In this document: in pieces, positions 1 to 64,000 of the stretch
How positions within the stretch are numbered: position 1 is the stretch's first letter
Layout of the letters: each line of letters starts with the position of its first letter
Origin: Lingula anatina
Lineage: Eukaryota > Animalia > Brachiopoda
Reading direction: 5' to 3'
DNA length: 64,000 nt
Assembly (NCBI GenBank): GCA_051362555.1
Contig: CM120645.1
Location: forward strand, 3,720,001 to 3,784,000
The notes under the pieces: generated by a model
The model's input: the letters and a program-made list of their open reading frames with translations, nothing else
Database searches by the model: none
Told to the model about the DNA's origin: nothing
Program-made: the position numbers and the translations under genes

Positions 1-448
1 CTCAGATTTCTGTATGTTTCTTAAAATCTCTACAAGATATTTCCAAATTGTCACTCAGTAGCAGCCATACAATACAATTGCATGTTGGTGGAGGACCCCA
101 GGAAATAATTAAATGTAATTTTTGACAATAAATTGTACATATCAAAGTACTAAATATAACTTTGTGGAACAAAAGAACTGTACCTGCTACTTTTTTTTTT
201 ACCAATTTATCATTTTGTAATTTCAGGTTACAAGAGTGTGCAAGGACCAAAAATATGGTTTTAGGATTGAGCTAATCATTTTTAGTTACCTCCTATTTAA
301 AGCAAATGTTTCCTATCAGGGGAGAGGTGGAATCCTGTTTTAAGTTGGCGATAAACATAACTACCCACTAAAACATTCAAATAGTTTTCACTATGAACAT
401 AAACATATAGAGCAGTGACACCTCTTCCTACTGTTCCATTCCTGAGAC

Positions 449-3400
449 ATGGCTTACAGACAAGTTGTAGCAGGTGGAGAGAGTCTTCATCTCTTACATA
501 AGCTACAGTTGTCTCCACAATCCAAGACACCAGACACTGTGCTGGAATGGACTAAGCTTGATATAAACAATGTTGGTATAGACAACTTACCAGAGTCCAT
601 TGACAGGTGTGCAAATGTTCAGAATATATCTGCAGTATATAACAGGTTATCTTCTTTACCACAGTCCATATCCAACCTCCCACATCTCACAGTGTTGGAC
701 CTATCCAGCAATGCCTTCAATACATTCCCCATAGCACTGTGTGGCTTGACTAACCTACAGGAACTGTTCCTGTCACACAACCAGATATCTGACATACCAG
801 TGGATATCAGCAGGTTGAAGGTGCTCAGAATATTCTCCCTCTCTAACAATGCCTTTACTACATTCCCCATAGCACTTTGTAGCTTGACTGACCTAAAGGA
901 GCTGTTCCTGTTAAATAACCAGCTATCTGACATACCAGAGGATATCACCAGGTTGAAGGTGCTCAGAATATTCAAGCTCCATAACAATGCCTTCACTACA
1001 TTCCCCATAGCACTGTGTGGTTTGACTAACTTAGTGGTGCTGCACCTGTCAGAAAACCAGCTATCTGACATACCAGTGGATATCACCAGGTTGAAGGTGC
1101 TCAGAATATTCAAGCTCCATAACAATGCCTTCACTACATTCCACACAGCACTGTGTGGTTTGACTAACCTAGAGAAGCTGCACCTGTCATACAACCAGGT
1201 ATCTGACATACCAGGGGATATCACCATGTTGACAAAACTTGAGGGACTTTACCTGTCAGACAATAACATCACTCACCTGCCACCTCAAATAAAGAATATG
1301 GAAAGTCTTAGACGACTAAATGTGATTGGTAATCCTTTGGTACAACCACCTATACATATTGCCGAGAGGGGACTAGGTGCCATCAAGAGGTATTTTGAGG
1401 CATTAACTGTCACCAAGGCAATCCAGTCAAGTAGAATACAGGTCAACTTACTTGGTGAAACAGAAGCAGGAAAAACTAGCATTTCACGCACACTGCAAAA
1501 TGGAAAGTCTACCCTTACAAAGATGGCAGACAGGACAAGAGTGGTGGAGCAGGGATTATGGGAGGCTCATGAAGATGAGACTGACCTGAATATTGGCTTC
1601 AACATCAATGACTTTGGTGGACATGACATCTACAAAATAGGACATCCCATTTTTATTAACAAATGTGGCTTGGTTTTCATCACTTTTGATCTGTCGAAAT
1701 ATGACCGAGAAGACAAGGCTCATTACCAGCTCTACATTGGACACTGGATTGACAAGGTGCAGGCACAGATGCCAGAAATACAAATAGCTCTAATTGGAAC
1801 TCATCTTGATGAGGTAGAAATCCAACATGTAGAAAACATGTGTTCTGCTATAAACAAGCAACATGAAGACCACATAAACAAAAAGAAGCAGTGGTATCTA
1901 GAGCAAAAGGAGAGCATTGAGAAGAGAATAAGAGAAACACCTGAAACCCAAGCATCTCTCCAACAGGCCTATCAAAGCAAATCAGATAAACTGCAGACCT
2001 TGTATGATCAAATGAAACCCATCCACAAGGATATTTTCAGAGTCAGTTCAAAAACCTGTGAAGGAATTAAAGATCTGCGAGACTACCTCATTTCTTCTGC
2101 CAGGAGAAATGCTGAAGTTTTGCCAGGTATGTGGGTGGAAGCAGCCAAGAATATATGCACCAAGAAAATTGAAGGCTCTGAAAACACACTTGACTGGGAG
2201 ATGATTGAAGACCTCATTCTGCAGAATGCACCTACATCTTGGAAAGAGGAGAATTCAGAGGAAGAAACAGAAAAAATGATATGTGACATCTTAAGTTTTC
2301 TTGCTCATCGTGGAGACATCATTTGGTTTGATAGATGTCCCTCACTGATGAAAGTAGTTTTCCATAAGCAAGAGGTTCTAGTTAATGTTCTCAAGGCAGT
2401 CCTGAGTCATGATCAAGAGGCCGTATCAGAAAAGCTACAGAAATCCATGAAGATTACTAAAACCAAAGCAAATGCCATGCATGGAGACATTTTCACCAGA
2501 GGGATCATATCCAAAGAGGCTATGGGCTGCCTGTGTGAGCCTTTCAAATTATCAAGTACTGAAGTCAATGTCATGATAGAAATGATGCAGAAACTGGAGC
2601 TGTGCTATCAAGTCCAGGAAGATGAATCCCTCCCATCCAATACCTCATACCACTTTCCATGGCTCCTCACTGAAGAAAGGCAACCTGAGCTAGACACCAA
2701 ATGGCCCAGCAAGGTGGCCCCAGACACCACACAACTTACCCTGCAGGTTCTCTTTCCATACAAATGTCCAGATGGCTTATATGAGAAATTTTCTGTTCGT
2801 CAGCACAAGCATCTTGGACTTATGAAGACCATGCGAATGGACTGGAAGGATGGGGTGTATGCAGAACTTAAGGGATGTAAAATGCAGGTGACACGAGGGC
2901 TACACCAGCCAAGTCCTGATGCAGTCAGCCAAGTCCCAGACTGGTTTATCAGCATTGCTGTCCGTGGATCACATCTCTCAGACATGTGGGATGCTCTCAC
3001 ACAAGGCCACAGTGACCTCATGGACATCATTAAAGAGGACTGGCCTGGGCTGTCATACGACAAATATCTGATGTGTCCCCACTGTGTGAATGAGGACAGT
3101 GAGCACCCAACCCTCTTCCCTGGGGAAATACTTGAAATAACCCTGGGGACAGCTTCCAAACCAAGACAGGTATTATGTGTCAATACTGGTGTCAACATTC
3201 CTGCAGACCTGGTCTACCCACCACACCTGGTCATGAGCTGGCAGGAAGGTAAGCACAGCAGTATAATGGCATTAGTGTAATGATTCACTGTTTCTCTTTG
3301 TTATATATGTATTTTTATTCTCAAAAATGTCTAACTAACCTGATCACCTGACCATGACATCCAAAAATTGTGCTAACAGGAAGGAGGATTTTATATTTAT

Positions 3401-3868
3401 CTTATTTGGATATCTTTTACAGGTCTCTTATCAGCAAATGACAGTTATTACCCGCTATTCAAAGGACTTGTTTCCATTTTAAGAAACGGAATAATAATTA
3501 TCCACAACATTTGCTATTCATACATCATGAAAGGACTGAATGTAATTTTTAACATTCTGTAATGTGTGGCAACATTATTTTCAGTTCTGAATGAAGTAAA
3601 ACCAAAGCTATGTGAAAACATCACAGTTCATGTTCTCCTGGACATGTTGGATCTTTTCCTCCAAGAAGGCATTATAATTGACCATGAATATAAATGGGTG
3701 AAGCCAGAGCTCCCTAAACACCAAACCTCAACTACCAGGGTGGTATGTCCAGAGAAAACTGCAGTATTCTTGGACATTCTTAAAACTAAAGGGGGAAGGA
3801 CATATGATTTATTAAGGGGATGCTTCATTGAAAATGGACAAAGTGAGCTTGCTACCCTCCTCAAATAG
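449..3868 (+). CDS. MFHAS1-like: ROCO protein copy 1: LRR(~12)-ROC GTPase-COR-CARD; predicted join(449..3248,3585..3868), ~1027 aa
   Basis: 943-aa ORF with 23-aa LRRs, P-loop GETEAGKTS, DFGG (G3), GTHLD (ROCO-type G4), VSSKT (G5), COR-like region and CPHC motif. Donor GAAG|GTAAG after 3248 is phase-1 compatible with acceptor ttttcag|TTCTG at 3585. Confidence 0.9.
3585..3868 (+). CDS. Terminal CARD/death-fold exon (type B) of ROCO copy 1
   Basis: VLNEVKPKLCENITV..LLDMLDLFLQEGII..EYKWV...EKTAVFLDILKTKG..YDLLRGCF.ENGQSELATLLK fits the six-helix CARD pattern; acceptor context is conserved in all copies. Confidence 0.8.
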
Positions 3869-4435
3869 ATGAAAGTGGCCAAGAGAACTGACTCTATGGA
3901 CTCACTCAGACTATGTGCAGCAGTCATGTTATCTAGATGGTACAAAATTTAATGTACTTTCAGTCAGCCACTTTGGCCACCTGACTTAATTGTTACAACT
4001 CAGTCTACATGGGGAATATTTCTGACGCGAAAAATAGTAATAGCTAGTCTAAGACTATCCTACTGTTTAAAGTGCCAAGTGTGGTATAATTAAAATAAAA
4101 GTATATAGCCATATCTGTATTTATACATGTAAATACAAAGACATAATTAACCAAAGAACAGTAAAATAGATTTAGTGCATTAATTTAAATTTGTTTCTTA
4201 TTAGGATTTATTTAGATAAATTAGGATCGTTGATGTAAATAATGACCCAGTCAAATCATTACTATATCAGTGGCAAATAAAGTGTTAGTATTAAGTGGAA
4301 TTTCATTGAATTAATAAATTATTTTTGAGAAATTAAAATTTTAGGATTAAGTATCTTTTTCATCCACTCAATACACCAACCACAAATGTTATGTGTAGTA
4401 TAACAACATAACATAATGGTTCGCCTGCTGCAGTT

Positions 4436-4648
4436 CCATATATAGACTTACAACCAAACCCAATGATTCACCTACCACAAAGAAGGTCTGTGTGTTATAG
4501 TCAGTACCATATGTAGACTTCCAACCAAACCCAATGTTTCACCTACCACAAAGAAGGTCTGTATGTTATAGTCAGTACCATATATAGACTTACAACCAAA
4601 CCCAATGATTCACCTACCACAAAGAAGGTCTGTGTGTTATAGTCAGTA
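4436..4648. repeat. Three tandem copies of a 71-bp unit containing the ABCD exon-9 donor
   Basis: tagactt(a/c)caaccaaacccaatg...cacctaccacaaagaaggtctg recurs at 4443, 4514 and 4585. Confidence 0.85.
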
Positions 4649-4743
4649 ACATGATCCATGCATCCTTGATAGCCTGGTAGATCTTGCTCTCCACATCAAT
4701 AGACACAGCACTGGTGTATTCATCTAACAAAGCAAAATGTGGC
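4618..4743 (-). pseudogene. ABCD2: ABCD1/2-like peroxisomal ABC transporter, exon-9 equivalent (Walker B / H-loop), decayed
   Basis: atttcag|[43 protein letters not shown]|gtaggt; 126 nt. Matches the ABCD motif [15 protein letters not shown]...ITHRPSLW with substitutions at conserved positions. Confidence 0.85.
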
Positions 4744-5208
4744 CTGAAATATATGAAGACACTTGGTAATACACAGCCAGAGAATATATGAAGACATTTC
4801 TAAATACACAGCCAGGGATGGGGACAGGGATTACCACAAAAGGATGTAATACACCCTCTCCTGAAATTTCCATGCTATTAATGAAGATAGGATATGCAAA
4901 CAGGTGTTGCCCCCTCTTAAATTTCCACAGTTCCAAATATTTCATATCAAATCTTACGCTGTCAATTTTTCTATATTTTACAAAGAGGAACCTCCAAAAT
5001 ATAATTGGGCAACTCCATAGCAACAACTTGGTGACTAAACAGGACTATCCTTGATTCATGCTTACATTTAATTTTACTTCAAATCAAATTATTTTAATTA
5101 TTTAAAAATACACATCAAGTCATTGATGAAATGGTAACAATAGCTTAAAGTAATTTCATCTTAATTTTACTACATTTCAGTGAAGGTAGTTGTGAAAGCT
5201 GGTTGTAC

Positions 5209-5290
5209 CTGTGGTAGAATATCCTTGCCATTCCTATCCTCTGTTTCTCTCCTCCATATAACAAATCCTTCCAGTCACTCTCAAAGCAAC
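5209..5290 (-). pseudogene. ABCD2: ABCD1/2-like exon-8 equivalent (ABC signature), acceptor lost
   Basis: [25 protein letters not shown]|gtacaa; the LSGG signature is mutated to LYGG. Confidence 0.85.
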
Positions 5291-5686
5291 TCAGCAAATT
5301 TAAATCAAAACAAAAATACAGCATGGCCGTTCTGGGGAAAAATTCATGTGTCAGACACAGACAGAATGGTGACAACACAGACAGACAGACTAATCAGAAT
5401 ATACAGTGTAGTGTCTATTTATAAAAACAACATATCTTTGAAAATATGCCCCAATCACGCTGATTTTTAAATTCTACCTTCTTCACTTAGCATGCTCACT
5501 GAAAGTACATGGTGTTGGGGACAACAGACGCAGTTGACAGCTTTATGTACATGTACAGACGCATATTTGTCTGTGCATTAAAAGTGTTACTTTCCAAAGT
5601 ATTGAAAAAATAGTTTACTTAAAAAGGAAACATTTTTTTGTTTTATTTTGTGTATGTGTGCGTGTACATGCGCACATATTTTTTTT

Positions 5687-5744
5687 GTGTGTGTGTGTGT
5701 GTTAGTGTGTGTGTGTGTTAGTGTGTGTGTGTGTGTGTTAGTGT
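5687..5744. repeat. (GT)n microsatellite
   Basis: Interrupted TG run; a shorter paralog lies at ~34058-34078. Confidence 0.85.
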
Positions 5745-7903
5745 TGGAATGGGGGATGTAGGGCATGCAAGGGAGTCTCCCCCTCAGACAATTGTAGGTA
5801 TGCAACCCAACTCTGAAGGGACTCTCCATGACTGCAATCAACTTAACTGTATGACATGCCTCCTCCTGGTATTAAGTAGAAAAGCTGGTGGTTATCAATT
5901 AGTTGAAACAAGAAGTTGCCTTCCCCATTCATCCCCCCCCCTCCCCCCCAACAGTTGGGTTGATTTTGGCAGACCAGTTGTGTCTCTGGGCATGGGGCCT
6001 TAGAAACAGTCTATTTTAAATCTTCAGTACGAGTTTTAACTTAAAAGATACATTATTTTTATTCTGTAAAATGTGTTAAAAAGACAGTTTTCACTTTCAA
6101 CCAATTTATTGCCCTTGTCTCAGGCTGTTAGACATGGTTTCTAGTTGGAGTGTGTAAAAGAACCTTGATACAGAAGACATAGATTATGCTCTCAAATGAA
6201 GATGTATTCTTGCTTTCTTCTACAGCTCTCAGTCTCAACAGTTTTTAAATTATCAAAAAACAGGCCTTTTCCTGTGTGCATGAACAAGTGTGCGTGTGCG
6301 TATGTGCATGAACAAGTGTGTGTGTGCATGCACGTGGGTTCAACTACCATCCCAACCACGACAAAGTAAAGAGGGTTGCAATCAACTGACTGTTTTTTGA
6401 AGTTACCCATATAAATGTCAAAATTCCTATTATAGTATCACAACAGGTAAAAACAAATGACAGATAAATGTGCAATGCTCAAATATAATCCATTTCATGC
6501 AGTTAAAATACAGGTATGTTAATAAGCTAACTAATACTGATGGCACACTGAGACAATGGCAGGAGGCTATTGATTATTCATTGAGATCTAGGAAGAAATT
6601 ACAACATCGGATCTGGTCCACATATCATTTATTTATTTTTTATGTGCATGTGTATAAGTATGCCTTCAGTGAAGAAGATGTTTTAAATGCCTTCTAACAT
6701 ATACTTTGACTACAATTCTTTGTTATATATTATGATAATTCTGACATTTTTTCTGGAAACTTGTTCTAAAAAATGATTACCAAATATTAAAAAATTAAAC
6801 TTATTCCACAGATTTATTTTAATAATACTGGTGCTCTTTGAATGAACAAAGTAAAAATTGAAAATGAAAATCAAATTTTATATTTTGATATATATATGAC
6901 ATTATATCACAATTCTATCAAAAGACAATTTAAATATAAATAATAATCAATAGTTTCAAGAGTATTAAGAATCATTCAATGAAAACTAGACAAAGAAGTG
7001 AAATGGTTTTATTTAAGAGGAAAACTTCTAGCTACTTAATGTATTTGAAACACCTAAACAGATTTCTAACCTTTTTAAATGTTTAAATTTAACAGGTAAA
7101 AATATTTGAAATAAAAACAGTCTTACTTCAGAATAATTTTTTCAAGGTTTGTCATTTCATTTCAACTACATTTCACCAGAAAACTAAACTATGACATGAG
7201 AAAAAGCAGAAAAATTACACATTTTCTATAGCAGATTAATGATCTGGACACTTTTGGAGTTTACATCTGTGTAGACTGGGTGGAACATCAAAATGTATCA
7301 CTTATTTTCATTTCTAATCAAAGAAAATGTATACAAATATTCACATCAATATTCACATCAACAGATACACTTTAACTATAGCATACAATAAATTATTTTT
7401 CAATAGTTGAGGTTACACAGCACTAAGATTTTTTGTTATATATCATTGATTTTTGGAACAACAATTTCACCACAACACTACAACATACAGTTTTTAAACA
7501 TCCTCTGCATTCTATATTTGGACATCTTTGGCACCTAATAATTACACAAAGATTAAATATCTCTTCCGATAACTATTATATACTTATATCATTTACATAA
7601 TGTGCTATGAATAATTGGTAAGGATATACCATCCTTGTTCAACTCTACAGAACAATACCTTGTAATCCCTTTCACACCTTCTTCCTCTCCATCTCTTCAT
7701 CTCTTCTCTCCACCTTACACCAAAAAGGGAACAAAAACTTACAATAATCTATCAAAAAAATAAATAAATAAATAAAATAAATATAGCTTTGTGCATAATC
7801 AACAGTGTCCCATAAGTGCACTGACCATAAGTGTACTGGGTTGAATATACTGACCACAGTCAAGCTAAGACCTATAAGGGTGCACAGTAAACTGGGTGTC
7901 CAA

Positions 7904-8116
7904 TCACAGCTCTGACCCCTCTGGCTGTATCAGATGACCATGGTCCAGTAACACAGAGTCCTCTCCTAAAATGGAGCACAGTTCCTGTAGCCTCTGCTGC
8001 ATCTTAGGTATGCCAGCTAGCTGAGCCTCCAGCCCCTGTTTCTCCTCATTGTGTCCAGCTCCTCTAATCTCCAGCCTCCCTCACCATCAAACTGGAGCAA
8101 ATGAGTGTGGAACTTC
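7904..8116 (-). pseudogene. ABCD2: ABCD1/2-like terminal exon (exon 10), frameshifted
   Basis: [22 protein letters not shown] start, but a 19-nt deletion (gagagacaggcgcgtggct) relative to the copy at 35825-36056. Confidence 0.85.
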
Positions 8117-8336
8117 CTGGAAAATTGATAAATATTTAGTGTGATGTACAGAGTTTCGTGAGTGAGGATCTTGGAATTAAATGTAAATTGCAGAAAAAAA
8201 ATATGATTGCTGAATTTGAAATGAGTTTCAGAAGTATGGAAATAATTTAAGACAGAAAAAAAAGAATATTTGGGTCAAAATGAAGTACAGTGAAGTATTT
8301 GTGAACCAAGTGCCAGACTCATTTTCAGTAAAGAAA

Positions 8337-10377
8337 CTAGAGGATCAGAGAGGCGATACCGCCTCTGGATATTGTACCACCAGCTGGAGTAAGCGCATTC
8401 GTATGCCCCCCCCCCCCACCAAAAAAAAAAAAAATTGGACACCACCAGTCTTGTGCTTGACAAGCTCTATAAAATGCAATAAACAAGAGTTCTCAAAATA
8501 TGCAAAAAAAAAAAAAAAAGAAAAAAAATCAAAAAAACATAACAGTTAAAATGGTCCAATCAAGGAGATGTTCAAATTGACCTGTATTTTCCTAACACTG
8601 ATCACTCCTGTGATTTTCTAGACAATAGGCCTATTGGTTTTCCTTGAAATGCATTATCAGTATTGCATATACCGGTATGCTGACAAAAGAGAAAACCTAG
8701 GGACAACACTGGGCAGATCTCTGCTAGTTTTGAAGATATGAAGGGCAAGAAAATATGCAGAGTTCAGTTTGTGATAAAAAGTAGGTCAAAGGTCAATTTC
8801 AAGGTCACAGTATATGACTTCCTATATAAGTTTAATAGTAGCTATGGGCATTTCTTTACCAATGTTGGAGATATGAAGGCCAGGAAACAAGCAAAGTGCA
8901 GTTCATCATAAATAGTAGGTCAAAGGTCAATTTCAAGGTCACAGTAAGATTGCCAGTATATGACTTCCTATTCAAGTTCAATAGTAACTTTGGACCTATC
9001 TCTGCCAGTTTTCGAGATATAAGGGATAAAAAAATTTGCAAAGTTCAGCTTATGTTGAAAAGTAGGTCAAATGTCAATTTCAAGGTCACAATAAGAATGC
9101 CAGTGTATGACTTCCTATTCAAGTTTAATAGTAACTATGGGTGTATCTCTGCCAGTTTTGGAGATATAAGGGATGTAAAATTTGCAAAGTTCAGTTCATG
9201 GTGAAAAGTAGGTCAAAGGTCAATTTAAAGGTCACAGTTAGATTACCAGTATATAACTTCCTATTAAAGTTCAATAGTAACTATGGGTGTATCTCTGCCA
9301 GTTTTGGAGATATAAGGGCTAGAAAATTTGCAAAGTTCAGTTCATGGTGAAAAGTAGGTCAAAGGTCAATTTAAAGGTCACAGTTAGATTACTTGTATAT
9401 AACTTCCTATTCAAGTTCAATAGTAACTATGGGCGTATCTTTGCCAGTTTTGGAGATATAAAGATCAGAAAACTTCAAAGTGCAGTTCATCATGAAAAGT
9501 AGGTCAAAGGTCAATTTCAAGGTCACAGTTAGATTACCAGTATATGACATCCTATTCAAGTTCAATAGTAACTATGGGCATATCTCTGGTAATTTTGGAA
9601 TATTTAACATTTCCCCCCCTGAATATTGCGATGTTGTAATTTTTGATATAGCGCAATGCCTAAACCATATCTAAAACAAAAAATGGACACCACCTCCAGT
9701 ATTGCACTTGACAAGTTTTACAAAATGCAAGGAACAAAAGGTCTCTGGCATTTACCATTCCAGAATAAAAGCAAGTTTTCAGTTTCGGTATCTAATGGCT
9801 GCTTCTCCCGTGAAAATGCACCGATTGACCCCAAACTCCCAAAGATGAAAGGAGTCCCCAATTGTAACCCCTCACTATAACAGGAGAGCTTAGATCTGTG
9901 TAGTTTCCAAAAAATAGCACAAACAAATATTTTTTTGCAGAAAATTCCCATTTTTAGAAAATGTTGGCTTGTTTGACCTTGAAAAAAAGGTCAAAAGTCA
10001 AATCCAAGGGCATATTTGGAATCTCCAGATATGACTTTCGGTCAGGCTTCTGTGGTAATTTTTCCCATAATTCCTTTGGTTTGGGAGATATTTAGCCTTG
10101 AATTTTCAAAAATTTTGACAAGGGTGCATTTCAACAAGTGTCACGCCCAGGCCAATGCACCGACAGAGACAAAAAAACCAGGGTGTTCAAGTTGAGATCA
10201 TATGTGACCTAAATCCGAGAGATGGGGGCACAGGTCCTGGTGGTCTAGGAGGAGAAGCGGTAACGGTGACTTGTTTCCGGCGCCCGACTGCGGAGCCGCA
10301 GGAGCCGGCGGAGCTGTACGAGAACGGGGCGGGACTAAAATCATGAGTACCGCCAGCGTATACGCTGGTGGTACTAA
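8337..10377 (-). mobile_element. Non-autonomous Helentron/Helitron2-type element (HINE) with internal tandem repeats
   Basis: Absent from paralogous units (empty site cagtaaagaaa|taaatatctgaga at ~36368). It sits in an A run with no TSD. 11-bp subterminal inverted repeats at 8374-8384 and 10364-10374, a 30-bp palindrome at 10346-10375, a stem-loop at 8349-8366 and a minus-strand 3' CTAG end. Confidence 0.8.
8700..9600. repeat. ~146-bp tandem repeat, ~6 copies, inside the HINE
   Basis: aggtcaaaggtcaatttcaaggtcaca-type motif recurs at 8783, 8917, 9064, 9210, 9356 and 9501. Confidence 0.9.
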
Positions 10378-10779
10378 TAAAAATCTGAGACTAAAGCAGA
10401 ACATCTCCATGGATCTTCAACCTGTTCTCTGCCCTAGCTGCTCTTTCTTATGTCATATGTTACATCTATTCAGCAGTGAGCAATAATTTTGACTTCAGTA
10501 AGTTAATCATGAACCCAGAACTTTGTCACTACAATGTTCAAATTGATATCAATTCAATTACAGTAAGTCAGGTCTTGTGACATATATTCATCTACCTACT
10601 CCCTGTGTACACACACACCAGTAGAGGTGAACTGGGAGAGATAGGGAGACCAAACTTAGATTAAAATAAATATCTCCTCAGAACGAGATTTGGCACTTTC
10701 ATATTGTAATATTTTCTCCAACCAAAAGGAAAGATTTTTTTTTTTCAAAATAAAACCTCAGAAGTAAATTATATTTTAT

Positions 10780-10990
10780 CTCAGACTTACTCCTGTGAAA
10801 AAGAGGCACTTTTCACCTTTCATTATTATCTCTAGTGACATCCCGGAAGGGAATTTCAACATCACATGATGTTATTTGCTGAGGCCATCTTTATGCATTT
10901 TAAGTATGGCCAGAAGTTCGAGATGGCCATAAAATTCTATTATACTACCTGAGATCGAACAAGAACTTGTATTTCAAAGTGAGTGCATCT
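10780..10990. promoter_or_regulatory. Candidate bidirectional promoter / first-exon region of the ROCO unit
   Basis: A plus-strand donor CAAA|GT(G/A)AGT (~10978) and a minus-strand donor (~10790) point outward and are kept in all four complete units; TCACATGA E-box between them. Confidence 0.3.
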
Positions 10991-11313
10991 TGATGTTACA
11001 TATTTCTAATTATCATAAATATCTAAAATTTTGTAGGAAATGAGTAAACACCAAAATGGGGGATCTTTTTTTTCTTCGTGGCCATAAATGGGCGTATTAA
11101 TTTAGTTGATTAAACTGTCTTTCAAATAATATCAAAATAAATTTGTATTGTTTTAAAAATTGCTATTACATGTACCGTATGAGAATCTTAATTTGTACTG
11201 TGGTGTATATCATCATTCTTTTTGATTGATACCATTTTGCACAAAATTTAGACACCTGACTTGACACAGTACTGTCCATCATACAATTGCTTATGGTGTT
11301 TCCATCCACTACA

Positions 11314-13082
11314 GTACACTAGCTGAACCAGAAGATCATAAAGTTACCTCCTGAGTACATATCACCAGCAAGTTTTGTGAGTCATGTTACAGCAGAGTGA
11401 CAGCAACCAGTAAACAGGTGAGGCAAAAAGATCTGAATGTTTTTTTTCATTATCTAATTTTATGATTTGATATTTCTAAGGTGAGTGTATAATGCTACGG
11501 CAACTTCCCACCTTTATTTATAATGTAACTAATATTTAACCTTTTATGAGAATAAAGATGTTTAAAAAATTTGTAGGAAAAATATTATAGAATACTTTAA
11601 GTTTTTCTGTCTGCAGCAGTAATAAAATACCACTAGCTGAACCAGATGTCCATATAGAGGCACCTCCTTTAATATCTACAGTACAGCTTGCTTCTTACAT
11701 TTGTGTTAATTTTGTCCTAAATTTATTTCTCTTACATGTAAATTTCTTCCTGGCAAAGTTAAATACAATGTCAATGGATCTTGTTTATTTACAGGCAGTT
11801 GGTTTGAGGATGTTTTATAATATTTTGTGTATAATTTCCTGTTTAAACCACCATCTATGTGGTTTTAAGCATTAAACAATTATCTGCTTTAAAAACATCC
11901 TAACTGGTCATGAGCTAGCTAGTAGAACAGCTGAAGTGGAGCATATTAAAAGAGGCTAACCAATAAAACTGATATCCATACTTGATCAAACATTTGCTAT
12001 ATTATCATGCTAAACTTGCTATTGCTCAGCTTATTTTTATCACCTACTTTCTGCTGATTTTTGTTACTAATTTTTTGAGACAGAATACATGGCTTTCAAC
12101 AAGACAAGTGTTTTTTTCTTTTTCCAGAGAGCATTATAATCTGCAGTATATAAACCTTCCTGTATGCTTGTCCAGATGCACATCATACCATCCAAAACTA
12201 AAAACTTTGAGTCAGAAGGTATATAAATGTTATAATTATATTAAAACTTATTTTTATACTGAGTACAATGCTCTTTTAATGCCATAATTCAATTTTAATC
12301 AAATTTTTAAACTCAAAAATTACTTCGTATGTATACCATTACAGTATAAAACAATATTAGAATAGTTTTGTGCAAGATAGAGAAACATAGTACCTGCTTT
12401 TTCTGTTAATTTTTACTTACAGGTAAAGACATAAAACTCTTTTTTTTTTTAATCTGCTCATTTTTTTTCAGAAAACCTGTACACTTGTCCATATCCACAT
12501 TACATCCCATGAGGTAAAGAATTATTGCCTAATACACAAATATTTCACTTTCACGTTACACAAAAGTAATAGTAAAAATGCACCAAAAAAAATGGATGTT
12601 ATTATTCGCATCCTGTACCAAATGAAGAGTAGCTCCCACACCAAAACATCTATATTTAAGATATTTACAAGATATTTTCAGTTTGCCACTGTCTACAGTA
12701 GCAGCAGTACTTTACAACTACATGTTGTTGGAGGGCCACAGGAAATAATTAAATGTAATTTTTGACAGTAAATCCACATATCAAAGTACTTAATATAACT
12801 GTGTGGGACAAAAGAACTTAGAAGTACCTGCTGTCTTTTCTTACCAATTTATCATTTTGTAATTTCAGATTACAAGAGTGTTCAAGGACCAAAAATATGG
12901 TTTTAGGATCTAGTAAATAATTTTCTTTAGTTGCCTTCCTTTAAAAGCAAATGTTTGTTAGGGGAAAGGTGGAATCCTGTTTTAAGTTGGTGACAAACAT
13001 AACTACCCACTCAAACAGTACTACCTATGAACATAAACATATAGAGCAGTGACACCTCTTCCTACTGTTCCATTCCTGAGAC
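11314..13082 (+). other. Predicted multi-exon 5' UTR of ROCO copy 2 (exons ending 11417; 12128-12218; 12472-12513; final acceptor at 12868)
   Basis: AG/GT splice motifs with polypyrimidine tracts at equivalent positions upstream of copies 3, 4 and 5. Confidence 0.5.
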
Positions 13083-16000
13083 ATGGATTCCAGACAAGTA
13101 GCACAAAAGGAGAGACTTGATCTCTTACATAGTCTACAGTTGTCTCCGCAGTCCAAGACACCAGACACTGTGCTGGAATGGACTGAGCTTGATATAAGCC
13201 ATGCTGACATAGACAACCTACCAGAGTCCATTGACAGGTGTAGAAATGTTACGAGGATATATGCAATGAAGAACAGGTTATCTTCTTTACCACAGTCCAT
13301 ATCCAACCTCCCACACCTCACAGTGTTGGATCTCCATAACAATGCTTTCACTACATTCCCTATAGCACTGTGTGACTTGACTGACCTAGAAGAGCTGCAC
13401 CTGTCAAAAAACCAGCTATCTGACATACCAGTGGATATCAACAAGTTGAAGGTGCTCAAAATATGCCAGCTCAGTAACAATGCCTTCACTACATTCCCCA
13501 TAGCACTGTGTGGCTTGACTAACCTAGAGGAGCTGTTTCTGGGTGACAACCAGCTATCTGACATACCAGTGGATATCACCAGGTTGAAGGTGCTCAGAAT
13601 ATTCTGGCTCTCTAACAATGCCTTCACTACATTCCCCATAGCACTGTGTGACTTGACTGACCTAAAAGTGCTGAACCTGTCAAATAACAAGCTATCTGAC
13701 ATACCAGTGGATATCACCAGGTTGAATATGCTGAAAATATTTCAGCTCAGTAACAATGAATTCACTACATTCCCTATAGCACTGTGTGGTTTGACTAACC
13801 TAGAGGAGCTGGGTCTGGGTGACAACCAGCTATCTGACATACCAGTGGATATCACAAAGTTGAAGTTGCTCAGAATATTCAAGCTCCATAACAATGCCTT
13901 CACTACATTCCCCATAGCACTGTGTGGCTTGACTAACCTAGAGGAGCTGTATCTGGGTGACAACCAGCTATCTGATATACCAGTGGAAATCACCAGGTTG
14001 AAGGTGCTCAGAATATTCAAGCTCTACAACAATATGAATGCCTTCACTACATTCCCCATAGCACTGTGTGGCTTGACTAACCTAGAGGAGCTGCATCTGG
14101 GTGACAACTTGATATCTGATATACCAGAGGATATCACCAGGTTGAAGGTGCTCAGAATATTCAAGCTCCATAACAATGCCTTCACTACATTCCCCATAGC
14201 ACTGTGTGGCTTGACTAACCTAGAGGAGCTGTATCTGGGTGACAACCAGCTATCTGATATACCAGTGGATATCACCAGGTTGAAGGTGCTCAGAATATTC
14301 AAGCTCCATAACAATGCCTTCACTACATTCCCCACAGCACTGTGTGGTTTGACTAACTTAGAGGAGCTGCTCCTGTCAGAAAACCAGCTATCTGACATAC
14401 CAGTGGATATCACCAGGTTGAAGGTGCTCAGAATATTCTTGCTCAAAAGCAATGCCTTCACTACATTCCCCACAGCACTGTGTGACTTGACTGACCTAAA
14501 AGTGCTGAACCTGTCAAATAACCAGCTATCTGACATACCAGTGGATATCACCAGGTTGACAAAACTTGAAACACTTAACCTTCAAGGTAATAACATCACT
14601 CACCTGCCACATCAAATTAAGAATATGGAAAGTCTTAGACAACTAAATGTGAATGGCAATACTCTGGTACAACCACCTAAAGATACTGCCAACAGGGGAC
14701 TAGGTGCCATCAAGAGGTATTTTGAGGCATTAACTGACACCAAGGCAATCCAGTCAAGTAGAATACAGGTCAACTTACTTGGTGAAACAGAAGCAGGAAA
14801 AACTAGCATTTCACGCACACTGCAAAATGGAGAGTCTACCCTTACAAAGAAGGCAGACAGGACAAGAGTGGTGGAGCAGGGATTATGGGAGGCTCATGAA
14901 GATGAGACTGAGGTGAATATTGGCTTCAACATCAATGACTTTGGTGGACATGACATCTACAAAATAGGACATCCCATTTTTATTAACAAATGTGGCTTGG
15001 TTTTCATCACTTTTGATCTGTCTAAATATGACCCAGAAGACAAGGCTCATTACCAGCTCTACATTGGACACTGGATTGACAAGGTGCAAGCACAGATGCC
15101 AGAAATACAAATAGCTCTAATTGGAACTCATCTTGATGAGGTAGAAATCCAACATGTAGAAAACAAGTGTTCTGCGATAAACAAGCAGCATGAAGACCAC
15201 ATAAACAAAAAGAAGCAGTGGTATCTAGAGCAAAAGGAGAGCATTGAGAAGAGAATAAGAGAAACACCTGAAACCCAAGCATCTCTCCAACAGGCCTATC
15301 AAAGCAAATCAGATAAACTGCAGACCTTGTATGATCAAATGAAACCCATCCACAAGGATATTTTCAGAGTCAGTTCAAAAACCTGTGAAGGAATTAAAGA
15401 TCTGCGAGACTACCTCATTTCTTCTGCCAGGAGAAATGCTGAAGTTTTGCCAGGTATGTGGGTGGAAGCAGCCAAGAATATATGCACCAAGAAAATTGAA
15501 GGCTCTGAAAACACACTTGACTGGGAGATGATTGAAGACCTCATTCTGCAGAATGCACCTACATCTTGGAAAGAGAAGAATTCAAAGGAAGAAACAGAAA
15601 AAATGATATGTGACATCTTAAGTTTTCTTGCTCATCGTGGAGACATCATTTGGTTTGATAGATGTCCCTCACTGATGAAAGTAGTTTTCCATAAGCAAGA
15701 GGTTCTAGTTAATGTTCTCAAGGCAGTCCTGAGTCATGATCAAGAGGCCGTATCAGAGAAGCTACAGAAATCCATGAAGATTACTAAAACCAAAGCAAAT
15801 GCCATGCATGGAGACATTTTCACCAGAGGGATCATATCCAAAGAGGCTATGGGCTGCCTGTGTGAGCCTTTCAAATTATCAAGTACTGAAGTCAATGTCA
15901 TGATAGAAATGATGCAGAAACTGGAGCTGTGCTATCAAGTCCAGGAAGATGAATCCCTCCCATCCAATACCTCATACCACTTTCCATGGCTCCTCACTGA

Positions 16001-17310
16001 AGAAAGGCAACCTGAGCTAGACACCAAATGGCCCAGCAAGGTGGCCCCAGACACCACACAACTTACCCTGCAGGTTCTCTTTCCATACAAATGTCCAGAT
16101 GGCTTATATGAGAAATTTTCTGTTCGTCAGCACAAGCATCTTGGACTTATGAAGACCATGCGAATGGACTGGAAGGATGGGGTGTATGCAGAACTTAAGG
16201 GATGTAAAATGCAGGTGACACGAGGCCTACACCAGCTAAATCCTGATGCAGTCAGCCAAGTCCCAGACTGGTTTATCAGCATTGCTGTCCGTGGATCACA
16301 TCTCTTAGACATGTGGGGTGTTTTCAGACAAGGTCACAATGACCTCATGAACATCATTAAAGAGGACTGGCCTGGGCTGTCATATGACAAATATCTGATG
16401 TGTCCCCACTGTGTGAATGAGGACAGTACACAGCCAACCCTCTTCCCTGGAGAGATACTTGACCTAACCCTGGGGACAGCTTCCAAACCAAGACAGGAGA
16501 CATGTGTCAACACTGGTGTCTCCATTCCTGCAGACCTGGTCTACCCACCACACCTGGTCATGAGCTGGCAGGAAGGTAAACACAGCAGTATAATGGCATT
16601 GTTTTCTTTATTTTGTTTCTCTTTGCTCAACAATTTTGTCAAACTGCCCTCACCTAAACATGACATCCAAAAAGCATACAAACAAGAAGGTTTTACATTC
16701 ATTTGTTTTCATTAAGCGCTGCATTTTAGCTATAAAAACATAACCCCAATGATTGTCTTCAGACACTTGGTACTGTATTTTTTAAAAACTGTTCATGTAT
16801 TATCTCCATGTGCTTAGTTAACATGTAAATAACTGTTCTTACAGCAGTACGGATTTTTTCTGTTAAATCTTTTCTATTCTTCTACACTTGCGTCTGCCCA
16901 TGTGTCAAATCCTTATTTTAATATTGAAATCATCCACTAAAATTCAATTTTTACATAATGACAACAGATATTTTATCTGTCATGAATACCATTAAAAAAT
17001 GGCTGTTTTATTGTTTTCAGTTCTGAATAAAGAAAAACCAAGCCTTTGTGAAAAAATCACAGAACCCTGTCTCCTGGACATGTTAAATGAGTTTCTCCAA
17101 GAAGGCATCATCACCCTTCGTGAAGCTGAAATGGTGAGAGCAGAGCCTCCTCAACACCATGACCAAACCTCAACTACCAGGGTGGTATGTCCAGAGAAAA
17201 CTGCTGTCTTCCTGGATATTTTAACCAGGAAACCTGTCAGGGCACATAATACTCTGTGCCGATGTCTTCAGGAACAAGGACAGACTGATCTTCTTAAAAT
17301 GATCCAGTAA
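13083..17310 (+). CDS. MFHAS1-like: ROCO protein copy 2: LRR(~22)-ROC-COR-CARD; predicted join(13083..16575,17021..17310), ~1260 aa; alternative last exon 20344..20627
   Basis: 1210-aa ORF with the same ROC motifs; donor GAAG|GTAAA after 16575; phase-1 acceptors at 17021 and 20344. Confidence 0.9.
17021..17310 (+). CDS. CARD exon type A (ROCO copy 2)
   Basis: VLNKEKPSLCEKITEPCLLDMLNEFLQEGII...EKTAVFLDILTRKPVRAHNTLCRCLQEQGQTDLLKMIQ*; acceptor ttttcag. Confidence 0.8.
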
Positions 17311-17334
17311 GGGGACTTTCCTAGACTGATAATC

Positions 17335-17445
17335 CAACTTTTCTAAGTATTTACAAAATGAAAGGGGACAAGGCATTTAATTTATTAATGGAATACCTCA
17401 AGTAATATGGACAAAGTGAGCTTGTTTACCTCTTTAAATATAGCA
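17335..17445 (+). pseudogene. Remnant of CARD C-terminal half
   Basis: TFLSIYKMKGDKAFNLLMEYLK*YGQSELVYLFK resembles the type-B CARD end and is followed by type-B 3'UTR-like sequence; paralog at ~46678-46786. Confidence 0.65.
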
Positions 17446-17712
17446 AATGCAGTTCAACTGACTGTATGGACTCACCACCTGCAGCAGTCATGTCATGTAG
17501 TTGTATTCTCAACTGTTCAGTAGTCTTGGATGTGCTTAAAAGATTTGACCATTCTGGCCTGCAATATCGTTTTGACAGTCAAAAAAATTCAAATAGTTAA
17601 TCATTTGAACTAAGAAACTAGCCATGTACCTACAATTCACCGGTTGACTGGATGCCTAATAATGCATCAGACCAAGAGCCATTTAATCTATCAGAAGAGA
17701 AACGAAAAGCAG

Positions 17713-17905
17713 CAAGCATTTGAAGGTTTGACCAATTTACTGCAGTTAGTTCTGAACAATAATGACATCAAGTCCATCCCTACCACCTCCTTCAGCGGCC
17801 TGCCGTCTTCCTTGACATACTCAAAACCAGAGGAGATAAGGCATTTGTTTTATTGAGGAAATGTCTCACTGAAAATGGACAAAGTGAGCTTGTTTCCCTT
17901 TTAAT
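17713..17905 (+). pseudogene. Foreign 'typical'-class LRR fragment fused out of frame to a second CARD C-terminal remnant
   Basis: QAFEGLTNLLQLVLNNNDIKSIPTTSFSGLP, then in another frame AVFLDILKTRGDKAFVLLRKCLTENGQSELVSLL; paralog at ~47062-47255. Confidence 0.65.
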
Positions 17906-18237
17906 ACCTGTGGCAGTCATGTCCTGTAGTTGATGTTCCCAATGTTTATTAATTCCTACTGTAGTGAAACACTTAGGCCTAATTGGCTGTATACATCTAG
18001 CTTTTTGAAAAGAAAAACAAACAATTAATCTTGACCAGATAGACTAAAGAACTGTAATTCCTGGCAGCTGCTTTACCCAGTGACCATCATCAATCCATAT
18101 AATCCATAAGTGAGAATGAGGACATGAGAGCTGATCATCATCAATCTAGAGACCACCTTACATGGAAATGATGGAGCAAGAATGGATGAAGAGTGAACAT
18201 TGGCAGGGATTATAATGATAGCTGTGGTATGCTACTT

Positions 18238-18405
18238 GGTGGGAAGAGGAGAATGGTTGGAAGAGGAGCTAGGTGGGAAGAGGAGCGTAGTGGGAAGAGG
18301 AGCCTGGTGGGACGAGGAGCATGGTGGGAAGAGAAACATGGTGGGAAGAGGAGCGTGGTGGGAAGAGGAGCATGGTGGGAAGAGGAGGGTGGTGGGAAGA
18401 GGAGT
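18238..18405. repeat. 17-bp purine-rich minisatellite (ggtgggaagaggagcnt), ~10 copies
   Basis: Visible direct repeats; about 5 copies in the paralog at 47596-47680. Confidence 0.85.
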
Positions 18406-19369
18406 AAGGTATGCAGTTGGCCACCTACAGGTTAGAACATGTTATATGATAGGCCAATATTGTTTTATTAGATGGTGATGTCTGTCTAGTTTTTTATCAG
18501 TAATGGAGGGGGAGGATGGACAGCAGAACATGTGATATGATAGGCCAATATTGTTTTATTAGATGTTGATGTCTGTCTAGTTCTGTATCAGAAATGGAGA
18601 GGGAGGGTGGAGGAATACCTTACACTGAGATGCTGCTTAACAAATGTGAAAAGTTATTCTTAATTAGGAATGCACTATGCTGCATTAGATTAAACCCCCT
18701 TATATGAACTTATAATACTACAACAACAGCTATAGGTCTTTATTGCCAGCCCAATATTTTAGTGTCACAGAGAAATGGGGCTTTAAGGATGGAAAACCTT
18801 TTCTTGTAAATTTGAGCACACAAAACAGCTGGTGAAGTTTGTTGCTGGATTCTTAATAAAATGTTATAACTTCTACAGGTAAGACCACTTTAGCCAGGGA
18901 CTTGATGTCATATAATCCATCAGATGAGGAATGGGAAAGCTGGAACTCCAACCAGTTCCTGGAGTATCAGGGACATGTGAAACCCAAGTTCCAGTCATAT
19001 CCTGCCTACGACAAGATGATGTGGAGGATGACAATTCAAAACAGTCAGTGCAGTGACATGTGACAAACACCAGCCAGCTGCAGAGTCAGGTTTGTACAGT
19101 TATATATTTAAAAATTTGTTACCCCTTTTTACATTTTCAGAATTGGTAAAAAGTTGTGAAGACAATTTAAGCAAAATGTATCTGGCATGTTACCTGCCTG
19201 AATAAAGACCATACAAACCTTAGGGTGAAAAACTATTAGTAAGGTATACTCTATGGTGAGCCAAAATTACAGACTGACACCAATTTTATATTATACATCA
19301 AACTATAGAAAAAATTACTTTCATGTTATCCAGTGGAGTTAAAACATATTTGTTCTCTTCTTTCCACAG

Positions 19370-19631
19370 AACACAGTATCAACAGTTTATCTCTGCTAAG
19401 CAGTGCATCAGACAGTACTCCTCCCAACACACAGAGCACCAGCAGCACTGGACTGAACTCTCTGGAAACCTTCAACCCTAATCCTAAACTAGCCAATCAC
19501 AACGGGGCCCAGGACAGGTCAACAAGCCCAGTGGCCATGTTTCACCATCTGCTGCAGTGGTTTAACATCAGCTCCGTGCCTCACACCAGATGAACAGCAG
19601 ATATAGTTATCACATACAACAGACAATCCAG
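19370..19631 (+). other. Exon-like Ser/Thr-rich segment between the two CARD exons (phase-1 acceptor; stop at 19593)
   Basis: tttccacag|AACACAGT...CAATCCAG|gtatt; paralog at 48650-48911; a second exon-like segment at 18879-19089. Confidence 0.4.
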
Positions 19632-20343
19632 GTATTAATTATTTGGATGACTTTCTCTAAGCCATTTCAATGGCTAATTGTCTTTGTTTATAGATGCATA
19701 ACATTTTTGAAAATGCTTTTGAAACAGTGGCAGTATTAATCGTTACATGTACTGCTTGAAATTAATAAAACAGGGCAAGGTCTGTATTAAGAAAAATAAT
19801 TTATTTTACTGGAAAAAAACACCCTGCATTTTAATTATTATTTGGTAATTTGGACTTTTTTGTACAGAACAATCTTATTCAATTAATGCTTGCCTGCTTG
19901 CCTCCTTGTCACAGTACTCATGTGTCCCCGGACATAATTCTCATACCACATCTCACACATTGTCAACACAATAAAGTAATGCGTTTAATTATTTGTTGAT
20001 TATTTTCAAAATGGTCACTTAACATTATGATAATGTGGGGTAGTAATCCTTCACTTTACAGTTGTCTTTGGTAGATGTTTAGACAAGTGATTTAGACAAA
20101 TAATACACATTGTATTAGCTGGGTGGGTCCAATTTTGCTGGGCGTTCTTGCTTAAGTGCAATCAGTGGAATCAGCTTAATCAGCAAATGACAGTTATTAC
20201 CCCCTAGACAAAGGTTTTGTTTTCATTTTAAGTGATGGAGTAATATAAGTAATCATTCACAACATACATTTGCTATTTATACATCTAAAAGGACTGGATG
20301 TAATTTTTAACATTCTGTAATGTGTGGACAACATTATTTTCAG

Positions 20344-20627
20344 TTCTGAATGAAGTAAAACCAAAGCTTTGTGAAAACATCACAGTTCCTGGTCTCCTGG
20401 ATATGTTGGATGTTTTCCTCCAAGAAGGCATTATCACTGACCCAGAATATGAATGGGTGAAGCCAGAGCTCCCTCAACACCAAACCTCTACTACCAGGGT
20501 GGTATGTCCAGAGAAAACTGCAGTATTCTTATATATTCTCAAAACTAAAGGGAACAATGTATTTGATTTATTAAGGGAATGCCACAGTAAAAATGGACAA
20601 AGTGAGGTTGCTACCCTCCTTAAATAG
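20344..20627 (+). CDS. CARD exon type B (alternative terminal exon of ROCO copy 2)
   Basis: Open 284-nt frame, same acceptor and phase as 3585..3868. Confidence 0.7.
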
Positions 20628-21245
20628 AATAAGTGACCAAGAGAACTGACTCTATGGACTCACTCAGACTATGTGACTATGTGACATTTATTCAGTCAAT
20701 CACTTTGGCCACACTGATTTAAAATATCTCAGTCTAAATGGGAAATCTTTTTCACAAACAGTAATAGACTATCAGATTGTTCAAAACGCCAATTGTTGTA
20801 TAATTAAAGTATAGCAAAAATGTACACATGTAAATACACAGGTATAACCAAAGAACAGTCAAGTAGAATATATTGCATTAAAATAAATGTGCTTTTTATT
20901 GGAATTTATTTAGATAAATTAAGATTGTTGATGTAAATAATCACTGAGTCAAATCATTACTATGCCAGTGGCAGTACAATGTGGTAGTATTAAACAGAAT
21001 TTCATTGAATTAATAAATTATTTCTGAGACATTAAAATTTTAGGATTAAGTATCTTTTTAGTCCACCCAATACACCAACCACAAATGTTATGTGTAGTAT
21101 AACAATAAAACATAATAGTTTGCCTGCAGCAGTAGCTCATAGAGCAGGGTGACCAAACAAACCCAATGATTCACCTACCACAAAAGACTTAAGTGATTTC
21201 TCCTTAATTTTCCCTCATTTCAGTCAAGGTAGTTGTGGAAGCTGG

Positions 21246-22104
21246 CTATCCTCCGTTTCTCTCCTCCAGATAACACATCCTTCCAGTCACTCTCAGCTCC
21301 ACAGCCTGGAACACAACAACTCTTAATGGATAATGAATTAAAATTAATATATATTTTTTAAATTTTCAAATACATTTTGAATATTTCAGACAAAGTGTGA
21401 TATAACTAGTCTTAATGAAATAAAGTAATAAAGTGGTTTTAGATTATAAATGATTTAGATTTGCAGATATCATCCCTTAACATAATTTTGAAATGAGATA
21501 TCCACTAGCGAAGGAGACGGGGATTTGACTTTACTTAACTCTAAACTCCCAAGCCAATAAAATTAAAACAAGATATAGTTATTATAATTAAATGGAAACA
21601 TATCAGATGACATGATTAATTAGGATTAAGATGCGTTACTCCTGTGATGAACATAGATAATGTATATACATATGAAAATAGAAACTGTATCAATCAAAAA
21701 CTTTACATATTTTCTGCAGATATCTTAGTACCCTCTTCTCTCTGTATAATATGTTGCAGGTTTACACATCTGAATATATCTTTGAGTGGTGTTTTGGGTG
21801 GTGGTTTGAGTAGGCGACCATTATACACAGCCACAGACCACTTAGAATACAGAACAGGGAGCTCTTACCACAGCCATTACAGCCTGTTACATGTATCAGC
21901 AGGTGCATGTTGTGGTCCATCTGGAAATATCATGCTGAATATGAAAGCAACCTGCCTCTTTACCAAACAAAGCCACTCAGTAAATTTAAGTAAAACAAAA
22001 ATACAGTATGGCAGTTCTGAGCCCGGGGCGACTTTTAGAACAGCTAGGGAGCTCTTACCAAAGCCATTGGAGCCTGTCATTAGCAGGTCCATGTTGTGGT
22101 CCAT
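21246..22104 (-). pseudogene. ABCD2: ABCD1/2-like exon 8 (partial, 21246-21305), fused exon 6/7 (~21731-21920) and a duplicated exon-6 start (~22046-22104)
   Basis: [10 protein letters not shown]; degenerate Walker A (NGCGKSS / TGSNGFGKSS); KPPP and NLQHIIQREEG, with frameshifts. Confidence 0.75.
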
Positions 22105-24542
22105 CTGGAAATATGCTGATTTCTGCAACCTGTCTCTTTACCAAAAAAGCCACTCGGAAAATTAAAAGTTTGTCAGTTCTGGGGTGAACTTCATGTGTCG
22201 GACAGTGACAGGATGGTGACAACACAGACAGACAGAAAAATCAGAATATATAGAGAAACTTACAGTGACTGTATATAAAACCAGCATAACTTTGAAAAAA
22301 TGCCCCAATCAGGCTGATTTTCAAATTCTACCTGTATTTTATTATCAATTATCAGTTCCATAAGTTTGAAGAAAAAAAGACAAATGTTTTTTCACTTACT
22401 GTGTTTTCACTGAAAGTGCATGGCAATGGCATCAGTGACAACAGATGCAGATTACGGCTATATTGACAGACACATCTGTCTCTGCATAAAAAGTGTTGCT
22501 TTCCGAAGTATTAAAAAACAGTTCATTTAAAAAAGAAGCATTTTTTGGTTTTGCTTCATCCAGAACTGAAAATAATGTTGTCCACACATTACAGAATGTG
22601 CAATCAACTTAACTGTATGACATGGCATTAAGTATAAAACAGAAAAGCTGGTGGTTATAAGATTAGTTGCAACAAGAGGTGGCGTTCCCTGTTCAGGCGT
22701 AGCCAACTGCACTCAGCCAGAGTTCCCCCCTCCCACAGTTGGGTTGATTTTTGTAGACCAGTTGTGTCTATGGGAATGGAGCTTTAGAAACAGTCTATTT
22801 TTAATCTTCAGTATGAGTTAAGATACATTATACTTATTCTGTGACACATATTCAAGACTGCAGTAGAACGTGTTAAAAAGATAGTTTTCAATTTCGACCA
22901 ATTTATTGTCCTTGTTTCAGGCTGTTAGACATGGTTTCCAGTTGGTGTGTGTAAAAGAACCTTGATATAGAAGACCTAGATTATGCTCTCAAATGAATGT
23001 ACTCTTGCTTTCTTCTACAGCTCTCAGGCTCAACAGTTTTATCAGAAACAAGTTTTTTTCCTCTGTGCATGAACAAGTGTGCGCGTGTGCATGCACGTGG
23101 GTTCAACTACCATCCCAACCATGTCAAAGTAAAGAGGGTTGCAATCAACTGACTGTCTTTTGAAGTTGCCCATATAAATGTCAAAATTCCTAATATACTA
23201 TAATTATAGTATCACAACAGGTAAAAACAAATGACAGATAAATGTGCAGTGCTCAATATAATCCATTTCATGTAGTTAAAATACTGGTATGTTAATAAGC
23301 TAACTAATACTGATGGAACACTTAGACAATGGCAGGAGATTATAGATTATTCATTGAGATCTAGGGAGAAATTATATTACATCTGAACCACATTTTATTT
23401 ATCTATTTTTTTATGTGCATGTGTATAAGTATGCCTTCTGTGAAGAAGATGTTTTAAATGCCTTCTAACTTATACTCTGACTACAATGCTTTGTTATATA
23501 TTATGAAAATTCTGACTTTATTTCTGAAAACTAGTTTTAAAAATGTTTATCAAATATTAAAGAATTAAACTTATTCCACAGATTTATTTTTATAATACTG
23601 GTGCTCTCCTTGAATGAACAAAGTAAAAATTGAAAATGAAAATCAAATTTTATACTATAATATATATGATATCATACATGTATCACAATTCTATCAAAAA
23701 GACATAATTTAAATATAAATAATAATCATTAGTTTCAGGAGCATAAAGAATTGTTATATAAATACAGTTTATCATGAAAACTAGACAAAATAAATAAAAT
23801 GGTTTTATCCAGGAGTTGAACTTCTAGCTACTGTATACATTTGAAACACCCAATCAGAAATTCCTCATCCATTTAAAAGTTGACAGGTAAAAATATTGGA
23901 AATAAAAACAGCCTTACTTCAGAATAATCTTGTTCAAGATTTGTCATTTCATATCAACTATTACCAGAAAACTAAAGTATGACATGATAAAAAGCAGAAA
24001 AATTACAATTTTCTATAGCAGATTAAGGATCTGAAAACTTTTGGAGTTTTTATCTGTGCAGACTGCGTGGAACATCAAAAGGTATCACTTATTTTCATTT
24101 CTAAACAAAGAAAACATGTACAATAGTATTCACATCAATAGATACACTTTAACTATTACATTCATAAGTTATATTTCAATAGTTGAGGTTGTAACCAGAT
24201 TATAACACAACACTAGGTTAGTTCTTTTGTTATACATCATTGATTTTTGGAACAACAATTTCTCCACAAGTACACTACAACATACAGTTTTTTTTTAACA
24301 TTCTCTGCATTATGTATTTGGACATCTTTGGCACCTAATAATTAACAATTACACACAGGATTATACATCTCTTCCTACCATTTTTATACACTTATATCAT
24401 ATATATCATGTGCTATGAATAATTGGTAAGGATGCTCTTCTTGTTCAACTCTAGAGAACAATTCCTTGTCATCCCTTTCACACCTCTCCCTCTCCATCTC
24501 TTTTCGATCTCTAGCTTACACCAAAAAGGAAACAAAAGCAGA

Positions 24543-24576
<34 letters not shown>

Positions 24577-24688
24577 AGCTGACCATGGTGCATTATCAAC
24601 AGTGTCCCGTAAGAGCCCTGACCCCTTGGGTTGAATATACTGACCATAGTCAAGCTCAGTCCTAATATGCACAGTCAACAGTGTCCAA

Positions 24689-24920
24689 TCACAGCACTGA
24701 CGCCTCTGGCTGTATCAGATGACCATGGTCCAGTAACACAGAGTCCTCCCCCAAAATGGAGCACAACTCCTGTAGCCTCTGCTGCATCTTAGGTATACCT
24801 GCCAGCTGAGCCTCCAGTCCCTGCTTCTCCTCATTGAGAGACAGGCGTGTGGCAGTGTCCAGCTCCTCTAATCTCCAGCCTACCTCACCGTCAAACTGGA
24901 GCAAATGAGTGTGGAACTTC
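24689..24920 (-). pseudogene. ABCD2: ABCD1/2-like terminal exon 10 (open frame, orphan)
   Basis: ttttccag|[64 protein letters not shown]...*. Confidence 0.85.
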
Positions 24921-27871
24921 CTGGAAAATTGATAAATATTCAGTATGCTGCAGAGTTTACTAAGTGAAGATCTTTGGAAGTAATTGTGAATTGCAGAAAA
25001 ATGTGATTACTGAATACAAAATGAGTTTTGGAAGTATGGAAATAATTTAAGAAAGAAAAAAAATTGGGGACATTATGAAGTACAGTCAAGTATCTGTGAA
25101 CCAAGTACCAGACTCATTTTCAGTAGAGACATAAAAATCTGAGAGTAATGTAGAACATTTCCATTGCTCTTAAACCTGTTCTCTGTCCTAGCTTTACTCT
25201 TTCTAATGTCTTATGATACCTCTTTTCAGCAGTGACCAATTATTTTGACTCTAGTAAGTTAATCATGACCCCAGAACTATGTCACTTCAATGTACAAATT
25301 GATATTACTTCAATAACAGTAAGACAGTGTCATGCAGGGTCTTGTGACATATTTAATCTACCTCCTCCCTGTGTACACACACCAGTAGAGGTGAACTGGG
25401 AGAGATAGGGAGACCAAACTTTAAATAAATATCTCGCCAGAACGATACTTACAAGAGACTTCACATTTTAATGTTACAACATTTTCTCCAACCAAAAGCA
25501 AAGATTTTTTTCATAATAAAATCTCAATAGCAAATTATATTTTACATCAGGCTCACTGCTTTGAGGACAAGGCACTTTATATTATTATCTCTAGTGACAT
25601 ACCGGAAGGCAAAATCAACATCACATGATGTTATTTGCTGAGGCCATCTTTTTTTCTGCATTTTTAAGTGTGGCCAGAAGTTTGAGATGGCTATAAAATT
25701 CTATCATACTACCTGAGGTTGTTGACAGCTTGGACTGAGCAAGAACTTGTATTTCAAAGTAAGTCCATCTTGATGATAGATATTTCAAATTATTATAAAT
25801 ATTTAAATGGATAAACACCTAAATTGGGGATCTTTTTCTTTCATATCCATAAATGGGCATTTCTATTTAGTTGATTAAATTTGATAATATCAAAATAAGT
25901 TTTTTTTTTTAATTTGCTATTACCCTATGAGAAATTTTTGGGAGTATCTTCATTCTTTTTAATTGATAAAATTTTGCATAAAATCTAGACGCCTGGCTTG
26001 AGACAAAAATGTTCATTATATCACTTAATATTTTCATCCACTACAGTTACAGTGCAGGGCCAACTGAACCAGAAGTTTATAGAGCCACCTTCTGAGTATG
26101 TACCAGCAGCAGGTTTTGTGAGTCACCTTACAGCAGAGTAACTGTAACTTGTAAACAGGTAAGGTGGAAAGATTTGTAGGAAAATATTATATAATACTTT
26201 AAGTTATTCCATCTACAGCAGTAACAGAATACCATCAGCTCCACCAGTTGTTCATATAATGGTAGAGGCACCTTCTTAAAATTCCCATGGCCCTGCATCT
26301 TACATTTCTGTTAATTGTATTTATTTATTTTTTTTATCTCACATGCCAAGAGGTACATGGGACTTCACTGAAACATCTTTCATTAATTGTAAATAATTAT
26401 TAACCCTGGTTGTAATTTAATGCAATTTTACTTCTTTATTTCTATGGATTGAGTGTGTTTGCCATTCAATGTCAATTAAATGGATCTTGTTTATTTACAG
26501 GCAGTTGGTTTGAGGATGTTTTGTGTTATTTTGTGTATAATTTCATGTTAAAACATCCTATAGGTGACTTGAAGCATTACACAATTATCTGCTTAAAAAC
26601 ATTCAAACTGGTCATGAGCTAGCTAGTAGGACAGCTGAAGTGGACCCTATTGAAGCAGCTAACCAATAAACTGATATCTATACTTGTTCAAACTTGTCCT
26701 ATTTTATCATGCTTGATTTTCTATTTCTATGTTTTCTTCTGCTGGTCCTTTTTACTAATGGCTTTCAACAGTACAAATGTGTTTTTTTTCCAGAGAGCAT
26801 AATATTCTTCCTGTACCCTTGTCCAGATGCCTATCATACCATCCAAAACTAAAAACCTTAAGTCAGAAGGTATATAATGTTATTTATACTGAAACTTTTT
26901 TATCTTGACTACAAGATAACTGTAATGACATGAATCAATTTGAATCAACTGTTTAAACTCCTTTCAATTTACTCAATGTTATAATTTACTTCTAAACCTT
27001 CTTAGGACTTCAAAACTTCTATTTATGCTGAATACTTTTATGCCACAAATCAATTTTAACCAACTCTTTAAACAAAAAATACTTTCAAGTAATAAACTCA
27101 AAAATTCATTAGCTCTTCATGAATTACTTAGTTTTTATACCATTACAGTAATAAAACAATGTTTGAATAGTTTTGTGCAAGATAGACACCTGCTTTTTCT
27201 GTTGATTTTTGCTTGCCAGTAAAAACACTGAACATATTTTTTATTCTTAATGTTTTTTTTTTTTTTTTTTTTTCAGAAAACCTGTACTCTTGTCTATATC
27301 CACATTACATCCCATGAGGTAATAAAATTTACTGCCTTATACACAAATATCTAACTTTCACATTATGCAAAGTGGTTAAAATGCACCAAAGAAATATATG
27401 TTCACAACTTGTGCCAAATGAAGAGTACTTCTGTCACCAAAACATTTCTCTACATTTAAGGTATTTACAATATATTTCCAGCTTGTCACTGTCTACAGTA
27501 ACAGTCATACTATACAGTCATACTATACAGGGGAAATAATTAAATGTAATTATTGACAACAAATCCCACATATCAAACCACTGAGTATAGCTTTTTAAAC
27601 AAAAGAAGTACCTGCCACTTTTCTACCAATTCATCATTTTGTAATTTCAGATTACAAGAGGATTCAAGGACCAAAAATATGGTTTTAGGACTAAGTTGAT
27701 AATTTTCTTTAGTTACCTTTCTTATTTAAGCAAATTGTCTGTTACCAGGGGAAAAACTGCTAAAATTGGTGACAAACACATAATTACCAACTCAATCCTT
27801 CAAATATTATAACCTATGAACATAAGCATATAGAGCCGTGACACTTCTTCCTACTAATCCATTCCTGAGAC

Positions 27872-30800
27872 ATGGCTTACAGACAAGTAACAGCAGGTAC
27901 AGAGATACTTGATCTCTTACATGGGCTACAGTTGTCTCCACAGTCCAAGACACCAGACACTGTGCTGAAATGGACTCGGCTTGATATATACTGTGCTGGT
28001 ATAGACAACCTACCAGAGCCCATTGACAGGTGTAGAAATGTTAAGAAGATATCTGCAAGGAAGAACAGGTTATCTTCTTTACCACAGTCCATATCCAACC
28101 TGCAACACATCAAAACATTGATCCTATCAAGCAATGCCTTCACTACATTCCCCATAGCACTGTGTGCCTTGGCTAAACTCAAGGTGCTGGACCTGGGTGA
28201 CAACCAGCTATCTGACATACCAGTGGATATCACCAGGTTGAAGGTGCTCAGAATATTTCGGCTCAAAAACAATGCCTTCACTACATTCCCCATAGCACTG
28301 TGTGGCTTGAATAACCTAAAGGAGCTTTACCTAGGTGGTAACCAGATATCTGACATACCAGTAGATATCACCAGGGTGAAGAGCCTTAGAATATTCCAGC
28401 TCCGTAACAATACCTTTGCTACATTCCCCATAGCACTGTGTGGCTTGACTAACCTAGAGAAGCTGAACCTGTCACACAACAAGCTATCTGACATACCAGT
28501 GGATATCAGCAGGTTGAAGGTGCTCAGAATATTCTACCTCTCTAACAATGCCTTCACTACATTCCCCATAGCACTGTGTGGCTTGACTGACCTAAAAGAG
28601 CTGTTCCTGTTAAACAACTGGATATCTGACATACCAGTGGATATCAGTAGGTTGAAAAAACTTGAGACACTTAACCTGTCAGGCAATAACATCACTCACC
28701 TACCACCTCAAATAAAGAATATGGAGAGTCTTAGACAACTAGATGTGGGAGGTAATCCTCTGGTACAACCGCCTAAAGATACTGCCAACAGGGGATTAGA
28801 TGCCATCAAGAGGTATTTTGAGGCATTAACTGACACCAAGGCAATCCAGTCAAGTAGAATACAGGTCAACTTACTTGGTGAAACAGAAGCAGGAAAAACT
28901 AGCATTTCACGTACATTGCAGCTTGGGCAGCCAACACTCACTAAGGTGGCAGACAGAACGAGAGTAGTAGAACAAGGAACATGGGAGACTGGCGAAGACA
29001 TTGGCTTCAATATCAATGACTTTGGTGGTCATGATGTCTACAAAATAGGACATCCCATTTTTATTTCCAAATGTGGCTTGGTATTCATCACTTTTGATCT
29101 GTCTAAATATAAGCCAGAAAACAAGGCTCATTACCAACTCTACATTGGGCACTGGATTGACAAGGTGCAGGCACAGATGCCAGGGATACAAATAGCTCTA
29201 ATTGGAACTCATGTTGATGAGGTAGAAATCCATCATGTAGAAAGCAAGTGTTTTGCAATAAAGAAGCAACATGAAAACCACATATACAAAAAGAAGCAGT
29301 GGTATCAAGTGCAAAAGGAGAAAATTGAGAAGAGAATGAGAGAAACGTCTAAAACCCAAGCATCTCTCCGCCAGGCCTACCAAAGCAAAGCAGTTAAAAT
29401 GCAGACCTTGTATGATAAAATGAAACCCATCCACAAGCACATTTTAAAAGTGAGTTCAAAAACCTGTGAAGGAGTTAAAGAGCTGAGAGACTACCTCATT
29501 TCTTTTGCCAGGACAAATGCTGAAGTTTTGCCAGGTATGTGGGTGGAAGCAGCCAAGAATATCTGTACCAAGAAAATTGAAGGCTCTGAAAACACACTTG
29601 GCTGGGAGATGATTGAAGACCTCATTCTGCAGAATGCTTCTACATCATGGAAAGAGAAGTCAAAGGAAGAAACAGAAAGAATGATATGTGACATCTTAAG
29701 TTTCCTTGCTCATCGTGGAGACATCATTTGGTTTGACAGATGTCCCACACTGATGAAAGTAGTTTTCCACAAGCAAGAGGTTCTAGTGAATGTTCTCAAG
29801 GCAGTCTTCAGTCATGATCAAGAGGCAGTATCTCAGAAGCTCCAGAAATCCATAAAGATTACTGAAACCAAAGCAAATACCATACATGAAGACATTTTCA
29901 TCAGAGGCATCATATCCAAAGAAGCTATGAGCTGCCTGTGTGAGCCTTTCAAATTGTCAAGCACTGAAGTTAATGTCATGATTGAAATGATGCAGAAACT
30001 GGAGCTGTGCTATCAAGTCCAGGAACATGAATCCCTCCCATACAATACCTCATTCCACTTTCCATGGCTCCTCACTGAAGAAAGGCAACCAGAGCTAGAC
30101 ACCAAATGGCCCAGCAAGGTTCCCCCAGATACCACTCAACTGACCCTGCAGGTTCTCTTTCCATACAAATGTCCAGATGGCCTCTATGAGAAAATTTCTG
30201 TTCGTCAGCACAAGCATCTTGGACTTATGAAGACCATGCGAATGGACTGGAAGGATGGGGTGTATGCAGAACTTGAGGGATGCAAAATGCAGCTGACACG
30301 AGGGCTACACCAGCCAAATTCTGATGCAGTCAGCCAAGTCCCAGACTGGGTTATCAGCGTTGCTGTCCGTGGATCACATCTCTCAGACATGTGGAGTGTT
30401 CTCAAACAAGGTAACAGAGACCTCATGAACATTATTAAAGAGGACTGGCCTGGACTGTCTTATGAGAAATATCTGGTGTGTCCTCACTGTGTGAGTGAGG
30501 AAATTGAGCACCCAACCCTTTTCCCTGGAGAGATACTTGACCTAACCCTTGGGGCGACCTCCAAACCAAGACAGGTGCCATGTATCAACACTGGTGTCTC
30601 CATTCCATCAGACTTGGTCTACCCACGAAGCTGGCAGGAGGGTAAGCTCAATACTATTCAGTGGTCCACTGCTTCTCCTTCTTATGTACAACTTTATTCT
30701 CAAAAATGTTGTAAAACTACCCTCACCTAAATATGACAGAGAAAAAGGTGGTTACAGTAAGAAGGATTTTATGATGTTTATTTTATTGGTGATCTCTCAC

Positions 30801-31208
30801 ATGTGCCTGTCTGTCAAAGAGTTCACTCAGATCTACTCATTGTATTAGCTGGCTTGGTCCAACCTTGCTAGGCATTCTTGCTAAAGTGCAATCAGTTGAA
30901 GCAACTTAATCAGCAAATGATTGTTAATTACCCCCTTGATGCTTAAGGAGGCGTGTTAGTCTATTAAGCTGATTCCACTGATTGCCCTTTAGTGAAAATA
31001 CCCATCAGAGTTGGACAAACCCAGGTAGTATGATGTGTGAATCTGAATGTAGTCAAAGGCCTTGTTTTAATTTAAGAAATTGAATAAGTAATCATCCACA
31101 AAAACTGTTATTAGTACATCAAGACAGGACTGAGTGAAATTTTTTACATTCTGTAATGTGTGGACAACATTATTTTCAGTTCTGGATGAAGTAAAACCAA
31201 AGCTTTGA
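27872..31208 (+). CDS. MFHAS1-like: ROCO protein copy 3: LRR(~12)-ROC-COR with truncated CARD; predicted join(27872..30641,31180..31208)
   Basis: 952-aa ORF; donor GAGG|GTAAG after 30641; the CARD exon has an in-frame TGA at 31206-31208. Confidence 0.85.
30825..31050. mobile_element. Old MITE-like inverted repeat in the COR-CARD intron
   Basis: ~85-bp imperfect arms (cattgtattagctggcttggtccaa...caatcagttgaagcaacttaat / attaagctgattccactgattg...gttggacaaacccaggtagtatgatg); also at 61012-61245. Confidence 0.6.
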
Positions 31209-31463
31209 CAAAATATCACAGTTCCTGGTCTCCTGGACGTGTTGAATCTTTTCCTCCAAGAAGGCATTATCACTGACCATGAATTTGAATGGGTGAAGCC
31301 AGAGCTCCCTCCACACCAAACCTCAGCTACCAGGGTGGTATGTCCAGAGGAAACTGCAGTATTCTTGGACATTCTCAAAACTAAAGGGAAAAGGGCATTT
31401 GATTTATTAAGGGAATGCTTCATTGCAAATGGACAAAGTGAGCTTGCTAACCTTCTTAAATAG
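31180..31463 (+). pseudogene. CARD exon type B with premature stop (TGT>TGA, 10th codon)
   Basis: AAG CTT TGA CAA versus AAG CT(T/A) TGT GAA in paralogs; the rest of the frame is open to 31463. Confidence 0.8.
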
Positions 31464-31698
31464 ACTAAGTGGCCAAGAGAACTGACTCTATGGACTCACT
31501 CAGACTACGTGCAGCAGTCATGTTATCTAGTTGGTACAAAATTTAATGCACTTTCAGTCAGCCCCTTATTACAACTCCGTCTACATGGGAAATCTTTCTG
31601 ACATGAAAAACAGTAATAAACTATCCTATCGTTTAAAGTGTGGTATAATTAAAGTAAAAGTATAGCCATATCTGTATATATACATGTAAATACACAGA

Positions 31699-31911
31699 GA
31701 CCCCATTTCCAGAGATTAGATGGATCTACTTTAGATTGACCTAACTCCCTGGGGGTTCACGCTAAATAGCTGTCAGCCGAGCAGACACGAAAGTTAATTA
31801 CCCCCTTACAGCTTGTAGTAGGTGGGATGGACATTTAATTATCTGACAGTAATCTAGTGAGACTCCCCGGCCACGGGGATAGATAGATCTAAAAGCTCTG
31901 GGAATACAGCC
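31699..31911. mobile_element. 213-bp MITE, PIF/Harbinger (Tourist)-like
   Basis: 3-bp TSD AGA/AGA, imperfect TIRs, absent from paralogs; a second copy lies inverted at 45573-45769 with TTA/TTA TSD. Confidence 0.75.
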
Positions 31912-32180
31912 AGACATAACCAAAGAACAGTTAAATTGATAATAGTACATTAATTTAAATGTTTTTTTTATTAGGATTTATTTTGATAAATTAGGATTGT
32001 TGATGTAAATAATCACCGAGTCAAATCATTACTATGTCAGCGGCAACATCATGTGGTAGCGTTAAATGGAATTTCATTGTATGAATAAATTACTTTTGAG
32101 AAAGTAAAATTTTGGGATTAATTATCTTTGTAGTCCACCCAACAAACCAAAATATTATGTGTAGAATAACAACATAACAT

Positions 32181-32397
32181 TATCATGAATGAAAATTATC
32201 AAGCACAAGGCGAAAAACTTTCACACCAATAGCTAATAGCCAACCTGGACATAGGCCTTAATTAGACTGATGTGAGCAGACTTTGACACTCACTGACCAC
32301 TGGGTGGTATATTGGCCAGGACCCTCTTCTAAATGTCAGGCTTGTGTTTGATAATTTTCATTTATGATCCAACTACCAAGAACATTTTTTGCTCATC
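32181..32397. mobile_element. Palindromic MITE-like insertion, family unassigned
   Basis: atcatgaatgaaaattatcaagcacaag ... cttgtgtttgataattttcatttatgat inverted arms; absent at the equivalent site near 4410. Confidence 0.65.
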
Positions 32398-32786
32398 AAC
32401 GTAATGGTTCACCTGCCATAGTACCATATATAGACTTTCAACCAAACCCAGTAGATCCTGGTAGAATATCCTTGCCATTTCCTCTGTTTCTCTCCTCCAG
32501 ATAACACATCCTTCCAGTCACTCTCAGATCCCCAGCCTGGAACACAACAACTCTTAAGGATAATGAATTAAAATTAATATATATATTTTTAAATTTTCAG
32601 ATACATTTTGAATATTTCGAACCCCCCCTGGCTACAAGCCTGACTATCCTTGATTCATGTTTACATTAAATTTTATTTAAATTAAATACACGCCAAGTCA
32701 CTGATGAAATGGTGTTAAATGACTTAAGTAATTTCATCATAATTTTACTTCATTTCAGTCAAGGTAGTTAAGTAAGCTGGTTGTAC

Positions 32787-32871
32787 CTGTGGTAGAATAT
32801 CCTGGCCATTCCTATCCTCTGTTTCTCTCCTCCAGATAACACATCCTTCCAGTCACTCTCAGCTCCCCAGC
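32787..32871 (-). pseudogene. ABCD2: ABCD1/2-like exon 8, intact 85-nt exon with both splice sites
   Basis: ttccag|[28 protein letters not shown]|gtacaa; a partial duplicate lies at ~32456-32540. Confidence 0.85.
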
Positions 32872-33354
32872 CTGGAACACAACAACTCTTAATGGATAAT
32901 GAATTAAAATTAATTTTTTTTTAAATTTTCAAAAATATTTTGAATATTTCAGACAAAGTATGATATAACTAGTCTTAATGAAATAAATTAATAATTAAAA
33001 GTGGTGTTAGATTACATATGATTTTTATTTGTGCATTTCATCCATGAACATATTTTTGAAATGAGAAATCCACTGGCCAAGAATGTCAAGAATATACATA
33101 TACTGTACATGTATAACTTTAGCAAAGCAGCAGGCATATAAGACTGGAATGTGACTTTTCTGTAGTAACTCCACACTCCCATGCCAATAAAACAAGATAG
33201 TTATTATAATTAAATGGAAACATATCAGATGATATGATTAATTAGGATTAAGATGTTACTCCTGTGATGAACATATATAATGTATATACATAGCTATAGG
33301 ACACAAGAAACTATATCTATCAAAAACTTTACATATTTTCTGCAGACATCTTAC

Positions 33355-33538
33355 CCCCTTCTCTCTGTATAAAATGTTGCAGGTTTACACATCTGAATAT
33401 ATCTTCGAGTGGTGGTTCGGGTGGTGGTTTATGTAGGCGACCGTTATACACAGGCCACAGACCACTTAGAATACAGAACAGGGAGCTCTTACCACAGCCA
33501 TTGGGGCCTGTTAACAATAGGTGCTTGTTGTGGTCCAT
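33355..33538 (-). pseudogene. ABCD2: ABCD1/2-like exon 6 (Walker A) fused by internal deletion to the end of exon 7
   Basis: [40 protein letters not shown] / [18 protein letters not shown]|gtaag; the Q-loop region (YIPQRPY...) is missing. Confidence 0.85.
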
Positions 33539-35824
33539 CTGGAAATATCATGCTGATTTTTGAAAGCAACAAGCCTCTTTACCAAACAAAGCCACTCAGT
33601 AACTTTAAAAGTAAAACAAAAATACAGTATGGCAGTTCTGGGGCTTCTTTCATATGTCGGACATTGACAGGATGGTGACAACACAGAGACCCATCAAAAT
33701 ATATACAGACACTTACAGTGTTTGTACATAAAAACCGCATTACAGTGTCTGTATATAAAAACAACAAACTTTTGAAAAAAGGCCCCAACCATGCTGATTT
33801 TCAAATTCTACCTTGATTTTATGAATAATCATCAGTTCCACGAGTTTGAAGACAAAAGGAAAAACGGTTTTTCACTTATTGTGTTATCACAGAAAGTGCA
33901 TGGTGATGGAGACAGCGATGACATGCAGATGCAGATGACGGCTATATGTACAGACACATCTGTTTGTGCATAAAAAGTGTTACTTTCCAAAGTATTTAAA
34001 AAAACAGTTCATTTAAAAAAAGAGGTGTGTGTGTGAACGTGTGTATTTTTTTTTTTTGTGTGTGTGTGTGTGTTAGTGTTGGAATGGGGGATGTAGAGCA
34101 TGCAAGGGAATCTCCCCTGCTGGCAATTATAGGTATATATATATCTCTGCAGGGACTCTTCATGACTGCAATCAGCTTAACTGTATGACATGCCTCCTCT
34201 TGGCAATAAGTAGAACACAAAAAAGTGGTAATTATACAATTAGTTGGAAACAAGAAGTGGCGTTCCCTGTTCAGGCTTAGCCAACTGCACTCAGCGAGAG
34301 TGCCCCCCTTCACTGTTGATTTTTATAGACCAGTTGTATCTTTGTGAATGGGGTCTTAGCAACAGTCTATTGTAAATCATTATTCTTATTCTGTGAAACA
34401 TATTCAAGACTGCCCTGACATTACAGTAAAATGTGTTAAAAAAGACAGTTTTCAATTTCAACCAATTTATTGTCCTTGTTTAAGGCTGTTAGACATGGTT
34501 TCCAGTTGGTGTGTGTGTCTTTTTAAGTTACCCATGTAAATGTCAAAATTCCTATTAAAGTATCACAACAGGAAAAAACTAATGACAGATAAATGTGCAA
34601 TGCTCAATATAATCCATTTTATGTAGTTAGTATACAGGTATGTTAATAAGCTAACTAATACTGATGGTACACTGAGACAATGGTAGGAGACTGATTATTC
34701 ATTGAGATCTAGGAAGAAATTACAACATAGGATCTGAACCACATTTCATTTATTTATTTTTTATGTGCATGTGTATAAGTATGCCTTCTGTGAACAAGAT
34801 GTTTTAAATGCCATCTAACATATACTCTGACTACAATGCTTTGTTATATATTATGATAATTCTGACTTTATTTCTGGAAACTTGTTCTAAAAAATGATTA
34901 TCAAATATTAAAGAATTAAACTTATTCCACAGATTAATTTTAATAATACTGGTGCTCTCTTTGAATGAACTAAGTAAAAATTGAAAATTATTTTGATAAA
35001 TATGATATCACATTTCTATCAAAAAGACAATTAAATATACATAAAAATCAACAGTTTCATGAGCATTAAGAATCTTTCAATAAATACAGTATATCATGAA
35101 AACTAGACAAAAAAAAGTGAAATGGCTTTATCTAAGAGGAGAACTTCTAGCTACTTAATTTTTAAAACACCTAATCAGAAAAGAAATTTCTAACCCATTT
35201 AAAAAGTTAACAGGTAAGGATATTTAAGATAAAAACTGACTTATTTCAGAATAAATATCTTGTTCAGGATTTGCCATTTCATATCAACTATTACTAGGAA
35301 ACTAAAGCATAACAGGACAAGAAGCAGAATATGCCACATTTTCTAATACCCTACAGCAGATTAATGATCTGGAAACTTATGGAGTTTACATCTGTGTAGA
35401 CTGGGTGGAACATCAAAAGGTATCACTTTTTTCATTTCTTATCAAAAAAGTGTCTACAATAGTATTCACATCCACAGATAACCTATCACTATAACATACA
35501 ATAAGTTATTTTTCAATAGTTGAGGTTGTAACCAGATTATAACCCAACACTAGGATAAATGTTTTGTTTTCATTGATTTTCGAACAACAATTTCACCACA
35601 AATACACTACAACATACAGTTTTTTAAAACTCCTCTGCATTCTATATTTGGACATCATTGGCACCTAATAATTACACAAAGATTAAATGTCTCTTCCTAT
35701 CATTATTTTAAACTTATATCATATCATGTGCCTACTGGTAAGGCTGCTGACCCCTTGGGTTGAATATACTGACCATAGTCAAGCTCAGACTTATAACGGT
35801 GCACAGCTAGCGAACAGTGTCCAA

Positions 35825-36056
35825 TCACAGCACTGACCCCTCTGGCTGTATCAGATGACCATGGTCCAGTAACACAGAGTCCTCCCCCAAAATGGAGCAC
35901 AGTTCCTGTAGCCTCTGCTGCATCTTAGGTATGCCTGCCAGCTGAGCCTCCAGTCCCTGTTTCTCCTCATTGAGAGACAGGCGCGTGGCTGTGTCCAGCT
36001 CCTCTAATCTCCAGCCTCCCTCACCATCAAACTGGAGCAAATGAGTGTGGAACTTC
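35825..36056 (-). pseudogene. ABCD2: ABCD1/2-like terminal exon 10 (best preserved copy)
   Basis: [63 protein letters not shown]...*, intact acceptor. Confidence 0.85.
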
Positions 36057-39000
36057 CTGGAAAATTGATAAATATTTAGTGTGATGTACAGAGTTTCGTG
36101 AGTGAGGATCTTGAAATTAAATGTAAATTGCAGAAAAAAAATATGATTGCTGAATTTGAAATGAGTTTAATATTTAGAGTGATGTAAAGAGTTTACTGAG
36201 TGAGGTTCTTTGGCAGTGAATGTAAATTGCAGAAATTATTATATGATTGCTGAATTTAAAATTAGTTTCAGAGGTATAGAAATAATTTAAGTCAGAAAAA
36301 ATATTTTGGGGGGACAAAATGAAGTACGGTCGAGTATTTGTGAACCAATTAGTGTCAGATTCATTGTCAGTAAAGAAATAAATATCTGAGACTTGGTTAG
36401 AATGTCTCCATGGAACTTTTACCTCTTCTCTGCTCTAGCTGTACTCTTTTTAATATTTTATGTTACCTCTATTTAGCAGTGATCAATAATTTTGTCTGGA
36501 TTTAAGTTTATCATGAACCTAGAACTATGTCACTTCAATGTACAAACTGATAACAGTTTAATAACAGCAAGGCAGCTTTATCCAGGATCTTGTGATATTT
36601 AATCTACCTCCTCCCTGTGTACACACACTGCAGTACAGGTGAACAGGGAAAGTTAGGGAGACTTGGTTTAAGATAAATATATCATCCGAACGATACTTAC
36701 ACGAGACTTCACATTTTAATGTTAAAATAATTTCTCCAACCAAAAGAAAAGATCATTCTTTCAAAATAAAATTTCAGAAATAAATTACATTTTATCCCAG
36801 ACTCACTCCTGTAAAGACAAAGCACTTTTCATTATTTTCTCTAGTGACATATCAGAAGGCACTTTCAACATCACATGACTTTTATTTGCAGAAGCCATCT
36901 TTTTGCGTTTTTGATTATGGTATATGAGATACTTATGAAATTCTATTATAGTACCTGAGATTGCTGACAGCTTGGACTGAAAAAACAACTTATATTTCAA
37001 AGTAAGTGCATTTTGATGTTACAAATTTCAAATTATCATAAATATTAAAATTTTTGTAGGAAATGAATAAACACAAAAATGAGGGATCTTTTTCTTTCGT
37101 GGTCACATGGGCGTTTCTACTTAGTTGATTAAATTGTATTATAAAGAATATCAAAAAAAGTGTTTTTTGTTTTTAAATTTGGTATTACCCTATGAGAACC
37201 TTTTTATATGGTTCACTCTTTTTAATTGATAAAAGTTAGCATAAAATCTAGACACCTGGCTTGACAGAATAATGCCCATTATATCACATCATATGCTAAG
37301 TATTTTCATCCACTACAGTTACAGTGCAGGGCCAACTGAACCAAGAGTTTATAGAGGCACCTCCTGAGTATGTACCACCAGCAAGTTTTGTGAGTCACTT
37401 TACAGCAGAGTGAGAACAACTTGTAAATAGGTGAGGTGGAAAGATTTGAAGGAAAAATATTATATAATAATTAAAGTTATTCTATCTACAGCAGTAACAG
37501 AATACCAGCTCCACCAGTTGTTCATATAATGGTAGAGGCACCTTAAAGTTCTTTAAATTCTCACAGCCCTGAATCTTACATTTGTGTTTATTGTGTTTAT
37601 TTAAATCTATTTGTTTTCCTGGCAAAGTTAAGTACCAAGTGGTACATAGGACTTCATTGAAACATCTTTCACTGATGGTAAATTATAATAAACCCTTGTA
37701 ATTTAATGCAATTTTACTTCTTTATTTCTATAGTTTCGAGTGTGCTTGCCATTTTCAATAAAATTTTTAATGGCGTTTGTTAATTTACAGTCATATGGTT
37801 TGAAGATGTTTTGTGATATTTTGTGTATAATTTCCTCTTTAAACCACCCTATATTTGGCTTTATGCATTGGAAGGTTATCTGCTTTAAAAACACCCTAAC
37901 TGGTCATGAGCTAGCTAGTAGAACCAATAAAACTGATATCCATACTTGATCAAACTTTTGCTATAAGATCATGCTAAAATTTCTATTGCTAAGCTTATCA
38001 CCTACTTTCTTCTGCTGATCTTTTGTTACTAATTTATTGAGATAGAATACATAGCTTTCAACAGTACATTGTGTGTTTTTTTCTTTTTCCAGAGAGCATA
38101 ATAATCAGCATTACACGGTAATAAAACTTCCTATATGTTTGTCCAGATGCACATCATACCATCCAAAACTAAAAACTTTTAGTCAGAAGGTATATGATGT
38201 TATAATTATACTGAAACTTCTTTTTATATTGAGTAAAAGATTACTTCAATGCCATTATTCAATTTTAATCAACTCTTTAAACTCAAAAATACTTTCAATA
38301 CATTAATACTTCATAAATTACTTAGTGTTTATACCATTTCAGTAATAAAACGGTATTAGAATACTTTTGTGCAATATAGAGAAACTTACATCTACTTTTC
38401 TAGTAATTTTTTCTTCCCAGTAAAGACACTGAAAGCATCTTAACCTGCTCAAAATTCTTTTCAGAAAACCCGTACACTTGTTGACATCTACATTACGTCC
38501 CATTAGGTAAAAAAAATTACTGCTTTATGCACAAATATCTACCTTTCACTTACGCAAAATTGGTTAAAATGCACCAAAGTAATGGGTGTTATTATTCACA
38601 TCCTGTATCAAATGAAGAGTAGCTCCCTCACCATAACATCTATGTTTAAGATATTTACAAGATATTTCCAGTTTGTCACTGTCTACAGTAGCAGCTACTG
38701 AGTACACTATACAAGTGCATGTCGTTGGAGGACCACAGGAAATAATTAAATGTAATTTTTGACAATAAATTCCCCATATTAAAGTACTAAGTATACAAAG
38801 CTTTTTGAACAAAAGAAGTACCTGCTTTTTTCTACCAATTCATTGTTTTCTAATTCCAGATAACAAGATAGTTCAAGGACCAAAAATGTTTCAAGATTGA
38901 GTTAACCATTTCTTTAGTTACCTTCTATAAAAGCAAAACGTCTGTTATCAGGGGGCAATACTGCTAAAATTTGTGGAAAACACACAATTACCCACTCAAA

Positions 39001-39061
39001 CATTCAATTAATTTTACCTGTGAACATAAACATATAGAGCAGTGACACTTTCTACTGCTCC

Positions 39062-42000
39062 ATGGCTTACAGACAAGAAGTGCAGGAAAAAAAACTTGAT
39101 CTCTTGCATAGGCTACAGTTGTCTCCATGGTTCAAGACACCAGACATTGTGCTGAAATGTACTGAGTTTAATATAGACAATGCTGGTATAGACAACCTAC
39201 CAGAGTCCATTGACAGGTGCACAAATGTTGTGGAGATATCTGCAGGATTTAACAGTTTATTTTCTTTACCACAGTCCATATCCAACCTACCACACCTTAA
39301 AGTGTTGAGCCTATTCCAGAATGCCTTCACTACATTCCCCATAGTACTGTGTGGCCTGACTAACCTAGAGATGCTGAGCCTGAGTTACAACCAGCTATCT
39401 GAAATACCAGTGGAAATCACCAGGTTGAAGTTGCTTAAAATATTCAGGCTCAATAACAATGCCTTCACTACATTCCCAATAGCACTGTGTGGCTTGACTA
39501 ACTTAGAGGAGCTACACCTGAGTGGCAACAAGCTATCAGACATACCAGTGGACATCACCAGGTTGAAGGTGCTAAGAATATTCCGGCTCCATAACAATGC
39601 CTTCACTAACTTCCCCATAGCACTGTGTGGCTTGACTAACCTAGAAGAGATGTGCCTGACTCGTAACCAGTTACCTGACATAACAGTGGATATCATCAGG
39701 ATGGAGGCCCTCAGAATATTCTGGTTCAATTACAATGCCTTCCTCACATTCCCTATAGGACTGTGTGGTTCAACTAACCTAGAGGTGCTGAACCTGTCAC
39801 ACAACCAGCTATCTGACATGCCAGTGGATATCAGCAGGTTGAAAGTGCTCAGAATGTTCTATCTCTCTAACAATGCCTTCACTACATTCCCCATAGCACT
39901 GTGTGGCTTGACTAACCTAGAGGTGCTGGACTTGTCACACAGCAAGATATCTCACATACCAGTGGATATCAGTAGGTTGACAAAACTTAAGACACTTAAT
40001 TTGTCAAACAATAACATCACTCACCTGCCACCACAAATGAAGAATATGGAAAGTCTTAGACAACTACATGTGGATGGTAATCCTCTGGTACAACCACCTA
40101 AACATATTATCAAAAGGGGTCTAGGCGCCATCAAAAGATATTTTGAGGCATTAACTGTCAGTGAGGCAATCCAATCAAGTAGAATACAGGTCAACTTACT
40201 TGGTGAAACAGAAGCAGGAAAAACTAGCATTTCACGTACACTGCAAAATGGAGAGTCTACCCTTACAAAGATGGCAGACAGGACAAGAGTAGTAGAACAA
40301 GGAACATGGGAGACTGACCAAGATATTGGCTTCAATATCAATGACTTTGGTGGACATGATGTTTACAAAATAGGACATCCCATTTTTATCTCCAACTGTG
40401 GCTTGGTTTTCATCACTTTCGATCTGTCTAAATATGACCCAGAAGACAAGGCTCAGTACCAGCTCTACATTGGACACTGGATTGACAAGGTGCAAGCACA
40501 GATGCCAGGGATACAAATAGCTCTTATTGGAACTCATCTTGATGAGGTAGAAATCCAACATATAGAAAACAAGTGTGTTGCAATAAAGAAGCAATATGAA
40601 GACCACATAAACAAAAAGAAGCAGTGGTATCTATTACAAAAGGAGATCATTGAGAAGAGAATAAGAGAAACACCTGATACTGAAGCATCTCTCCGCCAGG
40701 CCTACCAAAGCAAATCAGATAAACTGCAGACCTTGTATGATAAAATGAAACCCATCCACAAGCACATTTTCAGAGTTAGTTCAAAAACATGTGAAGGAAT
40801 TAAAGAGTTGGGAGACTACCTCATTTATTTTGCCAGGATAAATGCCGAAGTTTTGCCAGGTATGTGGTTAGCAGCAGCCAAGAATATCTGCAACAAGAAA
40901 ATTGAAGGCTCTGAAAACACACTTGGCTGGGAGATGATTGAAGACCTCATTCTGCAAAATGCACCTACATCATGGAAAGAGCAGAACACAAAGGAAGAAA
41001 CAGAAAGAATGATATGTGACATCTTAAGTTTCCTTGCTCATCGTGGAGACATCATTTGGTTTGATAAATGTCCCTCACTGATGAAAGTAGTTTTCCACAA
41101 GCAAGAGGTTCTAGTGAATGTTCTGAAGGCAGTCCTCAGTCATGATCAAGAGGCTGTGTCAGAGAAGCTCCAGAAGTCCATGAAGATTACTGAAACCAAA
41201 GCAATTAACATACATGAAGACATCTTCACCAGAGGCATAATTTCCAAAGAAGCTATGAGCTGCCTGTGTGAGCCTTTTAAATTGTCAAGCACTGAAGTTG
41301 ATGTCATGATAGAAATGATGCAGAAACTGGAGCTGTGCTATCAAGTCCAGGAACATGAATCCCTTCCATCCAATACCTCATTCCACTTTCCATGGCTCCT
41401 CACTGAAGAAAGACAATCTGAGCTAGACACCAAATGGCCCAGCAAGGTTCCCCCAGACACCACACAACTTACCCTGCAGGTTCTCTTTCCATACAAATGT
41501 CCAGATGGCTTATATGAGAAATTTTCTGTTCGTCAGCACAAGCATCTTGGACTCATGAAGACCATGCGAATGGACTGGAAGGATGGGGTGTATGCAGAAC
41601 TTGAGGGATGCAAAATGCAGCTGACACGAGGGCAAAACCAGCTAAATCCTGATGCAGTCAGCCAAAACCCAGACTGGGTTATCAGCATTGCTGTCCGTGG
41701 ATCACATCTCTCAGACATGTGGGATGTTCTCACACAAGGCCACAGTGACCTCATGGACATCATTAAAGAGGACTGGCCTGGGCTGTCATATGACAAGTAC
41801 CTGGTGTGTCCCCACTGTGTGAGAGAGGACAGTGAGCATCCAACGCTCTTCCCTGGAGAGATACTTGACCTAACCCTGGGGACAGCTTCCAAACCAAGAC
41901 ATGTGACATGTGTCAATACTGGTGTCTCTATTCCTGCAGACCTGGTCTACCCACCTCACCTGGTCATGAGCTGGCAGGAAGGTAAACACAGCAGTATAAT

Positions 42001-42718
42001 GGCATTGTTCTCTTTCTTTTGTTTCTCTTTGCTCAACAATATTGTCAAACTGCCCTCACCTAAACATGACATCCAAAAAGCGTACAAACAAGAAGGTTTT
42101 ACATTCATCTGTTTTCATTAAGCACTGCATTTTAGCTTTAAAACATAACCCAATGATTGTCTTCCCATAATTGGTACTGTATTTTTTAAAAAATGTTCAT
42201 ATATTATCTCCATGTACTTAGTTAACATGTAAATAACTGTTCTTACAGCAGTAAGGCTTTTTTTCTGTGCAATCTTTTGTATTCTTCTACACTCGCCTCT
42301 GCCCATGTGTCCAATCTTTATTTTAATATTGAAATTATCCACTAAAATTCAATTTTTACATAACAACAACAGATAATTTTTTTTTTGTCATGAATATCAT
42401 TTAAAAGTAGCTGTTTAATTTTTTTCAGTTCTGAATAAAGAAAAACCAAGCCTTTGTGAAAAAATCACAGAACCCTGTCTCCTGGACATGTTAAATGAGT
42501 TCCTCCAAGAAGGCATCATCACCCTTCGTGAAGCTGAAATGGTGAGAGCAGAGCCTCCTCAACACCATGACCAAACCTCAACTACCAGGGTGGTATGTCC
42601 AGAGAAAACTGCTGTCTTCCTGGACATTTTAACCAGGAAACCTGTCAGGGCACATAATACTCTTTGTCGATGTCTTCAGGAACAAGGACAGACTGATCTT
42701 CTTAGATTGATCCAGTAA
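39062..42718 (+). CDS. MFHAS1-like: ROCO protein copy 4: LRR(~14)-ROC-COR-CARD; predicted join(39062..41981,42429..42718); alternative last exon 49608..49891
   Basis: 1019-aa ORF with ROC motifs; donor after 41981; phase-1 acceptors at 42429 and 49608. Confidence 0.9.
42429..42718 (+). CDS. CARD exon type A (ROCO copy 4)
   Basis: Nearly identical to 17021..17310. Confidence 0.8.
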
Positions 42719-43769
42719 TAGTCCCTTACCTACACTGGTCTATCGTTTCATTGTGTGAAAAGCTCCAGTGGCCAGACAATTTTCACGGTGCCATGAAGAT
42801 AAACAGTTAAAAAATACCCACAATAAATTCGGCAACCGTAGGATGCGCCAACATATAGATAATTGCGATGGTATTTATGCCGAAATATCAAAATGAATAG
42901 CCCTGCCGTTCCAATCGGCAATCCTCGACTGTCGAGTGCGGAGACATCCGAGTAGTTCCAAGTGCTGCCGTTCTACCCTTTAAACCAATCAAAGCAACGG
43001 AAAGGGGTCACGGGATCACTTGACCTACATCTGATCGATGTAAACAATGAATTTCCATGCGAAGCTTGCACATTTAATAGATGATTCCCATGCGTTGTTT
43101 CAATAAAAAAAATAAGTCCTAGGTTTTTAAAATCGATGTCAATATCGAGAGAAAGATTTAAATAGTTGGAGAATACGTGTATTTTAGGTGTATTTATATA
43201 ATTGGCTAAATGATGACGTGAATTCACGGTTAAAAGGTATGTAGTATTAGCCCGTACACTGTGCATTGTACCACTTCTACAATCGCACACAGGTCACACT
43301 ATTACCCAATATAGTGATCATATAATCACTTGCATGTATGTTCAGTAATGTTACATTGAATGCATTTTAAATTCTCAGGTGTGTTAAAGCGCATATAATC
43401 ACTTAAAATTATTTGACTCAATATTTTACACTGATAAATAGTACAAACTAGGTATTCATGTGGGCTGTCTGTTTATGAAGCTGGCAAGTGCTCAAAAAAT
43501 TATTTCAAAAATATGTAAGTGCTTCACTAGGTAGAATAATTGAGTTTTTTATGTTCAAGTTTCTCTTTAAATTGCAGAGGTACAATTTTTAAAGAAGTTT
43601 GATTATTGCAATTAATTGCAGCATTGTCTAGTAACAACAGCATATTAAAAGAAATAACAGCTCACATTTAACAAGGCTTTTATGATATATATATATAATA
43701 TATTTTTCCAACTTAATTATTTAAACTATCAAATTATAACTTTCTACATTTCTTGTGCATATCTGAAAA

Positions 43770-44245
43770 AGATTAATAAAATGCCATTCGAACAGGTACA
43801 CTTAAAATTTTGCAAATGGATTTTAGGTCTAAGAAAGCAGGCTAGCAATACCATTTTTAGAGCTGAGCTTGGCAGTTACCCTATTATTTCAACTATAACT
43901 AAACCTGTCTAAAGATTAGTCTTAGACTGGAACAACTACTAGTAGATAATAGAACTGTAAATCAGGTGCACAGTCTTGAGCAAGATACAAAGGGAAACAC
44001 ATGGACAGAATCTATCCGAAGATAACAACCCACCAAAGAAATTATATCAAATAGAAAACCTTTTAGAAATATTGAACATAAAAATCGAAAAACACTTCTG
44101 GCAGGAATTAAATAGCTCAATCTCAAACAAATTAAGGGCATACAAAACAATAAAAAAATATTATGAATGTGAAAATTACATCAAAATGAGTGTCTCCCCA
44201 TTAAATATCAAAACACTTGCAAAAATTAGACTAAGTGACCACAAC
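43770..44245 (+). mobile_element. Degenerate non-LTR retrotransposon ORF2 C-terminal fragment (RTE-X-like)
   Basis: EQVHLKFCKWILG..QASN....AELGSYP and NKLRAYKTIK....ENYI....LAKIRLSDH are typical post-RT LINE motifs; interrupted by stops and frameshifts. Confidence 0.65.
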
Positions 44246-45572
44246 TTTTTTTTTACAAATAGTGCAGATAGCTGGCAGCACTGGTGACTTTGATATACCA
44301 AACCCTGAGACTGATCTCAATTTCTTGGGAGATGGACCTTGTATTTTGGGAAGAGTACAACTGGTTGATGGTTCTGTAAAAGAAGCAAAATAACATTTTA
44401 CTTTTCATACCATATACTTTTCATACCATAGTGCATTATAATGTGCAGATACTGACTACTACAGAAACAACTTTAACGTTGGATAAATATTCAAGTGGGT
44501 GTAACAAAGATATGTAAAAATAGTAATGTGCTCAAAATTCAGTTATAAAAACAGTTGCCTTGTATAAATAAAAAGACAACATAGAATACATATTTCAAAT
44601 AAAAACATCTGGATACCTGGATACACAAATGATTTAGCAAATACAGAGCAGACCGCAAATACTTGATTGTTGCAAGTGCAATTGTATATACAATCACTAT
44701 GATTTAACTATAAAATAAATGAATAATAATGAAATAAGATAAGACAGTCGCATGTGAGTTTATCACATGATTGACACCAAGTGATATTGACAACTATAAT
44801 TACATATATCCTCATGATTCAAAGGGCATAGGGTAGGTATAGGATTCAATGTATTAGTGGCTCAGCATGTTCCTTTTATGAGGAACTAAGCTGTAACAAA
44901 CTATAGGCAAATGAGACCCACTGTTTAATATTTGTTGCAACTAAGACAAATTAATCAAGCTTAAAGATCTAATAATTAATAGGGAGCCCACTAGCAGTCT
45001 GCTGCCCAGATTAATATCAGATGCCTTGAATAAAAGTGACTCTTCTCTTTAAACTGAACTATATCTACCAGTCACCCTACTCATTATCATTATTCCTTAA
45101 TTGATACTGTTTGTCAACGTATTTCTTTATTGATACTATTTATGTATACCTTTACTGATTCTATTCATAAGGGAAAGTTACAAGGATTATTCCTAACAGT
45201 CCTAATTAAATTAATCACATTGCAGCTTGTTCTGTGAAAAGCTATCCTACTTTTTCTGGCTCACAAGATACAGTAAATATTCCCTAAAATACATTCTCAT
45301 TGAAGTTGGGCTTAGCCTATACATATTTATATTCACTAATGGTTGCACATGTGCAGCAATGTATTGGGGGGGAGGAACACTCCACAAATAACATAAAAGA
45401 TTCTACCATGATACTTAAGCCTCTGTCTCATAAAATCCCACCATAACATTTGTTTGTATATCTTGTTGTGTAAAGCCTTACATTATTTTGTGTAAATGCA
45501 ATGCTAATTATGATAAATATGGATGAACTAATAATGAGATGTTAATCATGGCAAGAACATACAGCTAGCTTA

Positions 45573-45769
45573 GGCTGTATTCCCAGAGCTTTTAGATTGA
45601 TCTGTCCCCGCGGGGAGTCTAACTAGATTACTGTCAGATAATCCGGCTTAAATGTCCATCCCGCCTACTACAAGCTGTAAGGGGGTATTTAACTTTCGTG
45701 TCCGCCCCACTGACAGCTGTTTAGCGTGAACCCCTAAAGTAGATCTATCTAATCTCTGGAAATGAGGTC
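45573..45769. mobile_element. Tourist-like MITE nested in the TIR element
   Basis: Reverse complement of 31699-31911; TTA TSD. Confidence 0.75.
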
Positions 45770-48700
45770 TTATTCAACAGAGAGGAGTTGTTTCATATCT
45801 TAAAACCTTTAAGTATTTACAAATAAAATAATAATAACACTTATAAACTTTTTTTATCATTTTCTTATTTTCTTTCTTTCATATCACTTTTATCAGTCAC
45901 ATATTGATATGTAACATCAGCCACGTACAATGTAAACATCACACGATCGGGGCTGACTTAAAAACAAATTACAATATGTTGACATACCTTCTTCAGCAGG
46001 ACTGCCTTGTTTCTCAGCTTTCTCATACTTCTTTGCCGCCTGAGATAGCCCCTTCTTGTTAATTAGCTTTCTGTAGCAAGAAAAGTGACATCGTGGTTTG
46101 GCTTCCAAATCGTCGAATCCTTATCTAAATCCGTACTGTACGGATCCACTGAACAGCAGCGGCTTCTCTGCTGCCAAATTTCAGCCATTGTTTCGCTGCG
46201 ACTCTAAAAGTTTCCCAGCGAACACGTGTGATGGTATCTAGAGTCTCTTAATTAGCTACCTTCTTTTATGTGCATGCAACACGAAAGATGAGAATTTGGC
46301 GAAGATTTCGCGTCTCCCTCCTCAGTCTCTTCATTACAGCCGACCATGCTGCTTTGTTTACATGGCATGGCCTGGTGGGAAGGTGACGTGACCCCCTTTC
46401 CGTTGCTTTGATTGGTTAATCTGATCTGAATCTGATTAAAAGGCTCGAACGGCGGGGCTATTCATTTTGATGTTTCGGCATAAATACTACCGCAATTATC
46501 TATATGTTGCCGCACCTCTCGGTTGCCGAATTTATTGTGGATATTCTTTTACTGTTTATCTTAATGCACCGTGAAAATTGTTTGGCCACATCACATATTG
46601 AAGGAAAGAGCTTTTCTTAACGCTTTTATGCATATCAGGTGGGGGACTATAAGGGGACTTTCCTAGACTGATAATCAAACTTTCCTAAATATTCACAGAA
46701 TGAAAGGGGACAGGGCATTTAATTTATCAATGGAATACCTCAAGTATTATGGACAAAGTGAGCTTGTTTCCCTATTTGAATATAGGAAATGCAGTTAAAC
46801 TGACTGTGTGGTGGACTCACCACCTGCAGCAGTCATGTCATGTAGTTGTTTTCTCAAATGTCCAGTAGTCTTCGATGTGCTCAAAAAATGTGACCATTCT
46901 GGCCTGCAATATCTTTTTGATAGTCAAAAAATTCAAATAGTAAATCTTGGTCATTTGAGCTAAGGAACTAGCCATGCACCTACAATTTACTGGTTGACTG
47001 GACGCTTATAATGCATCAGACCAAGAGCCGTTTAATCTATCAGAAGAGAAACGTAAAGCACCAAGCATTTGAAGGTTTGACCAGTTTACTGTGGTTAGTT
47101 CTGAACAATAATCACATCAAGTCCATCTCTACCACCTCCTTCAGTGACCTGCCGTCTTCCTTGACATACTCAAAACCAGAGGAGATAAGGCATTTGTTTT
47201 ATTGAGAAAATGTCTCACTGAAAATGGACAAAGTGAGCTTGTTTCCCTTTTAAGATAGACCCAGTACCTGTGGCAGTCATGTCCTGTAGTTGATGTACCC
47301 AATGTTTATTAATTCCTAATGTAGTGAAACACTTAGGCCTTATTGGCTGCATACATCTAGCTTTTTGAAAAAAAAAAAAAAAAAAAAAACAATGAATCTT
47401 GGCCAGATAGACTAAAGAACTGTTCCTGCAGTAATTCCTGTCCTTAACTGATCTATATAATCCATGAGTGAGATAGAGGACATGAGAGCTGACCATCATC
47501 AATCTACAGACCCCCTTATGTGGAAATAATGGAGCAAGAATGGATGAAGAGTAAACATTAGCAGGGATTATAATGATAGCCGTGGTATGCTACTTGGTGG
47601 GAAGAGGAGCTAGGTGGGAAGAGGAGCGTAGTGGGAAGAGGAGCGTGGTGGGAAGAGGAGTGTGATGGGAAGAGGAGAAAGGCATACAGCTGTACACCTA
47701 CAGGTTAGAACATGTGATATGATAGGCCAATATTGTTTTATAAGATGTTGATGTCCGTCTAGTTTTTTATCAGTAATGGAGGGGGAGGATGGACAGCAGA
47801 ACATGTGATATGATAGCTAGACCATCTTTGTTTTATTAGATGTTGATGTCTGTCCAGTTCTGTATCAGAAATGGAGAGGGAGGGTGGGGGAATACCTTAC
47901 ACTGAGATGCTGCTTAACAAATGTGAAGAGTTATTTTTTATTTGGAATGCACTATGTTGCATTAGATTAAACCTCTTTATATGAACTTATAATACTACCA
48001 CAACAGCTTTAGGTCTTTATTACCAGCGCAATATTTTAGTGTCACACAGAAATGGGCTTTAAGGGTGGAAAACCTATTCTTGTAATTTTGAGCACACAAC
48101 ACAGCTGATGAAGTTTGTTGCTGGATCCTTAAAAAAATGTTATATTGTAATTTCTACAGATGAGACCAATTATAGGTGACTTGATGCCATATGATCCATC
48201 AGATGAGGGATGGGAAAGCTGGAATTCCAACCAGTTCCTGAAGTATCAGGGACATGTGTAACCCGAGTTCCAGTCATACCCTGCCTACAACAAGATGATG
48301 TGGAGGATGGCAATTTAAAACAGTCAGTGCCATAACTTGAGACAAACACCAGCCAGCTGCACAGTCAGGTTTGTACAGTTATATATTTAAAAATTTGTTA
48401 CCCCTTTTTACATTTTCAGAATTGGTAAAAAGTTGTGAAAACAATTTAAGCAAAATGTATCTGGTATATGTTATCTGCCTGAATAAAGACCATACAAACC
48501 TTAGGGTTAAAACTTCAAGTAAGGTATACTCTGGGGTGAGCCATAATCACAGACTGACACCAATTTTATATTATACATCAAACTATAGAAAAAATTACTT
48601 TCATGTTATCCAGTGGAGTTACAACATATTTGTTCTCTTCTTTCCACAGAATACAGTATCAACAGTTTATCTCTGCTAAGCAGTGCATCAGACAGTACTC

Positions 48701-49607
48701 CTCCCAACACACAGAGCACCAGCAGCACTGGACTGAACTCTCTGGAAACCTTTAACCCTAATCCTAAACTAGCCAATCACAACGGGGCCCAGGACAGGTC
48801 AACAAGCCCAGTGGCCATGTTTCACCATCTGCTGCAGTGGTTTAACATCAGCTCCGTGCCTCACACCAGATGAACAGCAGATATAGTTATCACATACAAC
48901 AGACAATCCAGGTATTAATTATTTGGATGACTTTCTCTAAGCCATTTCAATGGCTAATTGTCTTTGTTTATAGATGCATAACATTTTTGAAAATGCTTTT
49001 GAAACAGTGGCAGTATTAATCGTTACATGTACTGCTTGAAATTAATAAAACAGGGCAAGGTCTGTATTAAGAAAAATAATTTATTTTACTGGAAAAAAAC
49101 ACCCTGCATTTTAATTATTATTTTTGTACAGAACAATCTTATTCAATTAATGCTTGCCTGCTTGCCTCCTTGTCACAGTACTCATGTGTCCCCGGACATA
49201 ATTCTCATACCACATCTCACACATTGTCAACACAATAAAGTAATGCGTTTAATTATTTGTTGATTATTTTCAAAATGGTCACTTAACATTATGATAATGT
49301 GGGGTAGTAATCCTTCACTTTACAGTTGTCTTTGGTAGATGTTTAGACAAGTGATTTAGACAAATAATACACATTGTATTAGCTGGGTGGGTCCAATTTT
49401 GCTGGGCGTTCTTGCTTAAGTGCAATCAGTGGAATCAGCTTAATCAGCAAATGACAGTTATTACCCCCTAGACAAAGGTTTTGTTTTCATTTTAAGTGAT
49501 GGAGTAATATAAGTAATCATTCACAATATACATTTGCTATTTATACATCTAAAAGGACTGGATGTAATTTTTAACATTCTGTAATGTGTGGACAACATTA
49601 TTTTCAG

Positions 49608-49891
49608 TTCTGAATGAAGTAAAACCAAAGCTTTGTGAAAACATCACAGTTCCTGGTCTCCTGGATATGTTGGATGTTTTCCTCGAAGAAGGCATTATCA
49701 CTGACCCAGAATATGAATGGGTGAAGCCAGAGCTCCCTCAACACCAAACCTCTACTACCAGGGTGGTATGTCCAGAGAAAACTGCAGTATTCTTATATAT
49801 TCTCAAAACTAAAGGGAACAATGTATTTGATTTATTAAGGGAATGCCACAGTAAAAATGGACAAAGTGAGGTTGCTACCCTCCTTAAATAG
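49608..49891 (+). CDS. CARD exon type B (alternative terminal exon of ROCO copy 4)
   Basis: Open frame; one residue differs from 20344..20627. Confidence 0.7.
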
Positions 49892-50509
49892 AATAAGTGA
49901 CCAAGAGAACTGACTCTATGGACTCACTCAGACTATGTGACTATGTGACATTTATTCAGTCAATCACTTTGGCCACACTGATTTAAAATATCTCAGTCTA
50001 AATGGGAAATCTTTTTCACAAACAGTAATAGACTATCAGATTGTTCAAAACGCCAATTGTTGTATAATTAAAGTATAGCAAAAATGTACACATGTAAATA
50101 CACAGGTATAACCAAAGAACAGTCAAGTAGAATATATTGCATTAAAATAAATGTGCTTTTTATTGGAATTTATTTAGATAAATTAAGATTGTTGATGTAA
50201 ATAATCACTGAGTCAAATCATTACTATGCCAGTGGCAGTACAATGTGGTAGTATTAAACAGAATTTCATTGAATTAATAAATTATTTCTGAGACATTAAA
50301 ATTTTAGGATTAAGTATCTTTTTAGTCCACCCAATACACCAACCACAAATGTTATGTGTAGTATAACAATAAAACATAATAGTTTGCCTGCAGCAGTAGC
50401 TCATAGAGCAGGGTGACCAAACAAACCCAATGATTCACCTACCACAAAAGACTTAAGTGATTTCTCCTTAATTTTCCCTCATTTCAGTCAAGGTAGTTGT
50501 GGAAGCTGG

Positions 50510-51368
50510 CTATCCTCCGTTTCTCTCCTCCAGATAACACATCCTTCCAGTCACTCTCAGCTCCACAGCCTGGAACACAACAACTCTTAATGGATAATGA
50601 ATTAAAATTAATATATATTTTTTAAATTTTCAAATACATTTTGAATATTTCAGACAAAGTGTGATATAACTAGTCTTAATGAAATAAAGTAATAAAGTGG
50701 TTTTAGATTATAAATGATTTAGATTTGCAGATATCATCCCTTAACATAATTTTGAAATGAGATATCCACTAGCGAAGGAGACGGGGATTTGACTTTACTT
50801 AACTCTAAACTCCCAAGCCAATAAAATTAAAACAAGATATAGTTATTATAATTAAATGGAAACATATCAGATGACATGATTAATTAGGATTAAGATGCGT
50901 TACTCCTGTGATGAACATAGATAATGTATATACATATGAAAATAGAAACTGTATCAATCAAAAACTTTACATATTTTCTGCAGATATCTTAGTACCCTCT
51001 TCTCTCTGTATAATATGTTGCAGGTTTACACATCTGAATATATCTTTGAGTGGTGATTTGGGTGGTGGTTTGAGTAGGCGACCATTATACACAGCCACAG
51101 ACCACTTAGAATACAGAACAGGGAGCTCTTACCACAGCCATTACAGCCTGTTACATGTATCAGCAGGTGCATGTTGTGGTCCATCTGGAAATATCATGCT
51201 GAATATGAAAGCAACCTGCCTCTTTACCAAACAAAGCCACTCAGTAAATTTAAGTAAAACAAAAATACAGTATGGCAGTTCTGAGCCCGGGGCGACTTTT
51301 AGAACAGCTAGGGAGCTCTTACCAAAGCCATTGGAGCCTGTCATTAGCAGGTCCATGTTGTGGTCCAT
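50510..51368 (-). pseudogene. ABCD2: ABCD1/2-like exon 8 and exon 6/7 remnants
   Basis: Duplicate of 21246-22104. Confidence 0.75.
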
Positions 51369-53936
51369 CTGGAAATATGCTGATTTCTGCAACCTGTCTC
51401 TTTACCAAAAAAGCCACTCGGAAAATTAAAAGTTTGTCAGTTCTGGGGTGAACTTCATGTGTCGGACAGTGACAGGATGGTGACAACACAGACAGACAGA
51501 AAAATCAGAATATATAGAGAAACTTACAGTGACTGTATATAAAACCAGCATAACTTTGAAAAAATGCCCCAATCAGGCTGATTTTCAAATTCTACCTGTA
51601 TTTTATTATCAATTATCAGTTCCATAAGTTTGAAGAAAAAAAGACAAATGTTTTTTCACTGACTGTGTTTTCACTGAAAGTGCATGGCAATGGCATCAGT
51701 GACAACAGATGCAGATTACGGCTATATTGACAGACACATCTGTCTCTGCATAAAAAGTGTTGCTTTCCGAAGTATTAAAAAACAGTTCATTTAAAAAAGA
51801 AGCATTTTTTGGTTTTGCTTCATCCAGAACTGAAAATAATGTTGTCCACACATTACAGAATGTGCAATCAACTTAACTGTATGACATGGCATTAAGTATA
51901 AAACAGAAAAGCTGGTGGTTATAAGATTAGTTGCAACAAGAGGTGGCGTTCCCTGTTCAGGCGTAGCCAACTGCACTCAGCCAGAGTTCCCCCCTCCCAC
52001 AGTTGGGTTGATTTTTGTAGACCAGTTGTGTCTATGGGAATGGAGCTTTAGAAACAGTCTATTTTTAATCTTCAGTATGAGTTAAGATACATTATACTTA
52101 TTCTGTGACACATATTCAAGACTGCAGTAGAACGTGTTAAAAAGATAGTTTTCAATTTCGACCAATTTATTGTCCTTGTTTCAGGCTGTTAGACATGGTT
52201 TCCAGTTGGTGTGTGTAAAAGAACCTTGATATAGAAGACCTAGATTATGCTCTCAAATGAATGTACTCTTGCTTTCTTCTACAGCTCTCAGGCTCAACAG
52301 TTTTATCAGAAACAAGTTTTTTTCCTCTGTGCATGAACAAGTGTGCGCGTGTGCATGCACGTGGGTTCAACTACCATCCCAACCATGTCAAAGTAAAGAG
52401 GGTTGCAAAAACTGACTGTCTTTTGAAGTTGCCCATATAAATGTCAAAATTCCTAATATACTATAATTATAGTATCACAACAGGTAAAAACAAATGACAG
52501 ATAAATGTGCAGTGCTCAATATAATCCATTTCATGTAGTTAAAATACTGGTATGTTAATAAGCTAACTAATACTGATGGAACACTTAGACAATGGCAGGA
52601 GATTATAGATTATTCATTGAGATCTAGGGAGAAATTATATTACATCTGAACCACATTTTATTTATCTATTTTTTTATGTGCATGTGTATAAGTATGCCTT
52701 CTGTGAAGAAGATGTTTTAAATGCCTTCTAACATATACTCTGACTACAATGCTTTGTTATATATTATGAAAATTCTGACTTTATTTCTGAAAACTAGTTT
52801 TAAAAATGTTTATCAAATATTAAAGAATTAAACTTATTCCACAGATTTATTTTTATAATACTGGTGCTCTCCTTGAATGAACAAAGTAAAAATTGAAAAT
52901 GAAAATCAAATTTTATACTATAATATATATGATATCATACATGTATCACAATTCTATCAAAAAGACATAATTTAAATATAAATAATAATCATTAGTTTCA
53001 GGAGCATAAAGAATTGTTATATAAATACAGTTTATCATGAAAACTAGACAAAATAAATAAAATGGTTTTATCCAGGAGTTGAACTTCTAGCTACTTTATA
53101 CATTTGAAACACCCAATCAGAAATTCCTCATCCATTTAAAAGTTGACAGGTAAAAATATTGGAAATAAAAACAGCCTTACTTCAGAATAATCTTGTTCAA
53201 GATTTGTCATTTCATATCAACTATTACCAGAAAACTAAAGTATGACATGATAAAAAGCAGAAAAATTACAATTTTCTATAGCAGATTAAGGATCTGAAAA
53301 CTTTTGGAGTTTTTATCTGTGCAGACTGCGTGGAACATCAAAAGGTATCACTTATTTTCATTTCTAAACAAAGAAAACATGTACAATAGTATTCACATCA
53401 ATAGATACACTTTAACTATTACATTCATAAGTTATATTTCAATAGTTGAGGTTGTAACCAGATTATAACACAACACTAGGTTAGTTCTTTTGTTATACAT
53501 CATTGATTTTTGGAACAACAATTTCTCCACAAGTACACTACAACATACAGTTTTTTTTTAACATTCTCTGCATTATGTATTTGGACATCTTTGGCACCTA
53601 ATAATTAACAATTACACACAGGATTATACATCTCTTCCTACCATTTTTATACACTTATATCATATATATCATGTGCTATGAATAATTGGTAAGGATGCTC
53701 TTCTTGTTCAACTCTAGAGAACAATTCCTTGTCATCCCTTTCACACCTCTCCCTCTCCATCTCTTTTCGATCTCCAGCTTACACCAAAAAGGAAACAAAA
53801 GCAGACAAAAAAAAAAAAAAAAACAGCTGACCATGGTGCATTATCAACAGTGTCCCGTAAGAGCCCTGACCCCTTGGGTTGAATATACTGACCATAGTCA
53901 AGCTCAGTCCTAATATGCACAGTCAACAGTGTCCAA

Positions 53937-54168
53937 TCACAGCACTGACCCCTCTGGCTGTATCAGATGACCATGGTCCAGTAACACAGAGTCCTCCCCC
54001 AAAATGGAGCACAACTCCTGTAGCCTCTGCTGCATCTTAGGTATACCTGCCAGCTGAGCCTCCAGTCCCTGCTTCTCCTCATTGAGAGACAGGCGTGTGG
54101 CTGTGTCCAGCTCCTCTAATCTCCAGCCTACCTCACCGTCAAACTGGAGCAAATGAGTGTGGAACTTC
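53937..54168 (-). pseudogene. ABCD2: ABCD1/2-like terminal exon 10 (orphan)
   Basis: Duplicate of 24689-24920; open frame. Confidence 0.85.
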
Positions 54169-57016
54169 CTGGAAAATTGATAAATATTCAGTATGCTGCA
54201 GAGTTTACTAAGTGAAGATCTTTGGAAGTAATTGTGAATTGCAGAAAAATGTGATAACTGAATACAAAATGAGTTTTGGAAGTATGGAAATAATTTAAGA
54301 AAGAAAAAAAATTGGGGACATTATGAAGTACAGTCAAGTATCTGTGAACCAAGTACCAGACTCATTTTCAGTAGAGACATAAAAATCTGAGAGTAATGTA
54401 GAACATTTCCATTGCTCTTAAACCTGTTCTCTGTCCTAGCTTTACTCTTTCTAATGTCTTATGATACCTCTTTTCAGCAGTGACCAATTATTTTGACTCT
54501 AGTAAGTTAATCATGACCCCAGAACTATGTCACTTCAATGTACAAATTGATATTACTTCAATAACAGTAAGACAGTGTCATGCAGGGTCTTGTGACATAT
54601 TTAATCTACCTCCTCCCTGTGTACACACACCAGTAGAGGTGAACTGGGAGAGATAGGGAGACCAAACTTTAAATAAATATCTCGCCAGAACGATACTTAC
54701 AAGAGACTTCACATTTTAATGTTACAACATTTTCTCCAACCAAAAGCAAAGATTTTTTTCATAATAAAATCTCAATAGCAAATTATATTTTACATCAGGC
54801 TCACTGCTTTGAGGACAAGGCACTTTATATTATTATCTCTAGTGACATACCGGAAGGCAAAATCAACATCACATGATGTTATTTGCTGAGGCCATCTTTT
54901 TTTCTGCATTTTTAAGTGTGGCCAGAAGTTTGAGATGGCTATAAAATTCTATCATACTACCTGAGGTTGTTGACAGCTTGGACTGAGCAAGAACTTGTAT
55001 TTCAAAGTAAGTCCATCTTGATGATAGATATTTCAAATTATTATAAATATTTAAATGGATAAACACCAAAATGGGGGATCTTTTACTTTCATGGCCATAA
55101 ATGCATGTATCTATTTAGTTGATTAAATTACCTTTTAAAAAAGTATCAAAATAAGTTTTTATTGTTCTTATATTTGCTATTACCCTATGAGAAATTTTGG
55201 GAGTATTTTCATTCTTTTTAATTGATAAAACATTGCATAAAATCTAGACACCTGGCTTAATTGACACAATAATGTCCATTATATCACATCATATGCTTAG
55301 TATTTTTACCCACTACAGTTACAGTACAGGGCCAACTGAATGAGAAGCTCACAGAGCCACCTCCTGAGTATGTACCACCAGCAGGTTTTGTGAGCCATAT
55401 TACAGCAGAGTAACTATAACTTGTACACACAGGTGAGGTAGAAAGATTTGTAGAAAAAATATTGTATAATACGTACTTAAAGTCTTCTATGTACAGCAGT
55501 AACAGAATACCACTAGTTGCACCAGATGTTCATATAATGGTAGAGGCACCTTCTTAATATACTCACAGCCCTGTATCTTACATTTGTTGTGTGTCTTAAA
55601 ATATATTTGTCTCACATGCTAAATTTCTTCCCTGCAAAGTTAACTATCAAATGGAACATTGAAACATCTTTCATTGATGGTAAATCATTATAATCTCTGG
55701 TTGTAATTAAATACAATTTTACCTTTTTATTTTTATGGATTTTAATGCAATTTTACTTCTTTATTTTTATGGATTTTAATGCAATTTTACTTCTTTATTT
55801 CTAAGGATTAAGTGTGTTTGGCATTCAATTTCAAATGGATCTTGTTTGTTTACAGGCAGTTGGTTTGGGGATGTTTTGTGATATTTTTTGTTTAATTTCC
55901 TGTTTAAACCATCCTATATGTGGTTTTAAGCTAAAATTGCTACTGCTCAGCTTAGCACCTACTTTCTTCTGCTGATCTTTTTTATTACTTATTGAGAGGG
56001 AATACATGGCTTTCCACAGTATATGTTTTTTTTCTTTTTCCAGAAAGCATAATATTCAGCAGTATATAAATTTTCCTGTATGCTTGTCCAGATGCATACC
56101 ATACCACCCAAAACTAAAAACTTTTAGTCAGAAGGTATGTTATGTAATAATTTTACTGAAACTTCTTTTAATATTTGATAAAAGATTACTTTAATGCCAT
56201 AATTTAATTTTAACCATTTCTTAAAACTCAGAAATACTTTTAATACATTAATGCTTCATGAATTACCAAAACAGTTATAAAACAATATTAGAATAGTTTT
56301 GTGCAAGATAGAGAGAAACATCTGCTTTTTCTGTTGATTTTCACTTACCTGTAAAGGCACTGAATACTTTTTTTAATCTGCTCAATTTTTTTTTCAGAAA
56401 ACCTGTATACTTGTCTACATCCATATGACACCCCATGAGGTAATAAAAATACTGCCTTATGCAAAAATATCTAACTTTCACATCATGCAAAGATGTTTAA
56501 AATGCACCAAAAAATTAATTTTATAATTCACATCTTGTGTCAAATGATGGATGCTTTAGTCACCAAAATATTTCTCAATGTTTAAAATATTTCCAAAATA
56601 TTACCAGTTTGTCACTGTCTACCAGTACAGTAGCAGCTACACTATACAATTGCATATTGGTGGGGGACAAAAGGAAATAATTTAAAAATTATTGTAATTT
56701 TTGGCAGCAAACCCCACATATGAAACTATTGAGTATAGCTTTTTGAAGAAAAGTAACTGCCACTTTTTCTACCAATTAATCTTTTTCTAATTTCAGATAA
56801 CAAGAACATTCAATGAACAAAAATATGGTTTGAAGATTGAGTTAATCGTTTACTTCTGTTACATTCCTTGAAAGCAAAATGTCTGTTATCAGGGGGGAAT
56901 ACTGCTAAAATTGGTGACAAATACATAACTACCTACTCAAACATTTCAATAATTTTACCCATGAACATAAACATATAGAGCAGTGACACCTCTTCCTACT
57001 GTTCCATTCCTGAGAC

Positions 57017-60000
57017 ATGGCTTACAGACAAGTAGCATGCAAAGAGGAACTTGATCTCTTACATAGGCTACAGTTGTCTCCACTGTCCAAGACACCAGAC
57101 ACTTTGCTGGAAAGGACTGAGCTTGATATAAGCTTTGCTGGTATAGACAACCTACCAGAGTCCATTGACAGGTGTAGAAATGTTAAGAAGATATTTGCAG
57201 GTTTAAACAGGTTATCTTCTTTACCACAGTCCATATCCAACCTCCCACACCTCACAGTGTTGGACCTATACTGCAATGCCTTCACTATATTCCCCATAGA
57301 ACTGTGTGGCTTGACTAACCTAGAGAAGCTGGACCTGGCTAACAACCATATATCTGACATACCAGTGGATATCAGCAGGTTTAAGATACTCAGAATATTC
57401 TCCCTCTTTTACAATGTACCACAGTCCATATCCAACCTGTCACACCTCAGAGTGTTGAAACTAAACAGCAATGCCTTTGCCACATTCCCCATAGCACTGT
57501 GTGGCTTGACTAACCTAGAGAAGCTGGACCTGGCTAACAACCAGCTATCTGACATACCAGTGGATATCACCAGGTTGAAGGTGCTCAGAATATTCAAGCT
57601 CCATCACAATGCCTTCACTGTATTCCCCATAGAACTGTTTGGCTTGACTAACCTAGAGGAGCTGGACCTGGATAACAACCAGCTATCTGCCATACCAGTG
57701 GATATCAGCAGGTTTAAGATGATACTCAGAATATTCTCCCTATTTTACAATGTACCACAGTCCATATCCAACCTGTCACACCTCAGAGTGTTGGAACTAA
57801 ACAGCAATGCCTTTGCCACATTCCCCATAGCACTGTGTGGCTTGACTAACCTAGAGAAGCTGGACCTGGCTAACAACCAGCTATCTGACATACCAGTGGA
57901 TATCAACAGGTTGAAGGTGCTCAGAATATTCAAGCTCCATCACAATGCCTTCACTGTATTCCCCATAGAACTGTTTGGCTTGACTAACCTAGAGGAGCTG
58001 GACCTGGATAACAACCAGCTATCTGCCATACCAGTGGATATCAGCAGGTTTAAGATGATACTCAGAATATTCTCCCTCTTTTACAATGTACCACAGTCCA
58101 TATCCAACCTGTCACACCTCACAGTGTTGAAACTAAACAACAATGCCTTCACTACATTCCCCATAGCACTGTGTGGCTTGACTAACCTAATAGAGCTGGT
58201 CCTGTCAGACAACCAGATATCTGACATACCAGTGGATATCACCAGGTTGAAGGTGCTAAGAATATTCAAGCTCCATCACAATGCCTTCACTGTATTCCCC
58301 ATAGCACTGTGTGGCTTGACTAACCTAATAGAGCTGTATCTGGGTGACAACCAGATATCTTACATACCAGTGGATATCACCAGGTTGAAGGTACTCAGAA
58401 TATTCTCCCTCTCTAAAAATGCCTTCACTGCATTCCCCATAGCACTGTGTGGCTTGACTAACCTAATAGAGCTGTATCTGGGTGACAACCAGATATCTGA
58501 CATACCAGTGGATATCAACAGGTTGAAGGTGCTCAGAATATTCAAGCTCCATAACAATGCCTTCACTGTATTCCCCATAGCACTGTTTGGCTTGACTAAC
58601 CTAAAGGAGCTGAACCTGGATAACAACAAGCTATCTGACATACCAGTGGATATCAGCAGGCTTAAGATACACGGAAAATTCTCCCTCTCTAACAATGCCT
58701 TCACTACATTCCCCATAGCACTGTGTGGCTTGCCTAACCTAAAAGAGCTGTATCTGGGTGACAACCAGATATCTTACATACCAGTGGATATCAGGAGGTT
58801 AACAAAACTTTGGTCACTTGGCCTGTCAGGCAATAAAATCACTCACCTGCCACATCAAATGAAGAATATGGAAAGCCTTCGACTACTACTTGTGGATGAT
58901 AATCCTCTGGTACAACCACCTAAATATACTGCCGAGAGGGGACTAGGTGCCATCAAGAGGTATTTTGAGGCATTAACTGACACCAAGGCAATCCAGTCAA
59001 GTAGAATACAGGTCAACTTACTTGGTGAAACAGAAGCAGGAAAAACTAGCATTTCACGCACACTGCAAAATGGAAAGTCTACTCTTACAAAGACGGCAGA
59101 CAGGACAAGAGTGGTGGAGCAGGGATTATGGGAGGCTCATGAAAGTGAGACTGACCTGAATATTGGCTTCAACATCAATGACTTTGGTGGACATGACGTC
59201 TACAAAATAGGACATCCCATTTTTATTTCCAAATGTGGCTTGGTTTTCATCACTTTCAATCTGTCGAAATATGACCAAGAAGATGAGGCTCATTACAAGC
59301 TCTGCATTGGGCACTGGATTGACAAGGTGCAAGCACAGATGCCAGGGATACAAATAGCTCTAATTGGAACTCATCTTGATGAGGTAGGAGAAACACATGT
59401 AAAACACAAGTGTTCTGCAATAAACAAGCACCATGAAGACCATATAAACAAAAAGAAGCAGTGGTATCAAGCACAACAGGAGAGCATTGAGAAGAGAATA
59501 AGAGAAACACCTAAAACCCAAGCATCTCTCCGCCAGGCCTACCAAAGCAAATCAAATAAACTGCAGACCTTGTATGATCAAATAAAACCCATCCACAAGG
59601 ATATTTTCAGAGTCAGTTCAAAAACCTGTGGAGGAGTTAAAGAACTGCGAGACTACCTCATTTCTTTCGCCAGGAGAAATGCTGAAGTTTTGCCAGGTAT
59701 GTGGGTGGAAGCAGCCAAGAATATCTGCACCAAGAAAATTGAAGGCTCTGAAAACACACTTGGCTGGGAGATGATTAAAGGCCTCATTCTGCAGAATGCA
59801 CCTACATCATGGAAAGAGAAGAACTCAAAGGAAGAAACAGAAAGAATGATATGTGACATCTTAAGTTTCCTTGCTCATCGTGGAGACATCATTTGGTTTG
59901 ATAGATGTCCCTCACTGATGAAAGTAGTTTTCCACAAGCAAGAGGTTTTAGTGAATGTTCTCAAGGTTGTCCTCAGTCATGATCAAGAGGTCGTATCAGA

Positions 60001-61652
60001 GAAGCTCCATAAGTCCATAAAGATTACTGAAACCAAAGCAAATACCATACATGAAGACATCTTCATCAGAGGCATCATATCCAAAGAAGCTATGAGCTGC
60101 CTGTGTGAGCCTTTCAAATTGTCAAGCACTGAAGTTGATGTCATGATAGAAATGATGCAGAAACTGGAGCTGTGCTATCAAGTCCAGGAAGATGAATCCC
60201 TTCCATCTAATACCTCATTCCACTTTCCATGGCTGCTCACTGAAGAAAGGCAACCTGAGCTAGATAACAAATGGCCCAGCAAGGTTCCCCCAGACACCAC
60301 TCAACTGACCCTGCAGGTTCTCTTTCCATACAAATGTCCAGATGGCTTATATGAGAAATTTTCTGTTCGTCAGCACAAGTATCTTGGACTCATGAAGACC
60401 TTGCGAATGGACTGGAAGGATGGGGTGTATGCAGAACTTAAGGGATGTAAAATGCAGCTGACACGGGGGCCACACCAGTCAAATTCTGATGCAGTCAGCC
60501 AAAACCAAGACTGGGTTTTCAGCATTGCTGTCCGTGGATCACATCTCTCAGACATGTGGGGTGTTCTTGAACAAGGTCACCTTGACCTCATGAACATCAT
60601 TGAAGAGGGCTGGCCTGGGCTGTCATATGACAAATATCTGATGTGTCCCCACTGTGTGAGTGAGAACAGTGAGCACCCATACAGTTTCCCTGGAGAGATA
60701 CTTGACCTTACCCTGAAGACAGCTTCCAAACCAAGACAAGTGGCATGTGTCAGCACTGGTGTCTCCATTCCTGCTGGCCTGGTCTACCCACCACACCTGG
60801 TCATGAGCTGGCAGGAAGGTAAGCACAGCAGTATTCTAGCATTAGTGTAATGATTCACTGTTTCTCTTTGTTATATATGTATTTTTATTCTCAAAAATGT
60901 CTAACTAACCTGATCACCTGACCATGACATCCAAAAATTATGCTAACAGGAAGGAGGATTTTATACTTATCTTACTTGGATATCTTTTACAGGTCCCTTT
61001 GGGTCAAAGAGTGCATTCAGATTTACACATTGTATTAGTTGGGTTGGTTCAATTTTGCTGGGCAATCTCGCTAAAGTGCAATCAGTGGAATTAACTTAAT
61101 CAGCAAAGGATTGTTTATTACCCCCAGCTGGTGGATGAGGCATGTCAGACAAATTAAGCTAATTCTACTAATTACCCTTTAGCGAGAAAGTATGCCCAGC
61201 AAAGTAAGACCAACCCAGCAAGTACCATGTGTTAATCTCAATGCTTATTTTCATTTTAAGAAATGGAATAATAATTATCCACAACATTTGCTATTTATAC
61301 ATTATGAAAGGACTGAATGTAATTTTTAACATTCTGTAATGACTAATGTGTAACAACATTATTTTCAGTTCTGAATGAAGTAAAACCAAAGCTATGTGAA
61401 AACATCACAGTCCCTGGTCTCCTGGATATATTGAATGTTTTCCTCCGAGAATGCGTTATCACTGACCATGAATATGAATGGGTGAAGCCAGAGCTCCCAC
61501 AACACCAAGCCACAACTACCTGGGTGGTATGTCCAGAGAAAACTGCAGTATTCCTGGACATTCTCAAAACTAAAGGAGAAAGGGCATTTGATTTATTGAG
61601 GGAATGCTTCATTGAAAATGGACAAAATGAGCTTGCTACCCTCCTTAAATAG
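57017..61652 (+). CDS. MFHAS1-like: ROCO protein copy 5: LRR(~27)-ROC-COR-CARD; predicted join(57017..60818,61369..61652)
   Basis: 1277-aa ORF with ROC motifs; donor GAAG|GTAAG after 60818; acceptor at 61369. Confidence 0.9.
61012..61245. mobile_element. Old MITE-like inverted repeat in the COR-CARD intron
   Basis: Imperfect inverted arms gcattcagatttacacattg... / ...catgtgttaatctcaatgc. Confidence 0.6.
61369..61652 (+). CDS. CARD exon type B (ROCO copy 5)
   Basis: Open 284-nt phase-1 exon homologous to 3585..3868. Confidence 0.8.
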
Positions 61653-63096
61653 ATGAAAGTGGCCAAGAGAACTCACTATATTGACTCAGACTATGTGCAG
61701 CAGTCATGTTATCTAGTTGGTACAAAATTGAACATATTTTCAGCCAACCACTTTGGCCATACTGACTTATTACATATGTAAATGGGAAATCTTTCTGACA
61801 TGAAAAACAGTAAACTGTCCTATTGTTTAAAGTGCCAACTGTGGTATAATTAAAGTAAAAGTATAGCCAAATCTGTATATATACAGACATGTAAATACAT
61901 AGGCATAACCAAAGGTCAGTCAAGTAGATATACATTAATTTAATTTTTTTTAATTGGGATTTATTTTGATAAATTAGGATTGTTGATGTAAATAATCACT
62001 GAGACAAATCATTACTATATCAGCAGCAATATAAAGTGGTAGTATTAAAGGAATTTAACTGAATTAATAAATTACTTTTGAGAAAATAAAATTTTAGGAT
62101 TTAGTATCTTTTTAGTCCACCCAGTATACCAACCAAAATTGTAGTGTATACAAATATAATTCCCAGACATGTAAATTAATTTGATAAGAGTCCATTGCTT
62201 GTGCACTTGACTTGTTTTATGACTTTCCTATAATTATATAACTTGAGTGGACGTGTGCAATTTGAATAATTAAATTTCATATGTACCGCGAAAAAATGCA
62301 GCACCAAATCAACCTATAGATAAGAAATATGTATAAAAGACGTCTAGAAATAATATCAGGGGTCAGACTGAAGAAGATTCGAAGGTGGCCGCTCGACGAA
62401 GCCATGGGAGACGGCCTAGAACTTGGAGATTTCACGTAGATGATGTAGTTAGACAGAGTCAACCAATAAACCATTAAACTGGTCATTATGTGGACTTGGG
62501 TTTTCTTTGCGCGACCTCACGTAAATCTGACAAGAACCGTGGAATATTTGGATCGCGTTATCCACTAAGTCTAAAACGTACAATGTAATGTCTTATTTCG
62601 AGCCCACGCCTGAAATACAAAATTAAAAACTAACTGTATGACATGCCTCCTCCTGGTATTAAGTAGAAAAGCTGGTGGTTATCACTTAGTTGAAACAAGA
62701 AGTGGCCTTCCCCATTCATCCTCCCCCCCCCCCCCCCCCCCAACAGTTCAGTTGATTTTGGCAGACCAGTTGTGTCTCTGGGCATGGGACCTTAGAAACA
62801 GTCTATTTTAAATCTTCAGTATGAGTTTTAACTTAAAAGATACATTATTCTTATTCTGTGATACATATTCAAGACTGCACTAGCTGACATTACAGTAAAA
62901 TGTGTTAAAAAGACAGTTTCAATTTCAACCTATTTATTGCCCTTGTCTCAGGCTGTTAGACATGGTTTCTAGTTGGAGTGTGTAAAAGAACCTTGATACA
63001 GAAGACATAGATTATGCTCTCAAATGAAGATGTACTCTTGCTTTCTTCTACAGCTCTCAGTCTCAACAGTTTTATCAAAAACAGGCCTTTTTTTCC

Positions 63097-63305
63097 TGTG
63101 TGCATGAACAAGTGTGTGTGTGCATGAACAAGTGTGTGTGTGCATGAACAAGTGTGCTTATGTGCATAAACGTGTGTGTGCATGAACAAGTGTGTGTGTG
63201 CATGAACAAGTGTGTGTGCATGAAAAAGTGTGCTTATGTGCATGAACAAGTGTGTGTGTGCATGAACAAATGTGCGTATGTGCATGAACAAGTGTGTGTG
63301 TGCAC
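63097..63305. repeat. ~20-bp minisatellite (tgtgtgcatgaacaagtgtg), ~10 copies
   Basis: Visible repeats; 1-2 copies at paralogous sites (~6275, ~23065, ~52330). Confidence 0.85.
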
Positions 63306-64000
63306 ATGGGTTCAACTGCCATCCCAACCACGACAAAGTAAAGAGGGTTGCCATCAACTGACTGCCTTTTGAAGTTGCCCATATAAATGTCAAAATACCT
63401 ATTAAAGTAACATGTAAAACCTAATGACAGATATATGTGCAATGCTCAAATATAATTTTTTCATGCAGTTAAAATACAGGTATGTTAATAAGCTAACTAA
63501 TACTGATGGCACACTGAGACAATGGCAGGAGACTATTGATTATTCATTGAGATCTAGGAAGAAATTAGAACAATCGGACCTGGACGACATTTCATTTATT
63601 CATTTTTTATGTGCATGTGTGTAAGTATGCCTTCAGTGAACAAGATGTTTTAAATGCCTTCTGACATATATTCTGACTACAATACATTGTTATTTATAAT
63701 AATAATAATAATGATAATTCTGACCTTTTTCTGGAAACTTGATTATCAAATATTAAAGAATTTAACTTATTCTACAGATTTTTAAAAATAATACTGGTGT
63801 TCTCTTTGAATGAACTAAGTAAAAATTGAAAATTATTTTGATAAATATGATATCACATTTATATCAAAAAGACAATTTAAAATACATAAAAGTCAATAGT
63901 TTCATGAGCATTAAGAATTTTTCAATAAATACAGTATATCATGAAAACTAGACAAAAAAAGTGAAATGGCTTTATATAAGAGGAGAACTTCTAGCTACTT

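What the first reader, a model, noticed from the sequence alone, without database searches (positions are those of the whole stretch)
449..61652. Tandem array of LRR-ROC-COR-CARD genes: a candidate diversified intracellular immune-receptor system
Seen: five intact paralogs, each with a variable LRR block, a conserved ROC-COR GTPase and a spliced C-terminal CARD-like exon. Known: ROC-COR is a nucleotide-dependent dimerisation switch; CARDs recruit caspases or adaptors; vertebrate MFHAS1 is single-copy and lacks a CARD; brown-algal ROCO genes with variable LRRs have been proposed as immune receptors. Inference: this is a sensor-switch-effector design parallel to NLRs, with a ROCO GTPase in place of NACHT/NB-ARC and reversed domain order, evolving by birth and death.
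Basis: partly seen in the sequence, partly recalled or inferred. Interest (0 to 1): 0.9.

Follow-up and report, generated by a model that had tools for sequence, protein, structure and literature searches.

The report
Brachiopod ROCO-CARD candidate immune-receptor array
Five neighbouring genes, whose closest relatives are from the lamp shell Lingula, each join a fast-changing repeat surface, an LRRK2-type GTP switch and a cell-death adaptor domain (one gene has a stop in that domain), and they likely act as inside-the-cell pathogen sensors built differently from the classic NLR receptors.

Summary
The array is real. Five tandem genes encode LRR-ROC-COR in one exon and a CARD in a second exon (Pfam above cut-off; fold Z 11.5 to the NLRC4 CARD). 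Corrections: only four are intact, because gene 3 has a stop in its CARD exon, and there are seven full CARD exons, not five. RNA reads show the GT..AG COR-to-CARD splice, but mostly from paralogs or other individuals. The closest relatives are Lingula anatina 'MFHAS1 homolog' proteins (35 of 36 hits; 22 carry a CARD), forming one expanded clade. The new evidence: concave LRR positions evolve under positive selection (omega 3.1-6.1 across the five genes) while ROC-COR is under purifying selection (0.44). Relatives in amphioxus, bivalves and an annelid carry Death, CARD, caspase, OTU, trypsin or GT4 after COR, as NLRs swap effectors. ROCO proteins with death-fold domains (Trichoplax), bacterial LRR-ROC-COR-effector systems and brown-algal ROCO receptors are already published, so this is a new variant of a known kind. 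Ligand, partner and immune role are untested, and 'activation by dimerisation' is unsafe. This scan noted an LRR-less ROC-COR-CARD gene in another genome.

The parts
449..3248 (+). Gene 1, coding exon 1: cap + 11 LRR, ROC, COR
   Evidence: ORF, Pfam, donor GTAAGC
3585..3868 (+). Gene 1 CARD exon (type A); spliced model 1027 aa
13083..16575 (+). Gene 2, coding exon 1: cap + 21 LRR, ROC, COR
17021..17310 (+). Gene 2 proximal CARD exon (type B); spliced model 1260 aa
   Evidence: Pfam CARD 37.7 bits; 2 reads in run X8 join 16574 to 17021 with one other letter between
17793..17903 (+). Remnant C-terminal half of a CARD
   Evidence: tblastn; 12 reads join 17214 to 17814 without splice ends, likely paralogs with a mosaic CARD
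20344..20627 (+). Second full CARD exon (type A) behind gene 2; orphan or alternative last exon
   Evidence: Pfam CARD 32.2 bits; open frame and acceptor
27872..30641 (+). Gene 3, coding exon 1: cap + 11 LRR, ROC, COR (open)
31180..31463 (+). Gene 3 CARD exon, broken by in-frame TGA at 31206-31208
   Evidence: almost no read cover there, so the stop could not be checked in RNA
39062..41981 (+). Gene 4, coding exon 1: cap + 13 LRR, ROC, COR
42429..42718 (+). Gene 4 proximal CARD exon (type B); spliced model 1069 aa
   Evidence: tblastn; GT..AG joint in 18 reads, 4 of 4 runs, at 88% likeness
47151..47255 (+). Remnant C-terminal half of a CARD
   Evidence: tblastn
49608..49891 (+). Second full CARD exon (type A) behind gene 4; orphan or alternative last exon
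   Evidence: Pfam CARD 32.0 bits; GT..AG joint from the gene 4 donor in 13 reads, 3 of 4 runs, but paralog reads cannot be excluded
51100..51251 (+). Likely non-coding 5' exon of gene 5 (start approximate); look-alikes lie upstream of genes 3 and 4 and, in part, gene 2
   Evidence: 69 reads join 51240 to 56816 with 16 letters between; homologous stretches at 21637-22036, 33257-33640, 5282-5334
57017..60818 (+). Gene 5, coding exon 1: cap + 26 LRR, ROC, COR
   Evidence: stranded run X5 covers it almost only with first mates on the - strand, which fits sense RNA
61369..61652 (+). Gene 5 CARD exon (type A); spliced model 1361 aa
   Evidence: Pfam CARD 37.3 bits; model pLDDT 82.5; best structural match NLRC4 CARD, Z 11.5, rmsd 2.4, 82 aligned

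Best explanation
This is a tandem array of two-exon LRR-ROC-COR-CARD genes, four intact and one with a broken CARD, whose LRR binding face is under positive selection, and the proteins likely work as cytosolic immune sensors. Shown: architecture, splicing at family level, CARD fold, intact GTP-binding motifs, positive selection on the concave LRR face, purifying selection on ROC-COR, copy turnover. Inferred: the variable LRR face would bind a fast-evolving foreign molecule or a host protein altered by a pathogen; binding would shift the nucleotide state of ROC and with it the COR-mediated monomer-dimer balance; this would free or cluster the C-terminal CARD, which would recruit a CARD-bearing caspase or adaptor and trigger cell death or inflammatory signalling. 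By analogy with CtRoco the GDP dimer is more likely the resting state, with GTP loading releasing the CARD. New specificities would arise by gain and loss of 138-bp LRR pairs, point change at the concave positions and unequal exchange between units.
For: Architecture and CARD: (the top 27 structural rows are CARD domains, CARD-bearing proteins or one designed protein). Splice: 18 GT..AG reads, plus 39 reads with a shorter exon end, join COR to the CARD exon. P-loop, switch I, switch II, G4 and G5 motifs are present in 5 of 5 genes. Selection: six position-matched repeats across the five genes give omega 6.12 at 30 concave codons (p 1.6e-16) against 0.58 at 99 others, and 3.14 (p 0.0006) when that class has its own synonymous rate; internal repeats give 3.8 and 3.5; ROC-COR gives 0.44. 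Expansion: 35 of 36 hits are Lingula, 22 of the 35 with Pfam CARD; one clade of 39 tips, support 1.0. Effector swapping in relatives: 17 of 25 hand-picked proteins carry Death, CARD, GT4, OTU, caspase or trypsin after COR. Precedent: bacterial LRR-AP-GTPase-COR-effector counter-invader systems (PMC8195603, passages); the same kind of concave-face selection in brown-algal ROCOs (PMC11378527, passages). CARD caspases and GSDME are reported in brachiopods from genome screens (PMC11508797, passages).
Against: No ligand, partner, induction or phenotype was shown. Few reads are 99% or more alike to these copies (13 of 3576, 12 of 3294, 16 of 3122, 26 of 2190), so expression of these exact genes is weakly shown. 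With their own synonymous rate the internal repeats drop to omega 3.5 (p 0.005) and 2.0 (p 0.052); the synonymous rate is also raised at concave codons (0.116 against 0.046), and exchange between copies can inflate omega. The five type A CARD exons give omega 0.87, not distinguishable from neutral, and ROC-COR at 0.44 is only moderately constrained. The characterised bacterial ROCO cycles between monomer and dimer, whereas CARD signalling usually needs larger assemblies (my knowledge). Lingula is reported to have true CARD-NACHT-LRR receptors as well, so this family does not fill an NLR gap.
Confidence: 0.62

Rival explanations
1. They are dampeners or decoys, not triggers: the LRR face tracks pathogen effectors or host signalling proteins, and the CARD blocks caspase or NLR assemblies.
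For: The characterised bacterial ROCO reaches only a dimer, which may be too small to nucleate a CARD filament. Type A CARDs are weakly constrained (omega 0.87) and CARD halves occur in mixed combinations. Human MASL1/MFHAS1 acts in complexes whose toxicity rises on loss of GTP (PMC3995007, abstract).
Against: Relatives put enzymes (caspase, trypsin, OTU, GT4) in the same position, which fits an output slot better than a decoy.
Confidence: 0.14
2. They recognise self versus non-self or symbionts, or act in gamete or tissue compatibility, with the same sensor-switch-CARD logic but no pathogen ligand.
For: Diversifying selection and copy turnover do not name the selecting agent; fungal NLRs act in allorecognition (PMC13449251, start of abstract in the search listing).
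Against: The proteins look cytosolic (LRR cap from the first residues, no membrane domain in Pfam), and a family of over 30 paralogs suits many ligands better than one polymorphic locus (inference).
Confidence: 0.12
3. The array is a largely neutral by-product of an unstable tandem region, and LRR variation comes from slippage and conversion.
For: The units carry passenger DNA (dead ABCD exon copies, orphan CARD exons), gene 3 is broken, expression is low, and non-concave LRR sites are near neutral in some fits (0.6-1.0).
Against: Amino-acid change is focused on the concave face (69% of codon pairs differ, against 20% on the convex side); ROC-COR omega is well below 1 (p 1e-11); all five exons of 2.8-3.8 kb are open; the family spans 28-96% identity with the CARD retained.
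Confidence: 0.08

Closest known systems
Lingula anatina RefSeq 'MFHAS1 homolog' proteins (for example P0001, 88% identical over ROC-COR)
   Same: Same family and same spliced LRR-ROC-COR-CARD product; the domains are already in database annotation.
   Different: Automatic names only; no paper in the searches treats them as a receptor family or tests selection.
Trichoplax adhaerens ROCO repertoire (Civiero 2014, PMC4104024; passages read)
   Same: Expanded animal ROCO set (at least 17) with CARD, death, TIR and LRR domains around ROC-COR.
   Different: Mixed architectures, with no uniform tandem array or selection test in the passages read; the figure itself was not seen.
Prokaryotic LRR-AP-GTPase-COR-effector counter-invader systems (Kaur 2021, PMC8195603; passages and a supplement search)
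   Same: Same order: fast-evolving LRR, ROC-type GTPase, COR, variable C-terminal effector including caspase, trypsin and GT4.
   Different: Described for bacteria and predicted only; no 'COR+CARD' string was found in the 12 of 13 supplementary files searched, though sponge and coral APGTPase+COR+Death proteins are listed.
Brown-algal ROCO candidate immune receptors (Teng 2024, PMC11378527; passages read)
   Same: Expanded LRR-ROC-COR genes with positive selection on concave LRR positions.
   Different: There each LRR is its own exon and is shuffled or alternatively spliced, the genes are mostly dispersed, and no death-fold effector is described; here all LRRs lie in one exon, the genes are tandem and a CARD follows COR.
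Animal NLRs of the NLRC type (CARD-NACHT-LRR)
   Same: LRR sensor, nucleotide switch and CARD output; tandem expansion; effector swapping among relatives.
   Different: ROC-COR GTPase in place of a STAND ATPase, reversed domain order, and no shown ring or filament assembly.
Vertebrate MFHAS1/MASL1
   Same: LRR-ROC-COR core without kinase (PMC6337361, passages).
   Different: No CARD. An unnamed protein that I recognise from memory as vertebrate MFHAS1-like (P0154) groups with amphioxus and hemichordate proteins, not within the Lingula clade.

Membership tests
ROCO proteins | Roc GTPase domain with G1-G5 motifs | tested here: met
   Pfam Roc above cut-off in 5 of 5; motifs present in 5 of 5
ROCO proteins | COR directly after Roc | tested here: met
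   COR-B above cut-off in 5 of 5, COR-A matched below cut-off; the model of paralog P0001 matches CtRoco LRR-Roc-COR first, E 3e-30
ROCO proteins | GTP binding, hydrolysis and nucleotide-dependent monomer-dimer cycle | not testable with these tools
CARD (death-fold) proteins | Six-helix CARD by profile and fold | tested here: met
   Pfam PF00619 above cut-off in 5 of 5 exons scanned; six helices; Z 11.5 to NLRC4 CARD; Foldseek E-values alone were weak, best 0.13
CARD (death-fold) proteins | CARD is part of the same spliced product | tested here: met
   GT..AG joints in 4 of 4 runs and RefSeq paralogs with the same junction; shown at family level, thinly for these exact copies
CARD (death-fold) proteins | Homotypic binding to a caspase or adaptor CARD | not tested
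   the CARD search returned only 3 proteins, all family members; no partner candidate was found
NLRs (STAND receptors) | NACHT or NB-ARC ATPase core | tested here: not met
   no such Pfam match in 5 of 5 large exons at E up to 1; not NLRs, at most NLR-like in function
NLRs (STAND receptors) | N-terminal effector, C-terminal repeats | tested here: not met
   order is LRR-ROC-COR-CARD
Diversifying immune receptors (functional class) | Positive selection on the ligand-binding face | tested here: met
   omega 3.1-6.1 in position-matched repeats; weaker for type B internal repeats with own synonymous rate, 2.0, p 0.052
Diversifying immune receptors (functional class) | Ligand-triggered immune output or induction on challenge | not testable with these tools
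   the runs are coded, with no treatment labels
MFHAS1 orthologs | One-to-one grouping with vertebrate MFHAS1 | tested here: inconclusive
   the Lingula clade is separate from the clade holding the MFHAS1-like P0154, but that label is recalled, the backbone is weakly supported and no outgroup was included
LRRK / DAPK kinases | Protein kinase domain | tested here: not met
   no kinase match in Pfam; the product ends with the CARD

The most novel reading that the evidence does not exclude
Marine invertebrates have a second, overlooked class of intracellular immune receptors, built on an MFHAS1-type ROC-COR GTPase in place of a STAND ATPase. It is expanded separately in brachiopods and amphioxus, present in bivalves and annelids, swaps C-terminal effectors (CARD, Death, caspase, trypsin, OTU, GT4), and in Lingula diversifies both the LRR face and the CARD, by half-domain exchange and possibly by a choice between two CARD last exons.
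Probability: 0.45. Interest if true: 0.85.

Novelty: new variant of a known kind. Interest (0 to 1): 0.62.

Why it matters
If the family senses pathogens, it adds a GTPase-switched receptor class beside NLRs in animal innate immunity and gives the immune links of human LRRK2 and MFHAS1 an evolutionary background. It also makes an open ROCO question directly testable: with a CARD as the only output, cell death or filament formation reports which nucleotide and assembly state of ROC-COR is the active one.

Tried and rejected
No whole genome is held, so no genome-wide copy count was possible; database hits give a lower bound only. No RNA holder was listed by word index; the nine runs came by species label. 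A search with the CARD for partners gave 3 hits, all family members. Foldseek on the CARD model gave no E below 0.001; the wide structural search resolved it. Alternative splicing to the distal CARD exons was considered and left open, because donor ends are near-identical between paralogs. A deleted sixth gene ahead of the orphan CARD at 20344 was looked for and not found: no protein match in 18401-20200. An assembly duplication artefact was rejected: the most similar blocks are 95-97% identical and LRR counts differ. Two papers likely to bear on novelty are not held: Gerdol 2018 on Lingula immunity (only its citation was seen) and a 2008 amphioxus immune-repertoire paper whose DOI I recalled. 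PMC2575513, PMC6321704 and PMC12373286 had no ROC/ROCO mention by term search. One supplementary file of PMC8195603 was not searched and one was cut when stored.
Full report
What is there. The window holds five long + strand frames starting at 449, 13083, 27872, 39062 and 57017. Each scores LRR, Roc and COR-B above the Pfam cut-off, and COR-A below it. Each ends in a conserved donor after the residues WQE, followed 336-550 bases later by a phase-compatible acceptor and a small exon. All 5 small exons scanned score Pfam CARD above cut-off. A model of the gene 5 exon has six helices (pLDDT 82.5) and matches NLRC4, Apaf-1 and caspase-1 CARDs best (Z 11.5, 11.4, 11.1); Foldseek E-values for this small domain were weak. 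A model of the natural spliced paralog P0001 (pLDDT 84.4) matches the LRR-Roc-COR structure of CtRoco, then LRRK1 and LRRK2.

Gene 3's CARD exon has a TGA at 31206-31208, so four genes, not five, are intact. Reads barely cover that place, so an assembly error is not excluded. There are seven full CARD exons of two types. Genes 2 and 4 have a type B exon, then half-CARD remnants, then a second, type A exon. The units are mosaic: genes 1 and 2 are closest in ROC-COR (96.0%), while genes 2 and 4 share the CARD type and an 8 kb downstream block at 96.7%. Sequence at the window's end repeats intergenic unit sequence, so the array likely goes on.

Splicing and expression. Six of nine listed runs were laid. 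At 95% likeness over 12800-31900, 2 reads joined gene 2's exons. Only 13 of 3576, 12 of 3294, 16 of 3122 and 26 of 2190 laid reads were 99% or more alike, so this shows that the family is transcribed and spliced as modelled, not that each copy is. Use of the distal CARD as an alternative last exon is possible but not shown.

Whose genes. With ROC-COR as query, 35 of 36 hits are named Lingula anatina proteins, mostly 'MFHAS1 homolog', the best 88% identical; 22 of the 35 carry a precomputed CARD. The window is therefore very likely from a Lingula brachiopod (inference). A search of cluster representatives gave 872 proteins at E up to 0.001, of which the best 150 were listed. A FastTree tree of 147 ROC-COR cores (of 212 fetched proteins, 49 dropped for short cover and 21 as redundant members, plus the five genes; 559 columns) puts the five genes in one clade of 39 tips with support 1.0: 32 named Lingula proteins and 2 not looked up besides the five. 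The deeper backbone is weak and midpoint-rooted, and holds no protein that I could name as LRRK or DAPK; another Lingula protein with two CARDs (P0096) lies outside the clade.

Selection. Regular repeats alternate between two 23-residue types. Variation peaks at positions 5, 7 and 8; in the model positions 3-5 form the strand, and 2, 3, 5, 7, 8 are the exposed concave-side positions by established LRR structure. With these five positions as one class, a codon model gave omega 3.81 and 3.54 for 29 type A and 30 type B repeats, against 0.61 and 0.89 elsewhere. Because internal repeats shuffle, I repeated the test on six position-matched terminal repeats of the five genes: 6.12 at 30 concave codons (p 1.6e-16) against 0.58 at 99 others. 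Allowing each class its own synonymous rate lowers these to 3.14 (p 0.0006), 3.46 (p 0.005) and 1.96 (p 0.052). Convex-side positions gave 1.24, not significant. ROC-COR gave 0.44 (p 1e-11 below 1), all seven CARD exons 0.56, and the five type A CARDs 0.87, not distinguishable from 1. These are my own simple models without correction for recombination, and the synonymous rate is also raised at concave codons.

Relatives elsewhere. Of 25 hits that I picked mostly for long C-terminal tails, 17 carry an effector after COR: Death 7, GT4 5 (one with OTU), CARD 2, OTU alone 1, caspase 1, trypsin 1; 8 have none. Of 14 more, 3 carry CARD, 4 Death, 1 OTU with GT4, 1 FYVE with MYND and 5 none. Named ones are mostly Branchiostoma, with the bivalve Sinanodonta and the annelid Owenia for Death. 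These are not unbiased frequencies. Among Lingula CARDs, N- and C-terminal halves occur in mixed combinations around a conserved central block, and reads show such mosaics.

How it likely works. The LRR face would bind a changing foreign or altered-self ligand; ROC, whose motifs are intact in 5 of 5 genes, would switch nucleotide state; COR-mediated assembly would change; the CARD would recruit a CARD caspase or adaptor. Every one of these steps is inferred. CtRoco is dimeric with GDP or no nucleotide and monomeric with GTP (PMC5714945, abstract), and loss of GTP raises the toxicity of human MASL1 (PMC3995007, abstract), so the active state cannot be assumed to be the dimer. CARD caspases, GSDME and true NLRCs are reported for brachiopods from genome screens (PMC11508797, passages). 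I put this reading at 0.62, a decoy or dampener role at 0.14, allorecognition or symbiont control at 0.12 and near-neutral amplification at 0.08.

What is known. ROCO genes with CARD and death domains are described in Trichoplax (PMC4104024, passages), TIR-ROCO genes in Aplysia (PMC9334734, passages), LRR-GTPase-COR-effector defence systems in bacteria (PMC8195603, passages) and diversifying ROCO receptor candidates in brown algae (PMC11378527, passages). A review's three-group scheme, in the passages read, has no LRR-ROC-COR-CARD class (PMC6337361). Nine literature searches on the family returned no paper that, by listing or passages read, describes the Lingula family as receptors, but most subscription papers are not held and Gerdol 2018 could not be read. 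This scan earlier noted an LRR-less ROC-COR-CARD gene in another genome (e1-8147976, not checked here) and nothing by sequence.

Verdict. A real, transcribed, positively selected tandem family; a ROCO member, not an NLR member, that likely works like an NLR. New variant of a known kind; interest 0.62.

Noticed in passing
window 7837-8228, 24689-24930, 35825-36070, 53937-54180 (- strand, approximate): Each repeat unit carries a copy of the last coding stretch of an ABCD1/2-like peroxisomal transporter gene (E 4e-25 to human ABCD1); the first copy is frameshifted. It lies inside the likely 5' UTR intron and probably marks a neighbour caught in the first duplication.
   Followed up: partly
window 42716-46650: A 3.9 kb insertion right after gene 4's CARD stop, absent behind gene 2, with 145-bp inverted repeats near its ends (90% alike); 14 reads skip it. 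Looks like a DNA transposon.
   Followed up: partly
window 17720-17810 and 47070-47160: A short decayed LRR-like stretch of a different type lies just ahead of each half-CARD remnant, in another frame.
   Followed up: no
window, within ROC of all five genes (P0001 residues 476-538): A long two-helix hairpin is inserted between the G4 and G5 motifs in the model; it could be an extra assembly surface.
   Followed up: no
window, end of COR in all five genes: An invariant CPHC motif may be part of a metal site next to the CARD.
   Followed up: no
window 31698-31900 and 45570-45740: A short, highly transcribed interspersed repeat draws most reads in both lays.
   Followed up: no
window 8717-9603: A tandem repeat of about 140-bp period in the spacer between genes 1 and 2.
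   Followed up: no
proteins P0051, P0057, P0068, P0072, P0046 (Branchiostoma): Amphioxus LRR-ROC-COR proteins end in GT4 glycosyltransferase, OTU, caspase or trypsin domains; this effector-swapping set may deserve its own study.
   Followed up: partly

Follow-up and report, generated by a model that had tools for sequence, protein, structure and literature searches.

The window, by which we mean the whole stretch of 64,000 nucleotides of Lingula anatina DNA that was analysed, carries five LRR-Roc-COR-CARD (Roco) genes in tandem, and the region between positions 540 and 1350 is the leucine-rich repeat (LRR) domain of gene 1. We think it likely, with a probability of roughly 0.68, that the LRR domain of this paralogue serves an NLR-like, intracellular immune receptor as its variable sensor and has been diversified by selection together with germline exchange. 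This reading builds on the architecture of the genes, the splicing of the CARD exon, an excess of replacement changes at five codons per repeat, the mosaic make-up of the genes and a variable number of repeats, all of which are directly observed.

The window contains five long open reading frames on the + strand, each with LRR, Roc and COR domains according to the ORF list and Pfam. Roc is recognised with E values of 3e-11 to 4e-9 and COR-B lies above the Pfam cut-off in all five genes, with COR-A below it. The motifs GETEAGKTS, DFGGH and GTH[LV]D are present in 5/5 translations and we take them to be intact G motifs (P-loop, DxxG and G4). By their domain order, Roc followed by COR, the products of the five genes are Roco proteins with a predicted GTPase activity. 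The best fold matches of the AlphaFold model of gene 1 (pLDDT 87) are the Chlorobium (C. tepidum) Roco protein 6hlu (E 4.5e-33) and LRRK1/2. Pfam gave no match to NACHT or NB-ARC in the five genes, where the switch is Roc-COR, and the five proteins are therefore not NLRs, although they may work like them. The CARD domain scores above the Pfam cut-off in 6/6 exons scanned; the seventh, after gene 3, is interrupted by an early stop. Roc-COR and CARD, which the earlier note had left unnamed, are the domains that identify the protein. The features are listed below, A and B being the two alternating types of LRR and the x codons being unit positions 16, 17, 19, 21 and 22.

449..3248, + strand: gene 1, large coding exon, LRR-Roc-COR (Roco, MFHAS1-like; ORF, Pfam LRR/Roc/COR-A/COR-B, fold match)
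506..712, + strand: gene 1, three non-repeated N-terminal LRRs, the x positions of which also vary between genes
713..1264, + strand: gene 1, homogenised LRR array, four A halves alternating with B halves of 69 nt each (period 138 nt), the final B half grading into the cap type
758..778, + strand: gene 1, hypervariable patch of the first A half (unit codons 16-22); the equivalent patches begin at 827, 896, 965, 1034, 1103, 1172 and 1241
1265..1432, + strand: gene 1, last LRR and C-terminal cap (units, AlphaFold model)
1433..1810, + strand: gene 1, Roc GTPase domain (P-loop GETEAGKTS, DFGGH and GTHLD motifs; Pfam)
2261..3136, + strand: gene 1, COR-A (weak, under the Pfam cut-off) and COR-B (Pfam)
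3249..3584, + strand: gene 1, GT..AG intron, spliced out in RNA (five reads of X17, one X1 contig)
3585..3868, + strand: gene 1, CARD exon, in frame once spliced (PF00619, 26.6 bits against a cut-off of 23.9)
13083..16575, + strand: gene 2, large exon (its array, at 13344-14591, has about 9 pairs and one insertion of 6 nt)
17021..17310, + strand: CARD exon after gene 2, second CARD type
20344..20627, + strand: extra intact CARD exon with an acceptor site, without a Roco exon of its own
27872..30645, + strand: gene 3, large exon, end approximate (array 28136-28687)
31180..31463, + strand: CARD-like exon following gene 3, in which an in-frame TGA comes early
39062..41981, + strand: gene 4, large exon (array 39323-40012)
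42429..42718, + strand: CARD exon after gene 4, second type
49608..49891, + strand: extra intact CARD exon, a copy of that at 20344
57017..60818, + strand: gene 5, large exon (array 57278-58834, in which a higher-order repeat of 336 nt, 3.4 copies, 94%, has formed around a shortened junction)
61369..61652, + strand: CARD exon after gene 5

Fifteen loose read ends at position 407 hint at an upstream exon; none was found within the 64-kb window. Raw RNA reads matching the genes (35 in X11, 25 in X14 and 831 in X17) are mostly 90-95% alike and thus attest to transcription of the family, not of gene 1 itself.

In gene 1, the 138-nt tandem array was detected at 709-1232 (3.8 copies, 88% matches), and it recurs in the four further genes; its period results from the alternation of the two 23-aa LRRs A and B. 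The number of LRRs per gene ranges from 12 to 27 across the five paralogues, and the ~87 units that had been estimated before are recovered exactly when two N-terminal units per gene are added to the 77 counted across the five genes. All twelve motifs that the earlier note quoted for 540-1350 are present, but only six of them inside that region, the others coming from genes 2-5. The 46-aa pairs are 0.81-0.89 identical to the majority of their own gene, by a measure of our own that is not the T-REKS Psim; for the sensor repeats of HIC receptors (HNWD type, see below) the similarity expected is 0.7 or more. An assembly artefact was considered as the origin of the array and rejected, as the copies differ from each other and X1 and X2 contigs match.

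Variation is concentrated at the x codons and not spread evenly across the LRR, which bears out the wide variation described at these positions. Entropy and dN/dS were determined for 32 A and 23 regular B halves (55 out of 77 units), the irregular and cap units lying outside this set and part of them being tested apart. The x positions of A halves have 2.11 bits against 0.40 elsewhere (exact p 3e-5, n=32), those of B halves 1.39 against 0.49 (p 0.004, n=23), and pN at x is 0.41 and 0.31 in A and B halves, respectively, compared to 0.073 and 0.085 elsewhere. The x positions of LRRs face the solvent on the concave and adjoining side. That they form the beta-sheet, as had been stated, is correct for part of them: in the AlphaFold model the strand covers unit positions 17-19, so that positions 21-22 lie just past it, outside the sheet.

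Diversifying selection on the exposed residues, which had been proposed from the motifs, is supported by the codon model and by neutral simulations. With fixed site classes, omega was 2.95 at x codons against 0.66 elsewhere (LRT 34.1, p 5e-9); when the x codons were given a separate silent rate the values were 2.13 and 0.72 (p 0.013), the extra silent rate (1.47x) itself not being significant (p 0.26). None of 75 neutral simulations with strong recombination, in which new trees were introduced every one or three codons and which produced rough fits with some negative LRT values, reached an omega of 2.95 (maximum 2.53), and their highest LRT was 19.1 compared to 34 observed. Minimum-spanning links between units comprise 85 replacement versus 8 silent differences at x codons, against 79 versus 39 codon differences in the scaffold, and among read differences located in LRR units the 33 with the best support include 18 in x codons, where 22% would be expected. 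A dN/dS above 1 at exposed sites is thus obtained with the codon model, but not for every set when the x codons are measured against their own silent sites: column-wise minimum changes with silent-maximising paths give 0.85, and pairwise values are 0.73 for A halves and 3.8 for B halves. The values below 1 arise because silent differences within x codons are raised about 2-fold. Multi-step paths, repeated origins of the same residue or a deeper ancestry at selected codons could each produce such an increase, and may explain the raised silent variation in part.

Birth and death by recent tandem duplication under relaxed constraint, the repeats being young and the x sites drifting, would be an alternative to selection. 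Recent amplifications do exist, namely the 336-nt triple of gene 5 and identical A halves within genes 2 and 5, and both the conservative value of 0.85 at x and a scaffold omega of about 0.7, which amounts to weak constraint, are compatible with drift. However, pN at the x sites (0.31-0.45) is about threefold the divergence at silent sites, which amounts to 0.11-0.13 in the scaffold and 0.148 in Roc-COR, and since drift cannot exceed the neutral rate this argues against it, as does the failure of all 75 neutral simulations to match the data. We therefore consider such an origin of the diversity unlikely.

A mutational mechanism aimed at the patches themselves, either adenine mutagenesis of the DGR type or regional hypermutation, is highly improbable. 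DGRs mutate adenines specifically, starting from a template repeat. In several x codons the third base is indeed retained and the variation lies in the first two (pi 0.50, 0.35, 0.28), which recalls mutated AAY codons, and the raised silent variation in x codons points in the same direction. Against this, silent third-position adenines have changed in 1/227 cases versus 45/886 for the other bases, and the leucine codon L20, which is located between x19 and x21, has a fourfold divergence of 30/465 in A and 0/231 in B halves and is not raised; both make adenine-directed or regional mutagenesis unlikely. Moreover, no template repeat is found outside the ORFs in the 64-kb window. Point change and selection also appear to act where there are no repeats: the five non-repeated LRRs per gene show the same contrast as the array, with a pN of 0.43 at x sites versus 0.069, and therefore the variation arises by point change plus selection, repeats or none. 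The swapping of cassettes, proposed previously as the source of the variation, accordingly finds no support as such, because non-repeated LRRs are equally variable at x and because the linked patches in the array (see below) are just about 3-4 codons long.

The conserved part of the repeats had been described as an invariant DNA scaffold, almost unchanged even at silent sites and acting as recombination anchors. The two DNA blocks quoted for this occur exactly in just 6/32 and 4/32 copies, respectively. Among 905 scaffold codons, 864 are the majority codon. At fourfold sites the genes diverge from each other by 0.102 (CI 0.05-0.16) in the scaffold versus 0.125 (0.10-0.15) in Roc-COR, with a bootstrap probability of 0.24 that the scaffold equals or exceeds Roc-COR, and the silent-site constancy of the scaffold is thus not detectably above that of Roc-COR. 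The scaffold is homogenised, not invariant, and the idea of special invariant anchors finds no support because silent divergence resembles that of the rest of the gene. Repeats at different positions of the array are no more diverged than the genes themselves, and yet the A/B alternation is common to subfamilies just 34-60% identical in Roc-COR. It is this low divergence among array positions despite the shared alternation that needs to be explained.

Recombination among repeats and among genes, which the earlier note had placed inside one exon, is supported in part. Within the coding Roc-COR sequence PHI gave p 0.0002, and the genes are mosaics: along Roc-COR, gene 2 resembles gene 1 (98-100%), but towards the 3′ end it resembles gene 4 (89-98%), and gene 1 there resembles gene 5 (85-97%). 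In the arrays, B halves are unsorted by gene (Kst 0.015, p 0.43), their nearest unit being located in another gene in 15 cases, in the same gene in 3 and tied in 5, and genes 1, 2 and 5 share a B cassette of 24 nt without a single difference. A halves, in contrast, are sorted by gene (Kst 0.20, p 0.0002). The latter would again suit a history of duplication and drift, the former speaks against it. PHI on x sites yielded p values of 0.003-0.016 at windows of 20-30 nt and was not significant on scaffold sites alone or on all unit sites. Six of 36 x-codon pairs were associated at p<0.05 (uncorrected, n=23) and five of these six lie within 15 nt, which corresponds to the short linked patches mentioned above; with n=23, the weak linkage among x codons could also be caused by recurrent mutation. 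The longest exact matches between arrays measure 39-89 nt compared to 72-467 nt in Roc-COR; the array matches are no longer than those in Roc-COR and therefore there is no long fresh conversion tract. In gene 5 a 336-nt block was amplified about three times at the shortened junction, which the relative P0001 has once. Overall, exchange is supported at the scale of genes and for B halves, with weaker support for A halves. Concerted evolution is further indicated by distant Lingula subfamilies: each has a homogeneous A/B scaffold that is 35-42% identical to that of the window versus 82-86% within, and each varies at the same x positions.

Selection plus germline exchange could generate this pattern in the following way. 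Point mutations at x codons would be favoured by selection, and unequal crossover in the germline together with short gene conversion between 138-nt pairs, within and between genes, would spread and recombine the variants. The same exchange would keep the rest of the repeats alike, so that they stay able to recombine. A loop of selection and homogenisation of this kind has been proposed for the Podospora HNWD genes, in the account given there (PMC1805685). At the protein level, a ligand bound to the concave face might shift the nucleotide and dimer state of Roc-COR, along the lines of a model outlined in PMC4104024, and the CARDs thus brought together might recruit a CARD adaptor or a caspase.

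Variable LRR cassettes between conserved flanks recall the VLRs, and the earlier note had raised a VLR-like system as an option. VLRs are surface or secreted receptors that are assembled somatically, in a process driven by deaminases, from an incomplete germline gene and a reservoir of cassettes. The likeness described for lamprey and hagfish VLRs concerns LRR modules with conserved ends and variable concave residues (PMC3341825). The Lingula genes differ from them: none of the five is incomplete, their GTPase architecture is a cytoplasmic one, the array is a continuous ORF, and the window lacks a reservoir. Within the 64-kb window, 0/1718 nucleotide hits and no tblastn hit of the repeats fell outside ORFs, and neither spare LRR exons nor a cassette reservoir were found. 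The only GT..AG joint found in 300-4300 is 3248-3585, which leaves the LRR array unsplit. X2 contigs tile 560-1440 in five pieces with 0, 0, 1, 0 and 0 differences, and X1 contigs from another study cover 300-674 and 1113-1402 with 0 differences, bearing in mind that X1 or X2 may be the source of the assembly itself and that the contigs leave gaps at 970-990 and 1086-1112. At position 912 one X1 contig carries a difference that changes an x21 residue from L to S. X9 contigs carry the first cassette of gene 4 unchanged; the shares of X9 and X10 are small (0.20 and 0.15), with pieces 10-29 letters off, and have no bearing on presence or absence.

A programmed somatic assembly or shuffling of cassettes in immune cells, with the conserved flanks as anchors, would have a suitable substrate in the 45-55 nt of homologous sequence that surround each patch. 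The same idea has been put forward, without a test, for brown-algal ROCOs in PMC3341825, and there are RNA reads with repeat orders and cassettes missing from gene 1. Such odd reads are, however, expected from a family of 35 or more paralogues, and the diversity described here already sits in assembled genomic DNA. Because the genes are complete, no repeats lie outside them in the window and contigs match the array of gene 1 (and, for X9, the first cassette of gene 4), a VLR-like reading is unsupported and we regard somatic shuffling as very unlikely, except perhaps in a minority of cells.

The five genes belong to a large family. A search with Roc-COR returned 37 close relatives among 5050 candidates, 35 of them MFHAS1-like or uncharacterised proteins of L. 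anatina with 31-88% identity, and PF00619 (CARD) occurs in 22 of these 35. Taking as homogenised an array with a median best scaffold identity of at least 0.7, a cut-off of our own, we found homogenised arrays in 16 of the 31 Lingula relatives with six or more LRRs, distributed over three subfamilies that differ in their scaffolds. When 1.84 billion representatives were searched with a profile, 4087 hits were obtained; among the matches listed were 135 more distant proteins, of which 90 reach at least six LRRs and 13 count as homogenised. Eleven of these 13 were looked up and six are named amphioxus proteins. The amphioxus relatives have a two-LRR scaffold of their own with variation at positions 19, 21 and 22, and some end in other domains: GT4-conflict is terminal in P0049, P0067, P0070 and P0069 (the first three among amphioxus), OTU in P0059 and P0070, and a caspase domain is found in P0076. 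In a Roc-COR tree of 70 chosen proteins (every homogenised protein that has a P-loop region apart from P0024, and a number of others) the homogenised label changes at least 11 times, gains and losses not being told apart; this is a quick tree with long-branch warnings, and no vertebrate MFHAS1 was identified among its rows. It is conceivable, at a little under even odds in our view, that Roco GTPases are an unrecognised class of animal immune receptors parallel to the NLRs in which self-reshuffling LRR arrays arose several times, with CARD in the three Lingula subfamilies and caspase, OTU or GT4 in the amphioxus clade. That somatic rearrangement in Lingula immune cells would in addition provide each animal with a private repertoire seems far-fetched.

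We found no paper on a Roco family of Lingula or amphioxus with homogenised and selected LRR arrays, in a search that covered few subscription papers. Gerdol et al. 2018 is said to be a survey of Lingula immune genes and may already mention this family. The diversification pattern is already known from fungi and brown algae, and the new part is its animal, single-exon and CARD-tipped version.

The high-internal-conservation (HIC) NLRs of fungi (Ament-Velasquez and Saupe 2026, PMC13449251), with the HNWD genes het-d and het-e of Podospora as archetype (Paoletti 2007, PMC1805685), share several features with the Lingula genes as far as these accounts describe them: sensor repeats that are nearly identical, positive selection on four or five hypervariable residues of the interface, a variable number of repeats, a switch NTPase and a death-type output. 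The exchange of repeats within genes and between them that is described there is probable in Lingula too. They differ in that HIC NLRs combine WD40, TPR or ANK repeats with a NACHT or NB-ARC switch while the Lingula genes combine alternating 23-aa LRR pairs with a Roc-COR GTPase, and in that the order is reversed in Lingula, sensor first and CARD last, with an animal as host. HNWD, the closest mechanistic match, is an allorecognition system (PMC1805685), and the same DNA mechanism could operate in Lingula on an endogenous polymorphic partner, as with het-d/het-e, or in a guard role; a CARD output fits cell death, and the ligand cannot be named from sequence alone. Yet at least 35 paralogous clusters with gene turnover would seem to fit an arms race with pathogens better than a few het loci. 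Lingula, moreover, is a solitary animal, and on balance we find allorecognition or guarding improbable.

Brown-algal LRR-ROCO genes (Zambounis 2012, PMC3341825; Teng 2024, PMC11378527), which encode candidate receptors, are likewise described as an expanded LRR-Roc-COR family; their 23-aa LRRs have sites under positive selection on the concave face, the repeats are shuffled and genes are gained and lost. There the LRRs are encoded one per 72-bp exon, introns contain spare exons and splicing is alternative, unlike in Lingula where the whole array lies in one exon and the window holds no spare repeats; the algal architecture is presented in these papers as LRR-ROC-COR alone, to which the Lingula genes add a CARD exon. 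Prokaryotic AP-GTPase (Roc)-COR counter-invader proteins (Kaur 2021, PMC8195603) combine fast-evolving N-terminal LRRs and a Roc-COR switch with a variable C-terminal effector, including GT4, which is also present on the amphioxus relatives; the description concerns bacteria and, in its available extent, contains neither a CARD output nor animal expansions. The LRR-Roc-COR core is shared with MFHAS1/MASL1 and the Rocos of Trichoplax, some of which include CARD and death domains (PMC4104024), and the Lingula relatives are named MFHAS1-like in databases. Humans have four Rocos, among them MFHAS1, for which a link with innate immune signalling has been reported; in that source MFHAS1 is described without a CARD and as confined to deuterostomes, and the Lingula family is not covered there (PMC4104024). 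In Aplysia, Roc-COR is reported on TIR and MyD88-like proteins (PMC9334734).

For the question of how recognition is diversified in invertebrates, which have no antibodies, the locus offers a case that can be measured, namely a family of at least 35 Roco GTPases, many of them with a CARD tip, in which single-exon LRR arrays evolve like those of fungal HIC NLRs; the same design recurs in amphioxus on Rocos with a terminal caspase, OTU or GT4 domain. If the proposed reading is true, Roc-COR would be a second switch module, beside NACHT/NB-ARC, for animal receptors that lead from a sensor to cell death, and the Lingula proteins would provide a compact relative of LRRK2 and MFHAS1 for studying how ligand binding by the LRRs drives the Roc-COR cycle.

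The Roc-COR sequences of genes 1 and 2 are near-identical, yet their CARD exons belong to different types, which argues that the outputs of these tandem + strand LRR-Roc-COR-CARD paralogues have been swapped by crossover. On this reading, the exchange took place near the 3′ end of the large exon. Two CARD types, ~58% identical to each other, are found among the CARD exons of the window, and the CARDs of the relatives P0001 and P0002 have a chimeric appearance between them. The CARD exon of gene 3 (31180-31463) carries an in-frame TGA close to its start; the large exon of this gene is intact. The CARD exons and the segments lying behind genes 2 and 4 are as follows.

Starts 3585, 17021, 31180, 42429 and 61369: CARD exons of genes 1-5 (+ strand)
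17308-26450 and 46650-55741: 9.2-kb duplicated segment behind gene 2 and behind gene 4, copies 95% identical
17793-17903 and 47151-47255: partial CARD, one per 9.2-kb copy
20344 and 49608: second CARD exon, intact and bearing an acceptor site, one per 9.2-kb copy
42718-46650: insertion of 3.9 kb behind gene 4; its inverted ends, 144 bp in length, lie at 42768-42911 and 46447-46589 (90%)

The CARD copies within the 9.2-kb segments may represent alternative last exons or what is left of genes since lost; they may also reflect a duplication in the assembly that is allelic. The insertion behind gene 4 is likely a non-autonomous element, and its internal frames are similar to the C-terminal portion of a LINE protein.

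At the opposite end of the protein, the N-terminal 64 codons (449-643) show more replacement than silent divergence between genes (pN 0.171, pS 0.126), the opposite of Roc with a pN of 0.051 versus a pS of 0.183. Upstream of these codons, at ~407, 15 RNA reads of the raw run X17 diverge from the window sequence, pointing to an upstream non-coding exon, and one contig of X1, a set from another study, continues there unspliced. A search for this exon within the window did not find it.

Repeat structures occur within and outside the coding sequence. In gene 5 (57347-58144), a shortened junction, in which a B half is fused to part of the array's first LRR, has been amplified ~3 times within a 336-nt block; P0001 has a single copy of this junction. 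Two tandem arrays are non-coding:

4431-4652: 71-nt period, 3.1 copies
8808-9603: 146-nt period, 5.5 copies

Among the relatives, the Roc-COR profile matches the Lingula protein P0025 in three separate stretches, which suggests that its COR region is duplicated. More distant relatives (P0049, P0059, P0067, P0069, P0070, P0074, P0076 and P0079) form a Roco clade with amphioxus members, in which homogenised LRRs, up to 57 of them, are found together with C-termini of the caspase, OTU or GT4-conflict type.

Follow-up and report, generated by a model that had tools for sequence, protein, structure and literature searches.

Do the genes of a tandem receptor array share one history along their whole length, or do different segments of the same gene have different closest relatives? 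The question arises for a 64-kb stretch of DNA from Lingula anatina (hereafter the window, meaning the whole stretch that was analyzed), whose paralogs had been read, in a preliminary description, as mosaics formed by frequent gene conversion or unequal crossover. The best explanation, which we consider likely, is ectopic gene conversion together with unequal exchange between misaligned copies in the receptor cluster.

Five LRR-ROC-COR-CARD genes in tandem

Six-frame reading of the window returned five long open reading frames (ORFs) on the plus strand, starting at 449, 13083, 27872, 39062 and 57017. Every long ORF has LRR, Roc and COR matches in Pfam: Roc and COR-B lie above the cut-off in all five copies, and COR-A is matched in all five, below its own cut-off. 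CARD matches above the Pfam cut-off were found in all five short downstream frames that we scanned. The genes follow a common plan, in which a single large exon encodes LRR-ROC-COR up to WQE and is followed by a phase-1 intron and a last exon with CARD. The window is a tandem array of five such LRR-ROC-COR-CARD genes (Table 1). It contains seven CARD exons, of type A after copies 1, 3 and 5 and of type B after copies 2 and 4, with an additional intact type-A exon approximately 3 kb 3' of each type-B exon in units 2 and 4.

Table 1. Coordinates of the genes, shared tracts and insertions in the window
Feature	Position	Strand	Remarks
Copy 1 large exon	449..3248	+	9 full LRR units, ROC, COR; phase-1 GT donor after WQE; ORF, Pfam
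Near-identity tract, copy 1 vs copy 2	1413..2896 vs 14740..16223	+	13 differences in 1,484 nt; likely gene conversion
15-nt ROC insertion	1575..1589	+	In copies 1, 2, 5 and database protein P0001; not in copies 3, 4
Copy 1 intron, type A	3249..3584	+	336 nt
Copy 1 terminal exon, CARD type A	3585..3868	+	Pfam CARD above cut-off
Copy 2 large exon	13083..16575	+	19 LRR units, ROC, COR; copy-1-like in 14740-16223; donor 16575 in spliced joint
Block B, unit 2	16576..20106	+	Intron B, CARD-B exon, 3' region; takes the place of the 5' part of the type-A intron
Copy 2 terminal exon, CARD type B	17021..17310	+	98% to copy 4, 59% to copy 1
6.5-kb spacer tract, unit 2	19269..25819	+	14 substitutions and 3 indels vs unit 4, 99.8%
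Displaced CARD-A exon behind copy 2	20344..20627	+	Open frame, intact acceptor; use putative
Copy 3 large exon	27872..30641	+	9 LRR units, ROC short form, COR
Copy 3 CARD-A exon	31180..31463	+	TGA stop at tenth codon
Copy 4 large exon	39062..41981	+	11 LRR units, ROC short form, COR
Copy 4 terminal exon, CARD type B	42429..42718	+	Pfam
3.9-kb insertion with inverted ends	42719..46649	.	TAA on both flanks (CARD-B stop codon); not in unit 2
6.5-kb spacer tract, second copy (unit 4)	48549..55067	+	
Displaced CARD-A exon behind copy 4	49608..49891	+	1 nt off its counterpart behind copy 2
Copy 5 large exon	57017..60818	+	24 LRR units, ROC long form, COR
Copy 5 terminal exon, CARD type A	61369..61652	+	Pfam

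The motifs GETEAGKT, DFGG, THLD (THVD in copy 3) and SSK are present in all five copies, and we take them to be G1, G3, G4 and G5. In each copy the ROC GTPase domain is directly followed by COR, the arrangement that characterizes Roco proteins, and the best relatives with solved structures are LRRK2, the Roco protein of M. barkeri (4wnr; PMC6337361) and LRRK1. Neither NACHT nor NB-ARC was matched in the window's genes in Pfam; the STAND ATPase that characterizes an NLR is thus missing among these matches, and the likeness to an NLR cluster is one of evolution only. The genes also depart from the MFHAS1 group, which has LRR-ROC-COR with no further effector, by the CARD exon spliced on, and from the brown-algal ROCOs, which have one LRR per exon, by LRRs, ROC and COR lying in one ORF in all five copies.

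Among the matching runs listed, none was recorded as RNA. Transcript evidence came from sequencing runs recorded as 'DNA?' (X3, X4 and X5), which yet contain spliced joints. The GT..AG joint 16575-17021, leading from COR to CARD-B, occurs in contigs of X4 and X5, and the same COR donor is joined to a type-A CARD in X3 and X5. The joint from the COR donor to 20344 (X3, X5) is no demonstration of displaced exon use: only 27-29 nt of the exon are covered, and in this piece a single nt sets the displaced exon apart from copies 1 and 5. The raw RNA runs X11 (67 aligned reads) and X17 (224 aligned reads) contained no joint for the window's introns; six X17 reads continue from the donor into a CARD exon that matches P0012, a different member of the family.

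Shared tracts and segment-specific relationships

The ROC-COR regions of copies 1 and 2 had been described as almost identical, with different LRRs and 3' ends, and this is what the alignment returned. In five-way ungapped columns, the two copies differ at 11 of 1,466 positions (0.75%) inside the shared tract and at 34 of 415 (8.2%) outside it, and the remaining nine pairs of copies differ by 6.2-8.5% inside the same tract. A perfect stretch of 467 nt is located at 15759-16225, and the 3' limit of the tract is 2896, in the middle of COR-B, and not 3430. The region from ROC to COR-A is under purifying selection (omega approximately 0.3; all omega values are grid fits). Constraint is no explanation for the near-identity, since only 5 synonymous differences separate copies 1 and 2, compared to 33-52 in the other nine pairs. 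The tract is bounded on both sides, which favors conversion (or a double exchange) over a single crossover. The long form of ROC probably belongs to the copy 1/5 line, as the 15-nt insertion is missing in the 12 other aligned database proteins that cover the site (12 out of 13). Judging from these sequences, conversion of the copy 2 core by copy 1 is more likely than conversion in the other direction.

Behind COR, copy 2 has another partner. Block B (3.5 kb) occurs within the window in units 2 and 4 only, and a scan for the nearest copy over 200-nt segments returned unit 4 as the sole partner of unit 2 from approximately 16576 to 20100. Homology to the type-A intron picks up again at approximately 20107 in unit 2. 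The two versions of block B are approximately 83-98% alike over 200-nt segments up to 19268, where they pass into the 6.5-kb spacer tract, with perfect stretches longer than 1 kb; past 25819 units 2 and 4 drop to approximately 85%. Similarity at two levels within a single stretch suggests that an old duplication was followed by a recent conversion. The CARD exons, the CARD-B block and the spacer tract, which lay outside the preliminary description, gave the strongest signal.

The grouping of the post-COR intron into copies 1 and 5 and copies 2 and 4 holds for the first part of the intron, where copies 1 and 5 differ at 6 of 177 nt and copies 2 and 4 carry the other type. Copy 3 has a diverged form of the copy 1/5 type. 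The intron of copy 1 is itself patchy, with a start and an end resembling copy 5 and a middle part, marked by a 108-nt deletion, resembling the intron of the displaced exons. The nearest copy shifts along every unit in the 200-nt scan. Since breakpoints are located inside COR-B, inside the intron and inside CARD, exchange follows homology rather than module limits, and modules are reassorted as a result. The idea that sensor, switch and effector modules are reassorted is hence supported for switch and effector, as copies 1 and 2 combine the same core with CARDs that are 59% identical; the breakpoints do not keep to module limits, and the LRRs are sensors by presumption.

The recombination tests support exchange among the copies. 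The PHI test on 90 informative sites gave a P-value of approximately 5e-5, which rose to 0.08 without copy 1 and to 0.03 without copy 2, and was at most 0.007 without copy 3, 4 or 5. Simulations followed the single best tree and used three rate models with 300 alignments apiece; none of the 900 alignments reached the observed statistics, either for MaxChi of the pair 1-2 (44.6, compared to a simulated maximum of 21.0) or for the PHI deficit (0.111, compared to a simulated maximum of 0.077). AU tests compared all 15 topologies in six segments, whose limits were picked after viewing the alignment. The intron rejects all 12 of the 15 trees without the 2+4 pair, the linker and COR-A reject all 12 without the 1+2 pair, and the start of ROC keeps 3+4 trees only. 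Each of the five coding segments is compatible with the topology ((1,2),5,(3,4)) (AU P-values 0.16-0.93), which fails in the intron alone (delta lnL 84). A single topology along the unit, which had been named as the result that would speak against mosaicism, therefore fits the coding part and is rejected in the intron. True topology conflict is found only at the switch behind COR, where copy 2 joins copy 4.

Within ROC-COR, a single large and recent event is accompanied by a number of smaller candidates. The latter are fragments shared by copies 1 and 5 (1361-1571), 3 and 5 (2449-2566), 2 and 4 (3113-3247) and 1 and 4 (2948-3055), with P-values of 0.0003-0.005 in a permutation test that ignores clustered rates, so that they count as candidates only. 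Because one topology fits the coding segments and the PHI signal falls without copy 1 or 2, few events may explain most of the signal. Exchange between the copies is thus upheld by PHI, simulations and AU tests, and 'frequent' describes, inside ROC-COR, largely the one event between copies 1 and 2. Overall, the array consists of chimeric paralogs with segment-specific relationships, as in a Type-I-like cluster.

The shorter patterns taken as evidence of mosaicism are all present: the 15-nt ROC indel at 1575-1589 groups copies 1, 2 and 5 versus 3 and 4, QPPKDTANRGL is shared by copies 2 and 3, KELFLLNN by 1 and 3, and LNLSHN..FYLSNN by 3 and 4. As evidence they are weak. As ((1,2),5,(3,4)) survives in the coding segments, the indel does not conflict with the 1+2 pair. 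Over the 115 nt of the hinge, copies 2 and 3 have 10 differences and copies 1 and 2 have 11, and the KDTA-type hinge is found also in the database proteins P0001, P0002, P0008 and P0009. The KELFLLNN repeats of copies 1 and 3 differ at 8 of 69 nt, compared to a between-gene median of 11. The patch shared by copies 3 and 4 at the indel was also tried as a conversion fragment and was not significant (P-value 0.27-0.42).

The LRR units of copies 1-5 number 9, 19, 9, 11 and 24, and alternate in pairs of 138 nt. One such pair is common to copies 1 and 2 in register, with 4 differences. Near-identical repeats occur also within genes, with 1 difference between repeats 2.6 and 2.18 and 2 between 1.5 and 1.7, and a block of approximately 336 nt is present three times among the LRRs of copy 5.

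Related proteins of Lingula

A database search with ROC-COR of copy 1 returned 35 proteins. The best 30 of them carry the species name Lingula anatina; most of these are labeled MFHAS1-like, and many have a CARD. The top match to the copy 1 core has 88% identity, the highest among the matches listed, and the window probably derives from another animal or assembly than the database records. The 14 best of these 35 matches entered an alignment together with the five copies. Trees for each domain were then built from 16 sequences, leaving out P0005 and P0006, which have no CARD, and P0012, which aligned at its end only. These database proteins are gene models in which misassembly is possible, and are separate from the window.

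The domain trees of the 16 Lingula sequences disagree. With the CARD data, every tree of the other domains (ROC, linker, COR-A and COR-B) is rejected (P-value at most 2e-8), and the COR-B data are likewise incompatible with each of the four trees from other domains (P-value at most 0.002). ROC, linker and COR-A conflict less strongly with one another (P-values 0.0003-0.064). P0008 and P0009 are 91-94% identical in ROC, linker and COR-A and 54% identical in CARD, so the pattern of copies 1 and 2, with the same core and different CARDs, is repeated in database proteins. The CARD of P0008 is 94-96% identical to those of copies 2 and 4. Compared to the copies in the window, P0008 and P0009 are distant in the linker (36-48% identical) and in COR-A (61-64%), yet close starting at the end of COR-A (85-90%). 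The CARDs of P0001 and P0002 are hybrids, with a first half resembling type B (85-91%) and a second half resembling type A (70-76%). P0001 is copy-5-like yet has a hybrid CARD, and runs X2 and X4 deviate from the window, observations that bear on whether one-to-one allelic relationships between individuals are lost, as in Type-I-like clusters.

Searching for ROC-COR-CARD outside Lingula, we obtained five proteins among the best 7,996 candidates scored, two of them from Lingula and three others without CARD; a profile search of this extent is no evidence that the architecture is restricted to Lingula.

Origin of the mosaic and comparison with known systems

Ectopic conversion and unequal exchange would account for the array in a few steps. 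Block B would have been grafted onto the ancestor of units 2 and 4 by an exchange that began in the 3' end of COR and had a P0008-like gene as the donor, and the unit bearing it would then have been duplicated. More recently, copy 1 would have overwritten copy 2 in the core, and the spacers of units 2 and 4 would have become homogenized. Short exchanges in the 138-nt register would reshuffle LRR pairs within and between genes.

Near-identical tracts could also reflect two haplotypes assembled in tandem, with copy 2 being an allele that is recombinant between a copy-1-like and a copy-4-like gene; the mosaic would still be the product of exchange, and the array would be shorter. In run X1, which may be the sample of the window's origin, four pieces identical to single-copy parts of unit 2 have depths of 56-60 and three pieces in shared tracts have depths of 101-115, and the single difference in each of two spacer pieces is the letter of unit 4. 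This doubled depth fits haplotypes equally. Run X2 shows no doubling of the spacer (depth 30, compared to 20-54). Alleles of copy 1 in X3 and X4 deviate from the window's copy 1 by about as few letters as copy 2 does, and the 99.8% identity of the spacer tract is likewise compatible with alleles. However, copy 2 cannot be a plain allele of both copy 1 and copy 4, and two haplotype switches would be needed within 64 kb. The flanks of both near-identical tracts are just 80-94% alike, and copies 3 and 5, each located 3' of a spacer tract, differ by 8.5-13.5%. We consider this explanation quite unlikely. An artifact of assembly or polishing, which would make copy 2 a chimera of copies 1 and 4 or the tracts a product of consensus homogenization, appears highly improbable. 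The perfect stretches of 467 nt and of more than 1 kb could be mis-joined, and no contig bridging a shared tract was found in the contig runs, the phase of copy 2 resting on the assembly. The letters of copy 2 just right of the tract, at 16226-16240, were not found as a set in any of the five contig runs: four have copy 1's letters only and X4 has two of the three, and gaps in contig cover at copy 2's COR end are evidence neither way. On the other hand, private letters of copy 2 inside the tract occur in X1 (at 15758) and in X4 (at 15023, 15034, 15166, 15176 and 15188). X4 also has the letters of copy 1 at 14912, 14913, 15576, 15585 and 15758, and a 1,089-nt contig of X3 has them in phase at 10 of the 11 diagnostic sites listed; its 14 differences in total fit all 11 diagnostic sites and three new ones. 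The private letters of both copies thus exist outside the assembly, which makes a stitched chimera unlikely. Pieces of X1 and X3 match the COR end, intron and 3' region of copy 2 without difference, four pieces of X3 doing so in the 3' region. Furthermore, tract depth is double and not single, P0008 and P0009 show the same pattern in other records, and a mis-join would swap partners, the outcome still being two genes that share one core and differ in CARD type.

A single duplication history with uneven rates, in which copies 1 and 2 are recent duplicates with fast-diverging LRRs and COR end, and shared motifs are retained ancestral states, has in our view the smallest chance of being correct. 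It agrees with the one topology that fits all five coding segments, and accounts for the hinge motif and the ROC indel. It cannot explain why intron, CARD and 9 kb of spacer group with copy 4 (the delta lnL of 84 given above), nor why the non-coding flanks of copies 1 and 2 are only 81-89% alike, and it was the model under which no simulation reached the observed statistics. We therefore retain conversion and unequal exchange as the likely origin of the mosaic.

Exchange among tandem LRR receptor genes is a textbook process. The Type I RGC2 (Dm3) NLR genes of lettuce are chimeras formed by frequent sequence exchange through gene conversion and unequal crossing over, and are likewise tandem LRR receptor genes whose LRR and nucleotide-binding parts have different nearest relatives (PMC4683639); a similar process has been proposed for fungal NLR clusters (PMC12258605). 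Unlike in lettuce, the Lingula switch is a ROC-COR GTPase and not NB-ARC, and the effector is C-terminal, on its own exon and itself swapped. The LRR-ROCO genes of brown algae, proposed to encode immune receptors, form an expanded family with variable LRR number and LRR recombination within and between genes (PMC3341825; PMC11378527). In these accounts each LRR has its own exon in an LRR-ROC-COR gene, whereas in Lingula one exon encodes LRR-ROC-COR, a CARD exon follows, and exchange also takes in core, intron, CARD and spacer. MFHAS1/MASL1, a group-1 Roco protein encoded by one of the four vertebrate Roco genes, has N-terminal LRRs and then ROC-COR, and has no CARD (PMC6337361). The Lingula relatives carry its name in the database, and the likeness is one of architecture and naming; vertebrate MFHAS1 was not among the matches listed in our searches for relatives. 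ROC-COR combined with death-fold domains gives the Lingula architecture a precedent, as Trichoplax has a set of ROCO proteins with CARD, death and LRR domains (PMC4104024) and Aplysia has ROCO-TIR/death proteins (PMC9334734). The passages on these proteins describe no tandem array, conversion or CARD exchange. We found no account of this ROCO family of Lingula in the literature searched, although a survey of the Lingula immune system may describe it; the relevant passages of PMC8195603 mention Lingula in other contexts only.

What is new is the exchange of CARD exons in an animal ROCO array, by a mechanism that is itself of a known kind. The substrate is a ROCO family of an animal whose CARD has a last exon to itself. 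Genes of this family exchange the output domain, in the window and again in P0008 and P0009, and recombination has occurred even within CARD. This suggests that ROC-COR GTPases can fill an NLR-like role in an animal. Copies 1 and 2, with one core and two CARD types, are a natural pair for studying how a Roco switch acts on its effector. The array is also a warning for annotation, as one-to-one orthologs and single gene trees may have little meaning in such a family.

The five genes probably have an immune function. Their products would be cytosolic receptors with ligand-binding LRRs, a ROC-COR module serving as a GTP-dependent dimer switch, and a CARD for the recruitment of a CARD partner. New pairings of sensor and output would then arise by exchange, with purifying selection keeping the core. 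A broader and rather unlikely proposal concerns a combinatorial system of cytosolic receptors in Lingula, with a ROCO GTPase in the place of a STAND ATPase. Approximately 30 LRR-ROC-COR-CARD genes would reshuffle LRR sensors, cores and CARD outputs. The part of COR that forms the Roco dimer would be kept similar between distant lineages, as in P0008 and P0009 compared to the window copies, so that paralogs would form mixed dimers, and copies 2 and 4 would choose CARD-B or the displaced CARD-A as last exon.

Variation in the LRRs is unevenly distributed. At the exposed positions the best-fitting omega is approximately 2 in A units and at least 5 in B units, each with a 2 delta lnL of approximately 4 on trees of recombining repeats, a faint hint of diversifying selection; the pairwise pN/pS is 0.93. 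Most of the amino-acid variation is held by these six exposed positions (pN of 0.335, compared to 0.081).

CARD exons and the regions behind them

The features discussed here are collected in the table below. The premature stop in the CARD-A exon of copy 3 would mean either a product without a CARD or a dying copy; a similar CARD in the Lingula database protein P0009 has a cysteine at this position. The displaced CARD-A exons, which lie behind block B (intron B, the CARD-B exon and its 3' region) downstream of copies 2 and 4, are possible alternative last exons. The joints found behind CARD-B in sequencing run X3 represent further spliced exons, belonging either to the 3' UTR or to another transcript. 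Near the right end of block B, the short high-copy sequence reaches a depth of approximately 2,500 and shows many loose ends in runs X1 and X2.

Coordinates of the features within the window
Feature	Position	Remarks
Tandem repeat, units of ~140 nt	8710-9603	Spacer behind copy 1
Splice joints behind CARD-B	18424-18873; 19073-19367	Run X3; one with GT..AG
Short high-copy sequence	20150-20185	Near right end of block B
Displaced CARD-A exons	20344-20627; 49608-49891	Acceptor and frame both kept
TGA stop	31206-31208	Codon 10 of copy 3 CARD-A exon
3.9-kb insertion	42719-46649	Exactly at stop codon of copy 4 CARD-B exon
Frames inside insertion	43658-44287	Candidate LINE tail
LRR block of ~336 nt	57274-58421	Three times in copy 5

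Insertion in copy 4

The insertion splits the coding end of copy 4 from the 3' region still found in copy 2. It is flanked by TAA on either side, a target that would fit PIF/Harbinger, and it carries short inverted repeats at its very ends and longer ones just inside them. We take the frames inside it to resemble a LINE tail by motif.

Repeats and variant domain sets

The tandem repeat behind copy 1 turned up in none of the other four units of the window. Among the Lingula records matching the ROC-COR of copy 1, P0012, P0018, P0024 and P0030 combine COR and CARD without an LRR domain, and P0015 carries PF18738 (which we take to be HEPN/DZIP3-type) in place of the CARD. Each of the five could be a genuine variant or an incomplete gene model. 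The LRR block repeated in copy 5 comes with a shortened repeat, which reproduces the beginning of the LRR stack; P0001 carries the block once.

Follow-up and report, generated by a model that had tools for sequence, protein, structure and literature searches.

Two open CARD exons behind one Roco sensor in a Lingula anatina gene array, and the possible capture of a paralog's 3' end

Homologous 3' coding exons that arose by tandem duplication can substitute for one another through alternative poly(A) use, and the C-terminal substitutions that result are supported by transcripts and mostly ancient, at least in the part of the survey drawn on here (PMC8373072). Brown algal ROCO genes, which have been proposed to encode immune receptors, are diversified by LRR exon shuffling and by alternative splicing, according to the portion of that study used here (PMC11378527). 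Among paralogous RIG-I-like receptors of lophotrochozoans, death-fold effectors have been gained, lost, and replaced, and the sections of the source consulted include exonization and pseudoexonization among these changes (PMC8998645). Among the titles listed in our literature searches, none concerned the arrangement described below, in which two CARD exons follow one Roco sensor; a survey of Lingula immune genes may cover the family.

A tandem Roco array with two types of CARD exon

The window that we analyzed is a 64 kb stretch of L. anatina DNA that contains five LRR-ROC-COR genes in tandem, and the closest matches to these genes are L. anatina MFHAS1-like proteins. By analogy with other Roco and CARD proteins, the LRRs would sense ligand, ROC-COR would be a GTP-dependent switch that binds and hydrolyzes GTP and dimerizes through COR, and the CARD would recruit a CARD partner. 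The P-loop GETEAGKT is present in all five copies. Copy 2 matched Pfam Roc (44 bits; cut-off 27) and COR-B (29.4 bits; cut-off 27), its COR-A score of 27.9 bits fell under the cut-off of 35.3, and the Roc and COR scores of copy 5 were similar. No Pfam kinase family matched copy 2 or copy 5. On these domain predictions, the array genes have the Roco layout of a ROC GTPase domain followed by COR, and copies 2 and 5 have the MFHAS1/MASL1-like form of it (LRR-ROC-COR without a kinase). To our knowledge, human MFHAS1 has no CARD. The sensor and CARD exons are:

13083..16575, + strand: copy 2 LRR-ROC-COR coding exon (ORF; Pfam LRR_8, Roc, COR-B), ending at a phase-1 GT donor
39062..41981, + strand: copy 4 LRR-ROC-COR exon (ORF) with a phase-1 donor
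17021..17310, + strand: CARD exon A2, open and constrained, probably the terminal exon that copy 2 uses (Pfam CARD; conservation; RefSeq likeness)
20344..20627, + strand: CARD exon B2, open, of putative use, probably an original terminal exon that was displaced (Pfam CARD)
42429..42718, + strand: CARD exon A4, open (Pfam CARD)
49608..49891, + strand: CARD exon B4, open, 1 nt apart from B2 (Pfam CARD)
3585..3868, + strand: sole CARD exon of copy 1, B type, open (Pfam CARD)
31180..31463, + strand: sole CARD exon of copy 3, B type, interrupted by a stop (translation)
61369..61652, + strand: sole CARD exon of copy 5, B type, open (Pfam CARD)

An earlier note had claimed that behind the COR donor of copies 2 and 4 lie two open CARD exons in the same phase, types A and B, and this is what we found. 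The COR donors (WQE-G followed directly by GT, at 16575 in copy 2 and 41981 in copy 4) are in phase 1, and each of A2, B2, A4, and B4 is preceded by a TTTTCAG acceptor, begins in the same phase (G+TT, giving Val), and is open to its stop codon. Copies 1, 3, and 5 had been described as carrying type B only; none of them has an A exon, but the B exon of copy 3 (B3) contains an in-frame TGA at codon 9, so an open sole B exon is limited to copies 1 and 5. Dead CARD exons therefore do occur in the array.

All four exons of copies 2 and 4 scored above the Pfam CARD cut-off of 23.9 bits (A2, 37.7; A4, 38.1; B2, 32.2; B4, 32.0). Types A and B are 69–70% identical in DNA and 56–58% identical in protein, and the C-terminal halves of A2 and B2 share just 18% identity. 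The predicted structures of A2 and B2 each contain six helices (pLDDT about 81), and the Foldseek top rows for the predicted CARDs were the CARDs of Apaf-1, caspase-9, RIP2, and CARD8, with TM scores of no more than 0.72 and none at E <= 0.001. Structure prediction gave no separation of A from B, and a six-helix CARD was predicted as well for B2 as for A.

The interval between the exons and its probable origin

The sequence that surrounds and separates A2 and B2 is made up as follows:

16576..17020, + strand: copy 2 intron up to exon A, similar over its initial ~130 nt to the 5' part of B-type introns
17340..17503, + strand: decayed 3' half of a B-like CARD with its 3' flank, containing a stop
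17716..17802, + strand: LRIG3-like LRR fragment matching P0036 residues 49-77, which runs into the start of the following half CARD
17800..17904, + strand: second relic of a half CARD, of the C-terminal type found in P0001/P0002
18122..19962, + strand: degraded LRIG3-like remnants that carry stops and frameshifts (P0036 residues 715-979), at 18122-18244, 18879-19089, 19370-19602, and 19900-19962
20104..20343, + strand: B-type intron, 3' portion, to which the introns of copies 1, 3, and 5 are homologous

The spacer from A to B is thus a composite of ~3.4 kb that combines decayed LRIG3-like pieces with two half-CARD relics. The flanks of B continue those of the B-only copies, with B-type intron homology resuming near 20104. 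Spliced joints within this spacer, at 19051>19367 and 19603>19899 (+ strand), were considered as Roco UTR or linker exons and ruled out; they match P0036, and the pieces in the window are broken.

Relatives of both exon types are found outside the window. Of 31 protein matches, 28 are from L. anatina, and 18 of these 28 have a precomputed CARD match. At the same junction, COR leads into an A-type exon in one RefSeq model (P0008, XP_013412426.1) and into a B-type exon in another (P0009, XP_013398004.1), each with a single CARD, and A2 is 94% identical to the CARD of P0008. No isoform with the second CARD type was found among the 10 RefSeq proteins that we looked up. A B-type CARD fused to a non-COR protein was also sought; all seven matches in the B2 search carry COR, a weak result drawn from 28 candidates. 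The CARDs of P0001 (XP_023930624.1) and P0002 are A-like in front (8–9 of 9 sites) and B-like behind (11–12 of 16), and the CARD of P0035 is mixed in the opposite way (9 of 9 and 14 of 16 sites). Within the array, copies 1 and 2 are 97.5–100% identical across ~1.6 kb of ROC-COR, and their nearest CARD exons are of types B and A, respectively; by sequence comparison, identity among the copies is mosaic.

With A and B only ~70% identical, each serving as the sole CARD in RefSeq paralogs, and with LRIG3-like debris inside a composite spacer, the sequence does not fit an origin by local tandem exon duplication. This layout looks more like the captured end of a paralog than like duplication of an exon cassette. 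We propose that the 3' end of a paralog, comprising exon A and adjoining debris, recombined in ahead of the original exon B, whereupon A would have become the working terminal exon and B would have been displaced. Copies 2 and 4 would then have two open CARD exons, most likely because recombination inserted a paralog end before B. On balance we favor this account, in which B is a stranded leftover that is rarely or never used; that B is little used, and how and in which direction the swap took place, are what we infer. It is also possible that A was lost from an ancestral gene that carried both exons. Better supported is the view that paralogs exchange CARD tails, and even half CARDs, by recombination. 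Diversity of output would then come from paralogs with different CARD tails and not from splicing inside one gene.

Evidence bearing on the use of exons A and B

Exons A2 and A4 differ at 6 of 290 positions, compared with 34 of 443 in the intron and 77 of 878 in the 3' flank (Fisher p 8e-4 and 3e-5), and their dN/dS is 0.14, on four synonymous and two nonsynonymous changes. As judged from these comparisons, exon A is constrained by purifying selection. Three indirect lines of evidence make it likely that A serves as a terminal exon: this constraint, a RefSeq model that shares the junction, and coverage by RNA reads.

Three further features bear on how the B exons and the flank of A4 are read:

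19270..25770, no strand assigned: block nearly identical to 48550-55020, containing B2 (250 nt bin identity)
22544..22599, − strand: inverted 56 nt copy of the B splice acceptor, with a second at 51808-51863; copies 1, 3, and 5 lack it at the corresponding position
42719..46649, no strand assigned: 3.9 kb insertion at the A4 stop codon, its ends inverted and its TAA target duplicated

The 3.9 kb insertion, which displaces the 3' flank of A4, is likely a nonautonomous DNA transposon; its four ORFs gave no Pfam match over the cut-off. The ~6.5 kb block, introns included, is 98.8–100% identical in every 250 nt bin and more than 99% identical overall, and it probably reflects recent conversion or duplication. 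Because B2 and B4 lie inside this block, in which the introns are equally alike, their match is uninformative about selection and they do not count as independent survivals. We therefore rejected the B2/B4 identity as a sign of selection.

Other comparisons of B2 are equivocal. Its dN/dS against B1, B3, and B5 is 0.61–0.98, like that of live and dead B exons, but this measure has no power because there are only ~15 private changes per exon. These changes are 4 synonymous and 11 nonsynonymous in B2 and 3 and 9 in the sole exon B1, which is no difference. B2 alters an Asp and a hydrophobic residue that are kept in 19 of 19 other aligned rows, and B1 and B5 likewise change conserved residues. Simulated neutral decay left B2 open with its acceptor intact in 12–21% of cases, and its persistence is thus mildly unexpected under neutrality (P 0.12–0.21).

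The RNA reads came from four low-depth runs, out of nine under the species label, on animals other than the one sequenced. In run X7, the bin of exon A had ~37 read-equivalents, that of its 3' flank ~23, and the 3' flank of B2 ~1, a comparison of little power in that the sole exon B1 likewise had only ~3; the other three runs barely covered exon A or B. The RNA weakly favors A over B. Taking the B2/B4 identity, the dN/dS, and the coverage of the B2 3' flank together, the indirect evidence on B is neutral or slightly unfavorable. With regard to the assignment of short reads to junctions, the B-only paralogs are 93–96% alike within 75 nt of the COR-CARD junction.

The earlier note had proposed that A and B are alternative last exons, a choice that might connect one receptor to different downstream partners. 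In our form of this reading, both would be used after the swap, through splicing and polyadenylation, and one Roco sensor would receive either CARD, with the difference largest in the C-terminal helices. The sequence permits both junctions, since A and B are open and in the same phase with intact acceptors, but the 15 joints listed, out of 47, include neither COR>A nor COR>B. Read-through from A to B could occur, because no AATAAA lies behind A2 before 18855 (the first ATTAAA is at 18689); AATAAA/ATTAAA hexamers follow B at 20803-21109. The B exons have no indels among themselves and several in their flanks, which together with the mildly unexpected survival of B2 under neutrality and the divergence of the two C-terminal halves would suit a second functional tail. 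The 40 nt acceptor region of B2 is nearly the same as those of the sole exons B1 and B3, which counts against B being stranded. On the other side, A is nearer to COR and has the more T-rich acceptor (12 T in 20 nt, versus 9 for B), the best run placed ~1 read in the B2 flank, the RefSeq proteins that we looked up supplied no isoform pair, the B2/B4 identity reflects homogenization, and the spacer is gene debris and not a clean exon duplication. We consider dual use rather unlikely. Similarly tentative is a combinatorial Roco family in which LRR arrays, CARD tails, and half CARDs reassort by recombination and the captured tail of copies 2 and 4 is an alternative last exon, so that a single receptor could switch its CARD output.

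Exon B might instead never be spliced to COR and persist, or be renewed by gene conversion, as a reservoir, from which crossover or deletion could rejoin B, whole or in half, to ROC-COR, so that novel pairings of sensor and CARD arise within the population. The array does contain conversion-like tracts, the family includes CARDs of mixed halves, and a half-CARD relic of P0001/P0002 type lies straight behind A, all consistent with this idea, but the RefSeq mosaics are gene models only, and we think it improbable. That the assembly placed one B block twice would suit the bin-by-bin identity but is very improbable, as the two copies differ by scattered substitutions and two 15–16 nt indels, are bounded on both sides by sequence that is ~90% alike, and would account for one A+B case, not both.

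Comparison with known systems

If capture of a paralog end is correct, copies 2 and 4 already have a substitute CARD tail, behind which the earlier tail is still intact. Should B be used, it would be a young alternative last exon whose birth could be studied directly. Should it be unused, the locus would offer a clear snapshot of recombination-driven domain grafting, and it would caution against taking an open exon in matching phase, inside a converting array, as evidence of splicing.

The MFHAS1-like RefSeq Roco proteins resemble the array in having LRR-ROC-COR, a C-terminal CARD, and the same COR-to-CARD junction; unlike copies 2 and 4, they have one CARD type each, and they are known from gene models alone. 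As in the described tandem-duplication events, a pair of homologous 3' coding exons downstream of a single gene body could yield two C termini, whereas here, relative to what the cited part of that survey describes, the array is young and unstable, debris of another gene lies between the exons, and use of B is putative (PMC8373072). The lophotrochozoan RIG-I-like receptors are a separate family with N-terminal effectors, and half-CARD swapping was not found in the part of that source consulted (PMC8998645). The brown algal ROCO genes, as presented in the portion of the study used, form an expanded LRR-ROC-COR family diversified by recombination, as the array does, but they vary the LRR input, with one exon per repeat, whereas the array keeps its LRRs together in a single large exon and swaps the CARD output (PMC11378527). 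Diversification of invertebrate immune receptors has mostly been discussed for the ligand-binding end; in this array, it is the output end that is swapped.

Two CARD exons behind one COR donor

Self-comparison and ORF listing place five tandem genes in the window, each with one large LRR-ROC-COR exon. With the ROC-COR region of copy 2 as query, 31 protein matches were obtained, 28 of which are Lingula anatina models, almost all labelled MFHAS1-like (top identity 89%), and 18 of these 28 contain a CARD. These matches suggest Lingula or a near relative as the origin of the window. The LRR region differs strongly in length between the five copies (depending on the copy, the P-loop falls between residues 336 and 670 of the frame), and that of copy 5 contains internal block duplications.

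LRR regions and CARD exons (window positions, forward strand)
446-1450: LRR region, copy 1
3585-3868: B1, sole CARD exon, copy 1
13080-14780: LRR region, copy 2
17021-17310: A2, A-type CARD exon, copy 2
20344-20627: B2, B-type CARD exon, copy 2
27869-28870: LRR region, copy 3
31180-31463: B3, sole CARD exon, copy 3
39038-40200: LRR region, copy 4
42429-42718: A4, A-type CARD exon, copy 4
49608-49891: B4, B-type CARD exon, copy 4
57014-59020: LRR region, copy 5
61369-61652: B5, sole CARD exon, copy 5

The two-CARD-exon anatomy of copies 2 and 4 is real. As the earlier note had claimed, two open CARD exons of the same phase follow the COR donor in each (phase 1, like the donors at 16575 and 41981, and each after TTTTCAG), and the two types are distinct in sequence, with about 70% of bases common to both. 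All four exons score above the Pfam CARD cut-off; A2 and B2 are predicted to form six-helix bundles for which the nearest solved folds in Foldseek are CARDs, with no match at E <= 0.001. The claim that copies 1, 3 and 5 have type B only holds in that type B is their sole CARD exon, but in copy 3 that exon is interrupted by an in-frame stop (codon 9). Because of this stop, copy 3, whose LRR-ROC-COR exon is open, would encode a Roco protein without a CARD or be a pseudogene. In copies 2 and 4 the reading frame of COR runs on without a stop through 46 intronic codons (16576-16715 and 41982-42121; 135 of 140 bases alike), and the RefSeq models P0006 and P0015 end likewise by read-through into the COR-CARD intron, so a CARD-less form of the A-bearing copies may be possible.

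Use of exons A and B

Exon A behaves as a working exon. A2 and A4 differ at 6 of 290 bases (4 synonymous and 2 non-synonymous differences). Their surroundings diverge more: the upstream intron differs at 34 of 443 bases, the 3' flank at 77 of 878, and the last part of the COR exon at 70 of 1000 (Fisher p of roughly 1e-3 or lower). Local conversion could be another source of the low divergence of A. The RefSeq model P0008 (XP_013412426.1) carries an A-type CARD that is 94% identical to A2, with the same COR junction. In X7, the best-covered of four RNA runs compared (from other animals), about 37 read-equivalents fell in the 664-nt bin containing A and about 23 in the following bin. The protein made by copies 2 and 4 most likely ends in A. 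A 3.9-kb element (42719-46649) lies exactly at the A4 stop codon, leaving the A frame intact and displacing the 3' flank; it has long subterminal inverted repeats, no transposase match, and a duplicated TAA target, which we take to be reminiscent of PIF/Harbinger elements.

The earlier note proposed that A and B are alternatively spliced last exons in copies 2 and 4, which we consider possible but rather doubtful. B2 and B4 differ at 1 base and count as one observation, because both sit within a block of about 6.5 kb that, across introns and intergenic DNA alike, is 98.8-100% identical in each 250-nt bin. The dN/dS of B2 against other B exons is 0.61-0.98, and the ratios of synonymous to non-synonymous private changes (B2 4:11, sole exons B1 3:9 and B5 5:8, dead B3 2:10) are so alike that this test does not separate live from dead B exons. 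B2 alters an Asp and a hydrophobic residue conserved in 19 of 19 other aligned rows, and conserved positions are altered in B1 and B5 as well. When neutral decay was simulated with substitution and indel rates taken from the flanks, B stayed open in just 21% of runs since the split of copies 2 and 4 and in 12% over the whole branch. Openness beyond neutral expectation counts modestly in favor of B and of alternative splicing; a conversion event with a working B gene as donor could have reset the decay clock.

On the other side, the B2 3' flank had only about 1 read-equivalent in X7; about 13 fell in the bin with most of B2, which also covers an LRIG-like piece. These RNA data have little power, because the sole exon B1 had about 3 read-equivalents in X7 and the other three runs barely reach either exon; no COR-to-CARD joint was among the joints listed (15 of 47). 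Use of B would need the A acceptor, which is nearer and more T-rich, to be skipped, and transcription to continue beyond the A 3' end. About 1.4 kb behind A2 lacks a canonical poly(A) hexamer, which leaves such transcription possible. Only behind the two A-bearing copies, at 22544-22599 and 51808-51863, a 56-nt stretch repeats the B splice acceptor in inverted orientation (54/56 to B2, 55/56 to B3); it could pair with the acceptor if transcripts extended 2 kb beyond B.

Origin of the A-to-B interval

The interval between A and B is not a plain intron.

Features of the interval
17340-17438: relic 3' half of a B-like CARD
17800-17904: relic 3' half of a B-like CARD, P0001/P0002 back-half type, behind A2 (counterpart behind A4)
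17716-19962 and 47065-49226: decayed partial LRIG3-like gene copy inside the array

It contains five fragments of an LRIG3-like gene (P0036); stops or frameshifts interrupt several of them, and one fragment merges straight into the second half CARD with a short overlap. Because the spliced + strand reads 19051>19367 and 19603>19899 match the course of the LRIG3-like protein, they most likely come from an intact gene elsewhere. Reads are also plentiful on intergenic sequence (4617-5283, 7976-10631, and 21304-21735; minus strand in stranded runs); part of them are spliced (CT..AC ends), and because most fit only partially, they probably derive from repeats or from a gene located elsewhere.

Intron homology with the B-only copies stops near 16700 and restarts near 20104, and 3' of B2 the sequence carries on with the repeat unit found in copies 1, 3, and 5. 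The simplest history would be that a B-type gene gained about 3.4 kb with the 3' end of a paralog, which put A first for the donor; the B-only copies might instead descend from an A+B ancestor that lost the segment.

There is good support for recombination in this Roco family. Across about 1.6 kb of ROC-COR, copies 1 and 2 show 97.5-100% identity, which drops to about 91% in the final 280 nt, and despite this near-identity, copy 1 continues into B and copy 2 into A. The C-terminal halves of 16 CARDs form two clades with full support, on 29 columns only. P0001 and P0002 are A-like in front and B-like behind and P0035 is the opposite (RefSeq gene models, DNA unread), with the switch point within a segment conserved between types. 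All four combinations of front and back halves are thus present across the family, pointing to probable recombination inside the CARD exon. We lean toward B as the original exon, stranded after tail replacement, as a likelier account than alternative splicing.

Proposed working and comparison with known systems

By analogy with Roco and CARD proteins in general, the LRRs would bind a ligand and ROC-COR would act as a GTP-dependent switch or dimerize, while recruitment of a CARD-bearing adaptor or caspase would fall to the CARD. Architecture and expansion suggest an immune role for the array genes.

The available portions of PMC6321704, PMC8195603, and PMC9334734 contain no description of the Lingula Roco-CARD family. 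None of the papers listed by our literature searches deals with the two-CARD-exon arrangement; the main Lingula immune survey (PMID 29278680) or the supplements of papers may include the family. A known class of C-terminal swap arises from duplicated 3' exons that are selected by poly(A) use (PMC8373072, in part), and effector-domain grafting is described for lophotrochozoan RLRs in the available text of PMC8998645. According to the accessible part of PMC11378527, brown algal Roco genes also diversified through shuffling and splicing, but there the variable part is the LRR exons.
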